Positions 1 to 21,109 of a stretch of 21,109 bases of DNA are shown one piece after another. The notes beneath the pieces are model-generated. The model saw only the letters and a program-made list of their open reading frames with translations, had not been told where the DNA came from and searched no databases. The stretch spans positions 1 to 21,109 of the IMG/VR virus record IMGVR_UViG_3300035659_001474, one strand, 5' to 3'. Numbering within the stretch: position 1 is the stretch's first letter; the number at the start of each line of letters is the position of its first letter. The stretch is from a virus. Its lineage: Duplodnaviria; Heunggongvirae; Uroviricota; Caudoviricetes. The position numbers were made by a program, and so were the translations under genes.

Positions 1-123
1 TTTTTTGACTTTACGTTTACTAAACTGTCGTCGTGTACTATTCACAGGCACAGTAACACCTGTAAATCCAGCTCTACCTGGTGCCAAACTATCAGGATGA
101 TCACCGCATCCAGACTTATCCAT
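1..123 (-). CDS. Hypothetical protein, N-terminal part only (runs off the window)
   Basis: AGGAGA SD then ATG at 123; open frame MDKSGCGDHPDSLAPGRAGFTG... to the window edge. Confidence 0.65.
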   Translation of the reverse strand, partial: MDKSGCGDHPDSLAPGRAGFTGVTVPVNSTRRQFSKRKVKK

Positions 124-153
124 TGTGTCTCCTGAATCTTGACCTACTTGAAA

Positions 154-230
154 TGGTACCCCGTGCTGGAATCAAACCAGCGGCCCTCAATTTAGAAAAT
201 TGATGCTCTATTCAGCTGAGCTAACGGGGC
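154..230 (-). tRNA. tRNA-Arg(UCU)
   Basis: Full cloverleaf, TCAAT-TTTCTAA-ATTGA anticodon arm, encoded CCA; T-loop TTTGATT. Confidence 0.95.
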
Positions 231-236
231 GCAGCA

Positions 237-614
237 CTAAAAATCATTTACAACACAGTTAAGTCGTACCCAACTAACAGGACTTGCAGGCCTAAATGTC
301 TGAACTGCTTGACCTCTAGTAAACTCAATTTTTGAACCATCATCCATTACATATTCTTCTTTGTCTTTAACGTCATCGTATTTAACAGTAATGCCCATCA
401 TCAAAAGTAATGTATAAAGATTCTTAGGAATCATTTGCGTATCATCATTTGGATCTACTTCAAAATCAATTGCATCTTTAGTCACACTTTCGTCACGTTC
501 TACCATAAATTTTCGCATTATTGAAGCTATTGTATCTTTTGAATTAGTCTGACCAATATATTTCAACAATGATTCATTGATTGCAGACTTTATTTGTTGC
601 GTAACTGTTTCCAT
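237..614 (-). CDS. Hypothetical protein
   Basis: 125-aa ORF co-oriented with neighbours; no motif recognised. Confidence 0.7.
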   Translation of the reverse strand: METVTQQIKSAINESLLKYIGQTNSKDTIASIMRKFMVERDESVTKDAIDFEVDPNDDTQMIPKNLYTLLLMMGITVKYDDVKDKEEYVMDDGSKIEFTRGQAVQTFRPASPVSWVRLNCVVNDF

Positions 615-858
615 TTGTCAACCGCCTCTCTTCTTGTCAATTGAATTGCACCATTCTTAATAGCATCTTCTCTTCTTCTCGGTGTCAAATCAAAATGTAA
701 TAATCCTAGTCTACTGTTTTGTAACCATTGTTCTTTAAGACCAATTGATTTTGCAAATTGTAATAGCTCTTTAGCATCGTCAGACCACATGTGACAGCTT
801 TTGGTTACAGACCTCTAATTACAAACCCATGAGTGTATAATGGATCGATATATGTCAT
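590..858 (-). pseudogene. DUF4031-family protein, frameshifted (or sequencing error)
   Basis: MTYIDPLYTHGFVIRG from ATG 858 joins VTKSCHMWSDDAKELLQFAKSIGLKEQWLQ...HFDLTPRRREDAI if 1 nt is restored near 810; matches my recollection of the DUF4031 pattern. Confidence 0.7.
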
Positions 859-861
859 AAT

Positions 862-936
862 TGGAGATTATGGACATTGAACCCATCTGATAATTCCTGA
901 TTGCAAATCAGGTGACTCCAAGCAGTCCCAATCCCC
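862..936 (-). tRNA. tRNA-Ala(UGC)
   Basis: CCTGA-TTTGCAA-TCAGG arm; acceptor GGGGATT/AATCTCC retains G3.U70; atypical D- and T-loops. Confidence 0.85.
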
Positions 937-949
937 ATTTATTGTTTAC

Positions 950-1639
950 TTAATCTTCTCTAACATTCACATGTTTTTCTACATAATCCCTGTTTTTAGA
1001 AAATATTGGTATTTGCAAATCGACTTCATTGTCAACTATACAAAAACCTCGTTTTCTTACTACAGGATACTTGTCGAAATTAATACCCTTTTGAAACAAC
1101 AATTCTTGAATATCACTACATGATTTCTGAAACAACTCTTTGTGCGAATAATTCTCACGACCAGCAAACTGTATTGCATTTCGCGTTGCGTCAATTTGCC
1201 TCCAGACGAAATAATTAGTCACTTCATCTTGAGGTACAGAAAACACTCTACTGTCAAAACACACATTCTTACCATAGAGCCTCGAGAACACACTGCTAGC
1301 TAATGAAGCTGAAATCGATATCATCTTACAGACATCATAATCAAACCACGAATCAGTTGTTATCGTCTTATAGTCAGTCAACAGGAAACTAATCTCATCT
1401 GACTGACAATAGCAAAATTTGCAACCTTGTATGTCTTTAGCTACTACTTTCGCCGTTTCAATCATCTGGTCAACAAATTCCATTGACCATCCCTTACCAA
1501 ATCTCTTACGAGTAATAGTATGAAATGCTCGACCATCTATTCTCAAAATCACCGGTATCCTATGAGGCAATGTCCAGTGAAAACATGACTCGTAGCGCTT
1601 CATACGATCGCCAATAGACAGTCCGTCAGACTTGCTCAT
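950..1639 (-). CDS. thg1: tRNA-His guanylyltransferase / Thg1-like protein (3'-5' polymerase)
   Basis: DRMKRYE, ILRIDGRAFH, YCQSDEISFLL, FDSR, NYFVWRQIDATRN motifs. Confidence 0.95.
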   Translation of the reverse strand: MSKSDGLSIGDRMKRYESCFHWTLPHRIPVILRIDGRAFHTITRKRFGKGWSMEFVDQMIETAKVVAKDIQGCKFCYCQSDEISFLLTDYKTITTDSWFDYDVCKMISISASLASSVFSRLYGKNVCFDSRVFSVPQDEVTNYFVWRQIDATRNAIQFAGRENYSHKELFQKSCSDIQELLFQKGINFDKYPVVRKRGFCIVDNEVDLQIPIFSKNRDYVEKHVNVRED

Positions 1640-1851
1640 TATCTTGTTCCTACGGGTATAAATTGTCGTTTTTGCAAATATTTATCAGCAAGTTCTTTAT
1701 ATAAAGTATCTGCATGCTCGTAGCCACACCCTTTAACAATCAATCCATTTTTAAGGGCTACATAGCATTCTGTAGCTTCTTTTTCAGAAGGGCTCATCGA
1801 TAATGATGTTATTGTTCTTCTATTACATCCTTTGCAAATTACTTCTGACAT
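1639..1851 (-). CDS. Small Cys-containing hypothetical protein
   Basis: GAGG SD before ATG 1851 (MSEVICKGC...); the longer track start lies inside tRNA-Ile. Confidence 0.65.
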   Translation of the reverse strand: MSEVICKGCNRRTITSLSMSPSEKEATECYVALKNGLIVKGCGYEHADTLYKELADKYLQKRQFIPVGTR

Positions 1852-1866
1852 TTTTCCTCTTTCAAA

Positions 1867-1941
1867 TGGTGGGAGCAGGTAGAATTGAACTACCATCTAC
1901 TGCATATCAGACAGTGGTCCTAACCGTTGAACGATGCTCCC
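1867..1941 (-). tRNA. tRNA-Ile(GAU)
   Basis: ACTGT-CTGATAT-GCAGT arm, TTCAATT T-loop, encoded CCA. Confidence 0.95.
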
Positions 1942-1942
1942 G

Positions 1943-2344
1943 TCAGTCATTTGTTATGAACAAGAATTTTGCATTTTTGTCTTGCTTTGTTTTCTCATCA
2001 TCATACTTCATTTTCGTCGCTACACCAGATAGAAATGTCTTACCTCGAACTTCAGGACCAAGCATTGAATTAAGTGGCTGTCGCATGTCAAACATAACTG
2101 GCACTGAAATATGCGACAAGTCAGTTGTCAATGGTCTATGCTCAAACTCAATTCTTGGCATCATAAGTTCATCATATCGTCTTACCATTAACGAATCATT
2201 AATACGATCTGACCACTCATGAAACGCTCGTAAAATATCACTTTCGGCCGTAACATCAATTATTGCGTCAGTACAAGTCGTCATATGCCCAGGAAAAAAT
2301 GCATCATTGTTTCGATTAACTATCATTTCTTCAGGCATTTTCAT
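1943..2344 (-). CDS. Hypothetical protein
   Basis: 133-aa ORF filling the gap between two tRNAs. Confidence 0.65.
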   Translation of the reverse strand: MKMPEEMIVNRNNDAFFPGHMTTCTDAIIDVTAESDILRAFHEWSDRINDSLMVRRYDELMMPRIEFEHRPLTTDLSHISVPVMFDMRQPLNSMLGPEVRGKTFLSGVATKMKYDDEKTKQDKNAKFLFITND

Positions 2345-2365
2345 TCCTTCTAAGTGCAGAAGAGA

Positions 2366-2438
2366 AGCCGCCGAGAGGGTTCAAACCTCCGACCACCGCA
2401 TTACAGGTGCGGTGCTCTATCAACTGAGCTACGGCGGC
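2366..2438 (-). tRNA. tRNA-Thr(UGU)
   Basis: CCGCA-CCTGTAA-TGCGG arm (C33); acceptor GCCGCCG/CGGCGGC. Confidence 0.92.
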
Positions 2439-2473
2439 AATCACGATCACTAGCAACTCTAATGCACTAAATT

Positions 2474-3076
2474 TCATGACTCTAATACTACATTCCAGTA
2501 GATGTAATCTACCCACGTTTCATGTGGTATTTCACCCGCCAACCTACTTACTAAATGTGCAGGAGCTGCTTTATCAAGTTTTGGCGCAAAAGGTTGTCGA
2601 ATCAAAGCTCTCTTGTAATCATTGATAGATTTGTGACCCTTTTGACCATTACAACGAATACAACTGACGACGATGTTCTCCCAGCAAGTTTTACCACCTC
2701 GACTTCTTGGTATCACGTGGTCAAAAGTAAAACCTGAAAGTGACACTTTTTTACCACAATACATACAACATCCGGCATCACGAATGTAGACATTCTGTCG
2801 ACTAAATGGCAATACCTTAACATATTTCTTAGGTATATATTCAGAATGAATACATCGAATGACCGATGGAATAGGCATCGATATCCAGCTACTAGTTGAC
2901 TTGGCAACTAATTTGTCAGTGATAATAGCATTCGATGATCGTACTATAGTATTTTCGTAGTTAGCCAAAGCAACTGCTTTTTCAGAAGCTACTAATACAA
3001 TAGCACGTCGAGTATTTACCAATGACACTGGTGTTGACCAACTGTTTAATACCAAAGTCTGTAAAGGATTTGACAT
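2474..3076 (-). CDS. HNH endonuclease (McrA/HNH_5-like)
   Basis: TLVLN N-terminus; RDAGCCMYCG, TFDHVIPRSRGGKTCWENIVVSCIRCNGQKG. Confidence 0.93.
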   Translation of the reverse strand: MSNPLQTLVLNSWSTPVSLVNTRRAIVLVASEKAVALANYENTIVRSSNAIITDKLVAKSTSSWISMPIPSVIRCIHSEYIPKKYVKVLPFSRQNVYIRDAGCCMYCGKKVSLSGFTFDHVIPRSRGGKTCWENIVVSCIRCNGQKGHKSINDYKRALIRQPFAPKLDKAAPAHLVSRLAGEIPHETWVDYIYWNVVLES

Positions 3077-3097
3077 CTAACACCTCATTTTAGTAAG

Positions 3098-3169
3098 TAC
3101 TGGAGGGCAGAGTCGGACTGCCGATCAACTGATTATGATTCAGTGGTTTTACCGCTAAACTACTCCAGT
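3098..3169 (-). tRNA. tRNA with CAU anticodon (elongator Met or Ile2)
   Basis: ACTGA-ATCATAA-TCAGT arm; T-loop TCCGACT; acceptor ACTGGAG/CTCCAGT. Confidence 0.85.
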
Positions 3170-3174
3170 GCAAT

Positions 3175-3210
3175 AAAAAAGCCTCGTCGAAGTTAATCGG
3201 CGAGGCTTTT
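3175..3210 (-). terminator. Intrinsic terminator of putative attenuator 1
   Basis: AAAAGCCTCGCCGA-TTAACT-TCGACGAGGCTTTTTT hairpin followed by a U tract. Confidence 0.9.
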
Positions 3211-3236
3211 AACATTCTAGTTTGTTTGAGCCTCGC

Positions 3237-3344
3237 CTATGGTAGTTGTCCCATTCTAATTGTTGCATCATGGGCAAATGCACACACATTGCCTGTATTA
3301 CTACGGGTAATGAGTTGCAACCATTTTGGTAGATACTTTGACAT
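3237..3344 (-). CDS. Putative 35-aa attenuator leader peptide
   Basis: MSKYLPKWLQLITRSNTGNVCAFAHDATIRMGQLP; its TAG overlaps the antiterminator strand GGCGAGGCT (3237-3229); SD weak (AAGG). Confidence 0.6.
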   Translation of the reverse strand: MSKYLPKWLQLITRSNTGNVCAFAHDATIRMGQLP

Positions 3345-3412
3345 TATATTTTGCCTTTTTGTGTCCTTAAACAGTAATCACATTAAATGTCGTAGTGTTT
3401 CCACTAATACTA

Positions 3413-3441
3413 ATTTAATCTGTAATTGTTGTTCTTATCAA
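3413..3441 (-). promoter_or_regulatory. Possible sigma70-type promoter for attenuator 1
   Basis: TTGATA-17 nt-TTAAAT. Confidence 0.35.
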
Positions 3442-3445
3442 CACA

Positions 3446-3979
3446 TTAAAACGGCAAATAGTAACTAAAAGCATCATCACATGTTTGTTCTAGAGTGTCA
3501 TGTATTAGAACTTCTGGACAATCTTTCAAAAATCTGTATGCTATATAACGATGACCTGAAAAGTCTTTGTCAATACCGATAGCTATCTCAGTTAGACCTC
3601 GATCATACTTACATTTCCATTCACTAAGTTCAAATCTAGTAGTTTGCGCAAATGCACGCTTGCAATCATGTTCATATTCATTTGCCAACCAAAATAAGAT
3701 TACACCATTAGTAGCTGCTCGATTCAACCAATAAATTTCCCAATCTATTTGTTCATAATATTTCTTAGCTCTAAATTCAGTATCGGCTGTCAATCTTCGC
3801 GGTGATGCAATATGAAAATTACTTTCATTTATTGAATAGTTAAAACCTTTCAAAAAGGATTTTGACAAGTAATCAATAGCTTGCGATTGCCAATCAAGCG
3901 TTCCTTGAATTGGTCCTGCAAGAAACAATACAAAATCTTTGTTAGCTATCTGTGGGCGTTCTGGTGGTCGAATAATCAT
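3446..3979 (-). CDS. Nucleoside 2-deoxyribosyltransferase-like protein
   Basis: FLAGPIQG..DWQ, PRR, QIDWE, ILFW, QTTRFEL motifs. Confidence 0.85.
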   Translation of the reverse strand: MIIRPPERPQIANKDFVLFLAGPIQGTLDWQSQAIDYLSKSFLKGFNYSINESNFHIASPRRLTADTEFRAKKYYEQIDWEIYWLNRAATNGVILFWLANEYEHDCKRAFAQTTRFELSEWKCKYDRGLTEIAIGIDKDFSGHRYIAYRFLKDCPEVLIHDTLEQTCDDAFSYYLPF

Positions 3980-4329
3980 TTGTCGGTCTTCTTTGCAAGC
4001 AAAATTGATTCTACTATATCTCTTGATTCAACAAAACCATCTGCTCGACCATTATGATATTTTTCAGCAAATTCATTTCTATGAGACATTTGCTCGGCAT
4101 GTATTTGTTTTTCAACCAATTTATCACTTATCTGTCCAGTAATTTGTACAAAATCTGTGGGATTAGCAAACATTTTTCGTGCAGTTTTCCACTCATTAGC
4201 GTCAATTACTACATGACCTTGTAACTTCGCTGTACATGCTTCTTCAATTTTCGGATGTCGATGTAAAAAACTAGTATCCATTTCATCGTCCTTGTTGTTT
4301 GAGCCGTGATTCTTGTTCATCAATGGCAT
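3976..4329 (-). CDS. Hypothetical protein (true start may be the downstream MDTSF)
   Basis: ORF track; stop overlaps the next start (ATGA). Confidence 0.6.
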   Translation of the reverse strand: MPLMNKNHGSNNKDDEMDTSFLHRHPKIEEACTAKLQGHVVIDANEWKTARKMFANPTDFVQITGQISDKLVEKQIHAEQMSHRNEFAEKYHNGRADGFVESRDIVESILLAKKTDK

Positions 4330-4481
4330 GACGTATGAGACACAACAGCTCGTAATCAGAACACATTTTCACGTCAGATAATTTGATAGTGCCAGTTAGT
4401 AAGTCGTCTTACTTTATCTGATTCAATTGTCAAAGTGTAAACATCATCAGTATGATTCGTTATCCAACATCTCTTAATCAC

Positions 4482-4832
4482 TTAAACCTCCACAAATGCG
4501 AATTTTGACAATGGCTTAAATAATTTTTTGCGCAACAACCGACCATGACAAATCGGTATAGCTGCTCCAGGTGCGACAAAATGAGTTGTTTTACATACCA
4601 TACATTCTAATTCTATTACATCACCTTCATTGACAACGTTATCAATTGCAAACTTTTGCATGAATATGAATTTTCTATTTTCAAACAATAATTGCAGCTT
4701 ACTTTTTTCATATTCGGCCATGTATTTAAACGTAATTGCATCAACCAATACAAAACTTTTTGATTTCTCTACTATAAAAAATTGTTGACCATTTTGACTT
4801 TGCCACAGTTGACCAGCTTGAATATCCATCAT
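4482..4832 (-). CDS. Hypothetical protein with C-terminal CxxC
   Basis: 116-aa ORF in a tightly packed operon. Confidence 0.65.
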   Translation of the reverse strand: MMDIQAGQLWQSQNGQQFFIVEKSKSFVLVDAITFKYMAEYEKSKLQLLFENRKFIFMQKFAIDNVVNEGDVIELECMVCKTTHFVAPGAAIPICHGRLLRKKLFKPLSKFAFVEV

Positions 4833-4842
4833 TTTACTCTAT

Positions 4843-5178
4843 CTAAATTATTTCTTCTTTCTTCAACCCTTGACTTGTTTCGCCCCAATAAGTCACAATT
4901 GTCTGCGGAAACTTATCCTTAACTTTCTGTGCTAACCCTTTACCAATACGATTAAACCAACGTGCACGACCCGGTTTAATACTGTAATTAGAATCGAAAC
5001 TATCTTCATAGTATTCAATCCAGACTTTGAATTCTTTGATCAATTCTCTAGATAGCTTTAATTCATCATATTCAATCATGCCACCACATGTCTTCATAGG
5101 TTGTTTTGTCTGGTCCCATAAACCAGTACTAGCAAAATCAGGCATGATACGAATACGTTTAAATTTCATATACACCAT
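4843..5178 (-). CDS. Hypothetical protein
   Basis: 111-aa ORF with SD, overlapping the upstream gene. Confidence 0.7.
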   Translation of the reverse strand: MVYMKFKRIRIMPDFASTGLWDQTKQPMKTCGGMIEYDELKLSRELIKEFKVWIEYYEDSFDSNYSIKPGRARWFNRIGKGLAQKVKDKFPQTIVTYWGETSQGLKKEEII

Positions 5179-6277
5179 CCCACGGACCAGTATAAGAAGA
5201 ACTCTTTCTTACACATGAATCTATTGATATGAACTTTCTACCTAACTTTTCAACATCATGTTCTATTCGACTCTTTATTGTCAAACAGTCATCATCAGGT
5301 TTAAACCGTAATTCACCATCTGAAACGCATCGTTTACCGTCTTTTTCTGTTGTTATTGTTATAGAATATGTGCCTGGCAAATTTTTAGATTTCTCAGTTG
5401 AAAGAATCATTCTACCCTTAAACTTGCTGCCATCAACGAACGGTATTTCAAACTCTGTCTTTTTGCCTAACAACATCTCTCTAAATTTGTCTATTGCTTC
5501 TGATATCCACAATTGATCGTCACGCAATAATTGCACATATTTTGTAAGATCTATACCATCAGAATCAGTAGATGATCCATCATCCCAATAAATCTTTGTA
5601 ACTGATATTTTCTTCCTACCAGCAGTCCACGAATCTGTTTCTTTCTCATAACTAATTGCACCCATACAAGTCTTTATTGTCGGTAATCCATTACTATCTC
5701 GTACTACAAATTTAACAAATGGACGATAAATAGGATGTTCACCAAATACCTCAGGAAATGTATAATCTCTCATCAAATGTTCATCGCCAACTGCATAGAA
5801 CCAGGGCTTAAATCCCTCACACTTCACTAACCGTATGAACCCTGGCATCTTCTTAACATTCTCAAAAAAGTCTTTACTTTTACTCCAAAACATTTCCCAT
5901 ACTTTAAGAAGATCATCCTTTGTCTTGAACTCTATAAAACAATCTTGTGTACCACCACCCTTATTAAGCACAAATGGACATCGACCATCTACTGCATCTT
6001 TTATGTATAGTGCCTCAATGTAACCTCCATGTCCGCCTGCATATTTCAACTGTTCAATGTCATATCTAGTATACGCGCCATATCCACCATGTTGTACATT
6101 TTTTCGCGTTATCGGAATATCTATAGAACGTATCAATTTGAAAACTTCAATTATTTTTTCTTGATCTTTCTCATCGCATGAACATGAAATGTCTATAAGT
6201 TGACCGTTACCTGTACGAATTTCTTTGTATGTATACGAATTAAACTCTATTCTCGGTACTAACTCGTTTTTAATCAT
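5159..6277 (-). CDS. Hypothetical protein
   Basis: 372-aa ORF with GAGG SD; no motif recognised. Confidence 0.8.
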   Translation of the reverse strand: MIKNELVPRIEFNSYTYKEIRTGNGQLIDISCSCDEKDQEKIIEVFKLIRSIDIPITRKNVQHGGYGAYTRYDIEQLKYAGGHGGYIEALYIKDAVDGRCPFVLNKGGGTQDCFIEFKTKDDLLKVWEMFWSKSKDFFENVKKMPGFIRLVKCEGFKPWFYAVGDEHLMRDYTFPEVFGEHPIYRPFVKFVVRDSNGLPTIKTCMGAISYEKETDSWTAGRKKISVTKIYWDDGSSTDSDGIDLTKYVQLLRDDQLWISEAIDKFREMLLGKKTEFEIPFVDGSKFKGRMILSTEKSKNLPGTYSITITTEKDGKRCVSDGELRFKPDDDCLTIKSRIEHDVEKLGRKFISIDSCVRKSSSYTGPWDGVYEI

Positions 6278-6284
6278 TTCATCC

Positions 6285-7094
6285 TCAATCTAAAAATGCT
6301 ACAAACTTTCGAGCTTTTGCTTGAGCTTCTGTATTCAATACTACCTTATGCCATGCATTACCAAGATCAACTGTTGAATGCTCGATATGCGTGATCTTTC
6401 CTTTTACATGCACAACAGGATCTCGTTGCATTCTACGCCAAAATGATTTCTTAGCTTCTTTGCTATCTTTTATCATTTTTCTGTATTCTGATTCCAGTAT
6501 ACCATTCGGCGCAAATCGTGTATTGACATAAACTGCTTGACCACCAAACCGACTCAAAAACTGAGCATAATGCATATTATGACCACCACCAGTCATCGGC
6601 TCATTCTTCAAAACAATCGACGGCTCATAATTCGGCTCCGGAATAAACATGAATTCACCCTGCCGGTGAATCTTTCGACCACTAGCTAACTTACGATGAC
6701 GCTTATGTGCATTCTTTGTCTTCAAACCCTCTCGTGACTCTATCTCACGAAGTTCTACTGGTTTCAATGCTTGTTTTGCCTGTACTACTGTTGATACAGG
6801 TGCTCTCTCAGGAATCGCACATGTGAACCAATGACGCTCATCATGACCGCACAAGAACTTTGCTTTGGGATTGTCAGGATCACGAGTTAGCAGTAAAAGA
6901 TGTCGATCATTCTTTTGAACATCTAATGTCAACAATTCAATTTCTTTCTTGACCTTGATATCAAAAAACTCTCCTTCTTCATCACGACGTACGTCAATAG
7001 AAAATGGCGGTGGCGTACGAAATCTGTTACTAGGTTCTGAAATCTTGACTCGAGCACCAATGGCATTAAACTGTTTTTCAATAACTGTGTTCAT
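6285..7094 (-). CDS. Conserved-looking hypothetical protein
   Basis: 269-aa ORF, AGGAG SD; DRHLLLL, FLCGHDERHWF, RQGEF segments; function not recognised. Confidence 0.8.
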   Translation of the reverse strand: MNTVIEKQFNAIGARVKISEPSNRFRTPPPFSIDVRRDEEGEFFDIKVKKEIELLTLDVQKNDRHLLLLTRDPDNPKAKFLCGHDERHWFTCAIPERAPVSTVVQAKQALKPVELREIESREGLKTKNAHKRHRKLASGRKIHRQGEFMFIPEPNYEPSIVLKNEPMTGGGHNMHYAQFLSRFGGQAVYVNTRFAPNGILESEYRKMIKDSKEAKKSFWRRMQRDPVVHVKGKITHIEHSTVDLGNAWHKVVLNTEAQAKARKFVAFLD

Positions 7095-7124
7095 ATCTCC
7101 TCCTATTATAGTAATCCATTCAAT

Positions 7125-7319
7125 TTACGATGATTGCACTCTATTAACTGTCTCCCAAATTTCAAACACCAACTCTAATCGCTTATCACGATCATACTCA
7201 GTCATTCCCCTAAATCTATCACGATTCTTCTCCCACCATTCTTCTGGTGTCTTCGGAACATTATTACCAATATTAATAAGCGCAGCCATCTTAATGATAG
7301 TCATCTGATCTTTTGTCAC
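7125..7319 (-). CDS. Small hypothetical protein
   Basis: 64-aa ORF coupled to the upstream gene. Confidence 0.6.
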   Translation of the reverse strand: MTKDQMTIIKMAALINIGNNVPKTPEEWWEKNRDRFRGMTEYDRDKRLELVFEIWETVNRVQSS

Positions 7320-7672
7320 ATCGACTCCTGTAATAATTCATTAATCTCACTATTCACTTGTGCTTCATATAACATATCTTGAAATTTCTTCTTCTCTATT
7401 TTTCTAAAATAATTCAATGAATAATAACAACGAGCCCAAACATACAACATTAAAGACATAATTGACAACAAACTAATAATAACTATTGGAATAAGTTCAA
7501 TTTGTTGCTTGTCAGTAATTGACGTTGCTATCAACATAACCACAGAACAAATAGGCAAAATCATAAAGAAATTAGCTAAAGAACTACTCCACTTGTAATT
7601 AGCTATTGCTGAAAACTCCACAAGAGCACTAACACCCTCCATCCCAATCAATAACTTAGTATCTTTATTCAT
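7316..7672 (-). CDS. Membrane protein (2-3 TM)
   Basis: Hydrophobic segments such as FFMILPICSVVMLIATSI and LIPIVIISLLSIMSLMLYVW. Confidence 0.7.
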   Translation of the reverse strand: MNKDTKLLIGMEGVSALVEFSAIANYKWSSSLANFFMILPICSVVMLIATSITDKQQIELIPIVIISLLSIMSLMLYVWARCYYSLNYFRKIEKKKFQDMLYEAQVNSEINELLQESM

Positions 7673-8238
7673 ATCTTGTCTGTCATCAAATTAAACTTTG
7701 TCAATCTTGTCCACTTCTTATGTCTATGCCTATACTTCAAATAATGTAATCTTAAATATCTAATCACTCCCGTAATTCGTATCCACTCAAAAAACGTATA
7801 CTTATTAAGATCAACTCGAACACCAACGGGTTTATATATCTCTATGCCTGCTTTTATCTTATCAATATCAATCAAATAATAAAAAATCTTGATTCTTATC
7901 ACTCCAACATCTTCTACTATCTTATATCGCTTCACGCCATAGCTTAACAACAAATGTATATAGTCTTGCTTTGTTAACCATGGTGATGTATATGTATAAT
8001 TGTTTCGAAACAAATTATACAATGCACTTTCATTTCGTTGTGGTGATGAAACCAAAGAAATACGACTGCTATTACCCCAAGACCAAATAGAACCATCAGC
8101 TGCAGCAACTACATTCATATGTGCAACATCATTAGATGTATCTGTACTGTTTGTATGATTCAAGTGACTACATGAGCCATTTGTTTCTCCGCAAATGCTG
8201 CATCGTGGTACGTGATATTGGTCTGAATAAGTTGGCAC
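7669..8238 (-). CDS. Hypothetical protein with N-terminal CxxC
   Basis: 189-aa ORF in operon. Confidence 0.65.
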   Translation of the reverse strand: MPTYSDQYHVPRCSICGETNGSCSHLNHTNSTDTSNDVAHMNVVAAADGSIWSWGNSSRISLVSSPQRNESALYNLFRNNYTYTSPWLTKQDYIHLLLSYGVKRYKIVEDVGVIRIKIFYYLIDIDKIKAGIEIYKPVGVRVDLNKYTFFEWIRITGVIRYLRLHYLKYRHRHKKWTRLTKFNLMTDKI

Positions 8239-8433
8239 TTACTTCAACCTCTTAGATGATTCTCCCCACCCTTGAAAAAACTTACTTGTGCATATCAACA
8301 TTAATAAACCAATCATTGCCAATATGTTCAAAGTAATGATCCATTTTTTGGTTATTTTGAATCCAAACCGTTTACCAGCCTTTTGCGCTTTATTTGCTTG
8401 TCGCTCAATCACATCTTCATATTTTTTCATCAT
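8239..8433 (-). CDS. Small single-TM protein
   Basis: 64 aa, hydrophobic WIITLNILAMIGLLMLIC. Confidence 0.6.
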   Translation of the reverse strand: MMKKYEDVIERQANKAQKAGKRFGFKITKKWIITLNILAMIGLLMLICTSKFFQGWGESSKRLK

Positions 8434-8590
8434 CTATTTCCATCCAACCATAACTTTTTCGCTGGTATCTAGCACCACACTTCTTACAAGTCCGAATCTC
8501 ATCTTGACAAGCATCTATCACTTCATCTCTCACTGTCGGATCAGCCACCCAACCACACTTACAAGCGCACATGTTTTTGCCCAACCACAT
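8417..8590 (-). CDS. Small Zn-ribbon-like protein (57 aa)
   Basis: Translated by hand: MWLGKNMCACKCGW...CKKCGARYQ; not in the ORF track. Confidence 0.5.
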   Translation of the reverse strand: MWLGKNMCACKCGWVADPTVRDEVIDACQDEIRTCKKCGARYQRKSYGWMEIDDEKI

Positions 8591-8732
8591 ATTTCTTATT
8601 TTCTAGTATTTCTTTCTCACTCAATGGCACTACACTAAGCATCTTCTTAGGATCTATCTTAGAAGCGATACTACAATAATCTAGCGTGGCTTCAAGGCCC
8701 TTAACTACAGCTTTCTTAATCTCATTATGCAT
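8559..8732 (-). CDS. Small hypothetical protein (57 aa)
   Basis: Translated by hand: MHNEIKKAVVKGLEATLDY...; fills the operon gap. Confidence 0.5.
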   Translation of the reverse strand: MHNEIKKAVVKGLEATLDYCSIASKIDPKKMLSVVPLSEKEILENKKYVVGQKHVRL

Positions 8733-8735
8733 AAC

Positions 8736-9005
8736 TTATTCAATTTTTGACCAACGTACTCTTGGTAAACCACATATTCCAAAATCTTCACTAAAGAAAA
8801 CAGATCTAACAGGGCTATTTACTCTTGAATCCCACATGATTTCGATAAGACCTACCGTACCCGCTTCAAATTCATAAAATTGTTCTTCTAATATAATAAC
8901 GTCACCATCTACAACACCATCATTATATAATTTCCCCCACTGTTCGCGTCTTTCTAGGGTACTAAATTTTTGAGCTCTTTTTCTAGCTGCTTCACTTGAA
9001 CTCAT
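8736..9005 (-). CDS. Hypothetical protein
   Basis: 89-aa ORF with AAGGAG SD. Confidence 0.7.
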   Translation of the reverse strand: MSSSEAARKRAQKFSTLERREQWGKLYNDGVVDGDVIILEEQFYEFEAGTVGLIEIMWDSRVNSPVRSVFFSEDFGICGLPRVRWSKIE

Positions 9006-9019
9006 ACTATCTCCTTTTA

Positions 9020-9106
9020 TGCTGGAGAAGAGACTTGAACTCTTACGAGATGATTAAATCTCACTGGATTTTGAGTCCAGCGTGTATGCCATTCCACCAC
9101 TCCAGC
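9020..9106 (-). tRNA. tRNA-Leu(CAA)
   Basis: CTGGA-CTCAAAA-TCCAG arm, long variable arm. Confidence 0.95.
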
Positions 9107-9231
9107 TCAATGCCTATAACTTTCTTGATCTTTTGCAACAACGTTATCTGGTCTAAACCCATACGTACTTGGATGATACGTGTATACGCATCCACAATGA
9201 ACACGGCTTTTTGTTCTTGAAGTTGTCATAT

Positions 9232-9387
9232 CTACCGACCAACGATAATCAATATACCCGCGATGATTGAAAGAATAGCCATAAGAATCGGCAAACTCGA
9301 AACTCTCAAATGAAGCAACGGAGTAGCACCGGCGAGAATGAGCAAAATGCCAAGCAATAACATACCAAGACTTCCAGTGATTCTCAT
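9232..9387 (-). CDS. Small 2-TM membrane protein (51 aa)
   Basis: AGGAGG SD; MRITGSLGMLLLGILLILAGATPLL...AILSIIAGILIIVGR. Confidence 0.7.
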   Translation of the reverse strand: MRITGSLGMLLLGILLILAGATPLLHLRVSSLPILMAILSIIAGILIIVGR

Positions 9388-9397
9388 TGTCGACCTC

Positions 9398-9904
9398 CTA
9401 TAGTAATTTCAAATGACCAGTTACTTCATCAATCTTCTCCGAAAAATCAGGCCCAATGGCCAAACAAGTAATAGTCTTCACGCCCTTAAACTCTGTCAAC
9501 CCATTATCCTCAATCAAAGCAACAGGCAACTTCAACCGCTCAGCTTTTACCTTAATCTCTAGTAACTCTTGTTCTGAACTCACTTGTAAACAAATTTTAG
9601 TGAATATACCCTCCATCCACTCTTTCATCTGCTGATTAATACTCAACATCGGCTCACCATTTACATACTCAATCCTATCAAAAAATATCTTCATTGAACT
9701 GTGGCAGCCTTGCGCTACCATTTTTCCCTTACGCATGTTCAAATCAGTTCTCATGACAATTACTTGCTTAATCATAGTTGTAACCTCTTCATAAGTAGTA
9801 AATCGATGACCAAGTTCACATATGCGACGACGTCGAATACGGTCATCAGATTTTCTAGAATCAATAACCTTAGACACCTTATGACATTGTGGACAAAGAA
9901 GCAT
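9398..9904 (-). CDS. pth2: Peptidyl-tRNA hydrolase Pth2 with in-frame N-terminal NrdR-like Zn ribbon
   Basis: KQVIVMRTDLNMRKGKMVAQGCHS, KICLQV, IEDNGLTEF, TCLAIGP, VTGHLKLL; N-terminus CPQC..KVIDSR..IRRRRIC..GHRFTTYE. Confidence 0.93.
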   Translation of the reverse strand: MLLCPQCHKVSKVIDSRKSDDRIRRRRICELGHRFTTYEEVTTMIKQVIVMRTDLNMRKGKMVAQGCHSSMKIFFDRIEYVNGEPMLSINQQMKEWMEGIFTKICLQVSSEQELLEIKVKAERLKLPVALIEDNGLTEFKGVKTITCLAIGPDFSEKIDEVTGHLKLL

Positions 9905-10085
9905 TAGATTCTATCATCATAAGGTTTAAGATACGAATGTCTTCATTCTCAGTAATCCACTTAACAATATCATCTTCAGTACATTGAAGTCCAGGATGAG
10001 AATTATCTATTAACCAATTCAAGTCTTCTTCAGTAAGCGTTCCAAACTGCTTCTCAACACCTTTAACTATTGGATTACTTCTCAT
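9879..10085 (-). CDS. Small hypothetical protein
   Basis: 68-aa ORF. Confidence 0.55.
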   Translation of the reverse strand: MRSNPIVKGVEKQFGTLTEEDLNWLIDNSHPGLQCTEDDIVKWITENEDIRILNLMMIESNASLSTMS

Positions 10086-10105
10086 AAATCAGTCTCTATT
10101 AAAAA

Positions 10106-10418
10106 TGCCCAAGGTCGGACTCGAACCGACACGGCCTTGCGACCAAGAGATTTTACATGCTAACTACGCCTTTCGACGCCGGTTTTCACCGTTTGTAGTC
10201 TGGACTTTGTCTTCACCATCGTGAGAATTTCTCACATTAGGTGGATGCCGTTAAGTCTCTACACCTTCTAATACTTTTCAGTACTAGCTTGGCTCGGCGT
10301 TGGGTCGAGTTTAACCTCAGGCCGTTCACCGAATTTGACATCTTACATCTATACCGTTTCCAGTATAGCGACCCTCATTTGCGAAAGTCTCTAGTGTCTG
10401 CCATTCCACCACTCGGGC
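10106..10418 (-). tRNA. tRNA-Leu(UAA) split by an intron (exons 10418-10386 and 10155-10106)
   Basis: Joining the exons gives AGAGA-CTTAAAA-TCTCT, a long variable arm and TTCGAGT T-loop. Confidence 0.92.
10156..10385 (-). ncRNA. Group I self-splicing intron (IC3-like), 230 nt
   Basis: 5' exon ends in U, intron ends in G; GACU/GGUC P1; AAATTCGGTGAA, GTAGAGACT and GAAGACAAAGTCCA core elements. Confidence 0.9.
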
Positions 10419-10444
10419 AATCTGCACAATCTGAAACTTGTAAG

Positions 10445-10518
10445 TGGACTCGCCAGGATTTGAACCTGGGACCATCTCGTTATGAGCGAGTGCCTCTAAC
10501 CAACTGAGATACGAGTCC
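10445..10518 (-). tRNA. tRNA with CAU anticodon (Ile2-like or elongator Met)
   Basis: CTCG-CTCATAA-CGAG arm, TTCAAAT T-loop, acceptor GGACTCG/CGAGTCC. Confidence 0.9.
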
Positions 10519-10557
10519 ATTACCTCCTACTACTACTTCATATTGATCTAATCAATC

Positions 10558-10806
10558 CTATTCTCGATGATCAAACTGTTTATCTACTTTATCTTGCTCA
10601 GCTTCCATCTGCTCATTCAACGTTGCCATTCGTAACTCAATCTCATTGTCATCTAACTGAATCATATCTGCTAAAAACATCAACTCTCGAAACTTATCAA
10701 GATATTTATTACAAACAACAAGCTTTGCAGTAGTATATGCCAATCGTCGTTCTACTTGTTCTTGTGACGTCCAATCCATAAACTCTATGAATCTCTCTCT
10801 ATACAA
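10558..10806 (-). CDS. Hypothetical coiled-coil protein
   Basis: 82-aa ORF; start uncertain. Confidence 0.55.
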   Translation of the reverse strand: MYRERFIEFMDWTSQEQVERRLAYTTAKLVVCNKYLDKFRELMFLADMIQLDDNEIELRMATLNEQMEAEQDKVDKQFDHRE

Positions 10807-11387
10807 AACTTCCCGTCATCATACAAATACATCAAACTTTGAGTACTATTGTCACTCTCTATCTCCGGCTCTGCCTCAAACGCTGCCTGATCACCCACCA
10901 GACCATTAAACTCCCACACTGAAAGAAATCCAACATTAAATACATGCTCCCATTTCTTATTTTGTGCTACAACTGCTTTCACACTCAATGTATCTAAATC
11001 AACAGACTTAACAACTAACACTATATCATGCTGAACAATCTTTTGTCCAGGCACTACATACTTTCTTAACAAACTCTTAATCTTAGCTCTATCTTGAGCC
11101 TGTCGTGCCCTAGCTATTTTCTTTTGTTCCATCATCTCAATAACTGATTCAACTTTGAAATTCGGATTCCACTTGACCTTGTCTACATCTGTTGATATTA
11201 TTGCACCACAACTCTCAAGACTTGATAATGTTGATCGCAATAGTTTCTGTATCTCATTATCTGATTCTTCATTTAGCAAGTATCTATATTGCTTAAATGA
11301 ACCCTCAGTAAAGAATCCAAATACTCGACCAATCTTATATAGAGCTGCTTCTATTGAATCATCAGTCTTCAAAAACTCATTCAACAT
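10785..11387 (-). CDS. Hypothetical protein
   Basis: 200-aa ORF with GAGG SD. Confidence 0.75.
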   Translation of the reverse strand: MLNEFLKTDDSIEAALYKIGRVFGFFTEGSFKQYRYLLNEESDNEIQKLLRSTLSSLESCGAIISTDVDKVKWNPNFKVESVIEMMEQKKIARARQAQDRAKIKSLLRKYVVPGQKIVQHDIVLVVKSVDLDTLSVKAVVAQNKKWEHVFNVGFLSVWEFNGLVGDQAAFEAEPEIESDNSTQSLMYLYDDGKFCIERDS

Positions 11388-11676
11388 TTTTCACCTCTGG
11401 TAATCCAAAATCATGTCTTAAATGACTACAAAGCTCTCCTTCGTTAGTCTCCAAATTCAACCACTGCCCGCATACAGCACAGCCTATAGCATTTGGCTTC
11501 AAGTCATGTTTCTCTATTTGCGAGAAAGCTTCTAAGAGTTGTTTTTCAGTCGGTGTTCGAATCTGCTTATTAATAAGACATACTGATGAATCACGTTCTA
11601 CATTGCATCCTTCAGGTTGCTCAAACCACGTACAATCTGGACACTTTCCATGACCTGTCATTTGTTCGTGAGACAT
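11377..11676 (-). CDS. Cys-rich hypothetical protein
   Basis: 99 aa, CPDC and CAVC motifs, GAGG SD. Confidence 0.7.
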   Translation of the reverse strand: MSHEQMTGHGKCPDCTWFEQPEGCNVERDSSVCLINKQIRTPTEKQLLEAFSQIEKHDLKPNAIGCAVCGQWLNLETNEGELCSHLRHDFGLPEVKNVE

Positions 11677-11855
11677 TTATTGTCCTCTTCTTGCACAATT
11701 TGCGCACGGGCATCATAATAGCGTAATTCAAGACTTGAACTTCTTGCTCGACATTCTTTACATTCAACAGTGCGTGAGACATCATTACATTCAGATGTCT
11801 TAACATTATTGCCACACAATAATGTTTTTGTATCATCTACAAGATGAGTTTTCAT
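11658..11855 (-). CDS. Small Cys-containing hypothetical protein
   Basis: 65 aa, LCG...VECKEC. Confidence 0.6.
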   Translation of the reverse strand: MKTHLVDDTKTLLCGNNVKTSECNDVSRTVECKECRARSSSLELRYYDARAQIVQEEDNKCLTNK

Positions 11856-12001
11856 CTAATTTTCTCAATACGATAGTAAACCCCAGCTTCTTCTATGAGC
11901 TCACCAACGCTTGTAACAAAGTCAAGTCCGCATTTCTGTAATGTTGCTACTAATATTTCGTCTTCTCTTTTTCCTGTGGCTGATGCATAAATTTTCCACA
12001 T
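11852..12001 (-). CDS. Small hypothetical protein (49 aa)
   Basis: GAGG SD; MWKIYASATGKRED...; ATGA overlap with the next gene. Confidence 0.6.
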   Translation of the reverse strand: MWKIYASATGKREDEILVATLQKCGLDFVTSVGELIEEAGVYYRIEKIR

Positions 12002-12013
12002 ATTGTTCCTCAG

Positions 12014-12190
12014 TCAATTTGTATCTTCTTCAACACACTTAGGCAATCGAACTAACTTAGGATAGAATGTCCTATGATGAAGAACATCATTATACTTCAC
12101 GCAAGTGTGCATATTCTTATTGGTAGGAAACGTTTCACGACCATTTTCGGGCGGTGAAATAAAGTCGCAATCTTCTTTACAAAAATGCAT
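12014..12190 (-). CDS. Small Cys-containing hypothetical protein (58 aa)
   Basis: Translated by hand: MHFCKEDCDFISPPE...RLPKCVEEDTN. Confidence 0.5.
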   Translation of the reverse strand: MHFCKEDCDFISPPENGRETFPTNKNMHTCVKYNDVLHHRTFYPKLVRLPKCVEEDTN

Positions 12191-12211
12191 GATTTGTCCA
12201 TTGAACTAAAG

Positions 12212-12302
12212 TGGCGGAGAGTGTAGGATTCGAACCCACGGAGCTATTAATTAACTCATCAAGGTTCAAGCTTGACGCCTTAAACCACTCGGCCAACTCT
12301 CC
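12212..12302 (-). tRNA. tRNA-Ser(UGA)
   Basis: TCAAG-CTTGAAC-CTTGA arm, long variable arm, G73, encoded CCA. Confidence 0.95.
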
Positions 12303-12410
12303 AACGTTCTCGCTTATCATTGCTTAAGACATGATATACTATGAAAGAACCATCTACTCATTTACGACAACTGTTAATTATGTCGTTGATTATGTCGTTG
12401 TTCTTTGTAA

Positions 12411-12497
12411 TAGGAGTAGCAGGAATTGAACCTGCGGTAACCGGAAAGCCGCCCCCGACTTATAAGATCGGTGCTCTAACCTCTGAGCTATACTCCT
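12411..12497 (-). tRNA. tRNA-Ile(UAU) with long variable arm
   Basis: CCGAT-CTTATAA-GTCGG arm followed by a 19-nt extra region. Confidence 0.85.
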
Positions 12498-12526
12498 GTA
12501 TTTTAATCAATATGTAACTTGAAGAA

Positions 12527-12788
12527 TACTCTCGCTCGGACTTGAACCGAGATAGCGTTAGCAAAGTTCCTATTAAGAAACGCGATTCCTGCCGCACATA
12601 AACCCTCTGGGACTGTTACCAGATTCCCAGCAGCGTGTCAGTTCTGCCGCAACCTTGGAACTTCCTTAACTTCGAGCCTAATCTTACGACTAGTAAAGTC
12701 TCATAAAGACTTACTCTAATTAAGTCTAACACTCCTTTTACAGTACCGGTTCGTTTTTACCGGTGCTTTACCGTTAAGCTACGAGAGC
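12527..12788 (-). ncRNA. 262-nt tRNA-like RNA with a large structured insertion
   Basis: Acceptor GCTCTCG/CGAGAGT, canonical D-arm and T-arm; non-canonical 8-nt loop in place of the anticodon loop; about 180 nt extra between this arm and the T-arm. Confidence 0.75.
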
Positions 12789-13640
12789 AATACTAGCGGC
12801 ACTACGAGTCGAACGCCTTAATTTCTTTGTCATTATTTTCTTCTTTGGAATACCTAAATAAGCTAAAAACTTAGTAAATTCAAATTCAACAAATTCAGGA
12901 TCATAACTTCCTAAATCTGCAATAACATATTCTTGATAACCGCACTTTCTAATTTGATCAATTTTAATCTTGTCTCTAGTTTGAACTTGTAAAACAGAAT
13001 GTCTTTTATTACACTATTTATAATGCCACATTCCATTCCATAAAATTGCAATTTTTTGATTTTTAAGAATGATGTCTGCATCCCAACCATTAAACATATT
13101 TACATTATGTAAAACGTCGACAAATTTACTATTGCATAAATTAAAAAACATAATTTCATTCTTACTTCGCTTAACATTAACTGTCGATGACTTTAACCCT
13201 CCAAAATGACCAATGTATGTCGATAAACATTTTCTAGAACAAAACCGTTTTCTATCTTTTCTTAATGCGTCATTAAATCGTAAAAATGATTTATTGCAAA
13301 CATAACAGTGTACTTCTGTTTGAGCACGTTTACATTCATCACATTTAATTTTATTTGCTGCTAATCCAGCCAATGTTAATTTATTGCACGAACAGCAATG
13401 AATAAGTTTTTTCAACTTCTTATTGACTCTAGAATGAGAACACTTTTTACTACAATAAGACACTGTTTGATTTTCATGTCCAACTTTACATGTAACATGA
13501 AATATACTGCCACACTTTTTACATATTTTACTTACAATTACACGTTCTTTTCGTGGCCGCTGTGTATGAGCTGATGAATAATGCGCAGCTAAAGAATGTC
13601 TAGTTTCAAATTCACTATCGCACTTTTTACATTTATACAT
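12774..13640 (-). pseudogene. Putative PD-(D/E)XK homing endonuclease with Zn-finger N-terminus, interrupted by an in-frame TAG at 13014-13016
   Basis: C2H2-like and CxxC..FCS..C motifs; SKNE..GWDADI..IAILWNG.WHY; the frame stays open for 79 more codons (KRHSVLQVQTRDKIKI..GY..YVI.D.G). Confidence 0.75.
12792..12822 (-). pseudogene. Possible tRNA 3'-end remnant (T-loop plus acceptor-like strand)
   Basis: GCG-TTCGACT-CGT followed by AGTGCCGCTA. Confidence 0.35.
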
Positions 13641-13699
13641 GTTTCTATACTATGCAAATTGCGTTTCGCAATTTACACTAAGTTATTCTAGAACATAAA

Positions 13700-13772
13700 T
13701 AGCGGGCGCAGGAGTCTAACCTGCATTCGTCTGGTTATGAGCCAGATCGAGACACACGCCTCGCCACCCGCA
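13700..13772 (-). tRNA. tRNA-Met(CAU), initiator-like
   Basis: U1/U72 mismatch, GCGGGT/GCCCGC stem, TCTGG-CTCATAA-CCAGA; D-loop lacks GG, T-loop TTAGACT. Confidence 0.8.
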
Positions 13773-13790
13773 AACTTGAATTTTACTTAA

Positions 13791-13853
13791 TAGCCGGTGA
13801 GAGACTTGAACTCCCAATGTCCTACATTGAGACTTTCCAGACCACCGGGCCTA
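13791..13853 (-). pseudogene. Degenerate tRNA remnant
   Basis: GGGAG-TTCAAGT-CTCTC T-arm, CAATGT/ACATTG hairpin, CCGGTG/CACCGG stem; no D-arm or anticodon arm. Confidence 0.55.
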
Positions 13854-13855
13854 GC

Positions 13856-14770
13856 CTACCGCAATAAAACTGTTTTCAATTTTGCAATGCATTCATCTAA
13901 ACTATTCTTAATGTCACTAGCAGTAAACCTAATAATTATCCAACCATTATTTCTTGACCATTCATCTCTCTTTTTATCTTTATTCTTAACAGAATCTAAA
14001 GTATGAGTCTTACCATCAATTTCTACATCAATTTTACTATTTACAAATGCGAAATCATATTCATAAATTCCAATTTTATACCTTTGCTGCCATCCACAAA
14101 TGTCATGCTCAATTAATGCTTTTTTAAACAATTCTTCAACATATGAAAGTTTAGAGCTATGATATAATCTATATGGTAGCTTATCAGGATTATCACTAAA
14201 GAACTTTTGCATAGATCTAGAAAGCTTTTGTTTTGACTCACTAGAGTGCGACCAATGTTGTTTATGCACTTTGCAATCTTTTAATGCAATTTTAGCAATT
14301 ACCTTACCATACTTTCTTCTAAGTTCGCGTTTTGTCATGCCTGTGTCATAAAGTTCTCTAATTTGATTCAACAGAGCTTGCTGATGATTATTGATTATTG
14401 TATGACAAGACTTTTGATGTCTAATTAAATTGCCTTTGTTAAAACTTCTATTACATTCACATTTGATTAAGCCACCAAAATAATGGCTTTTGTCAATTAT
14501 TTTTCTTCTAGTACTTATTTTTCTTCTAGTACTTTTATGAGAAAGATATTGACTTTCACTTGAAGATCTTGCTTGCATATTTCTAAGAGCATAATTAATC
14601 ACTTCTCTAGTATAACCTAATCGCTTTATTTCACGTTTAGAGAAGCCATCATTGTACAGATCTATGATTTTGTTAAAATCGTCGTCTGTTACTTTACAAC
14701 GAAAATTGTGTTGACTACAAGTTGATTTGTTGCTAAATGCTCGATTACATTTATCACAAATGTAATTCAT
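13856..14770 (-). CDS. DUF559/Vsr-like putative homing endonuclease with duplicated Zn-finger/HTH modules
   Basis: YEYDFAF..KIDVEIDGKTH...DKKRDEW..NGWIIIRF. Confidence 0.85.
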   Translation of the reverse strand: MNYICDKCNRAFSNKSTCSQHNFRCKVTDDDFNKIIDLYNDGFSKREIKRLGYTREVINYALRNMQARSSSESQYLSHKSTRRKISTRRKIIDKSHYFGGLIKCECNRSFNKGNLIRHQKSCHTIINNHQQALLNQIRELYDTGMTKRELRRKYGKVIAKIALKDCKVHKQHWSHSSESKQKLSRSMQKFFSDNPDKLPYRLYHSSKLSYVEELFKKALIEHDICGWQQRYKIGIYEYDFAFVNSKIDVEIDGKTHTLDSVKNKDKKRDEWSRNNGWIIIRFTASDIKNSLDECIAKLKTVLLR

Positions 14771-14800
14771 TTTTATCCTTGATTATTACTACTCGACCCG

Positions 14801-15103
14801 CTATTTTGATTTCAACTTCTGAAAAAAATTCTTACCCCAATCAGACTCAATCAACAATTCATGAGGAAACAACCTGCTATGAGAATATACAAAATCCCCA
14901 TAATATCCCTTACCATCTTTACCCATGCACCAAACATCAGAAACTTCTCTCAAAACAGGTAATAATACTTCACTCTCGACATCTTTCTTCATCACAAGTT
15001 TAACTCTATGACGAAGCTTACGATTTGCAATCTGCTTATCTTTCTTCTCACTCCTACAACCACTGTGTCCTGCGACTAGATGCTTACGATAAGAACGCGA
15101 CAT
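14801..15103 (-). CDS. Basic 'MSRSYR'-type hypothetical protein, copy 2
   Basis: AAGGAG SD; MSRSYRK..SEKKDKQIANRKLR..REVSDVWCMGKDGK. Confidence 0.8.
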   Translation of the reverse strand: MSRSYRKHLVAGHSGCRSEKKDKQIANRKLRHRVKLVMKKDVESEVLLPVLREVSDVWCMGKDGKGYYGDFVYSHSRLFPHELLIESDWGKNFFQKLKSK

Positions 15104-15125
15104 GTGCAACTCCTTGTTAAGGTAA

Positions 15126-15134
15126 TTACATCAT
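15126..15134 (-). promoter_or_regulatory. Two-codon minigene ATG-ATG-TAA
   Basis: Preceded by AAAGGAGG at 5-nt spacing; ends 22 nt upstream of the MSRSYR start. Confidence 0.7.
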
Positions 15135-15161
15135 GCGTTCCTCCTTTGTTAAATTTGAAAA

Positions 15162-15233
15162 TAGGCGCGGGCGGAGTCGGACCGCCAACCTGCTGGATGT
15201 AAGCCAGCTCATCTGCCATTGATATACACGCCC
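15162..15233 (-). tRNA. tRNA-Val(UAC)
   Basis: GCTGG-CTTACAT-CCAGC arm; T-loop TCCGACT. Confidence 0.9.
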
Positions 15234-15398
15234 TTAAATTTTCACGCCAATCGGTTCTTTATTGTCGATGAGCTTTTGTAATTTGACCGTACTATCTACA
15301 GGAAGACTCAATTTTGCCAGTAATTCTTTAGCTACTTCTCTAGCAGCTAAATCATCAATCTGTTCCATCGGAATCTTAATCATCATCTGGTACTTCAT
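15234..15398 (-). CDS. Small hypothetical protein (54 aa)
   Basis: AAGGAG SD before MKYQMMIKIP. Confidence 0.6.
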   Translation of the reverse strand: MKYQMMIKIPMEQIDDLAAREVAKELLAKLSLPVDSTVKLQKLIDNKEPIGVKI

Positions 15399-16605
15399 TT
15401 GAATCTTCTCCTTTAGCACGCTTAAAACAATTCTTTTCATAAAACTCTAACATATTTTTTCGCATCCACCTATTAATTTTTTGTGGCCGCTTATTAAGTA
15501 TAATTGCAACTTGTTTTACCCAACCAAACTTTGAAAAATTAATGTTTGATTGTAGTATTTTATTAACTTGATTTTGTCTTAGTAACTGTTTACTACTTTC
15601 TATTTCTTGTGACTTACATTGCTTTCTATTAGCTATCTCGTCTAATGCATGTAAACATCGTAATTGGTTATTTGTAAATTCAGACATCAACACATTTCGT
15701 GTTTCTTTGTGTTTTAAGATTTCTGCGATTTGATCAAATTTAGTCTTTGAATCTTTAAATATAGCTTGCCAAGATATTCTAAAAACATCAATATTTTTTG
15801 ACTTTATTAATTGATCTTTTTTATCATCAATAATTTTTCGTCTAATGTATCGATAATGTTGTTTACCGTCAATTTCAATTACTAGCGCTAATTCTGGAAA
15901 ATAAAAATCTGCTCTATAAATTGAAAACGGAAATTCAGTGAAAAACTGTTTATTATGTTCATAACCTTGATTTATTAAGAATTCAAAAAACACTTTTTCA
16001 GCATAAGACTGTCTGTGCCATGTATTTGCTCGTTCTTCTTTATGCAGTTTTTTACATTTTTCAGAAAATCTTTGTTTTGATTCTTCAGACCACTTAAAGG
16101 AGTATTTAGTATGTGCTAATTTACTTGCCTCTGCAGCTGATCGTCTATGTTGTCTCAAAGCATGTTTTATAAGTCCAGTACTAAATCCTTGTAAGACTAT
16201 TTCACTTGGCGACTGTCCAGATTTATATAAACTTCGAACTTTTTCAATGTCAATATCAGTATATTTAAGACAAGTATGTCGTTCGAAATTTCCTTTGTTA
16301 AATGACTTATTGCACTTACTGCAAACTATACGGTTATTACTAAAATTGTTTACTTTCTTTCGTTGTGCTTTAGAATGTGATATTTTTAATGTCTCACTAG
16401 CAGTTCTTTTTAAGTCTTTAACACATCTATTAACTTGATTTCTTGTATATCCCATATTAACTATGTCAACTACAAATTGCCCAGATCTATACAAGTCTCT
16501 AATTTTTTGTCGATCAGGTTTAGAAATGGTGCAATTCTTCTTATGTGATGCGAAACCTCCAAAATTTGAAAAAATCTTATCACAATTTTCGCATTGCAAA
16601 TTCAT
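15376..16605 (-). CDS. DUF559/Vsr-like putative homing endonuclease (409 aa)
   Basis: AAGGAG SD before MNLQCENC (the track start is inside tRNA-Ser); YRADFYFPELALVIEIDGKQH...DDKKD..FRISW; duplicated N-terminal modules; C-terminal HTH-like tail. Confidence 0.85.
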   Translation of the reverse strand: MNLQCENCDKIFSNFGGFASHKKNCTISKPDRQKIRDLYRSGQFVVDIVNMGYTRNQVNRCVKDLKRTASETLKISHSKAQRKKVNNFSNNRIVCSKCNKSFNKGNFERHTCLKYTDIDIEKVRSLYKSGQSPSEIVLQGFSTGLIKHALRQHRRSAAEASKLAHTKYSFKWSEESKQRFSEKCKKLHKEERANTWHRQSYAEKVFFEFLINQGYEHNKQFFTEFPFSIYRADFYFPELALVIEIDGKQHYRYIRRKIIDDKKDQLIKSKNIDVFRISWQAIFKDSKTKFDQIAEILKHKETRNVLMSEFTNNQLRCLHALDEIANRKQCKSQEIESSKQLLRQNQVNKILQSNINFSKFGWVKQVAIILNKRPQKINRWMRKNMLEFYEKNCFKRAKGEDSNEVPDDD

Positions 16606-16630
16606 GATATCTCCTTTTAGAGTATCATGA

Positions 16631-16658
16631 ATTATAAACAAACGTTCAATTCCGACAA
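16631..16658 (-). promoter_or_regulatory. Possible sigma70 promoter for the endonuclease gene
   Basis: TTGTCG-16 nt-TATAAT. Confidence 0.45.
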
Positions 16659-16678
16659 TTAGAGAATCATGGCATTTT

Positions 16679-16765
16679 TGGCGGTGAGTGAGAGACTTGA
16701 ACTCCCATATCCCTTTCGGGACGCTCGAATTCGAATCGAGTGGACTGCCATTATCCGAACTCACC
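16679..16765 (-). tRNA. tRNA-Ser(CGA)
   Basis: CTCGA-TTCGAAT-TCGAG arm, long variable arm, G73, encoded CCA. Confidence 0.92.
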
Positions 16766-16786
16766 GTAATGTTACTCTCAAATAAA

Positions 16787-16871
16787 TGGATCGGGAAGGA
16801 TTTGAACCTTCGTAGTCCGTTAGGACGACAGATTTACAGTCTGTTACGATTGACCACTCTGACACCGATCC
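16787..16871 (-). tRNA. tRNA-Tyr(GUA)
   Basis: ACAGA-CTGTAAA-TCTGT arm, long variable arm. Confidence 0.95.
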
Positions 16872-17133
16872 AAATTTCATTTCTTCTTGCTTTCCATTCA
16901 GGTATGGGTTCATGTACTTCGAGTTCTCCACTCCAACATGATACCCAGGGCCACGGATCCCACCGACTCTTATAGTCGCAAATATTCCAGTTATCAAAGT
17001 ATTTGCGATAGATTTTGCCGTTTGGTACGTCTTTAGCTCTTCTGATCACGCGATTAGCTTCTCTTTTTGCAAACTTTTTGTAGCTAGAGCCATAGCCACA
17101 AACGAAGACTGGTTCGCGATAACTTCGAGACAT
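16834..17133 (-). CDS. Basic 'MSRSYR'-type hypothetical protein, copy 1
   Basis: AAGGAG SD; MSRSYRE..KKFAKREANRVIRR..FDNWNICDY; 3' end overlaps tRNA-Tyr. Confidence 0.8.
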   Translation of the reverse strand: MSRSYREPVFVCGYGSSYKKFAKREANRVIRRAKDVPNGKIYRKYFDNWNICDYKSRWDPWPWVSCWSGELEVHEPIPEWKARRNEIWIGVRVVNRNRL

Positions 17134-17156
17134 GTTGTTCACTCCTTGTTAGTATT

Positions 17157-17165
17157 TTACAACAT
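17157..17165 (-). promoter_or_regulatory. Two-codon minigene ATG-TTG-TAA
   Basis: Preceded by AAAGGAGG at 5-nt spacing; ends 23 nt upstream of the MSRSYR start. Confidence 0.7.
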
Positions 17166-17196
17166 ATTGACCTCCTTTAGTTGAAGTTGAAAAAAG

Positions 17197-17271
17197 TAGC
17201 CCATAGCAGAGTCGAACTGCTGTCAACGCCTTGAAAAGACGTGGTCCTAAAAACCGCTGGACGAATGGGCC
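17197..17271 (-). tRNA. tRNA-Glu(UUC)
   Basis: ACGTC-TTTTCAA-GGCGT arm, TTCGACT T-loop. Confidence 0.93.
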
Positions 17272-17292
17272 GCATTTTGTTTTCAGCACTAA

Positions 17293-17364
17293 AGCGAGCG
17301 ACCGGGATTGAACCGGCGTGAACCTACTTGGAAAGAAGGTGCCTGACCACTAGGCTACACTCGC
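17293..17364 (-). tRNA. tRNA-Gly(UCC)
   Basis: CCTTC-TTTCCAA-GTAGG arm (one U.U mismatch), U73. Confidence 0.9.
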
Positions 17365-17372
17365 AATTATCA

Positions 17373-17438
17373 TGGCAGGCGTGCAAGGACTCGAACCCTG
17401 GTGGGAATCAGCCATTCTAGCCGCTGAATTACACGCCT
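17373..17438 (-). pseudogene. Truncated tRNA (CCC, Gly-like) missing the 3' anticodon strand and variable loop
   Basis: 66 nt; perfect acceptor AGGCGTG/CACGCCT, D-arm, T-arm and CCA, but GCTGA-TTCCCA has no partner strand. Confidence 0.7.
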
Positions 17439-17450
17439 ATAAACTTTATC

Positions 17451-17525
17451 TGGCGGACTCGACGGCTACTGATGCCGTGTTCTCAGCCGTGACAAGGCTG
17501 TATGTTACCATTACACCACGAGTCC
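17451..17525 (-). tRNA. tRNA-Asp(GUC) with non-canonical T-loop
   Basis: CAGCC-TTGTCAC-GGCTG arm, G73, CCA; T-arm ACGGC-ATCAGTA-GCCGT. Confidence 0.88.
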
Positions 17526-17538
17526 ATACTAAAAAATT

Positions 17539-17630
17539 CTGACAGTTGGTCATTCCTACGACCAGTCCTGCCGGCACACTGTCGAGTGCCTTGGGAGCTG
17601 GTACCGTTTCCAGTTCTAAGTTTGACCTTG
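17539..17630 (-). ncRNA. Candidate pseudoknotted small RNA between tRNA-Leu and tRNA-Asp
   Basis: GGCAC/GTGCC and TGGTC/GACCA stems, loop GACAGT complementary to 3' ACTGTC, GAAA-tetraloop hairpin. Confidence 0.45.
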
Positions 17631-17635
17631 TAATA

Positions 17636-17721
17636 TGCGAGAAGCGAGAGTTGAACTCGCAAGGAATATTACTTCCATTGGGGTCTAAGCCCAACGCGTC
17701 TGCCAATTCCGCCATCCTCGC
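17636..17721 (-). tRNA. tRNA-Leu(UAG)
   Basis: TTGGG-CTTAGAC-CCCAA arm, long variable arm. Confidence 0.95.
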
Positions 17722-17794
17722 GCAATTACATTCTCAAATGTGCTTCATCATCAATATGTCAAAGAGCTTTGAATCAGTGTCTCTAGAATGTAAG

Positions 17795-17868
17795 TACCTG
17801 CAGTCGGATTTGAACCGACGACTCCGATATTAAAAGTATCGTACTCTGACCATCTGAGTTATGCAGGC
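17795..17868 (-). tRNA. tRNA-Lys(UUU)
   Basis: CGATA-CTTTTAA-TATCG arm. Confidence 0.95.
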
Positions 17869-17926
17869 ATTTACTTAATCTCAAAGATCGCTAATCGTCG
17901 TCAATTGAATCATACAACTATCTAAG

Positions 17927-18003
17927 GGTGCGTGACGGGACTTGAACCCGCAAAATCTCTGGACTCACAATCCAGCGCTTTAGCCAATTAAGCTACACGC
18001 ACC
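17927..18003 (-). tRNA. tRNA-His(GUG) with genomically encoded G-1
   Basis: CTGGA-TTGTGAG-TCCAG arm; G-GTGCGTG/CACGCAC-C gives G-1:C73. Confidence 0.95.
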
Positions 18004-18013
18004 ATATATTTAG

Positions 18014-18103
18014 TGGCCCCGGCAGGATTTGAACCTGCGATGTGAGCTGTAAGCCCAGACAGATTAAGAATCTGTTACCCTCGATCCGCTAGGTGACGGA
18101 GCC
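18014..18103 (-). tRNA. tRNA-Lys(CUU) with long variable arm
   Basis: ACAGA-TTCTTAA-TCTGT arm plus a 20-nt arm containing TGGGC-TTACA-GCTCA. Confidence 0.85.
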
Positions 18104-18121
18104 AAACGCTTGTCAGATTTG

Positions 18122-18271
18122 TCATTGTCCATTTGGATCCGCTCCTTTTAAGTTGTCAATAGGCCAGACCAATTTTGTGATTGGTTTTGGTTTCCGGCCC
18201 CATTTTTGTTCTTTTGACATTTCGACAACATCTTTTGGAAGCAAGCATTTTGAGACTTCAAATTTTTCCAT
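18122..18271 (-). CDS. Small hypothetical protein (49 aa), first gene after attenuator 2
   Basis: AAGGAGG SD; MEKFEVSKCLLPKDVVEMSKEQKWGRKPKP... Confidence 0.65.
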   Translation of the reverse strand: MEKFEVSKCLLPKDVVEMSKEQKWGRKPKPITKLVWPIDNLKGADPNGQ

Positions 18272-18291
18272 AGCGAGCCTCCTTAAAATAG

Positions 18292-18327
18292 AAAAACCCC
18301 GTCGATCTGTTTGACCGGCGGGGTTTT
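18292..18327 (-). terminator. Intrinsic terminator of putative attenuator 2
   Basis: AAAACCCCGCCGGTC-AAACA-GATCGACGGGGTTTTT. Confidence 0.9.
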
Positions 18328-18356
18328 GTGTTTAGCCTAAGTGTTTTAGGATTAAC

Positions 18357-18491
18357 TCAAACCCCGCCTGTCCATATCTTATCATAGCCTTCGTATCCAA
18401 GCGACAGCCATGATAATTTGGACAACTCCAATACCACGTGTCGTTTGACACGTTCTATTGATAGCGTGGTATGAAGTTGTAGGGTTTGCAT
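18357..18491 (-). CDS. Putative 44-aa attenuator leader peptide
   Basis: GGAG SD; MQTLQLHTTLSIERVKRHVVLELSKLSWLSLGYEGYDKIWTGGV; last codons and TGA overlap the antiterminator strand GGCGGGGTTT (18368-18359). Confidence 0.7.
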   Translation of the reverse strand: MQTLQLHTTLSIERVKRHVVLELSKLSWLSLGYEGYDKIWTGGV

Positions 18492-18577
18492 TATTGACTC
18501 CGGATTAGCTTCTAGTTTTCTTGTTTATTCTTAAATATAAAACAATAATCACTTTAATAAGCGTAGATAAACCATGT

Positions 18578-19378
18578 TTAGTTTGATTGTTCATTTACTA
18601 GTTCTAGTGTGATGTTATTGCCGTCTTTGTTTATGAATTTGAATTTGCTATTTCTTGGTAATATTGCTTCTTTTTCACTTGTGATTCGTGGTTCTTCTTC
18701 ACCTGGATGTTTTGTAGCAAAGTCTGGAATTCGTGGTAATCGATAGGGTGCAAGTTTTCCGTAAACAAAGATGGGTTTTGCACCCTTTGGTACTCGTATT
18801 GAAACATTGTATTCTTTAGAAGACTTCATTGGTAGTTTGAAGCTAGAATCTGGACTAAATGTCGTTGACATATATGCTGGTTCAGTGAACGTTTCATTTT
18901 TCTTTTTTGGGATATATGAGATTGATGTGACTTTTCGAGTTAGTGTGATGTCTTTATTAATTGGATCAACTTTTTCAAATATGTTATCTAGTTCGTTAAT
19001 GTCATTTTGACTTGAGTTCCAGTCAGGAGATGTGTAACTAATATCTTTTTTGATATAGTCAGGATGTGACCTTAAATAACTGTTTATACGTTCATAGCCA
19101 AATTGACAGTATGAATGAATTGCTTTGATTTCTTTTTCAGATAGTTTGTCACTAAGTTTGTTTGCGTGTTGTTTGATTTCATCAGTCGATAGTTGATTTA
19201 GTGTTTGAATTCTTTGTGTAAGATTTTCTTTTGATGTTGAGCTTTCAGGTTTTGCCGTTAGTCTGCGTTTGCTGCCTGGATGTCGCTTTAGATATTCTTG
19301 TTGTTCGTCACGAGATAGTTCATCCCAGTCACGAGCTATTTTTAGAAATTGAGATTGTATTATAGCTAGATGTTTCAT
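18578..19378 (-). CDS. ADP-ribosyltransferase (VIP2/C3-like, R-S-ExE) with shared N-terminal leader
   Basis: IHSY..GYERINSYLR, TLTRKV, EPAYMSTT, SEKEAILPRNSKF. Confidence 0.85.
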   Translation of the reverse strand: MKHLAIIQSQFLKIARDWDELSRDEQQEYLKRHPGSKRRLTAKPESSTSKENLTQRIQTLNQLSTDEIKQHANKLSDKLSEKEIKAIHSYCQFGYERINSYLRSHPDYIKKDISYTSPDWNSSQNDINELDNIFEKVDPINKDITLTRKVTSISYIPKKKNETFTEPAYMSTTFSPDSSFKLPMKSSKEYNVSIRVPKGAKPIFVYGKLAPYRLPRIPDFATKHPGEEEPRITSEKEAILPRNSKFKFINKDGNNITLELVNEQSN

Positions 19379-19689
19379 TTTCGTACTACTTTTATTACAT
19401 CATTTTCAAGATCGTTTGGTTTGACAAAGAATTTAAGACCTTCTTTGTCTCTGACGTATAAATGACCAAAATAGTCATCATTAGTAACAACAAAGATGTC
19501 TTTGTCTTTCAAATAAATTTTGTCGCCTATTTTGTATTTTCTGACTTTTGTATCAGATTTTGATTTAGTTAGTTTTCGTTTGCTTTTTTTATGTCGCTTC
19601 AGATATGCAACTTGTTCTTCATGAGATAAATCGTCCCATTTACGAGCTTCTTTTAGAAATTGAGATTGTATTATTGTTAGGTGTTTCAT
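19375..19689 (-). CDS. Shared-leader protein with a small beta-rich C-terminal domain
   Basis: MKHLTIIQSQFL..WDDLS..EQ..YLKRH..SKRKLT then YKIGDKIYL... Confidence 0.8.
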   Translation of the reverse strand: MKHLTIIQSQFLKEARKWDDLSHEEQVAYLKRHKKSKRKLTKSKSDTKVRKYKIGDKIYLKDKDIFVVTNDDYFGHLYVRDKEGLKFFVKPNDLENDVIKVVRK

Positions 19690-20483
19690 TTAGTTGTGTA
19701 CCTATACATTGCTTGTAAGAACTTTTTGAATATTGGGTGGTTAGTTCCAAAAGTTTCTTGATAGTCCCAGAATGTTGGTGAATGATATGGTGTTTCAAAT
19801 GAAGATGCATGTCTAATAATGTCTAGAATTTGTGCATATGTGTAATCTTCTCTAAATTCATTGACTGCATCATTTGCATGAGTTACGATTTCTTTTGGAT
19901 CAGCTAGATATTGTGCATGTTGTTTTTCTTTATCGTCGCTCCAGTTTCGTCGTCGATCAATTTCAGATAATAGAGTTTTATCATAGTCTTTTGATTTAGT
20001 TTTCATTCTAAGGTATTGTTCTCGATGGATCAGTTCATGCGCTAAACTATGTTCAATCATTCTAAAACGTGCTGCTAAATCTATTTCAGCCTCAATTTTG
20101 TCTTTGGGTAATTCACCCATGTGTATTGTAATATGATCAGAGATTGGATCATATTGACCGCCTGTGCGTGATGCATTCAATCCATCTCTTTGTGCTGGAA
20201 AGAAAGCAAACTGTATTTTTGGTAATGATGGATCATTTTCAGAGACTGAATCTAGTAAATAGATTATGTATTCTAGATCATTTCTGTGTCGTAAGATTTT
20301 TGGTGTAAGAGCTTTGTATCTTTTAGTTATGTCTTTTGCGAGGTAGTTTTGATTTATGATTGTGTTAGTTAATTTTCGTTTTGATTTGGGATGTAGAGCT
20401 AAATATCTATTTTGTTGATTTAATGATAACGAAGCCCACCAGTTACGTAAGAATTCACTTTGTATTTTAGCTAAGTGTTTCAT
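19686..20483 (-). CDS. Shared-leader protein with putative zincin (HExxH) metalloprotease domain
   Basis: LAHELIHREQY plus downstream YLADPKE. Confidence 0.75.
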   Translation of the reverse strand: MKHLAKIQSEFLRNWWASLSLNQQNRYLALHPKSKRKLTNTIINQNYLAKDITKRYKALTPKILRHRNDLEYIIYLLDSVSENDPSLPKIQFAFFPAQRDGLNASRTGGQYDPISDHITIHMGELPKDKIEAEIDLAARFRMIEHSLAHELIHREQYLRMKTKSKDYDKTLLSEIDRRRNWSDDKEKQHAQYLADPKEIVTHANDAVNEFREDYTYAQILDIIRHASSFETPYHSPTFWDYQETFGTNHPIFKKFLQAMYRYTTK

Positions 20484-20493
20484 GCAGTTTTGA

Positions 20494-20522
20494 AAGTAGC
20501 GCCTCTTATTGAGGCGCTACTT
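20494..20522. terminator. Perfect 12-bp hairpin, likely terminator or processing signal
   Basis: AAGTAGCGCCTC-TTATT-GAGGCGCTACTT between the secreted-protein genes and the leader-gene cassette; short U tract. Confidence 0.6.
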
Positions 20523-20528
20523 AATGGT

Positions 20529-20753
20529 TTACTTCTTTTTAGCTACTGTTTTGACCTTAGTAGCTTTTGTAGTATCTTTGGCAACTTTAGCAGTGTCTTT
20601 AGCGACAGTTACTACAGTGTCAACTTTAGTAATAGTTGTCACTGGTTGTTGCTTTACTGCTACTGGTTTCTGATTGATCGCTATTGCCGCTACTACTATA
20701 GCAGCAGCCACGATAGCGATGCTGACAATTTTCGTCTTTTTACCGAACTTCAT
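20529..20753 (-). CDS. Small membrane-anchored Thr/Val/Ala/Lys-rich protein
   Basis: GGGAGG SD; basic N-terminus, hydrophobic IVSIAIVAAAIVVAAIAI, low-complexity tail. Confidence 0.75.
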   Translation of the reverse strand: MKFGKKTKIVSIAIVAAAIVVAAIAINQKPVAVKQQPVTTITKVDTVVTVAKDTAKVAKDTTKATKVKTVAKKK

Positions 20754-20772
20754 AATCCTCCCTTTTGAGTGT

Positions 20773-21000
20773 TTATTTAGTCTTTTTGAGCGTGTCAACT
20801 TTTGTTGCTGTAGTAGTCGTTGTCGTGAGTATCTTGATAATTAGAGTCGTATCGCAAGTTACGACCTTTGTGGTTTCAGCAACAGCTACAACTTTTGCAG
20901 TTTCGACCGGTTTGGACTCTTTTTTTGCAGTGACTGCTTGTTGCGCTGCAACAGTTGCAAAAACAAAACAGACAGTAAACAGAATCAGCTTCTTCATCAA
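20773..21000 (-). CDS. Small signal-peptide-bearing Thr-rich protein
   Basis: GGGGAG SD; MKKLILFTVCFVFATVAA signal peptide-like N-terminus. Confidence 0.75.
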   Translation of the reverse strand: MMKKLILFTVCFVFATVAAQQAVTAKKESKPVETAKVVAVAETTKVVTCDTTLIIKILTTTTTTATKVDTLKKTK

Positions 21001-21008
21001 CTCCCCTT

Positions 21009-21109
21009 TTATTGTATGTAAGTTTTGTGGCCACCAGATTCATAATATTTTCCGCCTCGTGGACCTCTTCTCATATGTTGCTGTTTTTTACTTTTAGATC
21101 CTCGAATTT
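21009..21109 (-). CDS. C-terminus of a gene starting outside the window
   Basis: Frame reads ...RRGPRGGKYYESGGHKTYIQ*. Confidence 0.6.
   Translation of the reverse strand, partial: IRGSKSKKQQHMRRGPRGGKYYESGGHKTYIQ

Follow-up and report, generated by a model that had tools for sequence, protein, structure and literature searches.

The window, by which we mean the whole stretch of 21,109 nt analysed here, lies in a 128-kb contig of an uncultivated giant phage (G000) and carries two units of tRNA genes; all coordinates given below refer to its minus strand. Unit A (154-3169), whose gene order is identical in the related genome G001, contains tRNA-Met-CAT, an HNH endonuclease, tRNA-Thr-TGT, tRNA-Ile-GAT, Thg1 (950-1639; Pfam E-value of 2e-23), tRNA-Ala-TGC, a DUF4031 protein and tRNA-Arg-TCT. 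Unit B (9020-18103), annotated with ARAGORN and other means, has ORFs interspersed among its tRNAs, the order of which is Lys-CTT, His, Lys-TTT, Leu-TAG, Asp, a degenerate Trp-like remnant (17376-17438), Gly, Glu, Tyr, Ser-CGA, Val, Met, Ile-TAT, Ser-TGA, Met, Leu-TAA (with a group I intron) and Leu-CAA. ARAGORN detected 20 tRNAs in the window, and the intron-split tRNA-Leu(UAA) brings the number to the 21 that an earlier, sequence-only reading of this DNA had counted in the two units. The same reading had named Thg1 and a peptidyl-tRNA hydrolase, and both are recognized by Pfam, the latter as an NrdR-type zinc ribbon fused to PTH2 in unit B (9398-9904; PF01981 with an E-value of 6e-34 and PF22811 with 4e-12). 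The two MSRSYR genes of unit B, said to be gated by minigenes, each lie behind a two-codon minigene with a strong Shine-Dalgarno site: paralogue 1 (16834-17165), which has a homologue in unit B of G002, behind ATG TTG TAA (17165-17157), and paralogue 2 (14801-15134) behind ATG ATG TAA (15134-15126). Only their position places Thg1, PTH2 and the MSRSYR genes in the proposed regulon, and Thg1 and PTH2 may be co-regulated.

Two leader regions of the same design head these units, as had been proposed, and the motifs, the folds, the leader ORFs and the conservation in G001 all agree on this. At site A, a promoter-like motif (3372-3404), conserved in G001, is followed by a leader ORF of 35 aa with a TAG stop (3237-3344), which G001 retains with synonymous changes. 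The ORF includes the run GCA ACA ATT AGA ATG (Ala-Thr-Ile-Arg-Met; 3252-3266), a putative sensor having one codon per unit A tRNA. Segment 1 (GGCGAGGCT; 3229-3237) begins at the G of the TAG stop and pairs with segment 2 in a duplex of -19.9 kcal/mol that none of 1000 shuffles equals; the terminator hairpin with its U-tract (3175-3210) has -18.5 kcal/mol (z of -5.4) and the competing upstream helix -19.8 kcal/mol. At site B, the promoter-like motif (TGG-N5-TCTACG-N11-TGATTAtt; 18543-18575), common to other leader sites, is followed by a GGAG Shine-Dalgarno (18501-18498) and a leader ORF of 44 aa (18357-18491), conserved in G001, where it differs by synonymous changes and a 3-nt indel. Segment 1 (GGCGGGGTTT; 18359-18368) lies within the last leader codons and forms with segment 2 a duplex of -23.6 kcal/mol (0/1000 shuffles equal). 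The terminator hairpin of segments 2 and 3 with its U-tract (18292-18327) has -20.3 kcal/mol (z of -6.2), the competing upstream helix -29.1 kcal/mol, and there is a C.A mismatch in the terminator where the antiterminator pairing is perfect. For both sites, terminators and competing helices alike have z-values of -5.4 or below with no shuffle as good, and the competing helices each use the 5' arm of the terminator. Right behind terminator B is a 49-aa ORF with an AAGGAGG Shine-Dalgarno (18122-18271), conserved in G001 with in-frame indels, and no further strong terminator was found on the strand of unit B up to attenuator A.

The motifs CCYCGCCG (3205-3198 and 18323-18316) and TCGACGRGG (3190-3182 and 18305-18297) each occur exactly twice in the window, where about 0.1 matches are expected by chance. 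The sequence-only reading had proposed to search the genome and related phages for leader ORFs ending on GGCGRGG upstream of terminators with the two in combination; in the full contig of 128 kb, sites A and B are the sole occurrences of the composite motif, and pattern scans for related phages gave chance matches or already-known relatives. The contig nevertheless has a third attenuator, C (contig 36346-36190, minus strand), outside the window and heading a third tRNA cluster, so that the earlier count of two holds for the window and not for the genome. A promoter-like motif is common to the sites 5' of leaders A, B and C and of three leaders of G002; it is not a textbook sigma-70 site and may act as a promoter.

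Attenuator anatomy in related genomes

The set used for comparison consists of 11 attenuators from four related genomes, namely the present contig with three (one per tRNA cluster), G001 with three, G002 with four and G003 with one. G002 also carries several odd tRNA-like genes. In all 11, the leader ORF of 21-46 codons has a start codon and a ribosome-binding site (GGAG, AAGGA or GAGGA, 6-9 nt 5' of the ATG, with leader A having a weaker AAGG), segment 1 is positioned between -17 and +16 nt relative to the leader stop codon, and the stop codon is separated from the U-tract by 53-63 nt. Terminator hairpins with U-tracts range from -16 to -21 kcal/mol, and the segment 1:2 antiterminator duplexes from -14.4 to -23.6 kcal/mol, each of the latter being equalled by at most 13 of 1000 dinucleotide shuffles. 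The first tRNA follows the terminator by 5-190 nt in 10 of the 11 clusters and by about 380 nt in G003. Antiterminator and terminator share one strand, segment 2, and are predicted to be mutually alternative folds; compensatory changes are present in both helices. Attenuators of types A-D have wholly different helix sequences and an identical architecture, whose layout consists of three segments, lacking the separate 1:2 pause hairpin of the classical four-segment arrangement.

These elements could in principle be ordinary operon-end terminators next to ORFs for small proteins, with a complementarity that arose by chance or plays a part in RNA processing or stability. The terminators do come after upstream genes of the same strand, and ORF308 of Tunturi_5, a phage described below, is annotated as a hypothetical protein. 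However, the antiterminator partners are far beyond those of shuffles and of the other terminators of the genome: the contig has 16 strong terminators, of which only four can pair with an upstream partner at -12 kcal/mol or better, and three of the four are the heads of the tRNA clusters. (The fourth, at contig 121226, has a partner of -15.2 kcal/mol.) The uniform geometry, the conservation of leader composition as opposed to leader sequence, and a codon-tRNA match with P-values down to 1e-10 also speak against such a reading, to which we give hardly any credence.

Another possibility is that a factor of the phage or the host (a protein, a small RNA or a tRNA in the style of a T-box) controls readthrough by binding the 1:2 hairpin, or that readthrough is purely temporal, leader translation being irrelevant in either case. 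The type B antiterminator hairpin has a conserved inner stem-loop on which such a factor might act. However, only tRNA and group I intron reach the Rfam gathering threshold in the window, with no amino-acid operon leader family among the matches, and neither the T-box riboswitch (RF00230) nor any other Rfam cis-regulatory family matches there. The frame-specific codon match, the ORFs with Shine-Dalgarno sites and the way in which leaders track tRNA content across clusters and genomes would be left unexplained as well, and we consider control by such a factor or by timing very improbable.

In order to have an out-of-sample test, the cultured jumbo Tunturiibacter phage Tunturi_5, with a sheath 33% identical, was considered. 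Each of its three tRNA clusters has a matched leader (of up to 49 codons) and a terminator, with P-values of 3e-4, 2e-3 and 1e-4; pairing in its antiterminators is weak, at about -10.5 kcal/mol. In LR745208.1, an uncultured phage of 485 kb, there are matched leaders but no clear U-tract terminators were seen, and it was not counted as a member. A DNA search of a phage collection with the whole window and both attenuators as queries gave no match, degenerate pattern scans of viral contigs (n=3) gave only chance matches or known relatives, a metagenome scan gave nothing beyond contigs equal to G002 and G003, and no relative was obtained with the ADP-ribosyltransferase as query. Among sequencing runs, none of RNA is listed as containing the present DNA, and a single DNA run, of a sediment metagenome, contains it and may be where it comes from.

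Leader codons and the tRNAs behind them

In every genome, codons of a leader's own cluster are enriched 1.3-6-fold, while those of the other clusters nowhere exceed expectation except for one insignificant value of 1.16-fold. The match is strongest for leader C of the present contig, where 20 of 30 codons belong to the cluster's own tRNAs (P of 9e-11), a number that none of 34,066 genomic windows reaches and that falls to 2/29 and 3/29 in the other two frames. Its seven Asn codons predicted a tRNA-Asn, which was then found, split by a group I intron. In G002, leader D (MLTLRQTQPQQPRQPR...) stands before Pro/Gln/Pro/Gln/Arg/Arg tRNAs and has 10 of 20 own-cluster codons (P of 1e-6). The tRNAs of unit B are cognate to 26 of the 43 codons of leader B, compared to 18/42 and 10/42 in the other frames; the enrichment of the B leaders is modest (P of 0.007-0.03) because their cluster covers about 45% of codon usage. 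Leader A taken as an entire ORF is not significant (8/34 matched, P of 0.17), and its case is the five-codon run, for which the 128-kb contig has a single instance among 256,626 positions in six frames.

The match reaches the level of isoacceptors. Ser codons in the C leaders are AGY and the cluster has tRNA-Ser-GCU, those in the B leaders are TCN and the cluster has Ser-UGA and Ser-CGA, Arg codons in the D leader are CGN, and ACG appears in leaders only where the cluster includes tRNA-Thr-CGU. Leaders also change together with their clusters: leader A of G002 has gained Val-Val-Val and its cluster a tRNA-Val. The C leaders keep their composition with the order of residues shuffled, and the G001 leaders show the frame-preserving indels and synonymous substitutions of a coding signature.

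The leaders had been read as codon-diverse and general, which does not hold, since each matches the tRNAs of its own cluster and is depleted for those of the others; the apparent diversity of leader B comes solely from a cluster with about 16 different tRNAs. This bears on the hypothesis of a global alarm, in which the tRNA and repair kit stays off until translation fails in general, mainly as a response to tRNA-cleaving abortive infection or to starvation. As the circuit would be switched on by untranslated or stalled leaders, a general failure would open all units, Thg1 and PTH2 are located inside the units, and unit B begins with Lys, His and Lys tRNAs behind a leader that has Lys, His, Tyr and Asp codons; tRNAs for these four amino acids are the species targeted by known anticodon nucleases. 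However, depletion for the codons of other clusters is needless for an alarm and predicted by feedback on each set, the tRNA regions retrieved for G002, the more distant relative, showed neither Thg1 nor PTH2, and no sequence feature ties the system to a defence. A global alarm therefore seems unlikely to us, and the codon match points to a set-by-set feedback of supply and demand.

Proposed mechanism and comparison to known systems

Our preferred explanation, which we hold to be probable on the basis of the sequences, is that ribosome-mediated (leader-peptide) transcription attenuators gate the phage tRNA clusters, one attenuator per cluster. The transcript would start at the common promoter-like motif and contain the leader of 21-49 codons followed by the three RNA segments, with segment 1 inside the footprint of a ribosome that has come to the end of the leader and segment 2 able to pair either with segment 1, as antiterminator, or with segment 3, as intrinsic terminator with U-tract. 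If the leader is read fast, the ribosome would cover segment 1, the terminator would form and the tRNA genes would be off. If the ribosome stalls early for scarcity of a charged tRNA, or if there is no ribosome, segments 1 and 2 would pair and transcription would enter the cluster. Some matched codons of leaders B and C are so near segment 1 that a ribosome stalled on them would still mask it. The anatomy of the attenuators, their conservation and the match of codons to tRNAs are what we observe; we infer from them that leaders are translated, that termination and readthrough take place, and that translation decides between the two with the direction and size of effect just outlined. The circuit proposed earlier, off until ribosomes stall, thus keeps its anatomy and its logic, and what falls away is the generic sensing of translation failure, the leaders being matched in frame to their clusters.

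As each leader is written in the codons of the tRNAs behind it, each tRNA set would have its own negative feedback, being made when the host-plus-phage supply for its codons limits and shut off otherwise. With leaders and attenuators matched set by set, the phage probably makes a tRNA set only when ribosomes lack it. An anti-defence role may be supposed, and a link to tRNA-cleaving defences is compatible with such feedback as its consequence. More tentatively, the clusters could possess independent supply meters that tune the supplement to the host and replace tRNAs destroyed by nucleases, which would double as counter-defence; the reading of stop codons may be metered too, because TAG is the stop codon of leaders A and C alike and an amber-suppressor tRNA is encoded in cluster C. 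We consider this extension possible and would not yet favour it.

It has long been asked why phages have tRNA genes, and the control of those genes has hardly been addressed. An attenuator leader whose codons spell out the tRNAs under its control would, if true, be the most direct feedback on the supply of tRNA known to us, and would carry the textbook mechanism of amino-acid operons over to the machinery of decoding. It implies that the tRNA sets of phages are inducible and modular and adapt to the host. The leaders would be a sequence-only predictor of the codons that a phage expects to be limiting, and the elements, as compact sensors of translation speed at given codons, could find a second use as reporters. 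As Tunturi_5 is cultured and has the same arrangement, the idea can be tested at the bench.

The two-codon ATG-NNG-TAA minigenes before both MSRSYR genes resemble those of the lambda bar type, with PTH2 also in unit B; they are a side feature outside the attenuators. The large repertoire clustered with tRNA-processing and repair genes is like the tRNA sets of T4, T5 and huge phages. Phage tRNAs have been regarded as a codon-usage supplement or as counter-defence (Bailly-Bechet et al. 2007; Al-Shayeb et al. 2020; both cited in PMC11924767). The accounts given for T4, T5 and huge phages address why phages carry tRNAs and not a transcription control that senses demand, and in the literature we found no account of demand-sensing transcription control of phage tRNAs nor of leader-peptide attenuation of tRNA genes. 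E. coli pheV, considered as a possible precedent with a Phe-rich leader, was rejected as such, since in MG1655 its promoter lies immediately 5' of the tRNA and a leader is lacking, and PMC3082878 deals with pheL of pheA only.

The phage elements resemble T-box riboswitches in that the status of tRNA would be sensed and a choice made between terminator and antiterminator. However, T-boxes bind uncharged tRNA via a specifier codon and the T-box bulge, without translation, and control synthetase and amino-acid genes, whereas the signal of the phage elements would be a translated ORF and their targets are tRNA genes. Closest are the enterobacterial leaders trpL, hisL, leuL, pheL, thrL, ilvL and pheM (of pheST), and especially the multivalent thrL and ilvL, which have a translated leader rich in regulatory codons, an intrinsic terminator before the first gene and an exclusive antiterminator. 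As in these, the position of the ribosome would pick the fold and scarcity of charged tRNA would result in readthrough. With three segments in place of the enterobacterial four, an untranslated leader would give readthrough and not super-attenuation. The phage leaders are also different in being phage-encoded, one per tRNA cluster and without a matching Rfam leader family, and in forming checklists of up to about 15 different tRNAs matched at the isoacceptor level. This type of control is known for amino-acid operons, and we found no description of it with tRNA genes as the target: unlike the enterobacterial attenuators, the phage units would regulate the tRNA genes themselves, and the loop would close directly on the molecule that is sensed.

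Attenuators at the heads of the tRNA clusters

The sequence-only reading had placed two attenuators of one design at the heads of two tRNA units. Both halves of the motif that it gave for them occur, in the window and in the whole contig, solely at 3205-3182 and 18323-18297 on the minus strand, and both sites are strong intrinsic terminators with a U-tract (-18.5 and -20.3 kcal/mol, respectively). The 5' arm of each terminator (segment 2, pairing with segment 3) has an alternative partner some 30-40 nt upstream (segment 1), with energies of -19.8 and -29.1 kcal/mol, and none of the four folds was matched by any shuffle. At both sites this upstream segment coincides in part with the 3' end of a small ORF. 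Leader A (3344-3237, minus strand; 35 aa) ends in a TAG stop, and segment 1 begins at the G of this codon. Leader B (18491-18357, minus strand; 44 aa) has a GGAG Shine-Dalgarno site and carries segment 1 within its last four codons. Both elements are retained in the related contig G001 (IMGVR_UViG_3300032516_000008): leader B there has a 3-nt indel and several synonymous differences, and leader A shows synonymous differences together with a few replacements. Judged from sequence, this pattern of substitutions and indels is that of coding sequence.

Using the sequence common to the regions upstream of leaders A and B, we found a third site at contig 36448, upstream of a third tRNA cluster. The two reported sites thus stand, but not their number, since a site of the same build heads another cluster. 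Leader C has 31 codons (MRITTNNTFSNSNCTCNFCFSNSRNELVEFA), and the segment at its end is complementary to the 5' arm of a terminator built like the other two, C.A mismatch included. A mechanical scan of the contig (128,327 nt, 36% G+C, an uncultivated myovirus, with the window as its first 21,109 nt) yielded 16 strong hairpin-plus-U-tract terminators. Pairing with an upstream partner reaches -12 kcal/mol in only four of them, three of which head tRNA clusters (-19.9, -23.2 and -21.8 kcal/mol); the other twelve have partners of -5 to -11.3 kcal/mol. No further terminator on the minus strand of the window, which carries nearly all its genes, approaches those of A and B.

We mapped tRNA clusters in relatives found by a tail-sheath search, namely G002 (416 kb, 76% identity), G003 and one fragment; contigs of relatives reach up to 416 kb. 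G002 has four attenuators, each immediately before a tRNA cluster. A promoter-like motif, TGG-N5-6-TCTAYGA-N10-11-TGATTAWT, lies upstream of all three leaders here (minus strand; window 3372-3404 and 18543-18575, contig ~36448) and of three of the four in G002. About three further copies lie elsewhere in the contig (~51514 and ~67288, minus strand; ~45139, plus strand).

In all 11 attenuators, segment 1 falls between -17 and +16 nt relative to the stop codon, and the U-tract follows the stop by 53-63 nt. Terminator energies range from -16 to -21 kcal/mol and those of the antiterminator duplexes (segments 1 and 2) from -14.4 to -23.6 kcal/mol; for each duplex, no more than 13 of 1000 dinucleotide-shuffled versions of the upstream region did as well. 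The helix sequences are unrelated among types A-D, yet both pairings are preserved; this also holds within one type between the present genome and G002 (e.g. GGCGAGGCT vs AACAGGGCTT). Among the four C-type copies, 100% of cells are paired in the terminator, where three pairs are compensated, and 98% in the antiterminator, where one change is compensated and three are one-sided; when the register is shifted by 1-3 columns, pairing is only 27-65%. Most copies have a terminator mismatch, bulge or G.U pair at positions where antiterminator pairing is perfect, which suggests that the default is biased toward readthrough.

Leader codons and the tRNAs behind them

Leader C consists of codons for Asn, Ser (AGY), Cys, Phe and Thr, and the tRNAs called behind it were Phe(GAA), Ser(GCU), Cys(GCA) and Thr(CGU). 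No tRNA-Asn had been called across the whole genome, and leader C predicted one. Beside tRNA-Phe, Rfam then detected another group I intron, whose flanking exons splice into tRNA-Asn(GUU); the G001 tRNA-Asn(GUU) has no intron. With cognacy scored by standard wobble rules, 20 of 30 leader C codons are cognate to their own cluster (binomial P = 9e-11), a match reached by none of 34,066 same-length windows from the phage's own genes. Leader A holds GCA ACA ATT AGA ATG, one codon for each unit A tRNA (Ala-UGC, Thr-UGU, Ile-GAU, Arg-UCU, Met-CAU), and leader A is the one occurrence of this run in the six frames of the contig. For leader B, with about 15 tRNA species behind it, 26 of 43 codons are cognate (P = 0.03).

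G002 has a fourth type (D), whose leader MLTLRQTQPQQPRQPRSNMLM matches at 10 of 20 codons (P = 1e-6) the tRNAs behind it, Pro-UGG, Gln-UUG, Pro-CGG, Gln-CUG, Arg-UCG and Arg-GCG. In the A-type element of G002, cluster and leader have both gained valine, as tRNA-Val(UAC) and Val-Val-Val, respectively; in the C-type element, tRNA-Thr(CGU) is missing from the cluster and ACG codons from the leader. The leader-by-cluster matrix is diagonal in every genome, with codons of the own cluster enriched 1.3-6-fold and those of other clusters at 0-1.16-fold (no significant enrichment). The match is limited to the ORF frame (e.g. 20/30 vs 2/29 and 3/29, or 10/20 vs 1/19 and 1/19) and extends to isoacceptors: serine is AGY in C leaders (tRNA Ser-GCU) and TCN in B leaders (Ser-UGA, Ser-CGA), and arginine is CGN in the D leader. 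Between genomes, C-type leaders change in residue order and keep their composition, which suggests that codon content is under selection, not the peptide.

In GenBank, the closest sheath proteins belong to the phages LR745208.1 (uncultured, 485 kb) and Tunturiibacter phage Tunturi_5 (PP885688.1, 309 kb, 33% sheath identity), a cultured jumbo phage isolated on Tunturiibacter psychrotolerans X4BP1. A small ORF and a terminator stand before each of its three tRNA clusters (PP885688.1 231156-231254, 239222-239335 and 251573-251722, region L316). The leader MKTLCLSSYCLSSSLSLS... precedes tRNAs for Leu, Cys, Leu, Leu, Tyr, Leu, Ser, Ser and Ser, MQHVSTFRFAVPATAGNPAGQQGT... those for Gln, Gly, Thr, Pro, His, Ala and Phe, and a 49-aa leader rich in Asp, Arg, Lys, Val, Gly, Ile and Trp those for Trp, Asp, Met, Lys, Val, Arg, Glu, Ile and Gly. 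Own-cluster codons are enriched (P = 3e-4, 2e-3 and 1e-4) and those of other clusters depleted; the antiterminator pairings are weaker. Only the third leader is annotated, as hypothetical protein ORF308, and the Tunturi_5 paper lists 43 tRNAs without mention of their control (PMC11924767). The region also holds tRNA nucleotidyltransferase and RtcB-type ligase genes. In LR745208.1 the tRNAs are grouped by amino acid (Leu x5, Ser x4, Thr x3, Arg x3 plus Gly x2; ~153.3, 175.0, 188.9 and 200.4 kb, regions L310, L313, L314 and L315), with codon-matched small ORFs immediately 3' of sigma-70-like promoters, such as the Thr-rich MRFFTTTRTRTAGLTRKG before three tRNA-Thr genes; clear U-tract terminators were not seen in these matched-leader regions.

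Gene content of the tRNA units

ARAGORN called 20 tRNAs in the window, to which Rfam added a group I intron (10177-10395) and a weak tRNA-like remnant (17376-17438). The intron splits a tRNA-Leu(UAA), which accounts for the 21 tRNAs counted from sequence earlier. The Thg1 and Pth2 of that account were likewise recovered by Pfam, Thg1 at 950-1639 and PTH2 at 9398-9904 (minus strand), as an in-frame fusion with an NrdR-type zinc ribbon at the N terminus of the peptidyl-tRNA hydrolase, and the two MSRSYR paralogues have their two-codon minigenes as described: ATG ATG TAA at 15126-15134 and ATG TTG TAA at 17157-17165, both on the minus strand behind AAAGGAGG. Each minigene is followed by a second Shine-Dalgarno site and then the paralogue, the pairs lying directly 3' of tRNA-Val and tRNA-Glu; unit B of G002 holds a homologue of one paralogue. 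Pfam also identified an HNH endonuclease (2474-3076) and DUF559-type homing-endonuclease-like genes in the window. Within the gated units, no strong terminator or promoter motif of the leader class intervenes before Thg1, PTH2 or MSRSYR. Thg1 and PTH2 are retained in G001 and were not found in the tRNA regions of G002, so the conserved core appears to be leader, attenuator and tRNAs. Directly upstream of promoter motif B, at 18578-20483 (minus strand), are three tandem genes with a common MKHLAxIQ N-terminal module, the first being an ADP-ribosyltransferase (Pfam E 8.5e-20).

In tRNA-Leu(UAA) (window 10106-10418, minus strand) and tRNA-Asn(GUU) (region L001 14725-14929, contig 35834-36038, minus strand), the anticodon loop is split by a group I intron, and in G002 such an intron abuts or overlaps a phage tmRNA gene (L133 3114-3725, minus strand; Rfam 91 and 80 bits). 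The 63-nt remnant at 17376-17438 (minus strand) has the acceptor stem of the G001 tRNA-Trp(CCA) without a proper anticodon arm and is probably a decayed tRNA-Trp; leader B retains two TGG codons. ARAGORN also gave tRNAs with 8-nt anticodon loops and four-base 'anticodons' CTTG and CTTT in G001 (L139 6035-6184) and G003 (L136 5845-5918), scoring 53-57 bits against Rfam tRNA, which may be frameshift-type or otherwise unusual decoders. Cluster C includes an amber-suppressor tRNA (anticodon CUA; contig 33583-33657, minus strand, outside the window). Leaders A and C stop at TAG (window 3239-3237; contig 36253-36251), and in G002 the C leader stops at TAA and the suppressor was not seen in cluster C. 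This one phylogenetic event weakly suggests that stop-codon reading might be part of what the leaders sense.

Proposed feedback circuit and known attenuation systems

We infer each step of the following mechanism, from the termination choice to the sign of feedback and the sensing, from the anatomy of the elements. Segments 1 and 2 would be transcribed before segment 3, so the antiterminator would form unless segment 1 were covered. A ribosome on the last leader codons or at the stop would cover segment 1 and free segment 2 for the terminator; readthrough would result if the ribosome were delayed earlier in the leader, or if none were present. Because the ribosome would be delayed at codons read by the downstream tRNAs, the loop would act as negative feedback on their supply, and the quantity sensed would be charged, EF-Tu-deliverable tRNA, host and phage pooled. 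We consider it quite probable that the codon-matched leader-peptide attenuators give feedback of this kind cluster by cluster.

The sequence-only reading had proposed that the tRNA and repair kit is held off until translation fails, as a response to tRNA-targeting abortive infection or starvation. Its stall-to-readthrough logic is shared by the present proposal, but its single alarm is not, because the leaders are cluster-specific and point to set-by-set metering. By the same logic, a general collapse of translation would open all units. An anti-defence role is a possible use of the circuit, going beyond the sequence evidence.

Full-text searches turned up no description of tRNA genes, phage or cellular, under leader-peptide attenuation. 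Escherichia coli pheV was considered as a precedent for a leader-controlled tRNA gene and was dropped because it has no leader. Leader-peptide attenuation itself is a textbook class of mechanism, here applied to phage tRNA clusters; as far as we found, what would be new is this use on tRNA clusters, the leaders that serve as checklists of several tRNAs, and the three-segment layout.

Follow-up and report, generated by a model that had tools for sequence, protein, structure and literature searches.

The stretch of DNA analysed here (the window; 21,109 nucleotides) is the first 21.1 kb of a 128-kb record of an uncultured phage that is 62% complete (genome G000). Nearly all of its genes, together with 20 tRNA genes, lie on the minus strand. 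Followed along that strand, a nucleoside-deoxyribosyltransferase-like gene ends at position 3446 and gives way to a 100-nt gap, a short leader ORF, a terminator and a tRNA-Met gene, an arrangement that we call unit 1. Past tRNA-Met, the operon continues with an HNH endonuclease gene, tRNA-Thr(UGU), two small ORFs, tRNA-Ile(GAU), a gene of the Thg1 family, tRNA-Ala(UGC) and tRNA-Arg(UCU), and then reaches the end of the contig (Table 1). The gap between the T tract of the terminator and tRNA-Met is too small for a separate promoter. The CAU tRNA listed here as tRNA-Met could instead be of the Ile2 type.

Table 1 Predicted elements of the leader units and genes of the operon behind unit 1. Positions are those of the window unless a genome position is indicated.
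Feature	Position	Strand	Details
Sigma-70-like promoter candidate, TTGATA-N18-TAAATT	3412-3441	-	In the 100-nt gap; consensus match only
Bipartite motif, CTACG-N10-TGATTA	3375-3395	-	Common to all tRNA-block leader units
Shine-Dalgarno-like AAGG	3354-3357	-	9 nt 5' of the leader ATG; kept before the ATG in G001 and L022
Leader ORF of unit 1	3237-3344	-	35 sense codons plus TAG; ATG 3344-3342, TAG 3239-3237
Putative regulatory run, GCA ACA ATT AGA ATG	3252-3266	-	Ala Thr Ile Arg Met; leader codons 27-31
Segment 1, antiterminator 5' arm	3229-3237	-	GGCGAGGCT; hairpin 3237-3199, -18.4 kcal/mol
Segment 2, common to both structures	3198-3207	-	Antiterminator 3' arm 3207-3199; terminator 5' arm 3207-3198
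Segment 3 and T6	3174-3189	-	Terminator 3' arm 3189-3180; T6 3179-3174
tRNA-Met (CAU)	3097-3169	-	First gated gene, 4 nt past the T tract
HNH endonuclease gene	2474-3076	-	Between tRNA-Met and tRNA-Thr; Pfam PF14279 and PF01844
tRNA-Thr (UGU)	2366-2438	-	
tRNA-Ile (GAU)	1867-1941	-	
Thg1-family tRNA-His guanylyltransferase gene	950-1639	-	Pfam PF04446, 2e-23; phage homologues exist
tRNA-Ala (UGC)	861-937	-	
tRNA-Arg (UCU)	154-230	-	Final tRNA before the contig end
Unit 2, head of the main tRNA array	18292-18566	-	Motif 18566-18546; leader ATG 18491 to TGA 18359-18357
Unit 2 pairing elements	Segment 1 18368-18359; segment 2 18326-18317; terminator 18323-18297	-	C.A mismatch
Unit 3, head of the third tRNA block	Genome 36448-36190		Outside the window

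Public phage records searched with megablast and blastn contained no DNA relative of this region. In IMG/VR, a single related genome was found (G001; neighbouring protein 82% identical), and a scan of metagenomes added two loci, L019, which is the same as G001 in this region, and L022, in which the neighbouring protein is 51% identical; the other metagenome loci carrying the neighbouring gene were not syntenic. In G001, L019 and L022 alike, unit 1 is followed by Met, Thr, Ile, Ala and Arg tRNAs in the order seen in the window. Unit 1 of L019 and of L022 holds exactly those five tRNAs, and G001 has two extra, odd ones.

The peptide encoded by the leader ORF of unit 1 contains 19 of the 20 amino acids (Glu is missing) and uses 27 distinct codons without repeats, as the initial annotation had described. 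Its Shine-Dalgarno match is weak (AAGG at a 9-nt spacing). The sequence of the TTGATA-N18-TAAATT promoter candidate is the same in G001, and TTGATA is also found upstream in L022. The initial annotation had raised a rival promoter, a TATAAT with TTTAAG 17 nt upstream, from which transcription would begin downstream of the start codon. This element does overlap the leader ATG; it is absent from both relatives, which weakens the objection, although the transcription start still stands at the level of a candidate.

The bipartite motif CTACG-N10-TGATTA occurs exactly three times in the 128-kb genome, once 5' of each unit, and is kept in G001 and L022. The copies are at 3375-3395 and 18546-18566 of the window and at 36428-36448 of the genome, all on the minus strand. 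In G001, a fourth copy lies 5' of a gene for a PolX-like protein, so the motif is not exclusive to tRNA units. When IMG/VR was searched with the motif, G001 and three unrelated chance matches without tRNAs were returned, and nothing more. A sigma-70 promoter was considered for this motif and rejected because the spacing does not fit. It is probably an element of the promoter or operator type, and perhaps a promoter used by a phage factor.

At the end of the leader, three segments can pair in two ways. The 9-mer GGCGAGGCT (3237-3229) begins at the G of the leader's TAG and is the perfect complement of AGCCTCGCC (3207-3199), exactly as first annotated, so that an antiterminator with a 9-bp perfect helix can form. 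A 21-nt spacer separates these two arms. Segment 2 can instead pair with segment 3 to give a terminator (3207-3180) with an 8-nt loop and a folding energy of -15.3 kcal/mol. The initial annotation had also placed a C.A mismatch in the terminator where the antiterminator pairs perfectly, and this holds: C3200 opposes A3187 in the terminator, whereas in the antiterminator it forms a pair with G3236. Owing to this mismatch, the terminator was overlooked by a standard terminator scan; a custom scan found it at -13.7 kcal/mol. The mismatch sits near the loop, two pairs from that end of the terminator, and displacement of segment 1 by segment 3 would have to begin there. We infer that this conserved mismatch probably shields an antiterminator that has already formed from displacement by segment 3.

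Several measures set this stretch apart. Allowing up to one mismatch, the 9-mer occurs four times in the window compared with 0.73 expected, and three of the four occurrences fall within this 58-nt stretch. The 181-nt region has a folding z-score of -3.0, and its minimum-free-energy structure holds the antiterminator, not the terminator. Antiterminator and terminator energies are -18.4 and -15.3 kcal/mol in the window, -20.5 and -15.3 in G001, and -15.2 and -14.5 in L022, and the antiterminator is transcribed before the terminator. For each of 20 terminator-like hairpins across the 128-kb genome, we also looked upstream for the longest stretch complementary to the 5' arm. The three tRNA-block terminators have complements of 9, 10 and 7 nt, the last growing to 12 when G.U pairs are counted, compared to 7 nt in one of the other 17 hairpins and 6 nt or fewer in the rest.

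Five adjacent leader codons match the operon that follows. The run at codons 27-31 contains one cognate codon for each downstream tRNA (Met, Thr-UGU, Ile-GAU, Ala-UGC and Arg-UCU), forming a compact block in an otherwise unconstrained leader; the two extra tRNAs of G001 have no obvious codon in it. Among 256,626 six-frame five-codon windows of the genome the run is unique, and its chance of lying inside the leader is ~1e-4. The run was recognized post hoc, and independent support was then sought. Each regulatory codon is present only once in the leader, and a single-codon design may make sensitivity or stalling weak.

Comparison with the relatives shows which parts of unit 1 are kept. The leader frame stays open over 35 codons in G001 and over 31 in L022, with nucleotide identity to L022 near random. 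The peptides of G000 and G001 are 86% identical, and the L022 leader MHLFIRTSTWLYNTASDMRSNFCATIRMEIT has only ATIRM in common with that of the window. Aligned to L022, the window sequence is identical at 29/78 positions (37%) in the leader 5' of the run, at 15/15 in the run, at 6/14 from the run to segment 1, at 9/9 in segment 1, at 10/21 in the antiterminator loop and at 28/34 from segment 2 to the T tract. In both, 17 nt separate segment 1 from the Met codon of the run. The initial annotation had centered the unit on the overlap between the stop codon and the antiterminator; this is true in the window but is not the conserved feature, as the L022 leader ends in TAA one codon earlier, 2 nt 5' of the arm.

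The terminator, including its loop, is 100% identical between G000 and G001. Its C.A mismatch is kept in three lineages, a neighbouring terminator pair covaries from C-G to U-A, and the antiterminator keeps 9-11 bp across lineages by means of different end pairs; this covariation is thin, with one double change and three independent lineages in all. A conserved 17-nt block includes TAGAAT, and it could be kept for some other reason at the DNA or RNA level. In a quick scan, no unit of this kind turned up in the tRNA region of Xanthomonas phage XacN1, and the design is thus not universal.

To relate ribosome position to the choice of hairpin, we masked a 28-nt ribosome footprint at every codon (A-site -15 to +12) and computed the pair probability of the terminator. 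In these in silico folds, the probability was 0.01-0.10 with the A site at any codon as far as the one after the run; from the second codon after the run to the stop it was 0.93-0.97, with the same step in G001 and L022. By this step, the run occupies the last positions at which a stalled ribosome would leave segment 1 free. Folded without a ribosome, the RNA of unit 1 adopts the antiterminator, that is, the readthrough form. Unit 1 is a three-segment design that lacks a protector or pause hairpin of the trp segment 1:2 type.

The window genome contains two further units of this kind and L022 a fourth. The common layout of the three units of the window genome is the CTACG-N10-TGATTA motif, a Shine-Dalgarno-like element, a short ORF and a C.A-mismatched terminator. 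In each unit, a segment at the end of the ORF is complementary to the 5' arm of the terminator, and the arm sequences vary between units while the complementarity is kept. The leader of unit 3, MRITTNNTFSNSNCTCNFCFSNSRNELVEFA, uses AGY for all of its Ser codons, and 20 of its 30 codons are for Thr, Asn, Phe, Ser (AGY) or Cys; it is followed by Phe(GAA), Asn(GUU), Ser(GCU), Cys(GCA) and Thr(CGU) tRNA genes, of which the Asn gene is interrupted by a group I intron. In L022, the unit 4 leader MTIRRQPQQQRRPQPGRCMLK lies 5' of Pro, Gln, Pro, Pro and Arg tRNAs. The G001 counterpart of the unit 3 leader has its residue order shuffled and its composition kept, a pattern expected of a regulatory leader but not of a peptide with a function of its own. 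Unit 3 has the full four-segment layout: as in trp, its codons 2-5 pair with segment 1. In equilibrium folding of units 3 and 4, the terminator always won and there was no switching, so the decision there would have to be kinetic, as in trp.

We then counted cognate codons in a table of three leaders by three tRNA sets, taking the phage's own long ORFs as background and applying standard wobble rules. Leader 3 matched its own tRNA set at 20/30 codons (p = 1e-10; 16/26 and p = 4e-8 for its counterpart in G001) and set 2 at 4/30 (background 0.44). For leader 2, 26/43 codons matched its own set (p = 0.025, background 0.44), compared with 1/43 for set 3 and 2/43 for set 1. Leader 1 showed no overall enrichment for its own five-tRNA set (8/34, p = 0.18) and likewise none for the other sets, so its codon case rests on the run. 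Across the table, enrichment lies on the diagonal and the off-diagonal cells are at or below background. We take the composition of the unit 3 leader to be decisive for how these leaders should be interpreted.

Unit 1 thus combines a short ORF with a start codon and ribosome-binding site, cognate codons, a terminator, an antiterminator and, in silico, the geometry that links them. It is likely, in our assessment of the sequence and the folding models, that unit 1 is a ribosome-mediated leader-peptide attenuator that senses tRNA supply and gates five tRNAs, the HNH endonuclease and Thg1. This attenuator reading is strongly supported by the anatomy, the energetics, the codon match, the paralogues and the conservation. 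RNA polymerase would transcribe the 35-codon leader with a ribosome trailing behind it. A ribosome that reaches the stop codon would cover segment 1 (3237-3229), leaving segment 2 to pair with segment 3, and transcription would end at the T tract. A delay on GCA-ACA-ATT-AGA-ATG, or a failure of ribosome loading, would leave segment 1 free to pair with segment 2 once the latter is made; the resulting antiterminator, at least as stable as the terminator, would let the polymerase read on into the tRNA genes. As the codons are those read by the operon's own five tRNAs, the leader would gauge the supply of precisely these tRNAs by negative feedback, and the phage would probably make them when ribosomes run short of them. 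The initial annotation had proposed that a ribosome at the stop masks the antiterminator and causes termination, and that a stalled or absent one permits readthrough, a scheme with which the folding models, the paralogues and the relatives all agree. Leader translation, ribosome-polymerase coupling, regulated readthrough and the role of the mismatch are inferred throughout from the sequence.

Part of the initial annotation went further and read the leader as a general sensor, blind to particular codons. On that account, any slowing or absence of the ribosome would count, and the codon match would be a coincidence or a by-product of codon usage. The diverse, repeat-free peptide (19 amino acids, 27 codons) fits it, as does the ribosome-free fold, by which any loss of translation would give readthrough, and enrichment for the five-tRNA set is not significant (8/34). 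However, the conserved run of five cognate codons argues against codon-blind sensing, and in the footprint model it sits at the last positions where a stalled ribosome would leave the antiterminator arm free, directly before the boundary in all three lineages. The run is also unique in the genome, with a 1e-4 chance of lying in the leader, and matches L022 at 15/15 positions while the remaining leader is at random-level identity. The sister leaders are plainly written in the codons of their own tRNAs, as the diagonal of the cross-table indicates. We consider a general translation-rate sensor unlikely on this balance.

Two further explanations dispense with a regulatory role for translation. 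The hairpins and the 17-nt block might serve maturation of the tRNA precursor, for example as a site for a double-strand nuclease, or bind a phage regulator, with the ORF left untranslated. As tRNA-Met starts 4 nt past the T tract, the hairpin would lie in the 5' leader of the precursor; the complete identity of terminator and loop between G000 and G001 and the dedicated CTACG-N10-TGATTA, which suggests a protein factor, are compatible with such an element, and leader translation is itself a prediction. Yet two hairpins that exclude each other by competing for one arm, with a T tract behind them, are the hallmark of termination control and not of processing. Moreover, the ORF, its start codon and the AAGG are kept in three lineages despite sequence turnover (the chance of 31-35 random codons staying open is ~0.1), unit 3 conserves the composition of its leader and not its sequence, and no Rfam family matches. 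We therefore regard a processing, stability or protein-binding element as quite improbable. Alternatively, the ORF could simply encode a small protein and have a leaky terminator behind it, with both the arm complement and the codon run as accidents. The 86% peptide identity between G000 and G001 would be expected of such a gene, and conserved small protein genes do occur nearby, such as the 49-codon gene past unit 2. But the peptide is not conserved in L022 beyond ATIRM, a long upstream complement is characteristic of the three tRNA-block terminators of this genome, and the design recurs with unrelated sequences in four units, which makes this explanation very improbable indeed.

The attenuator reading places unit 1 beside the leader-peptide attenuators of enterobacteria, such as trpL, hisL, pheL and leuL and the multivalent leaders of thr and ilvGMEDA. 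Like the trp, his, phe and leu type, it has a short leader with regulatory codons, the position of the ribosome would select the hairpin, and the 5' arm of the terminator can pair instead with an upstream segment. As in the thr and ilv leaders, several different aminoacyl-tRNAs are predicted to be sensed. Unlike the attenuators of amino-acid operons, unit 1 is phage-encoded and gates tRNA genes, so that the tRNAs sensed are also the product. It carries one codon per tRNA in place of the tandem repeats of one codon found in classical attenuators, and it differs further in the conserved C.A mismatch of its terminator and in the absence of any sequence or Rfam relationship. A protector hairpin is a usual feature of trp-type attenuators, though not one that every attenuator needs; as unit 1 has none, loss of translation would lead to readthrough, in contrast to the super-attenuation of the trp type.

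Two other classes of control bear comparison. T-box riboswitches (RF00230) and unit 1 both rely on terminator readthrough through an antiterminator that is tied to the state of specific tRNAs. The T-box, however, recognizes uncharged tRNA itself, by means of a specifier codon and the T-box sequence, acts free of the ribosome and controls synthetase and amino-acid genes; read as a T-box, unit 1 would need five specifiers for its five tRNAs. The unit 1 region had no match to the Rfam T-box model at the gathering threshold or at E-values up to 5, and a search of all Rfam returned sub-threshold hits only, to families that contain terminators (PyrR, 22.9 bits compared with a threshold of 54; L10 leader, 22.8 compared with 44). 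A T-box riboswitch, with its Stem I specifier loop and its conserved T-box sequence in the antiterminator bulge, was rejected on the lack of an Rfam match. In pyrBI-type attenuators, a closely following ribosome blocks the terminator hairpin, so that coupling gives readthrough. Both there and in unit 1, the outcome would be set by how close the ribosome is to RNA polymerase along a leader ORF that extends up to the terminator, but the sign is opposite: in unit 1, a ribosome at the end of the leader would permit the terminator.

To our knowledge, the control of phage tRNA gene expression is essentially unknown. Phage tRNA genes are usually seen as a fixed supplement to codon usage or as spares against host defences that cleave tRNAs. 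A full-text search of ~8.4 million papers and preprints found no description of such control for tRNA genes. What is new here is the target (tRNA genes) and the logic, in which the leader codons are those read by the gated tRNAs. If the attenuator reading is true, the phage would have a self-adjusting tRNA supply, a textbook mechanism of amino-acid operons would extend to tRNA genes and to viruses, and the leader would reveal which tRNAs a phage treats as limiting. For the annotation of tRNA-rich phages, this yields a rule: look for leader codons that match downstream anticodons together with an upstream complement of the terminator 5' arm. A more speculative extension, which we hold to be possible but doubtful, is that each tRNA block carries a codon 'barcode' leader and is switched on only when its own tRNAs fail, as might happen early in infection with the host tRNA pool degraded or under an anticodon nuclease. 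The units would then trigger tRNA replacement as a counter-defence, with the C.A mismatch serving as a kinetic lock.

Additional observations concern the terminators and the surroundings of the units. C.A-mismatched terminators on the minus strand were found at 18297-18323 and 3180-3207 of the window and at 36193-36219, 37253-37279 and 45405-45432 of the genome. A C.A mismatch on the minus strand reads as a G.U pair on the plus strand and makes the hairpin there more stable; T runs on the plus strand also follow two of these terminators, which look bidirectional. Directly 3' of the unit 2 terminator is a 49-codon ORF (window 18121-18270, minus strand) with a strong AAGGAGG ribosome-binding site, which is conserved as a protein in G001. 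Past the unit 3 terminator, G001 (L012, 1570-1645) carries the 5' half of a truncated tRNA-Phe and repeats the post-terminator sequence, an arrangement that looks like a recombination scar.

The third tRNA block ends with an amber suppressor-type tRNA (CUA; genome 33583-33657, minus strand, in G000 and L011 3990-4063 in G001). With this tRNA present and leaders 1 and 3 ending in TAG, we considered whether recoding or suppression of TAG is part of the switch. We dropped this idea: recoding left no trace in the ORF statistics, the L022 leader ends in TAA and the frame past the TAG is not conserved.

Other tRNA genes of these genomes have unusual structures. In tRNA-Leu(UAA) (window 10105-10435, minus strand), for which ARAGORN made no call, the anticodon loop is split by a group I intron (RF00028, 10177-10395, 56 bits) at the classical insertion site of the tRNA-Leu intron in cyanobacteria and plastids. 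Another group I intron (RF00028, 58.8 bits) splits tRNA-Asn(GUU) of G000 (genome 35795-36058, minus strand; L013 2795-3058), whose exons join into the anticodon loop CUGUUAA; the same tRNA is intact in G001. A 63-nt tRNA-like sequence at 17376-17438 of the window (minus strand), detected by Rfam only (35 bits), lies where G001 has tRNA-Trp; its anticodon arm is indistinct, and it may be a decayed gene. Finally, G001 carries two closely similar tRNA genes in tandem 5' of tRNA-Ala (L009, 7036-7185) that are absent from G000 and L019; their anticodon loops have 8 nt (CUCUUGGU and CUCUUUUU), and they may be quadruplet decoders or defective copies.

Follow-up and report, generated by a model that had tools for sequence, protein, structure and literature searches.

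A compensated hairpin pairs a two-codon minigene with the ribosome binding site of small basic protein genes in phage tRNA arrays: a candidate ribosome-dwell switch

The window considered here is the whole stretch of phage DNA that was analysed, 21,109 nt in length. It contains two related genes, copies A and B, both on the minus strand, and inspection of the sequence places each of them behind an SD-AUG-X-UAA element, that is, a two-codon minigene with its own SD. The relevant features are as follows.

9401..9775, minus: Pth2 peptidyl-tRNA hydrolase
ATG at 15103, TAG at 14803-14801, minus: copy A gene, 100 codons, encoding a basic protein of subfamily A
15100..15136, minus: copy A hairpin, in which the minigene pairs with the main-gene SD, spacer and AUG
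15115-15110, minus: copy A main-gene SD, AAGGAG
15134-15126, minus: copy A minigene, ATG ATG TAA (Met-Met-stop), in the 5' hairpin arm
15147-15140, minus: SD of the copy A minigene, AAAGGAGG, outside the hairpin and 5 nt before the minigene ATG
15162..15233, minus: tRNA-Val, ending 28 nt before minigene A
16786..16872, minus: tRNA-Tyr, into which the extended end of copy B runs
ATG at 17133, stop at 16836-16834, minus: copy B gene, 99 codons as assembled, subfamily B
17130..17167, minus: copy B hairpin, in which the minigene pairs with the main-gene SD, spacer and AUG
17147-17142, minus: copy B main-gene SD, AAGGAG
17165-17157, minus: copy B minigene, ATG TTG TAA (Met-Leu-stop), in the 5' hairpin arm
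17178-17171, minus: SD of the copy B minigene, AAAGGAGG, 5 nt before the minigene ATG
17196..17271, minus: tRNA-Glu, ending 31 nt before minigene B
18292..18491, minus: start of the tRNA unit containing copies A and B, with a leader ORF of 44 codons and a terminator-like hairpin

These coordinates bear out the shared layout (SD, two-codon minigene, SD, gene) that the first-pass annotation had claimed for both copies, with AUG-to-AUG distances of 31 and 32 nt. The hairpin between the minigene and the main ribosome binding site (RBS) is a feature absent from that annotation; it has an energy of -13.8 kcal/mol in copy A (z -3.7 against constrained shuffles) and -7.8 kcal/mol in copy B (z -2.7). 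The gated genes are located inside phage tRNA arrays, and the contig of the window encodes Thg1, RtcB and Pth2, the last of which had been claimed earlier and is indeed present.

The two proteins are homologous (96.7% in a profile-profile comparison), as expected of the MSRSYR paralogs described previously, but they do not form a recent pair: judging from their sequences, A and B are two old subfamilies. A recent duplication was considered and rejected by the tree, and the closest relative (L269) has B without A. The motifs of subfamily A in copy A, which has a net charge of +10, are KR.ANR and REVS..W..GKDGK, and those of subfamily B in copy B are KR.AN, NGKAYRK and W.I.DY. Over the family, the median net charge is +10 with 25% Lys/Arg, and 176 of the 215 members end in RK directly before the stop codon, window copy B being an exception. 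Subfamily B alone comprises 2,297 clusters at 50% identity, and stand-alone chromosomal copies occur in many phyla, some of them with a similar leader.

The family has no match in Pfam, PHROG, NCBIfam or the PDB sequences, and its matches in the ESM Atlas are clusters of hypothetical proteins only. In particular, none of the named rescue-factor families was matched in Pfam/NCBIfam, searched with the window proteins and 75 A-type members, or in the PDB sequences. RMF was matched by one of 75 members at an E-value of 0.017, a single weak match that we treated as due to chance. A literature search with the N-terminal motif as a word found nothing. The predicted structure is a single basic helix with unstructured ends, in low-confidence, non-globular models; fold searches with the two models gave no match, the best Z-scores being 2.9 and 3.3, a result that does not demonstrate absence. 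The bacterial loci have no recurring protein neighbour, and an association of the family with rtcB was not borne out there; among the phage records, 12 of 34 encode RtcB and 4 have RF-1 domains. Five genomes carrying the gene yielded no ArfA, a sample too small to be meaningful.

On the 128-kb phage contig, SD-AUG-X-UAA precedes only 2 of 154 SD-led starts, namely those of copies A and B. The upstream scan of homologs that the first-pass annotation had proposed was run on fetched loci, which are related to each other, so that the counts overstate the number of independent events: the minigene precedes 45 of 76 B-type phage or metagenome homologs (35 of 51 metagenome and 10 of 25 viral genes) against 2 of 502 control ORFs, whereas under the strict two-codon rule it precedes only 3 of 63 viral and none of 62 chromosomal A-type genes, a few further A-type genes having longer leaders instead. 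The minigene is a conserved cis-regulatory element of this gene family, in keeping with the earlier claim that it is kept despite protein divergence; since most A-type genes have no such leader, the gate is not required everywhere. In most homologs the two AUGs are 29-36 nt apart.

The constant part of the leaders is the stop codon of the minigene. It is UAA in 42 of 50 leaders, in which the last codon is Leu in 28 cases, Met in 11 and Ile or Val in none. Leaders range from 1 to about 18 codons, with the stop kept 20-29 nt upstream in the same hairpin arm and mostly preceded by Leu, Phe or Met. In orthologues, start-stop, three-codon and 7-18-codon leaders stand in for the two-codon form, and longer leaders ending in Phe-stop or Leu-stop fold the same hairpin, including on bacterial chromosomes. 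The device also stands in front of genes for other small basic phage proteins of unrelated sequence; single-protein scans for relatives of L303 and L309 returned only self-matches. At L338, the stop that anchors this hairpin belongs to a complete gene of 85 codons, an arrangement that is ordinary coupling.

Several lines of evidence show that the hairpin is under selection for pairing. Against shuffles that preserve both SDs, the AUGs and the stop, 38 of 45 distinct leaders have z-scores lower than -2. The pairing energy is -9.6 kcal/mol for cognate arms and -5.3 kcal/mol for swapped arms, with none of 20,000 permutations as good; double-sided changes were observed in 42 cells against 13.9 expected (0 of 500 shuffles); and pairing reaches 84% in the true register against 33-63% in slid registers. 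RNAalifold, unaided, recovers the identical outer stem. Codon 2 covaries with the three bases opposite (0 of 500 and 0 of 20,000 shuffles), and exact complements of codon 2 and facing bases (ACU/AGU, CUA/UAG, ACG/CGU, UCG/CGA, UUU/AAA, UUG/CAA and AUG/CAU) occur on separate branches of the tree. As this covariation shows, the minigene (AUG, codon 2 and stop) pairs with the main-gene spacer and AUG, and the inner stem involves the SD. The leader has no match in Rfam, and no such 45-nt device was found there or in the literature searched.

In toeprinting, the ribosome reaches about 16 nt beyond the first base of the P-site codon (PMC9226507, PMC12121999). When this distance is applied with the minigene stop in the A site, the computed edge of the footprint is the base directly before the downstream SD in both window copies. 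The ribosome on the minigene had been supposed to cover that SD; by this calculation the footprint stops just short of it and masks instead the repressing 5' arm of the hairpin. To open the main RBS is predicted to cost a median of 12.9 kcal/mol when the minigene is free and 3.6-3.9 kcal/mol when a ribosome occupies it, and the SD core starts at least 9 nt past the minigene stop in 38 of 43 leaders. The predicted effect of a minigene ribosome is therefore to switch the gene on rather than to cover it. Note that no more than 26-33 nt separate codon 2 in the P site from the main AUG, and a ribosome that is stuck at the stop may thus still get in the way of another. The gap between the stop and the main gene has no frame preference.

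We propose the following mechanism, which, taken as a whole, we consider slightly favoured. At rest, the hairpin would hide the main SD and AUG, and the gene would be off. Ribosomes would load at the minigene SD, which lies outside the hairpin, and a 70S ribosome there is computed to cover the 5' arm, leaving the downstream SD just past its edge. In normal translation, one peptide bond would be followed by release and departure, and the hairpin would re-form. A ribosome that dwells, be it on the start codon, on codon 2 or (the likeliest site) on the stop, would instead keep the main start accessible and let the protein be made, by analogy with toiL and ermCL. The product would bind RNA as a short, non-globular protein rich in Lys/Arg, its two ends being fixed (MSRS... 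and ...RK); its most likely action would be on ribosomes, and with about an even chance it would relieve the block and close a negative feedback loop. The parts of this proposal differ in strength. It is very probable that the hairpin represses and that the minigene ribosome opens the lock; that the leader is a dwell sensor and not a constant coupler is, by analogy, reasonably probable; that stalling is relieved through an action of the protein on ribosomes falls a little short of an even chance. A role as a ribosome rescue or binding factor, as suggested before, is plausible.

If the leader were instead a plain coupler, each minigene ribosome would open the hairpin or restart at the main AUG, giving a low constant output of a protein whose overproduction has to be avoided. 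The L338 hairpin on the stop of an entire preceding gene, the absence of a frame preference and a gap of 20-27 nt, within the coupling range of PMC13285730, agree with this; however, a weaker SD would give a low rate more simply, and unrelated gene families share two strong SDs, a compensated hairpin and a biased last codon, so that we regard constant coupling as unlikely. In the model of the first-pass annotation, the minigene ribosome would hide the downstream SD and repress the gene, whose expression would then report efficient termination or recycling. The starts are indeed close (31-32 nt), and occlusion of a nearby RBS by a ribosome is documented in the uRBS of Sinorhizobium meliloti (PMC13285730), where, as here, one leader holds two nearby RBSs. 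Nevertheless, the tested repressive cases there have starts 5-16 nt apart, the occlusion screen covered 3-25 nt, and the window copies lie outside that range, the phage device generally having 29-36 nt and a hairpin. Since the selected hairpin already masks the main RBS, an occluding ribosome would leave no on-state, and the SD lies just beyond the expected footprint; occlusion has a very slight chance of being correct.

The minigene might also act in trans as a lambda-bar-like source of dipeptidyl-tRNA, reporting Pth status or sequestering tRNA. Two codons, a strong SD and UAA are traits of the most toxic minigenes (PMC8708949) and are found here, and, of the phage records, 11 of 23 with the leader and 1 of 11 without it encode Pth2 (Fisher p 0.05, the records being related). 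However, the records of L087 and L108, which are 100% and 96% complete and both minigene-bearing, lack Pth2, which leaves the earlier link to lambda bar and Pth weak. The strictly short working frame of toxic bar-type minigenes is not kept, other leader lengths replacing the two-codon form, and the pairing with the downstream RBS suggests action in cis. The codons with the most peptidyl-tRNA drop-off are AUA, AAA and AGA, but codon 2 is never one of these, and we consider a bar-type role the least probable reading. Alternatively, after tRNA excision a ribosome on the strong 5' SD could, with the hairpin, shield the short mRNA from decay. The minigene AUGs follow the tRNA 3' ends by 28 and 31 nt, which suits such protection, and a two-codon minigene raises txe translation, possibly in this way (PMC8708949), but codon 2 would have no need to pair with the main spacer, and the device also occurs without a nearby tRNA (L096 and L098); we consider it highly unlikely. 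Finally, the switch may work as proposed while the protein serves to inhibit or park the ribosomes of the host, or uses an arginine-rich helix to bind leader RNA or the precursors of tRNAs. The predicted basic helix with unstructured ends suits any RNA target, and tight repression is typical of toxic genes, toiL controlling a toxin (PMC12121999); on the other hand, the stand-alone chromosomal copies, some with a similar leader, speak against this, and the company of tRNA and RNA-repair genes suggests translation support, making such a product unlikely.

The dwell switch that we favour resembles known systems, and by analogy we regard the device as a minimal leader switch of the toiL/erm type on uncharacterised genes. 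In Escherichia coli toiL-topAI (PMC12121999) and in ermCL/cat, a uORF with its own SD pairs with the downstream RBS, which becomes free when a ribosome is retained on the uORF, including at the start codon or at termination; start-codon stalling on toiL unpairs the topAI SD. The phage switch differs in its size of only about 45 nt, its two-codon uORF, its AUG-AUG pairing and its location in tRNA arrays. The vmlR uORF(MIN) and ARE-ABCF leaders of Bacillus subtilis (PMC9226507) likewise have a very short uORF (three codons in vmlR) in a stem with a single-stranded SD ahead, but the vmlR leader has 219 nt, a terminator and four stems, whereas a single hairpin here acts directly on the next start codon. 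The arrangement SD-AUG-X-stop is shared with axe-txe (PMC8708949) and lambda bar. The txe minigene is positive in cis and distance-dependent, in a leader in which no structure was found, while bar minigenes act in trans through peptidyl-tRNA; the conserved, compensated hairpin is found in neither. The proteins are small and basic like ArfA, BrfA and ArfT (PMC8012679), which are mutually unrelated in sequence and whose synthesis depends on ribosome trouble. The phage family has no sequence match to these three and, unlike ArfA and BrfA, for which control lies in non-stop mRNA and tmRNA tagging, keeps its stop codon and RK end and would be controlled at initiation.

The regulatory logic is already known, and the phage device is about its smallest possible form. 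It offers a way into the function of a very large unnamed family and of at least three further families that lack a name: a gene placed behind a lock that ribosomes operate probably has to do with ribosomes. Should the products prove to be rescue or protection factors, they would extend the short list of ArfA, ArfB, BrfA and ArfT and show phage countermeasures to translation-targeting defences. Our broadest proposal, which is tentative and rather doubtful, is that large phages and some bacteria place unrelated small basic proteins under one ribosome-dwell sensor, as an undescribed rescue or protection class deployed with tRNAs against defence-jammed translation, with the MSRS family at least regulating itself through termination or recycling. 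The 45-nt switch may also serve as a compact reporter of ribosome stalling.

A further observation concerns the end of copy B, which is known from assembled contigs alone and reflects either a sequence error or a real mutation: as assembled, the usual RK-stop is lost near 16880 and the frame enters tRNA-Tyr, giving 99 codons against 85 residues in a relative that is 92% identical.

The two minus-strand genes for small basic proteins beginning MSRSYR (copies A and B) have the cassette layout described in the first-pass annotation: a strong SD, 5 nt, the minigene AUG-X-UAA, a second SD and the MSRSYR gene start. The features on the window are as follows.

15134-15126, minus strand: copy A minigene, X = Met
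15103-14801, minus strand: copy A gene
17165-17157, minus strand: copy B minigene, X = Leu
from 17133, minus strand: copy B gene

Among the 154 SD-led starts of at least 40 codons on the whole contig, only those of copies A and B are preceded by a minigene, and a leader covariance model run over the contig found no strong site beyond these two. An upstream scan of homologs in the two corresponding subfamilies, A and B, used a strict rule (SD-AUG-NNN-stop, 10-32 nt ahead of the start). The supposed conservation was borne out: the minigene was found in 35 of 51 metagenome B genes and 10 of 25 viral B genes, against 2 of 502 control ORFs. The figure for viral A genes was 3 of 63, and the strict two-codon form was found in 0 of 74 chromosomal genes. 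Codon 2 of the minigenes is Leu in 28 cases (five different codons), Met in 11, Thr in 6 and Phe in 2, and never Ile or Val among the homologs; the stop is UAA in 42 of 50, and the gap that follows is mostly 20-27 nt. In the reverse test, viral contigs were scanned with DNA patterns for the layout; of the 16 loci picked up, eight lead to the MSRS family.

The minigene is also the 5' arm of a hairpin that the first-pass annotation does not mention. The main AUG is the pairing partner of the minigene AUG and the spacer that of codon 2 and the stop, while the main SD is bound up in an inner stem. Of 45 distinct leaders, 38 had a z-score below -2 when shuffles kept both SDs, both AUGs and the stop fixed (-3.7 for copy A and -2.7 for copy B), and RNAalifold found the outer stem unaided. 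The pairing energy is -9.6 kcal/mol for arms of one locus versus -5.3 for swapped arms (observed value matched by 0 of 20,000 permutations), and both-side changes in a 38-sequence alignment occupy 42 cells versus 13.9 expected (0 of 500), related sequences in both counts not being independent events. The covariation signal in this alignment is gone in slid registers. On separate tree branches, some ten forms of codon 2 each lie opposite their exact complement; judging from these sequences, descent alone cannot be a sufficient source of such triplet-for-triplet changes. In two loci (L315 and L294) the MSRS-family gene starts with AUA, which still pairs with an intact Met-Leu-stop minigene. The gene at L275 (1171-1470) encodes a protein with 81% identity to copy A; in its leader the SD-minigene arrangement has been lost, along with most of the hairpin.

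Counted from the first base of the codon in its P site, a bacterial ribosome gives a toeprint about 16 nt downstream (PMC9226507; PMC12121999). In both copies, a ribosome with the minigene stop in its A site has its computed edge on the base directly 5' of the downstream SD, and one with AUG in its P site has it 3 nt further upstream. The main SD core starts at least 9 nt past the minigene stop in 38 of 43 homologs. The predicted opening cost of the main binding site is 16.0 kcal/mol for copy A and 8.6 for copy B, and when ribosome-covered bases are blocked it drops to 4.0 and 3.1, respectively; the predicted homolog median drops from 12.9 to 3.6-3.9 kcal/mol with a minigene ribosome. The minigene ribosome had been thought to cover the downstream SD; instead, its predicted edge stops just before the SD and the opening cost falls, which indicates that the resting state is off and that a ribosome on the minigene would turn the gene on.

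The device works like a leader-ORF translational attenuator and has the testable features of that class. Opening of the hairpin by the ribosome is computed, and, by analogy with toiL-topAI and vmlR, which provide the model for such induction, ribosomes dwelling on the minigene would induce the main gene. An occluding uRBS was rejected on the features tested: documented cases have starts 5-16 nt apart (PMC13285730), whereas those of copies A and B are 31 and 32 nt apart. The lambda bar-type minigene proposed earlier was likewise rejected on the features tested. With the first ribosome at the stop, the P sites are just 28-29 nt apart, and steric hindrance with a second ribosome at the main start is possible. 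The hairpin is also able to act as ordinary translational coupling, as is shown by L338, where it is anchored to the stop codon of a complete gene upstream; in this locus (1728-2233), a tRNA is followed by a tandem pair of small basic genes from different families, and the stop-anchored hairpin couples the second of them.

For the attenuator, the constant part across leaders is the stop codon. The leader is start-stop in L220 and three codons in L201, and other members, including chromosomal genes of Bacillota (L278, L279) and Pelistega (L124, L157), have 7-18-codon leaders ending AVF, AF, VF, EF, GL or VL, whose final codons and stop lie in the same hairpin arm. In Obscuribacterales chromosomal copies (L129, L155, L164, L165, L177, L179, L181), a strong GC-rich hairpin covers the SD, and an upstream frame ends AVF or AVL. 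Pairing with A-rich spacers accounts for part of the Leu/Phe/Met bias ahead of the stop, but the absence of Ile and Val hints at an additional constraint. Since the stop is kept in the arm and the preceding residue is biased, termination or recycling is most likely the sensed step; any arrest on the two-codon frame would act alike.

The phage does encode Pth2, as stated earlier, and the proposed link of the minigene to Pth is weak: Pth2 is present in 11 of 23 leader-bearing records versus 1 of 11 others (p 0.05; the records are related), but is missing from two near-complete records that have the minigene. The association is loose company among translation genes and not a requirement. The Pth2 frame (window 9398-9904, minus strand) continues upstream for 43 codons into a stretch that resembles an NrdR zinc ribbon; the SD-led start of Pth2 itself is at 9775.

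The conserved, covarying hairpin is spread over several gene families. With a two- or three-codon leader, it heads a 58-residue Arg-rich family (L295, L322), a family ending KPHxYYW (L334, L337, L339; L336 has the same hairpin), two genes of L300 and, in a five-codon-leader form, a CSCxxCGNPRR protein (L309). The KPHxYYW proteins gave no match to MSRS profiles, and no named function was found for the non-MSRS proteins of L295, L322, L334, L337, L339, L300 and L309. Of the 2,801 SD-led starts across all loci, those outside the MSRS family contributed just 8 that passed the same filter, half of the eight having been chosen by pattern scans. The unrelated small basic proteins headed by the device comprise at least three unnamed families, besides one 178-aa gene.

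Copies A and B have little common sequence past the first 31 residues, which confirms the strong divergence noted earlier alongside an unchanged cassette layout. The profiles of the two subfamilies align (96.7% probability), and A and B are old subfamilies. Motifs are KR.ANR and REVS..W..GKDGK in A and KR.AN, NGKAYRK and W.I.DY in B; the MSRS start is common to both, 176 of 215 members end in RK, and the median net charge is +10. At 50% identity, subfamily B by itself has matches to 2,297 clusters. In two phyla the gene is present in about 1% of the genomes sampled, and it occurs across many phyla and in a few isolated phages, always annotated as hypothetical; no family name was found in Pfam, PHROGs, NCBIfam, ESM Atlas or PDB sequences. 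The predicted models (pTM 0.40 and 0.49) are not compactly folded and consist of a single basic helix with extended ends, a picture expected for a protein that folds on RNA. In leader-bearing phages the gene is nearly always within a tRNA array, and no fixed protein neighbour was found in bacterial loci. Charge, fixed ends, company and control suggest that the protein may act on the ribosome. It may work like the alternative rescue factors ArfA, BrfA and ArfT; membership in these families was rejected by sequence and by regulation. The closest relative phage has B and lacks A; in another, A and the same leader lie behind a different tRNA, so leader and gene move as a cassette.

Relatives of copy B end KARRK-stop a few bases before tRNA-Tyr. 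In copy B (window 16834-16885, minus strand), the RK-stop end is lost and the frame runs 14 codons into tRNA-Tyr; an A run near 16880 appears one base shorter than in relatives. The source contig has identical letters here, which is not an independent check, and the loss is either a sequence error or a real mutation. If it is real, the conserved end is gone, tRNA excision would leave a non-stop message, and copy A may be the working gene.

The window makes up the left end of the 128-kb viral contig, which comes from a sediment sample and is 62% complete (CheckV). It has 20 tRNA genes, all on the minus strand, and also encodes Thg1 and HNH-type and DUF559 nucleases. Two zinc-finger/DUF559 nuclease genes (13856-14770 and 15376-16605, minus strand) lie inside the tRNA array adjoining copy A; they are absent at the corresponding place in a relative (L269). 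At the head of the tRNA unit (18292-18491, minus strand), a 44-codon leader ORF is followed by a terminator/antiterminator-like hairpin pair, which would put transcriptional control above the minigene switch. An Rfam group I intron match (10177-10395, minus strand) lies between tRNA-Met and the Pth2 region. Outside the window, further along the contig, the RtcB RNA ligase match is in two pieces (contig 29503-31822, minus strand) around a long insert, perhaps an intein or intron. TAG is used as a stop in 14 of 82 long ORFs on the contig, despite an amber suppressor-like tRNA with a CUA anticodon (contig 33583-33657, minus strand); the related loci L082, L090 and L198 have tRNAs with CUA or UUA anticodons.

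Follow-up and report, generated by a model that had tools for sequence, protein, structure and literature searches.

A putative leader-peptide attenuator ahead of the main tRNA array of a tailed phage

Why should a phage place a strong transcription terminator directly in front of its own tRNA genes? The question is raised by a short element on the minus strand of the window considered here (the whole stretch of 21,109 nucleotides that was analysed), which makes up the first 21 kb of an IMG/VR phage record (128 kb) with a GC content of 36% and an estimated completeness of 62%. Nearly all genes of this phage are carried by the minus strand, and so are its 20 or more tRNA genes. At 18.3 kb, ahead of the main tRNA array, a small open reading frame (ORF) runs into a region that can fold in two mutually exclusive ways, and one of these folds is an intrinsic terminator. 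Is this a simple end of transcription? Or, is it a switch, and then what would throw it?

A preliminary description of the locus took the element to be a ribosome-dependent attenuator of the same design as another one at ~3.2 kb, with the leader stop codon placed on the antiterminator strand. The comparative evidence collected below supports this reading. It is likely, in our judgement, that the element is a multivalent, ribosome-mediated (leader-peptide) transcription attenuator that gates the main tRNA array, and transcription of the tRNA genes probably continues only when ribosomes decode the leader slowly. The element is referred to as copy B; copy A is the attenuator at ~3.2 kb, and copy C is a third one at ~36.2 kb, outside the window.

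Anatomy and predicted folding of copy B

The features of the element and of its surroundings are collected in Table 1. The leader is preceded by a GGAG Shine-Dalgarno sequence and its 3' end reads ACA GGC GGG GTT TGA, both as first described. The perfect pairing claimed for the switch is also there: segment 1, GGCGGGGTTT, is the exact reverse complement of segment 2, AAACCCCGCC, which forms the 5' side of the terminator stem. The final base of segment 1 is shared with the stop codon TGA (18359-18357). As for the terminator, its hairpin spans 18326-18294, and five T follow directly. Could the upstream complement be fortuitous? Complements of this length within 100 nt upstream turned up in fewer than 1 shuffle in 20,000 (p = 5e-5).

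Table 1. Features of copy B, of the genes behind it and of its two sister elements; positions beyond 21,109 are those of the 128-kb record.
Feature	Position	Strand	Basis
35-nt motif, TGG-N5-CTACG-N10-TGATTA-N-TGTT	18540..18574	-	Sequence
Shine-Dalgarno GGAG, 6 nt before the leader ATG	18498..18501	-	Read from sequence
Leader ORF, 44 codons plus TGA stop	18357..18491	-	Sequence
Segment 0, CAAACCCT, codons 2-4, protector strand for segment 1	18481..18488	-	Fold
Hairpin H1, within the leader ORF	18422..18480	-	Minimum-free-energy fold
Hairpin H2, within the leader ORF, ends beside segment 1	18369..18424	-	Minimum-free-energy fold
Segment 1, GGCGGGGTTT, 5' strand of the antiterminator	18359..18368	-	Sequence
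Segment 2, AAACCCCGCC, pairs with segment 1 (antiterminator) or segment 3 (terminator)	18317..18326	-	Sequence
Intrinsic terminator, hairpin with one C.A mismatch, then U5	18292..18326	-	Sequence
49-aa Lys-rich ORF, first gene after the terminator; ribosome-binding site AAGGAGG at 18284-18278	18122..18271	-	
Main tRNA array, ~17 tRNA genes and a truncated Trp-like gene	9020..18103	-	ARAGORN, Rfam
Sister attenuator A, including upstream motif	3175..3403	-	Same scan
Sister attenuator C, outside the window and absent from the preliminary description	36456-36187	-	

The terminators of copies A and B had been singled out for a shared CGCCG...CGACG signature with a C.A mismatch. This observation is correct within the window, where the signature occurs exactly twice, in copy B and at 3202-3185 in copy A, with ~0.05 occurrences expected by chance; in copy B, the mismatched C pairs perfectly in the alternative helix. 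As a hallmark of attenuators, however, the mismatch has to be given up, because two ordinary terminators of the record (37282-37250 and 45435-45402), which have neither an upstream complement nor a tRNA gene after them, carry the same kind; the C.A mismatch is thus not diagnostic. These two terminators are flanked by an A-run and a T-run and show C.A or A.C when read on the minus strand, G.U when read on the plus strand. They may be bidirectional.

The leader was described as unusually varied in its codons, and it is: 33 distinct codons are used in 44, including five of the six Leu codons and all four Val codons. For comparison, 44-codon windows taken from the long ORFs of the phage hold 26.4 ± 2.7 distinct codons (p = 0.009).

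Its RNA is also strongly structured. The 236-nt region of copy B folds at -80.7 kcal/mol, with z = -6.8 against dinucleotide shuffles, and the minimum-free-energy fold contains both of the long hairpins noticed earlier, the second of which ends at 18369 and adjoins the antiterminator strand. These two hairpins, H1 and H2, may act as a pause or coupling element. When the nascent RNA is folded up to the stop codon, segment 0, CAAACCCT (18488-18481), is predicted to pair with GGGGTTTG of segment 1, which closes a three-way junction over H1 and H2. With this additional segment, not part of the first reading, the modelled layout of copy B becomes the four-segment one of the trp leader.

What do the calculated energies say about the choice between the two folds? 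Taken alone, the antiterminator hairpin amounts to -23.6 kcal/mol and the terminator hairpin to -18.9 kcal/mol. Taken together with the rest of the leader, the predicted states are nearly isoenergetic: -78.2 kcal/mol for the terminator combined with the pairing of segments 0 and 1, versus -79.5 kcal/mol for the antiterminator. The position of a ribosome would then tip the balance. Masking its footprint at the stop codon of copy B gives the terminator as the predicted fold, and masking at early leader codons gives the antiterminator. At some mid-leader codons the terminator is predicted instead, and this counts against the attenuator model.

Related to this is the question of which polymerase would meet the switch. 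The phage encodes a sigma-70 family factor (47579-47788 on the minus strand of the 128-kb record), and a search of the available 62% of the genome detected no phage RNA polymerase; host polymerase is therefore the likely enzyme. The leader unit would be transcribed by it, and host polymerase obeys terminators made of a hairpin followed by a run of U.

From this anatomy we infer the start site, the response to ribosome position and the physiological trigger as follows. Host RNA polymerase would start upstream, probably near the 35-nt motif and the TATATT box that follows it (18574-18534), and would transcribe the 44-codon leader. If translation proceeds smoothly to the UGA, the terminating ribosome would cover segment 1 and leave segments 2 and 3 to pair, so that the terminator forms and transcription ends ~20 nt short of the following gene. 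Should a ribosome stall at a slow codon before it reaches the UGA, segment 1 would stay free and pair with segment 2 as this emerges, over 10 perfect base pairs; this antiterminator would block the terminator, and the polymerase would read into the 49-aa ORF and the ~17 tRNA genes. If the leader is not translated at all, segment 1 can be sequestered by segment 0, which would let the terminator form, as in the trp leader. Such a circuit would be one of negative feedback, by which phage tRNAs are supplied on demand.

Recurrence in the genome and conservation in relatives

Does the same arrangement occur elsewhere? The whole 128-kb record was scanned for strong hairpin-T-run sites, and then for upstream complements of their 5' arms. 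A complement lies close by at three sites only, each directly before the head of a tRNA cluster: copies A, B and C. Their switch sequences are unrelated to one another, and each has a small ORF with a ribosome-binding site, so that the earlier statement that A and B share a design and not a leader sequence extends to a third copy. The stop codons of the other copies fall between 2 nt before the start of segment 1 and 6 nt after its end.

Copy A has a 35-codon leader (3344-3237), segment 1 at 3240-3229 and a terminator (3209-3175), and tRNA-Met starts at 3169, within 8 nt of the terminator; the shuffle test gives p = 4e-4 for the complement. Of the 20 amino acids, 19 occur among the 35 residues of its leader (p = 0.0095). 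The leader of copy C (36346-36251) has 31 codons, with many for Thr, Asn, Phe, Ser and Cys; its protector pairing is strong, and its terminator lies at 36222-36187. After this come, with a gap of 30 nt before the first, the genes for tRNA-Phe, tRNA-Ser(GCU), tRNA-Cys, tRNA-Thr(CGU) and a tRNA with a CUA anticodon. Neither A nor C leaves room for a promoter between terminator and tRNA gene, and these tRNAs consequently need read-through. The situation differs in copy B, where 190 nt, including the 49-aa ORF, separate the terminator from the first tRNA; given this protein-coding ORF, an internal promoter is possible there.

The three units also share the 35-nt motif of Table 1. It occurs exactly three times in the 128 kb, at 18574-18540, 3403-3369 and 36456-36422, in each case 25-76 nt before the ATG of a leader, and in copy B a TATATT box (18539-18534) directly follows it. 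The motif is likewise present three times in the relative G001, and a variant of it precedes a fourth attenuator in L028. Apart from G001, a scan of IMG/VR for this motif returned only chance matches, which lie within a conserved coding region of unrelated small phages. The motif is probably a promoter or an operator specific to the leader units. A different idea, that it is an eight-codon mini-ORF, was dropped: there is no ribosome-binding site, and the stop codon is not kept in copy C of G001.

A few observations concern amber codons. Array C is closed by the tRNA with the CUA anticodon, of the amber suppressor type (33583-33657, minus strand of the record), and leaders A and C both end in TAG. 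A ribosome that read through this TAG in copy C would pass over segment 2 and reach a TGA in the loop of the terminator; the frame that it would follow is not conserved in G001. The idea that amber recoding accounts for the TAG stops of leaders A and C was rejected: treating TAG as sense lengthens ORFs no more than treating TGA or TAA so, and 22 of 116 long ORFs end in TAG.

A blastn search for related phage records in INPHARED gave one tRNA-His match and nothing else, a search of IMG/VR with the ADP-ribosyltransferase protein encoded upstream of copy B gave no relatives, and a scan of IMG/VR with the first 23 nt of leader B gave G001 as the sole match. The DNA of the element is present in three sediment DNA runs, one of which may be the source, and no RNA run is listed. 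The comparison was instead built on the Thg1-like protein of array A, through which three IMG/VR genomes were found, and alignment led to 80 metagenome loci.

In G001, whose Thg1 is 86% identical, all three attenuators are kept. Copy B has 43 codons there, owing to an in-frame deletion of 3 nt, and ends at the same stop, as the preliminary description would have it for an attenuator. A third lineage, known as protein only, has a leader of 41 aa that shares the first 16 residues and the C-terminal WTGGV, and these shared ends indicate that the frame and the C-terminal end have been kept through further in-frame indels. Loss of the frame or of the stop position in relatives that keep the RNA structure would have spoken against the attenuator; the relatives have kept the frame and, where their DNA is available, the stop. 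The peptide itself is not conserved, as the eight nonsynonymous versus six synonymous codon differences between copy B and its G001 counterpart indicate.

Segment 1 has one mismatch in G001 and is perfect in contigs L026 and L027, and the terminator is invariant in all three apart from two loop bases. H1 shows two compensatory pair changes with respect to G001 (C-G to U-A and A-U to G-C), and the core 11-bp stem of H2 is identical in G001 and L027. Overall, 17 of 173 paired sites differ from G001, versus 19 of 89 unpaired sites (p = 0.01). Two features of this relative count against the attenuator reading, namely the mismatch in segment 1 and the weak ribosome-binding site of its copy B (GAGAG).

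The genome G002 (Thg1 78% identical) carries three different attenuators at its tRNA heads, and further ones stand at the heads of tRNA clusters in L028, L030 and L033. Across the 80 loci, a segment 1 with an ORF ending on it was found at 7 of the 12 terminators that stand just before a tRNA gene; of the other hairpin-T runs, 23 of 360 have this combination (p = 6.6e-6). None of these elements stands at the tRNA heads of G003, a more distant relative, which counts against the reading. The comparison also bears on the protector segment. In copy B its pairing with segment 1 is just 8 bp, including one G.U, and G001 is mismatched there; the same kind of protector is found in copy C, in copy C of G001, in the G002 copies and in L033, often in a stronger form (it is strong in C and L033). 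Two paralogous leaders of G002 have a conserved N-terminal part, and this part corresponds to the protector strand of the RNA.

What the leaders read, and other explanations

If the switch senses decoding, one can expect the codons of each leader to be those that its own tRNAs serve. The codon content of the leaders was therefore compared with the tRNAs behind them, under strict wobble rules and with the long ORFs of the phage as background. The sister leaders give sharp answers. Leader C, which stands before tRNAs for Phe, Ser(GCU), Cys and Thr, has 13 of 30 codons matched against a background of 8.5% (p = 3.6e-7), and its counterpart in G001, with Asn in addition, 16 of 26 (p = 4e-8). In G002, a 20-codon leader with an FPQQPQQPQP core precedes tRNAs for Pro and Gln (8/19, p = 9e-6), and another, with five His and three Met, precedes tRNAs for His and Met (7/32, p = 1.4e-4). 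The leader of L028 matches its Pro, Gln, Arg(CCU) and Arg(GCG) tRNAs at 12 of 19 codons (p = 8.5e-10), and that of L033 matches an array of Trp, Thr, Ser, Ser, His, Ser, Thr, Ala and Ala at 19 of 29 (p = 3.4e-8). When leaders and arrays were cross-compared within each genome, the match proved specific.

The answer of leader B is less sharp. Against its ~17 tRNAs, 26 of 43 sense codons are matched where the background is 44%, a modest excess (p = 0.023); the test is low in power for copy B because the array serves many amino acids. For the same reason, a leader tuned to this array would sample many codons, 33 kinds in this case, enriched for those that its own tRNAs read. Codons served by arrays A and C are underrepresented in leader B. 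Its codons 10-44 can be read as almost all served, provided that U34 reads four-codon boxes and that the Trp tRNA of G001 is counted. Two observations count against the match: the first eight codons are mostly unmatched, and in G001, leader B has acquired codons for Ala and Pro, which the array there does not serve. A suggested avoidance of Ala, Cys, Phe, Asn and Pro in leader B, on the grounds that their tRNAs lie elsewhere, was discarded, since the G001 leader has Ala and Pro. Leader A shows no codon match to its array (p = 0.17).

These numbers leave space for another input to the same hardware. Might the switch respond to general translation capacity, as set by host shut-off, stress or ribosome-targeting toxins, and not to particular tRNAs? 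A long leader with so many different codons and without a run of any single one would suit this purpose, as would the merely modest match of leader B and the composition of leader A, which has no significant match yet carries 19 of the 20 amino acids. A general sensor would, however, have no use for the sharp codon specificity of the sister leaders in this genome and its clade, with p values from 1e-4 to 1e-10, or for the depletion of leader B in the codons of other arrays; and a leader matched to ~17 tRNAs would have to be diverse in any case. We hold the general sensor to be rather unlikely.

Other explanations do without the ribosome. The folds may be real and yet be set by an RNA-binding protein of phage or host, by uncharged tRNA in the manner of a T-box or by co-transcriptional kinetics, with the ORF being incidental, an idea to which the pronounced structure of the leader RNA, the compensatory changes in H1 and the lack of peptide conservation lend themselves. 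It appears highly improbable when set against the rest: no Rfam family, T-box included, reaches its threshold, and the copies have no common motif in the switch that a protein could read. Moreover, the indels in the leader have left its frame intact, and its stop has not moved where the DNA is known; every copy has its stop on or within 6 nt of segment 1, and the codon matching of the sister leaders is left unexplained without translation. The simplest explanation is that of an ordinary, somewhat leaky terminator that ends the upstream ADP-ribosyltransferase operon or protects the 3' end of it, next to which ORF and complement arose by chance and behind which the tRNAs are made from another promoter or by leakage. 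The genome does hold strong terminators with C.A mismatches and no leaders, and in copy B the 190 nt before the first tRNA include an ORF. Chance, on the other hand, is a poor author of the complement, given the shuffles, and of a design that recurs with different sequences at every tRNA head, ~9-fold enriched versus other terminators; nor does the explanation suit A and C, whose tRNAs start 8-30 nt after the terminator. We give it next to no credence. Attenuation by a translating ribosome is the reading retained in what follows.

Known systems and the genes behind the putative switch

Leader-peptide attenuation is textbook biology for amino-acid operons. The enterobacterial examples include trpL, hisL, leuL, thrL and pheL, together with the multivalent leaders of ilvGMEDA and ilvBN. 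Copy B resembles them in its short translated leader, in its four segments with mutually exclusive protector, antiterminator and terminator pairings, in a stop codon placed so that the terminating ribosome masks the antiterminator strand, and in codons that would report the supply of charged tRNA; like the ilv leaders, it samples several amino acids. Unlike them, it has as its output phage tRNA genes and a 49-aa ORF, not biosynthetic enzymes, and its 44 codons contain two strong internal hairpins and cover ~15 amino acids, with no tandem runs. In sequence, copy B and these leaders are not similar.

Closer in purpose is pheM, the leader attenuator of the pheST operon of E. coli, which encodes Phe-tRNA synthetase. 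Its output is a part of the translation apparatus that serves the sensed codons, which makes for a feedback loop on decoding, as proposed for copy B; the differences are that pheM controls a synthetase and not tRNA genes, senses a single amino acid and is cellular, not viral. T-box riboswitches also choose between terminator and antiterminator according to tRNA status and control translation-related genes, but they bind uncharged tRNA directly and need no ORF, and copy B is not a member of this class: no T-box match was found between 18100 and 18650 even at E values up to 5, nor any at the gathering threshold in the window. At that threshold, Rfam gave only tRNAs and one group I intron for the whole window. 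The Rfam leader families, the rnk leader among them, reached 17-19 bits at best versus cut-offs of 49-55, and His_leader scored 16.8 bits versus a cut-off of 49, on the opposite strand.

As for phages, old work on the tRNA region of T5 reportedly noted small ORFs and terminators among the tRNA genes. In the searchable full-text literature, no description of leader-peptide attenuation of tRNA genes was found, whether in phages or in cells. A last comparison concerns resistance genes, whose attenuators sense translation inhibition; that of vmlR in B. subtilis is an example (PMC9226507). In this class, a short upstream ORF is present and ribosome stalling turns an intrinsic terminator off, as proposed for copy B, and the response to a general slowing of translation offers one possible reading of the many codons of leader B. 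Such attenuators have ribosome-bound antibiotics as trigger and resistance factors as output, whereas the sister leaders of the phages are codon-matched to tRNAs.

Do the copies add up to a system? They could form a regulon for codon-resolved, on-demand tRNA supply, in which each block stands behind a leader written in its own codons, at least three units (four in a near relative) share the motif, and the whole acts as a self-tuning counter to tRNA-directed defence; the chances that this is so seem to us evenly balanced. If the regulon is real, a block would be transcribed only when its codons slow, for example upon decay of host tRNAs or cleavage by an anticodon nuclease, and the 35-nt motif may be read by a phage sigma factor or regulator. 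Large phages would then meter each tRNA block against the actual decoding speed of its codons, which bears on why phages carry tRNA arrays and on the ways in which they withstand a loss of host tRNAs or defences that cleave tRNA. The element, ~280 nt long and self-contained, exists in several natural variants with different codon sets; it could act as a sensor of codon-specific translation speed.

What lies on either side of the switch? Immediately upstream of the leader unit of copy B is the gene for the ADP-ribosyltransferase (PF03496; 18578-19378, minus strand). The 49-aa ORF downstream is kept in two relatives at 78-85% identity with in-frame indels, and a family search with it gave no match. 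The tRNAs of the main array are, in the order recorded, Lys, His, Lys, Leu, Asp, Gly, Glu, Tyr, Ser, Val, Met, Ile, Ser, Met, Leu and Leu, and one further tRNA, which contains an intron, completes the ~17. The first of the array (18013-18103, minus strand) is 91 nt long, with a long variable arm and the Lys anticodon CUU, which is UUU in G001. A tRNA-like gene at 17376-17438 (minus strand) scores 35 bits with Rfam and is missed by ARAGORN; its acceptor stem is shared with the tRNA-Trp(CCA) of G001, and the 3' side of its anticodon arm is short of ~11 nt, so that the gene may encode an unusual tRNA-Trp or be a decayed one.

Endonuclease-like ORFs are interspersed in the main array, as judged from Pfam. 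Those among the tRNA genes of the window lie at 13856-14770, 15376-16764 and 2474-3076 (all on the minus strand) and are of the DUF559/Vsr type with zinc fingers or of the HNH type; they are probably homing endonucleases, and one of them overlaps the end of tRNA-Ser(CGA). Within array A, the Thg1-like protein used above to find relatives is a tRNA-His guanylyltransferase (950-1639, minus strand). Finally, three tRNA genes have introns of ~180-230 nt in the anticodon loop, all on the minus strand: 10105-10419 and 12526-12789 in the window, and 35788-36061 in the record. The third of these genes, which belongs to array C, can on paper be spliced to a Thr(UGU) or to an Asn(GUU) tRNA, according to the register chosen, and Rfam places a group I intron at 10177-10395.
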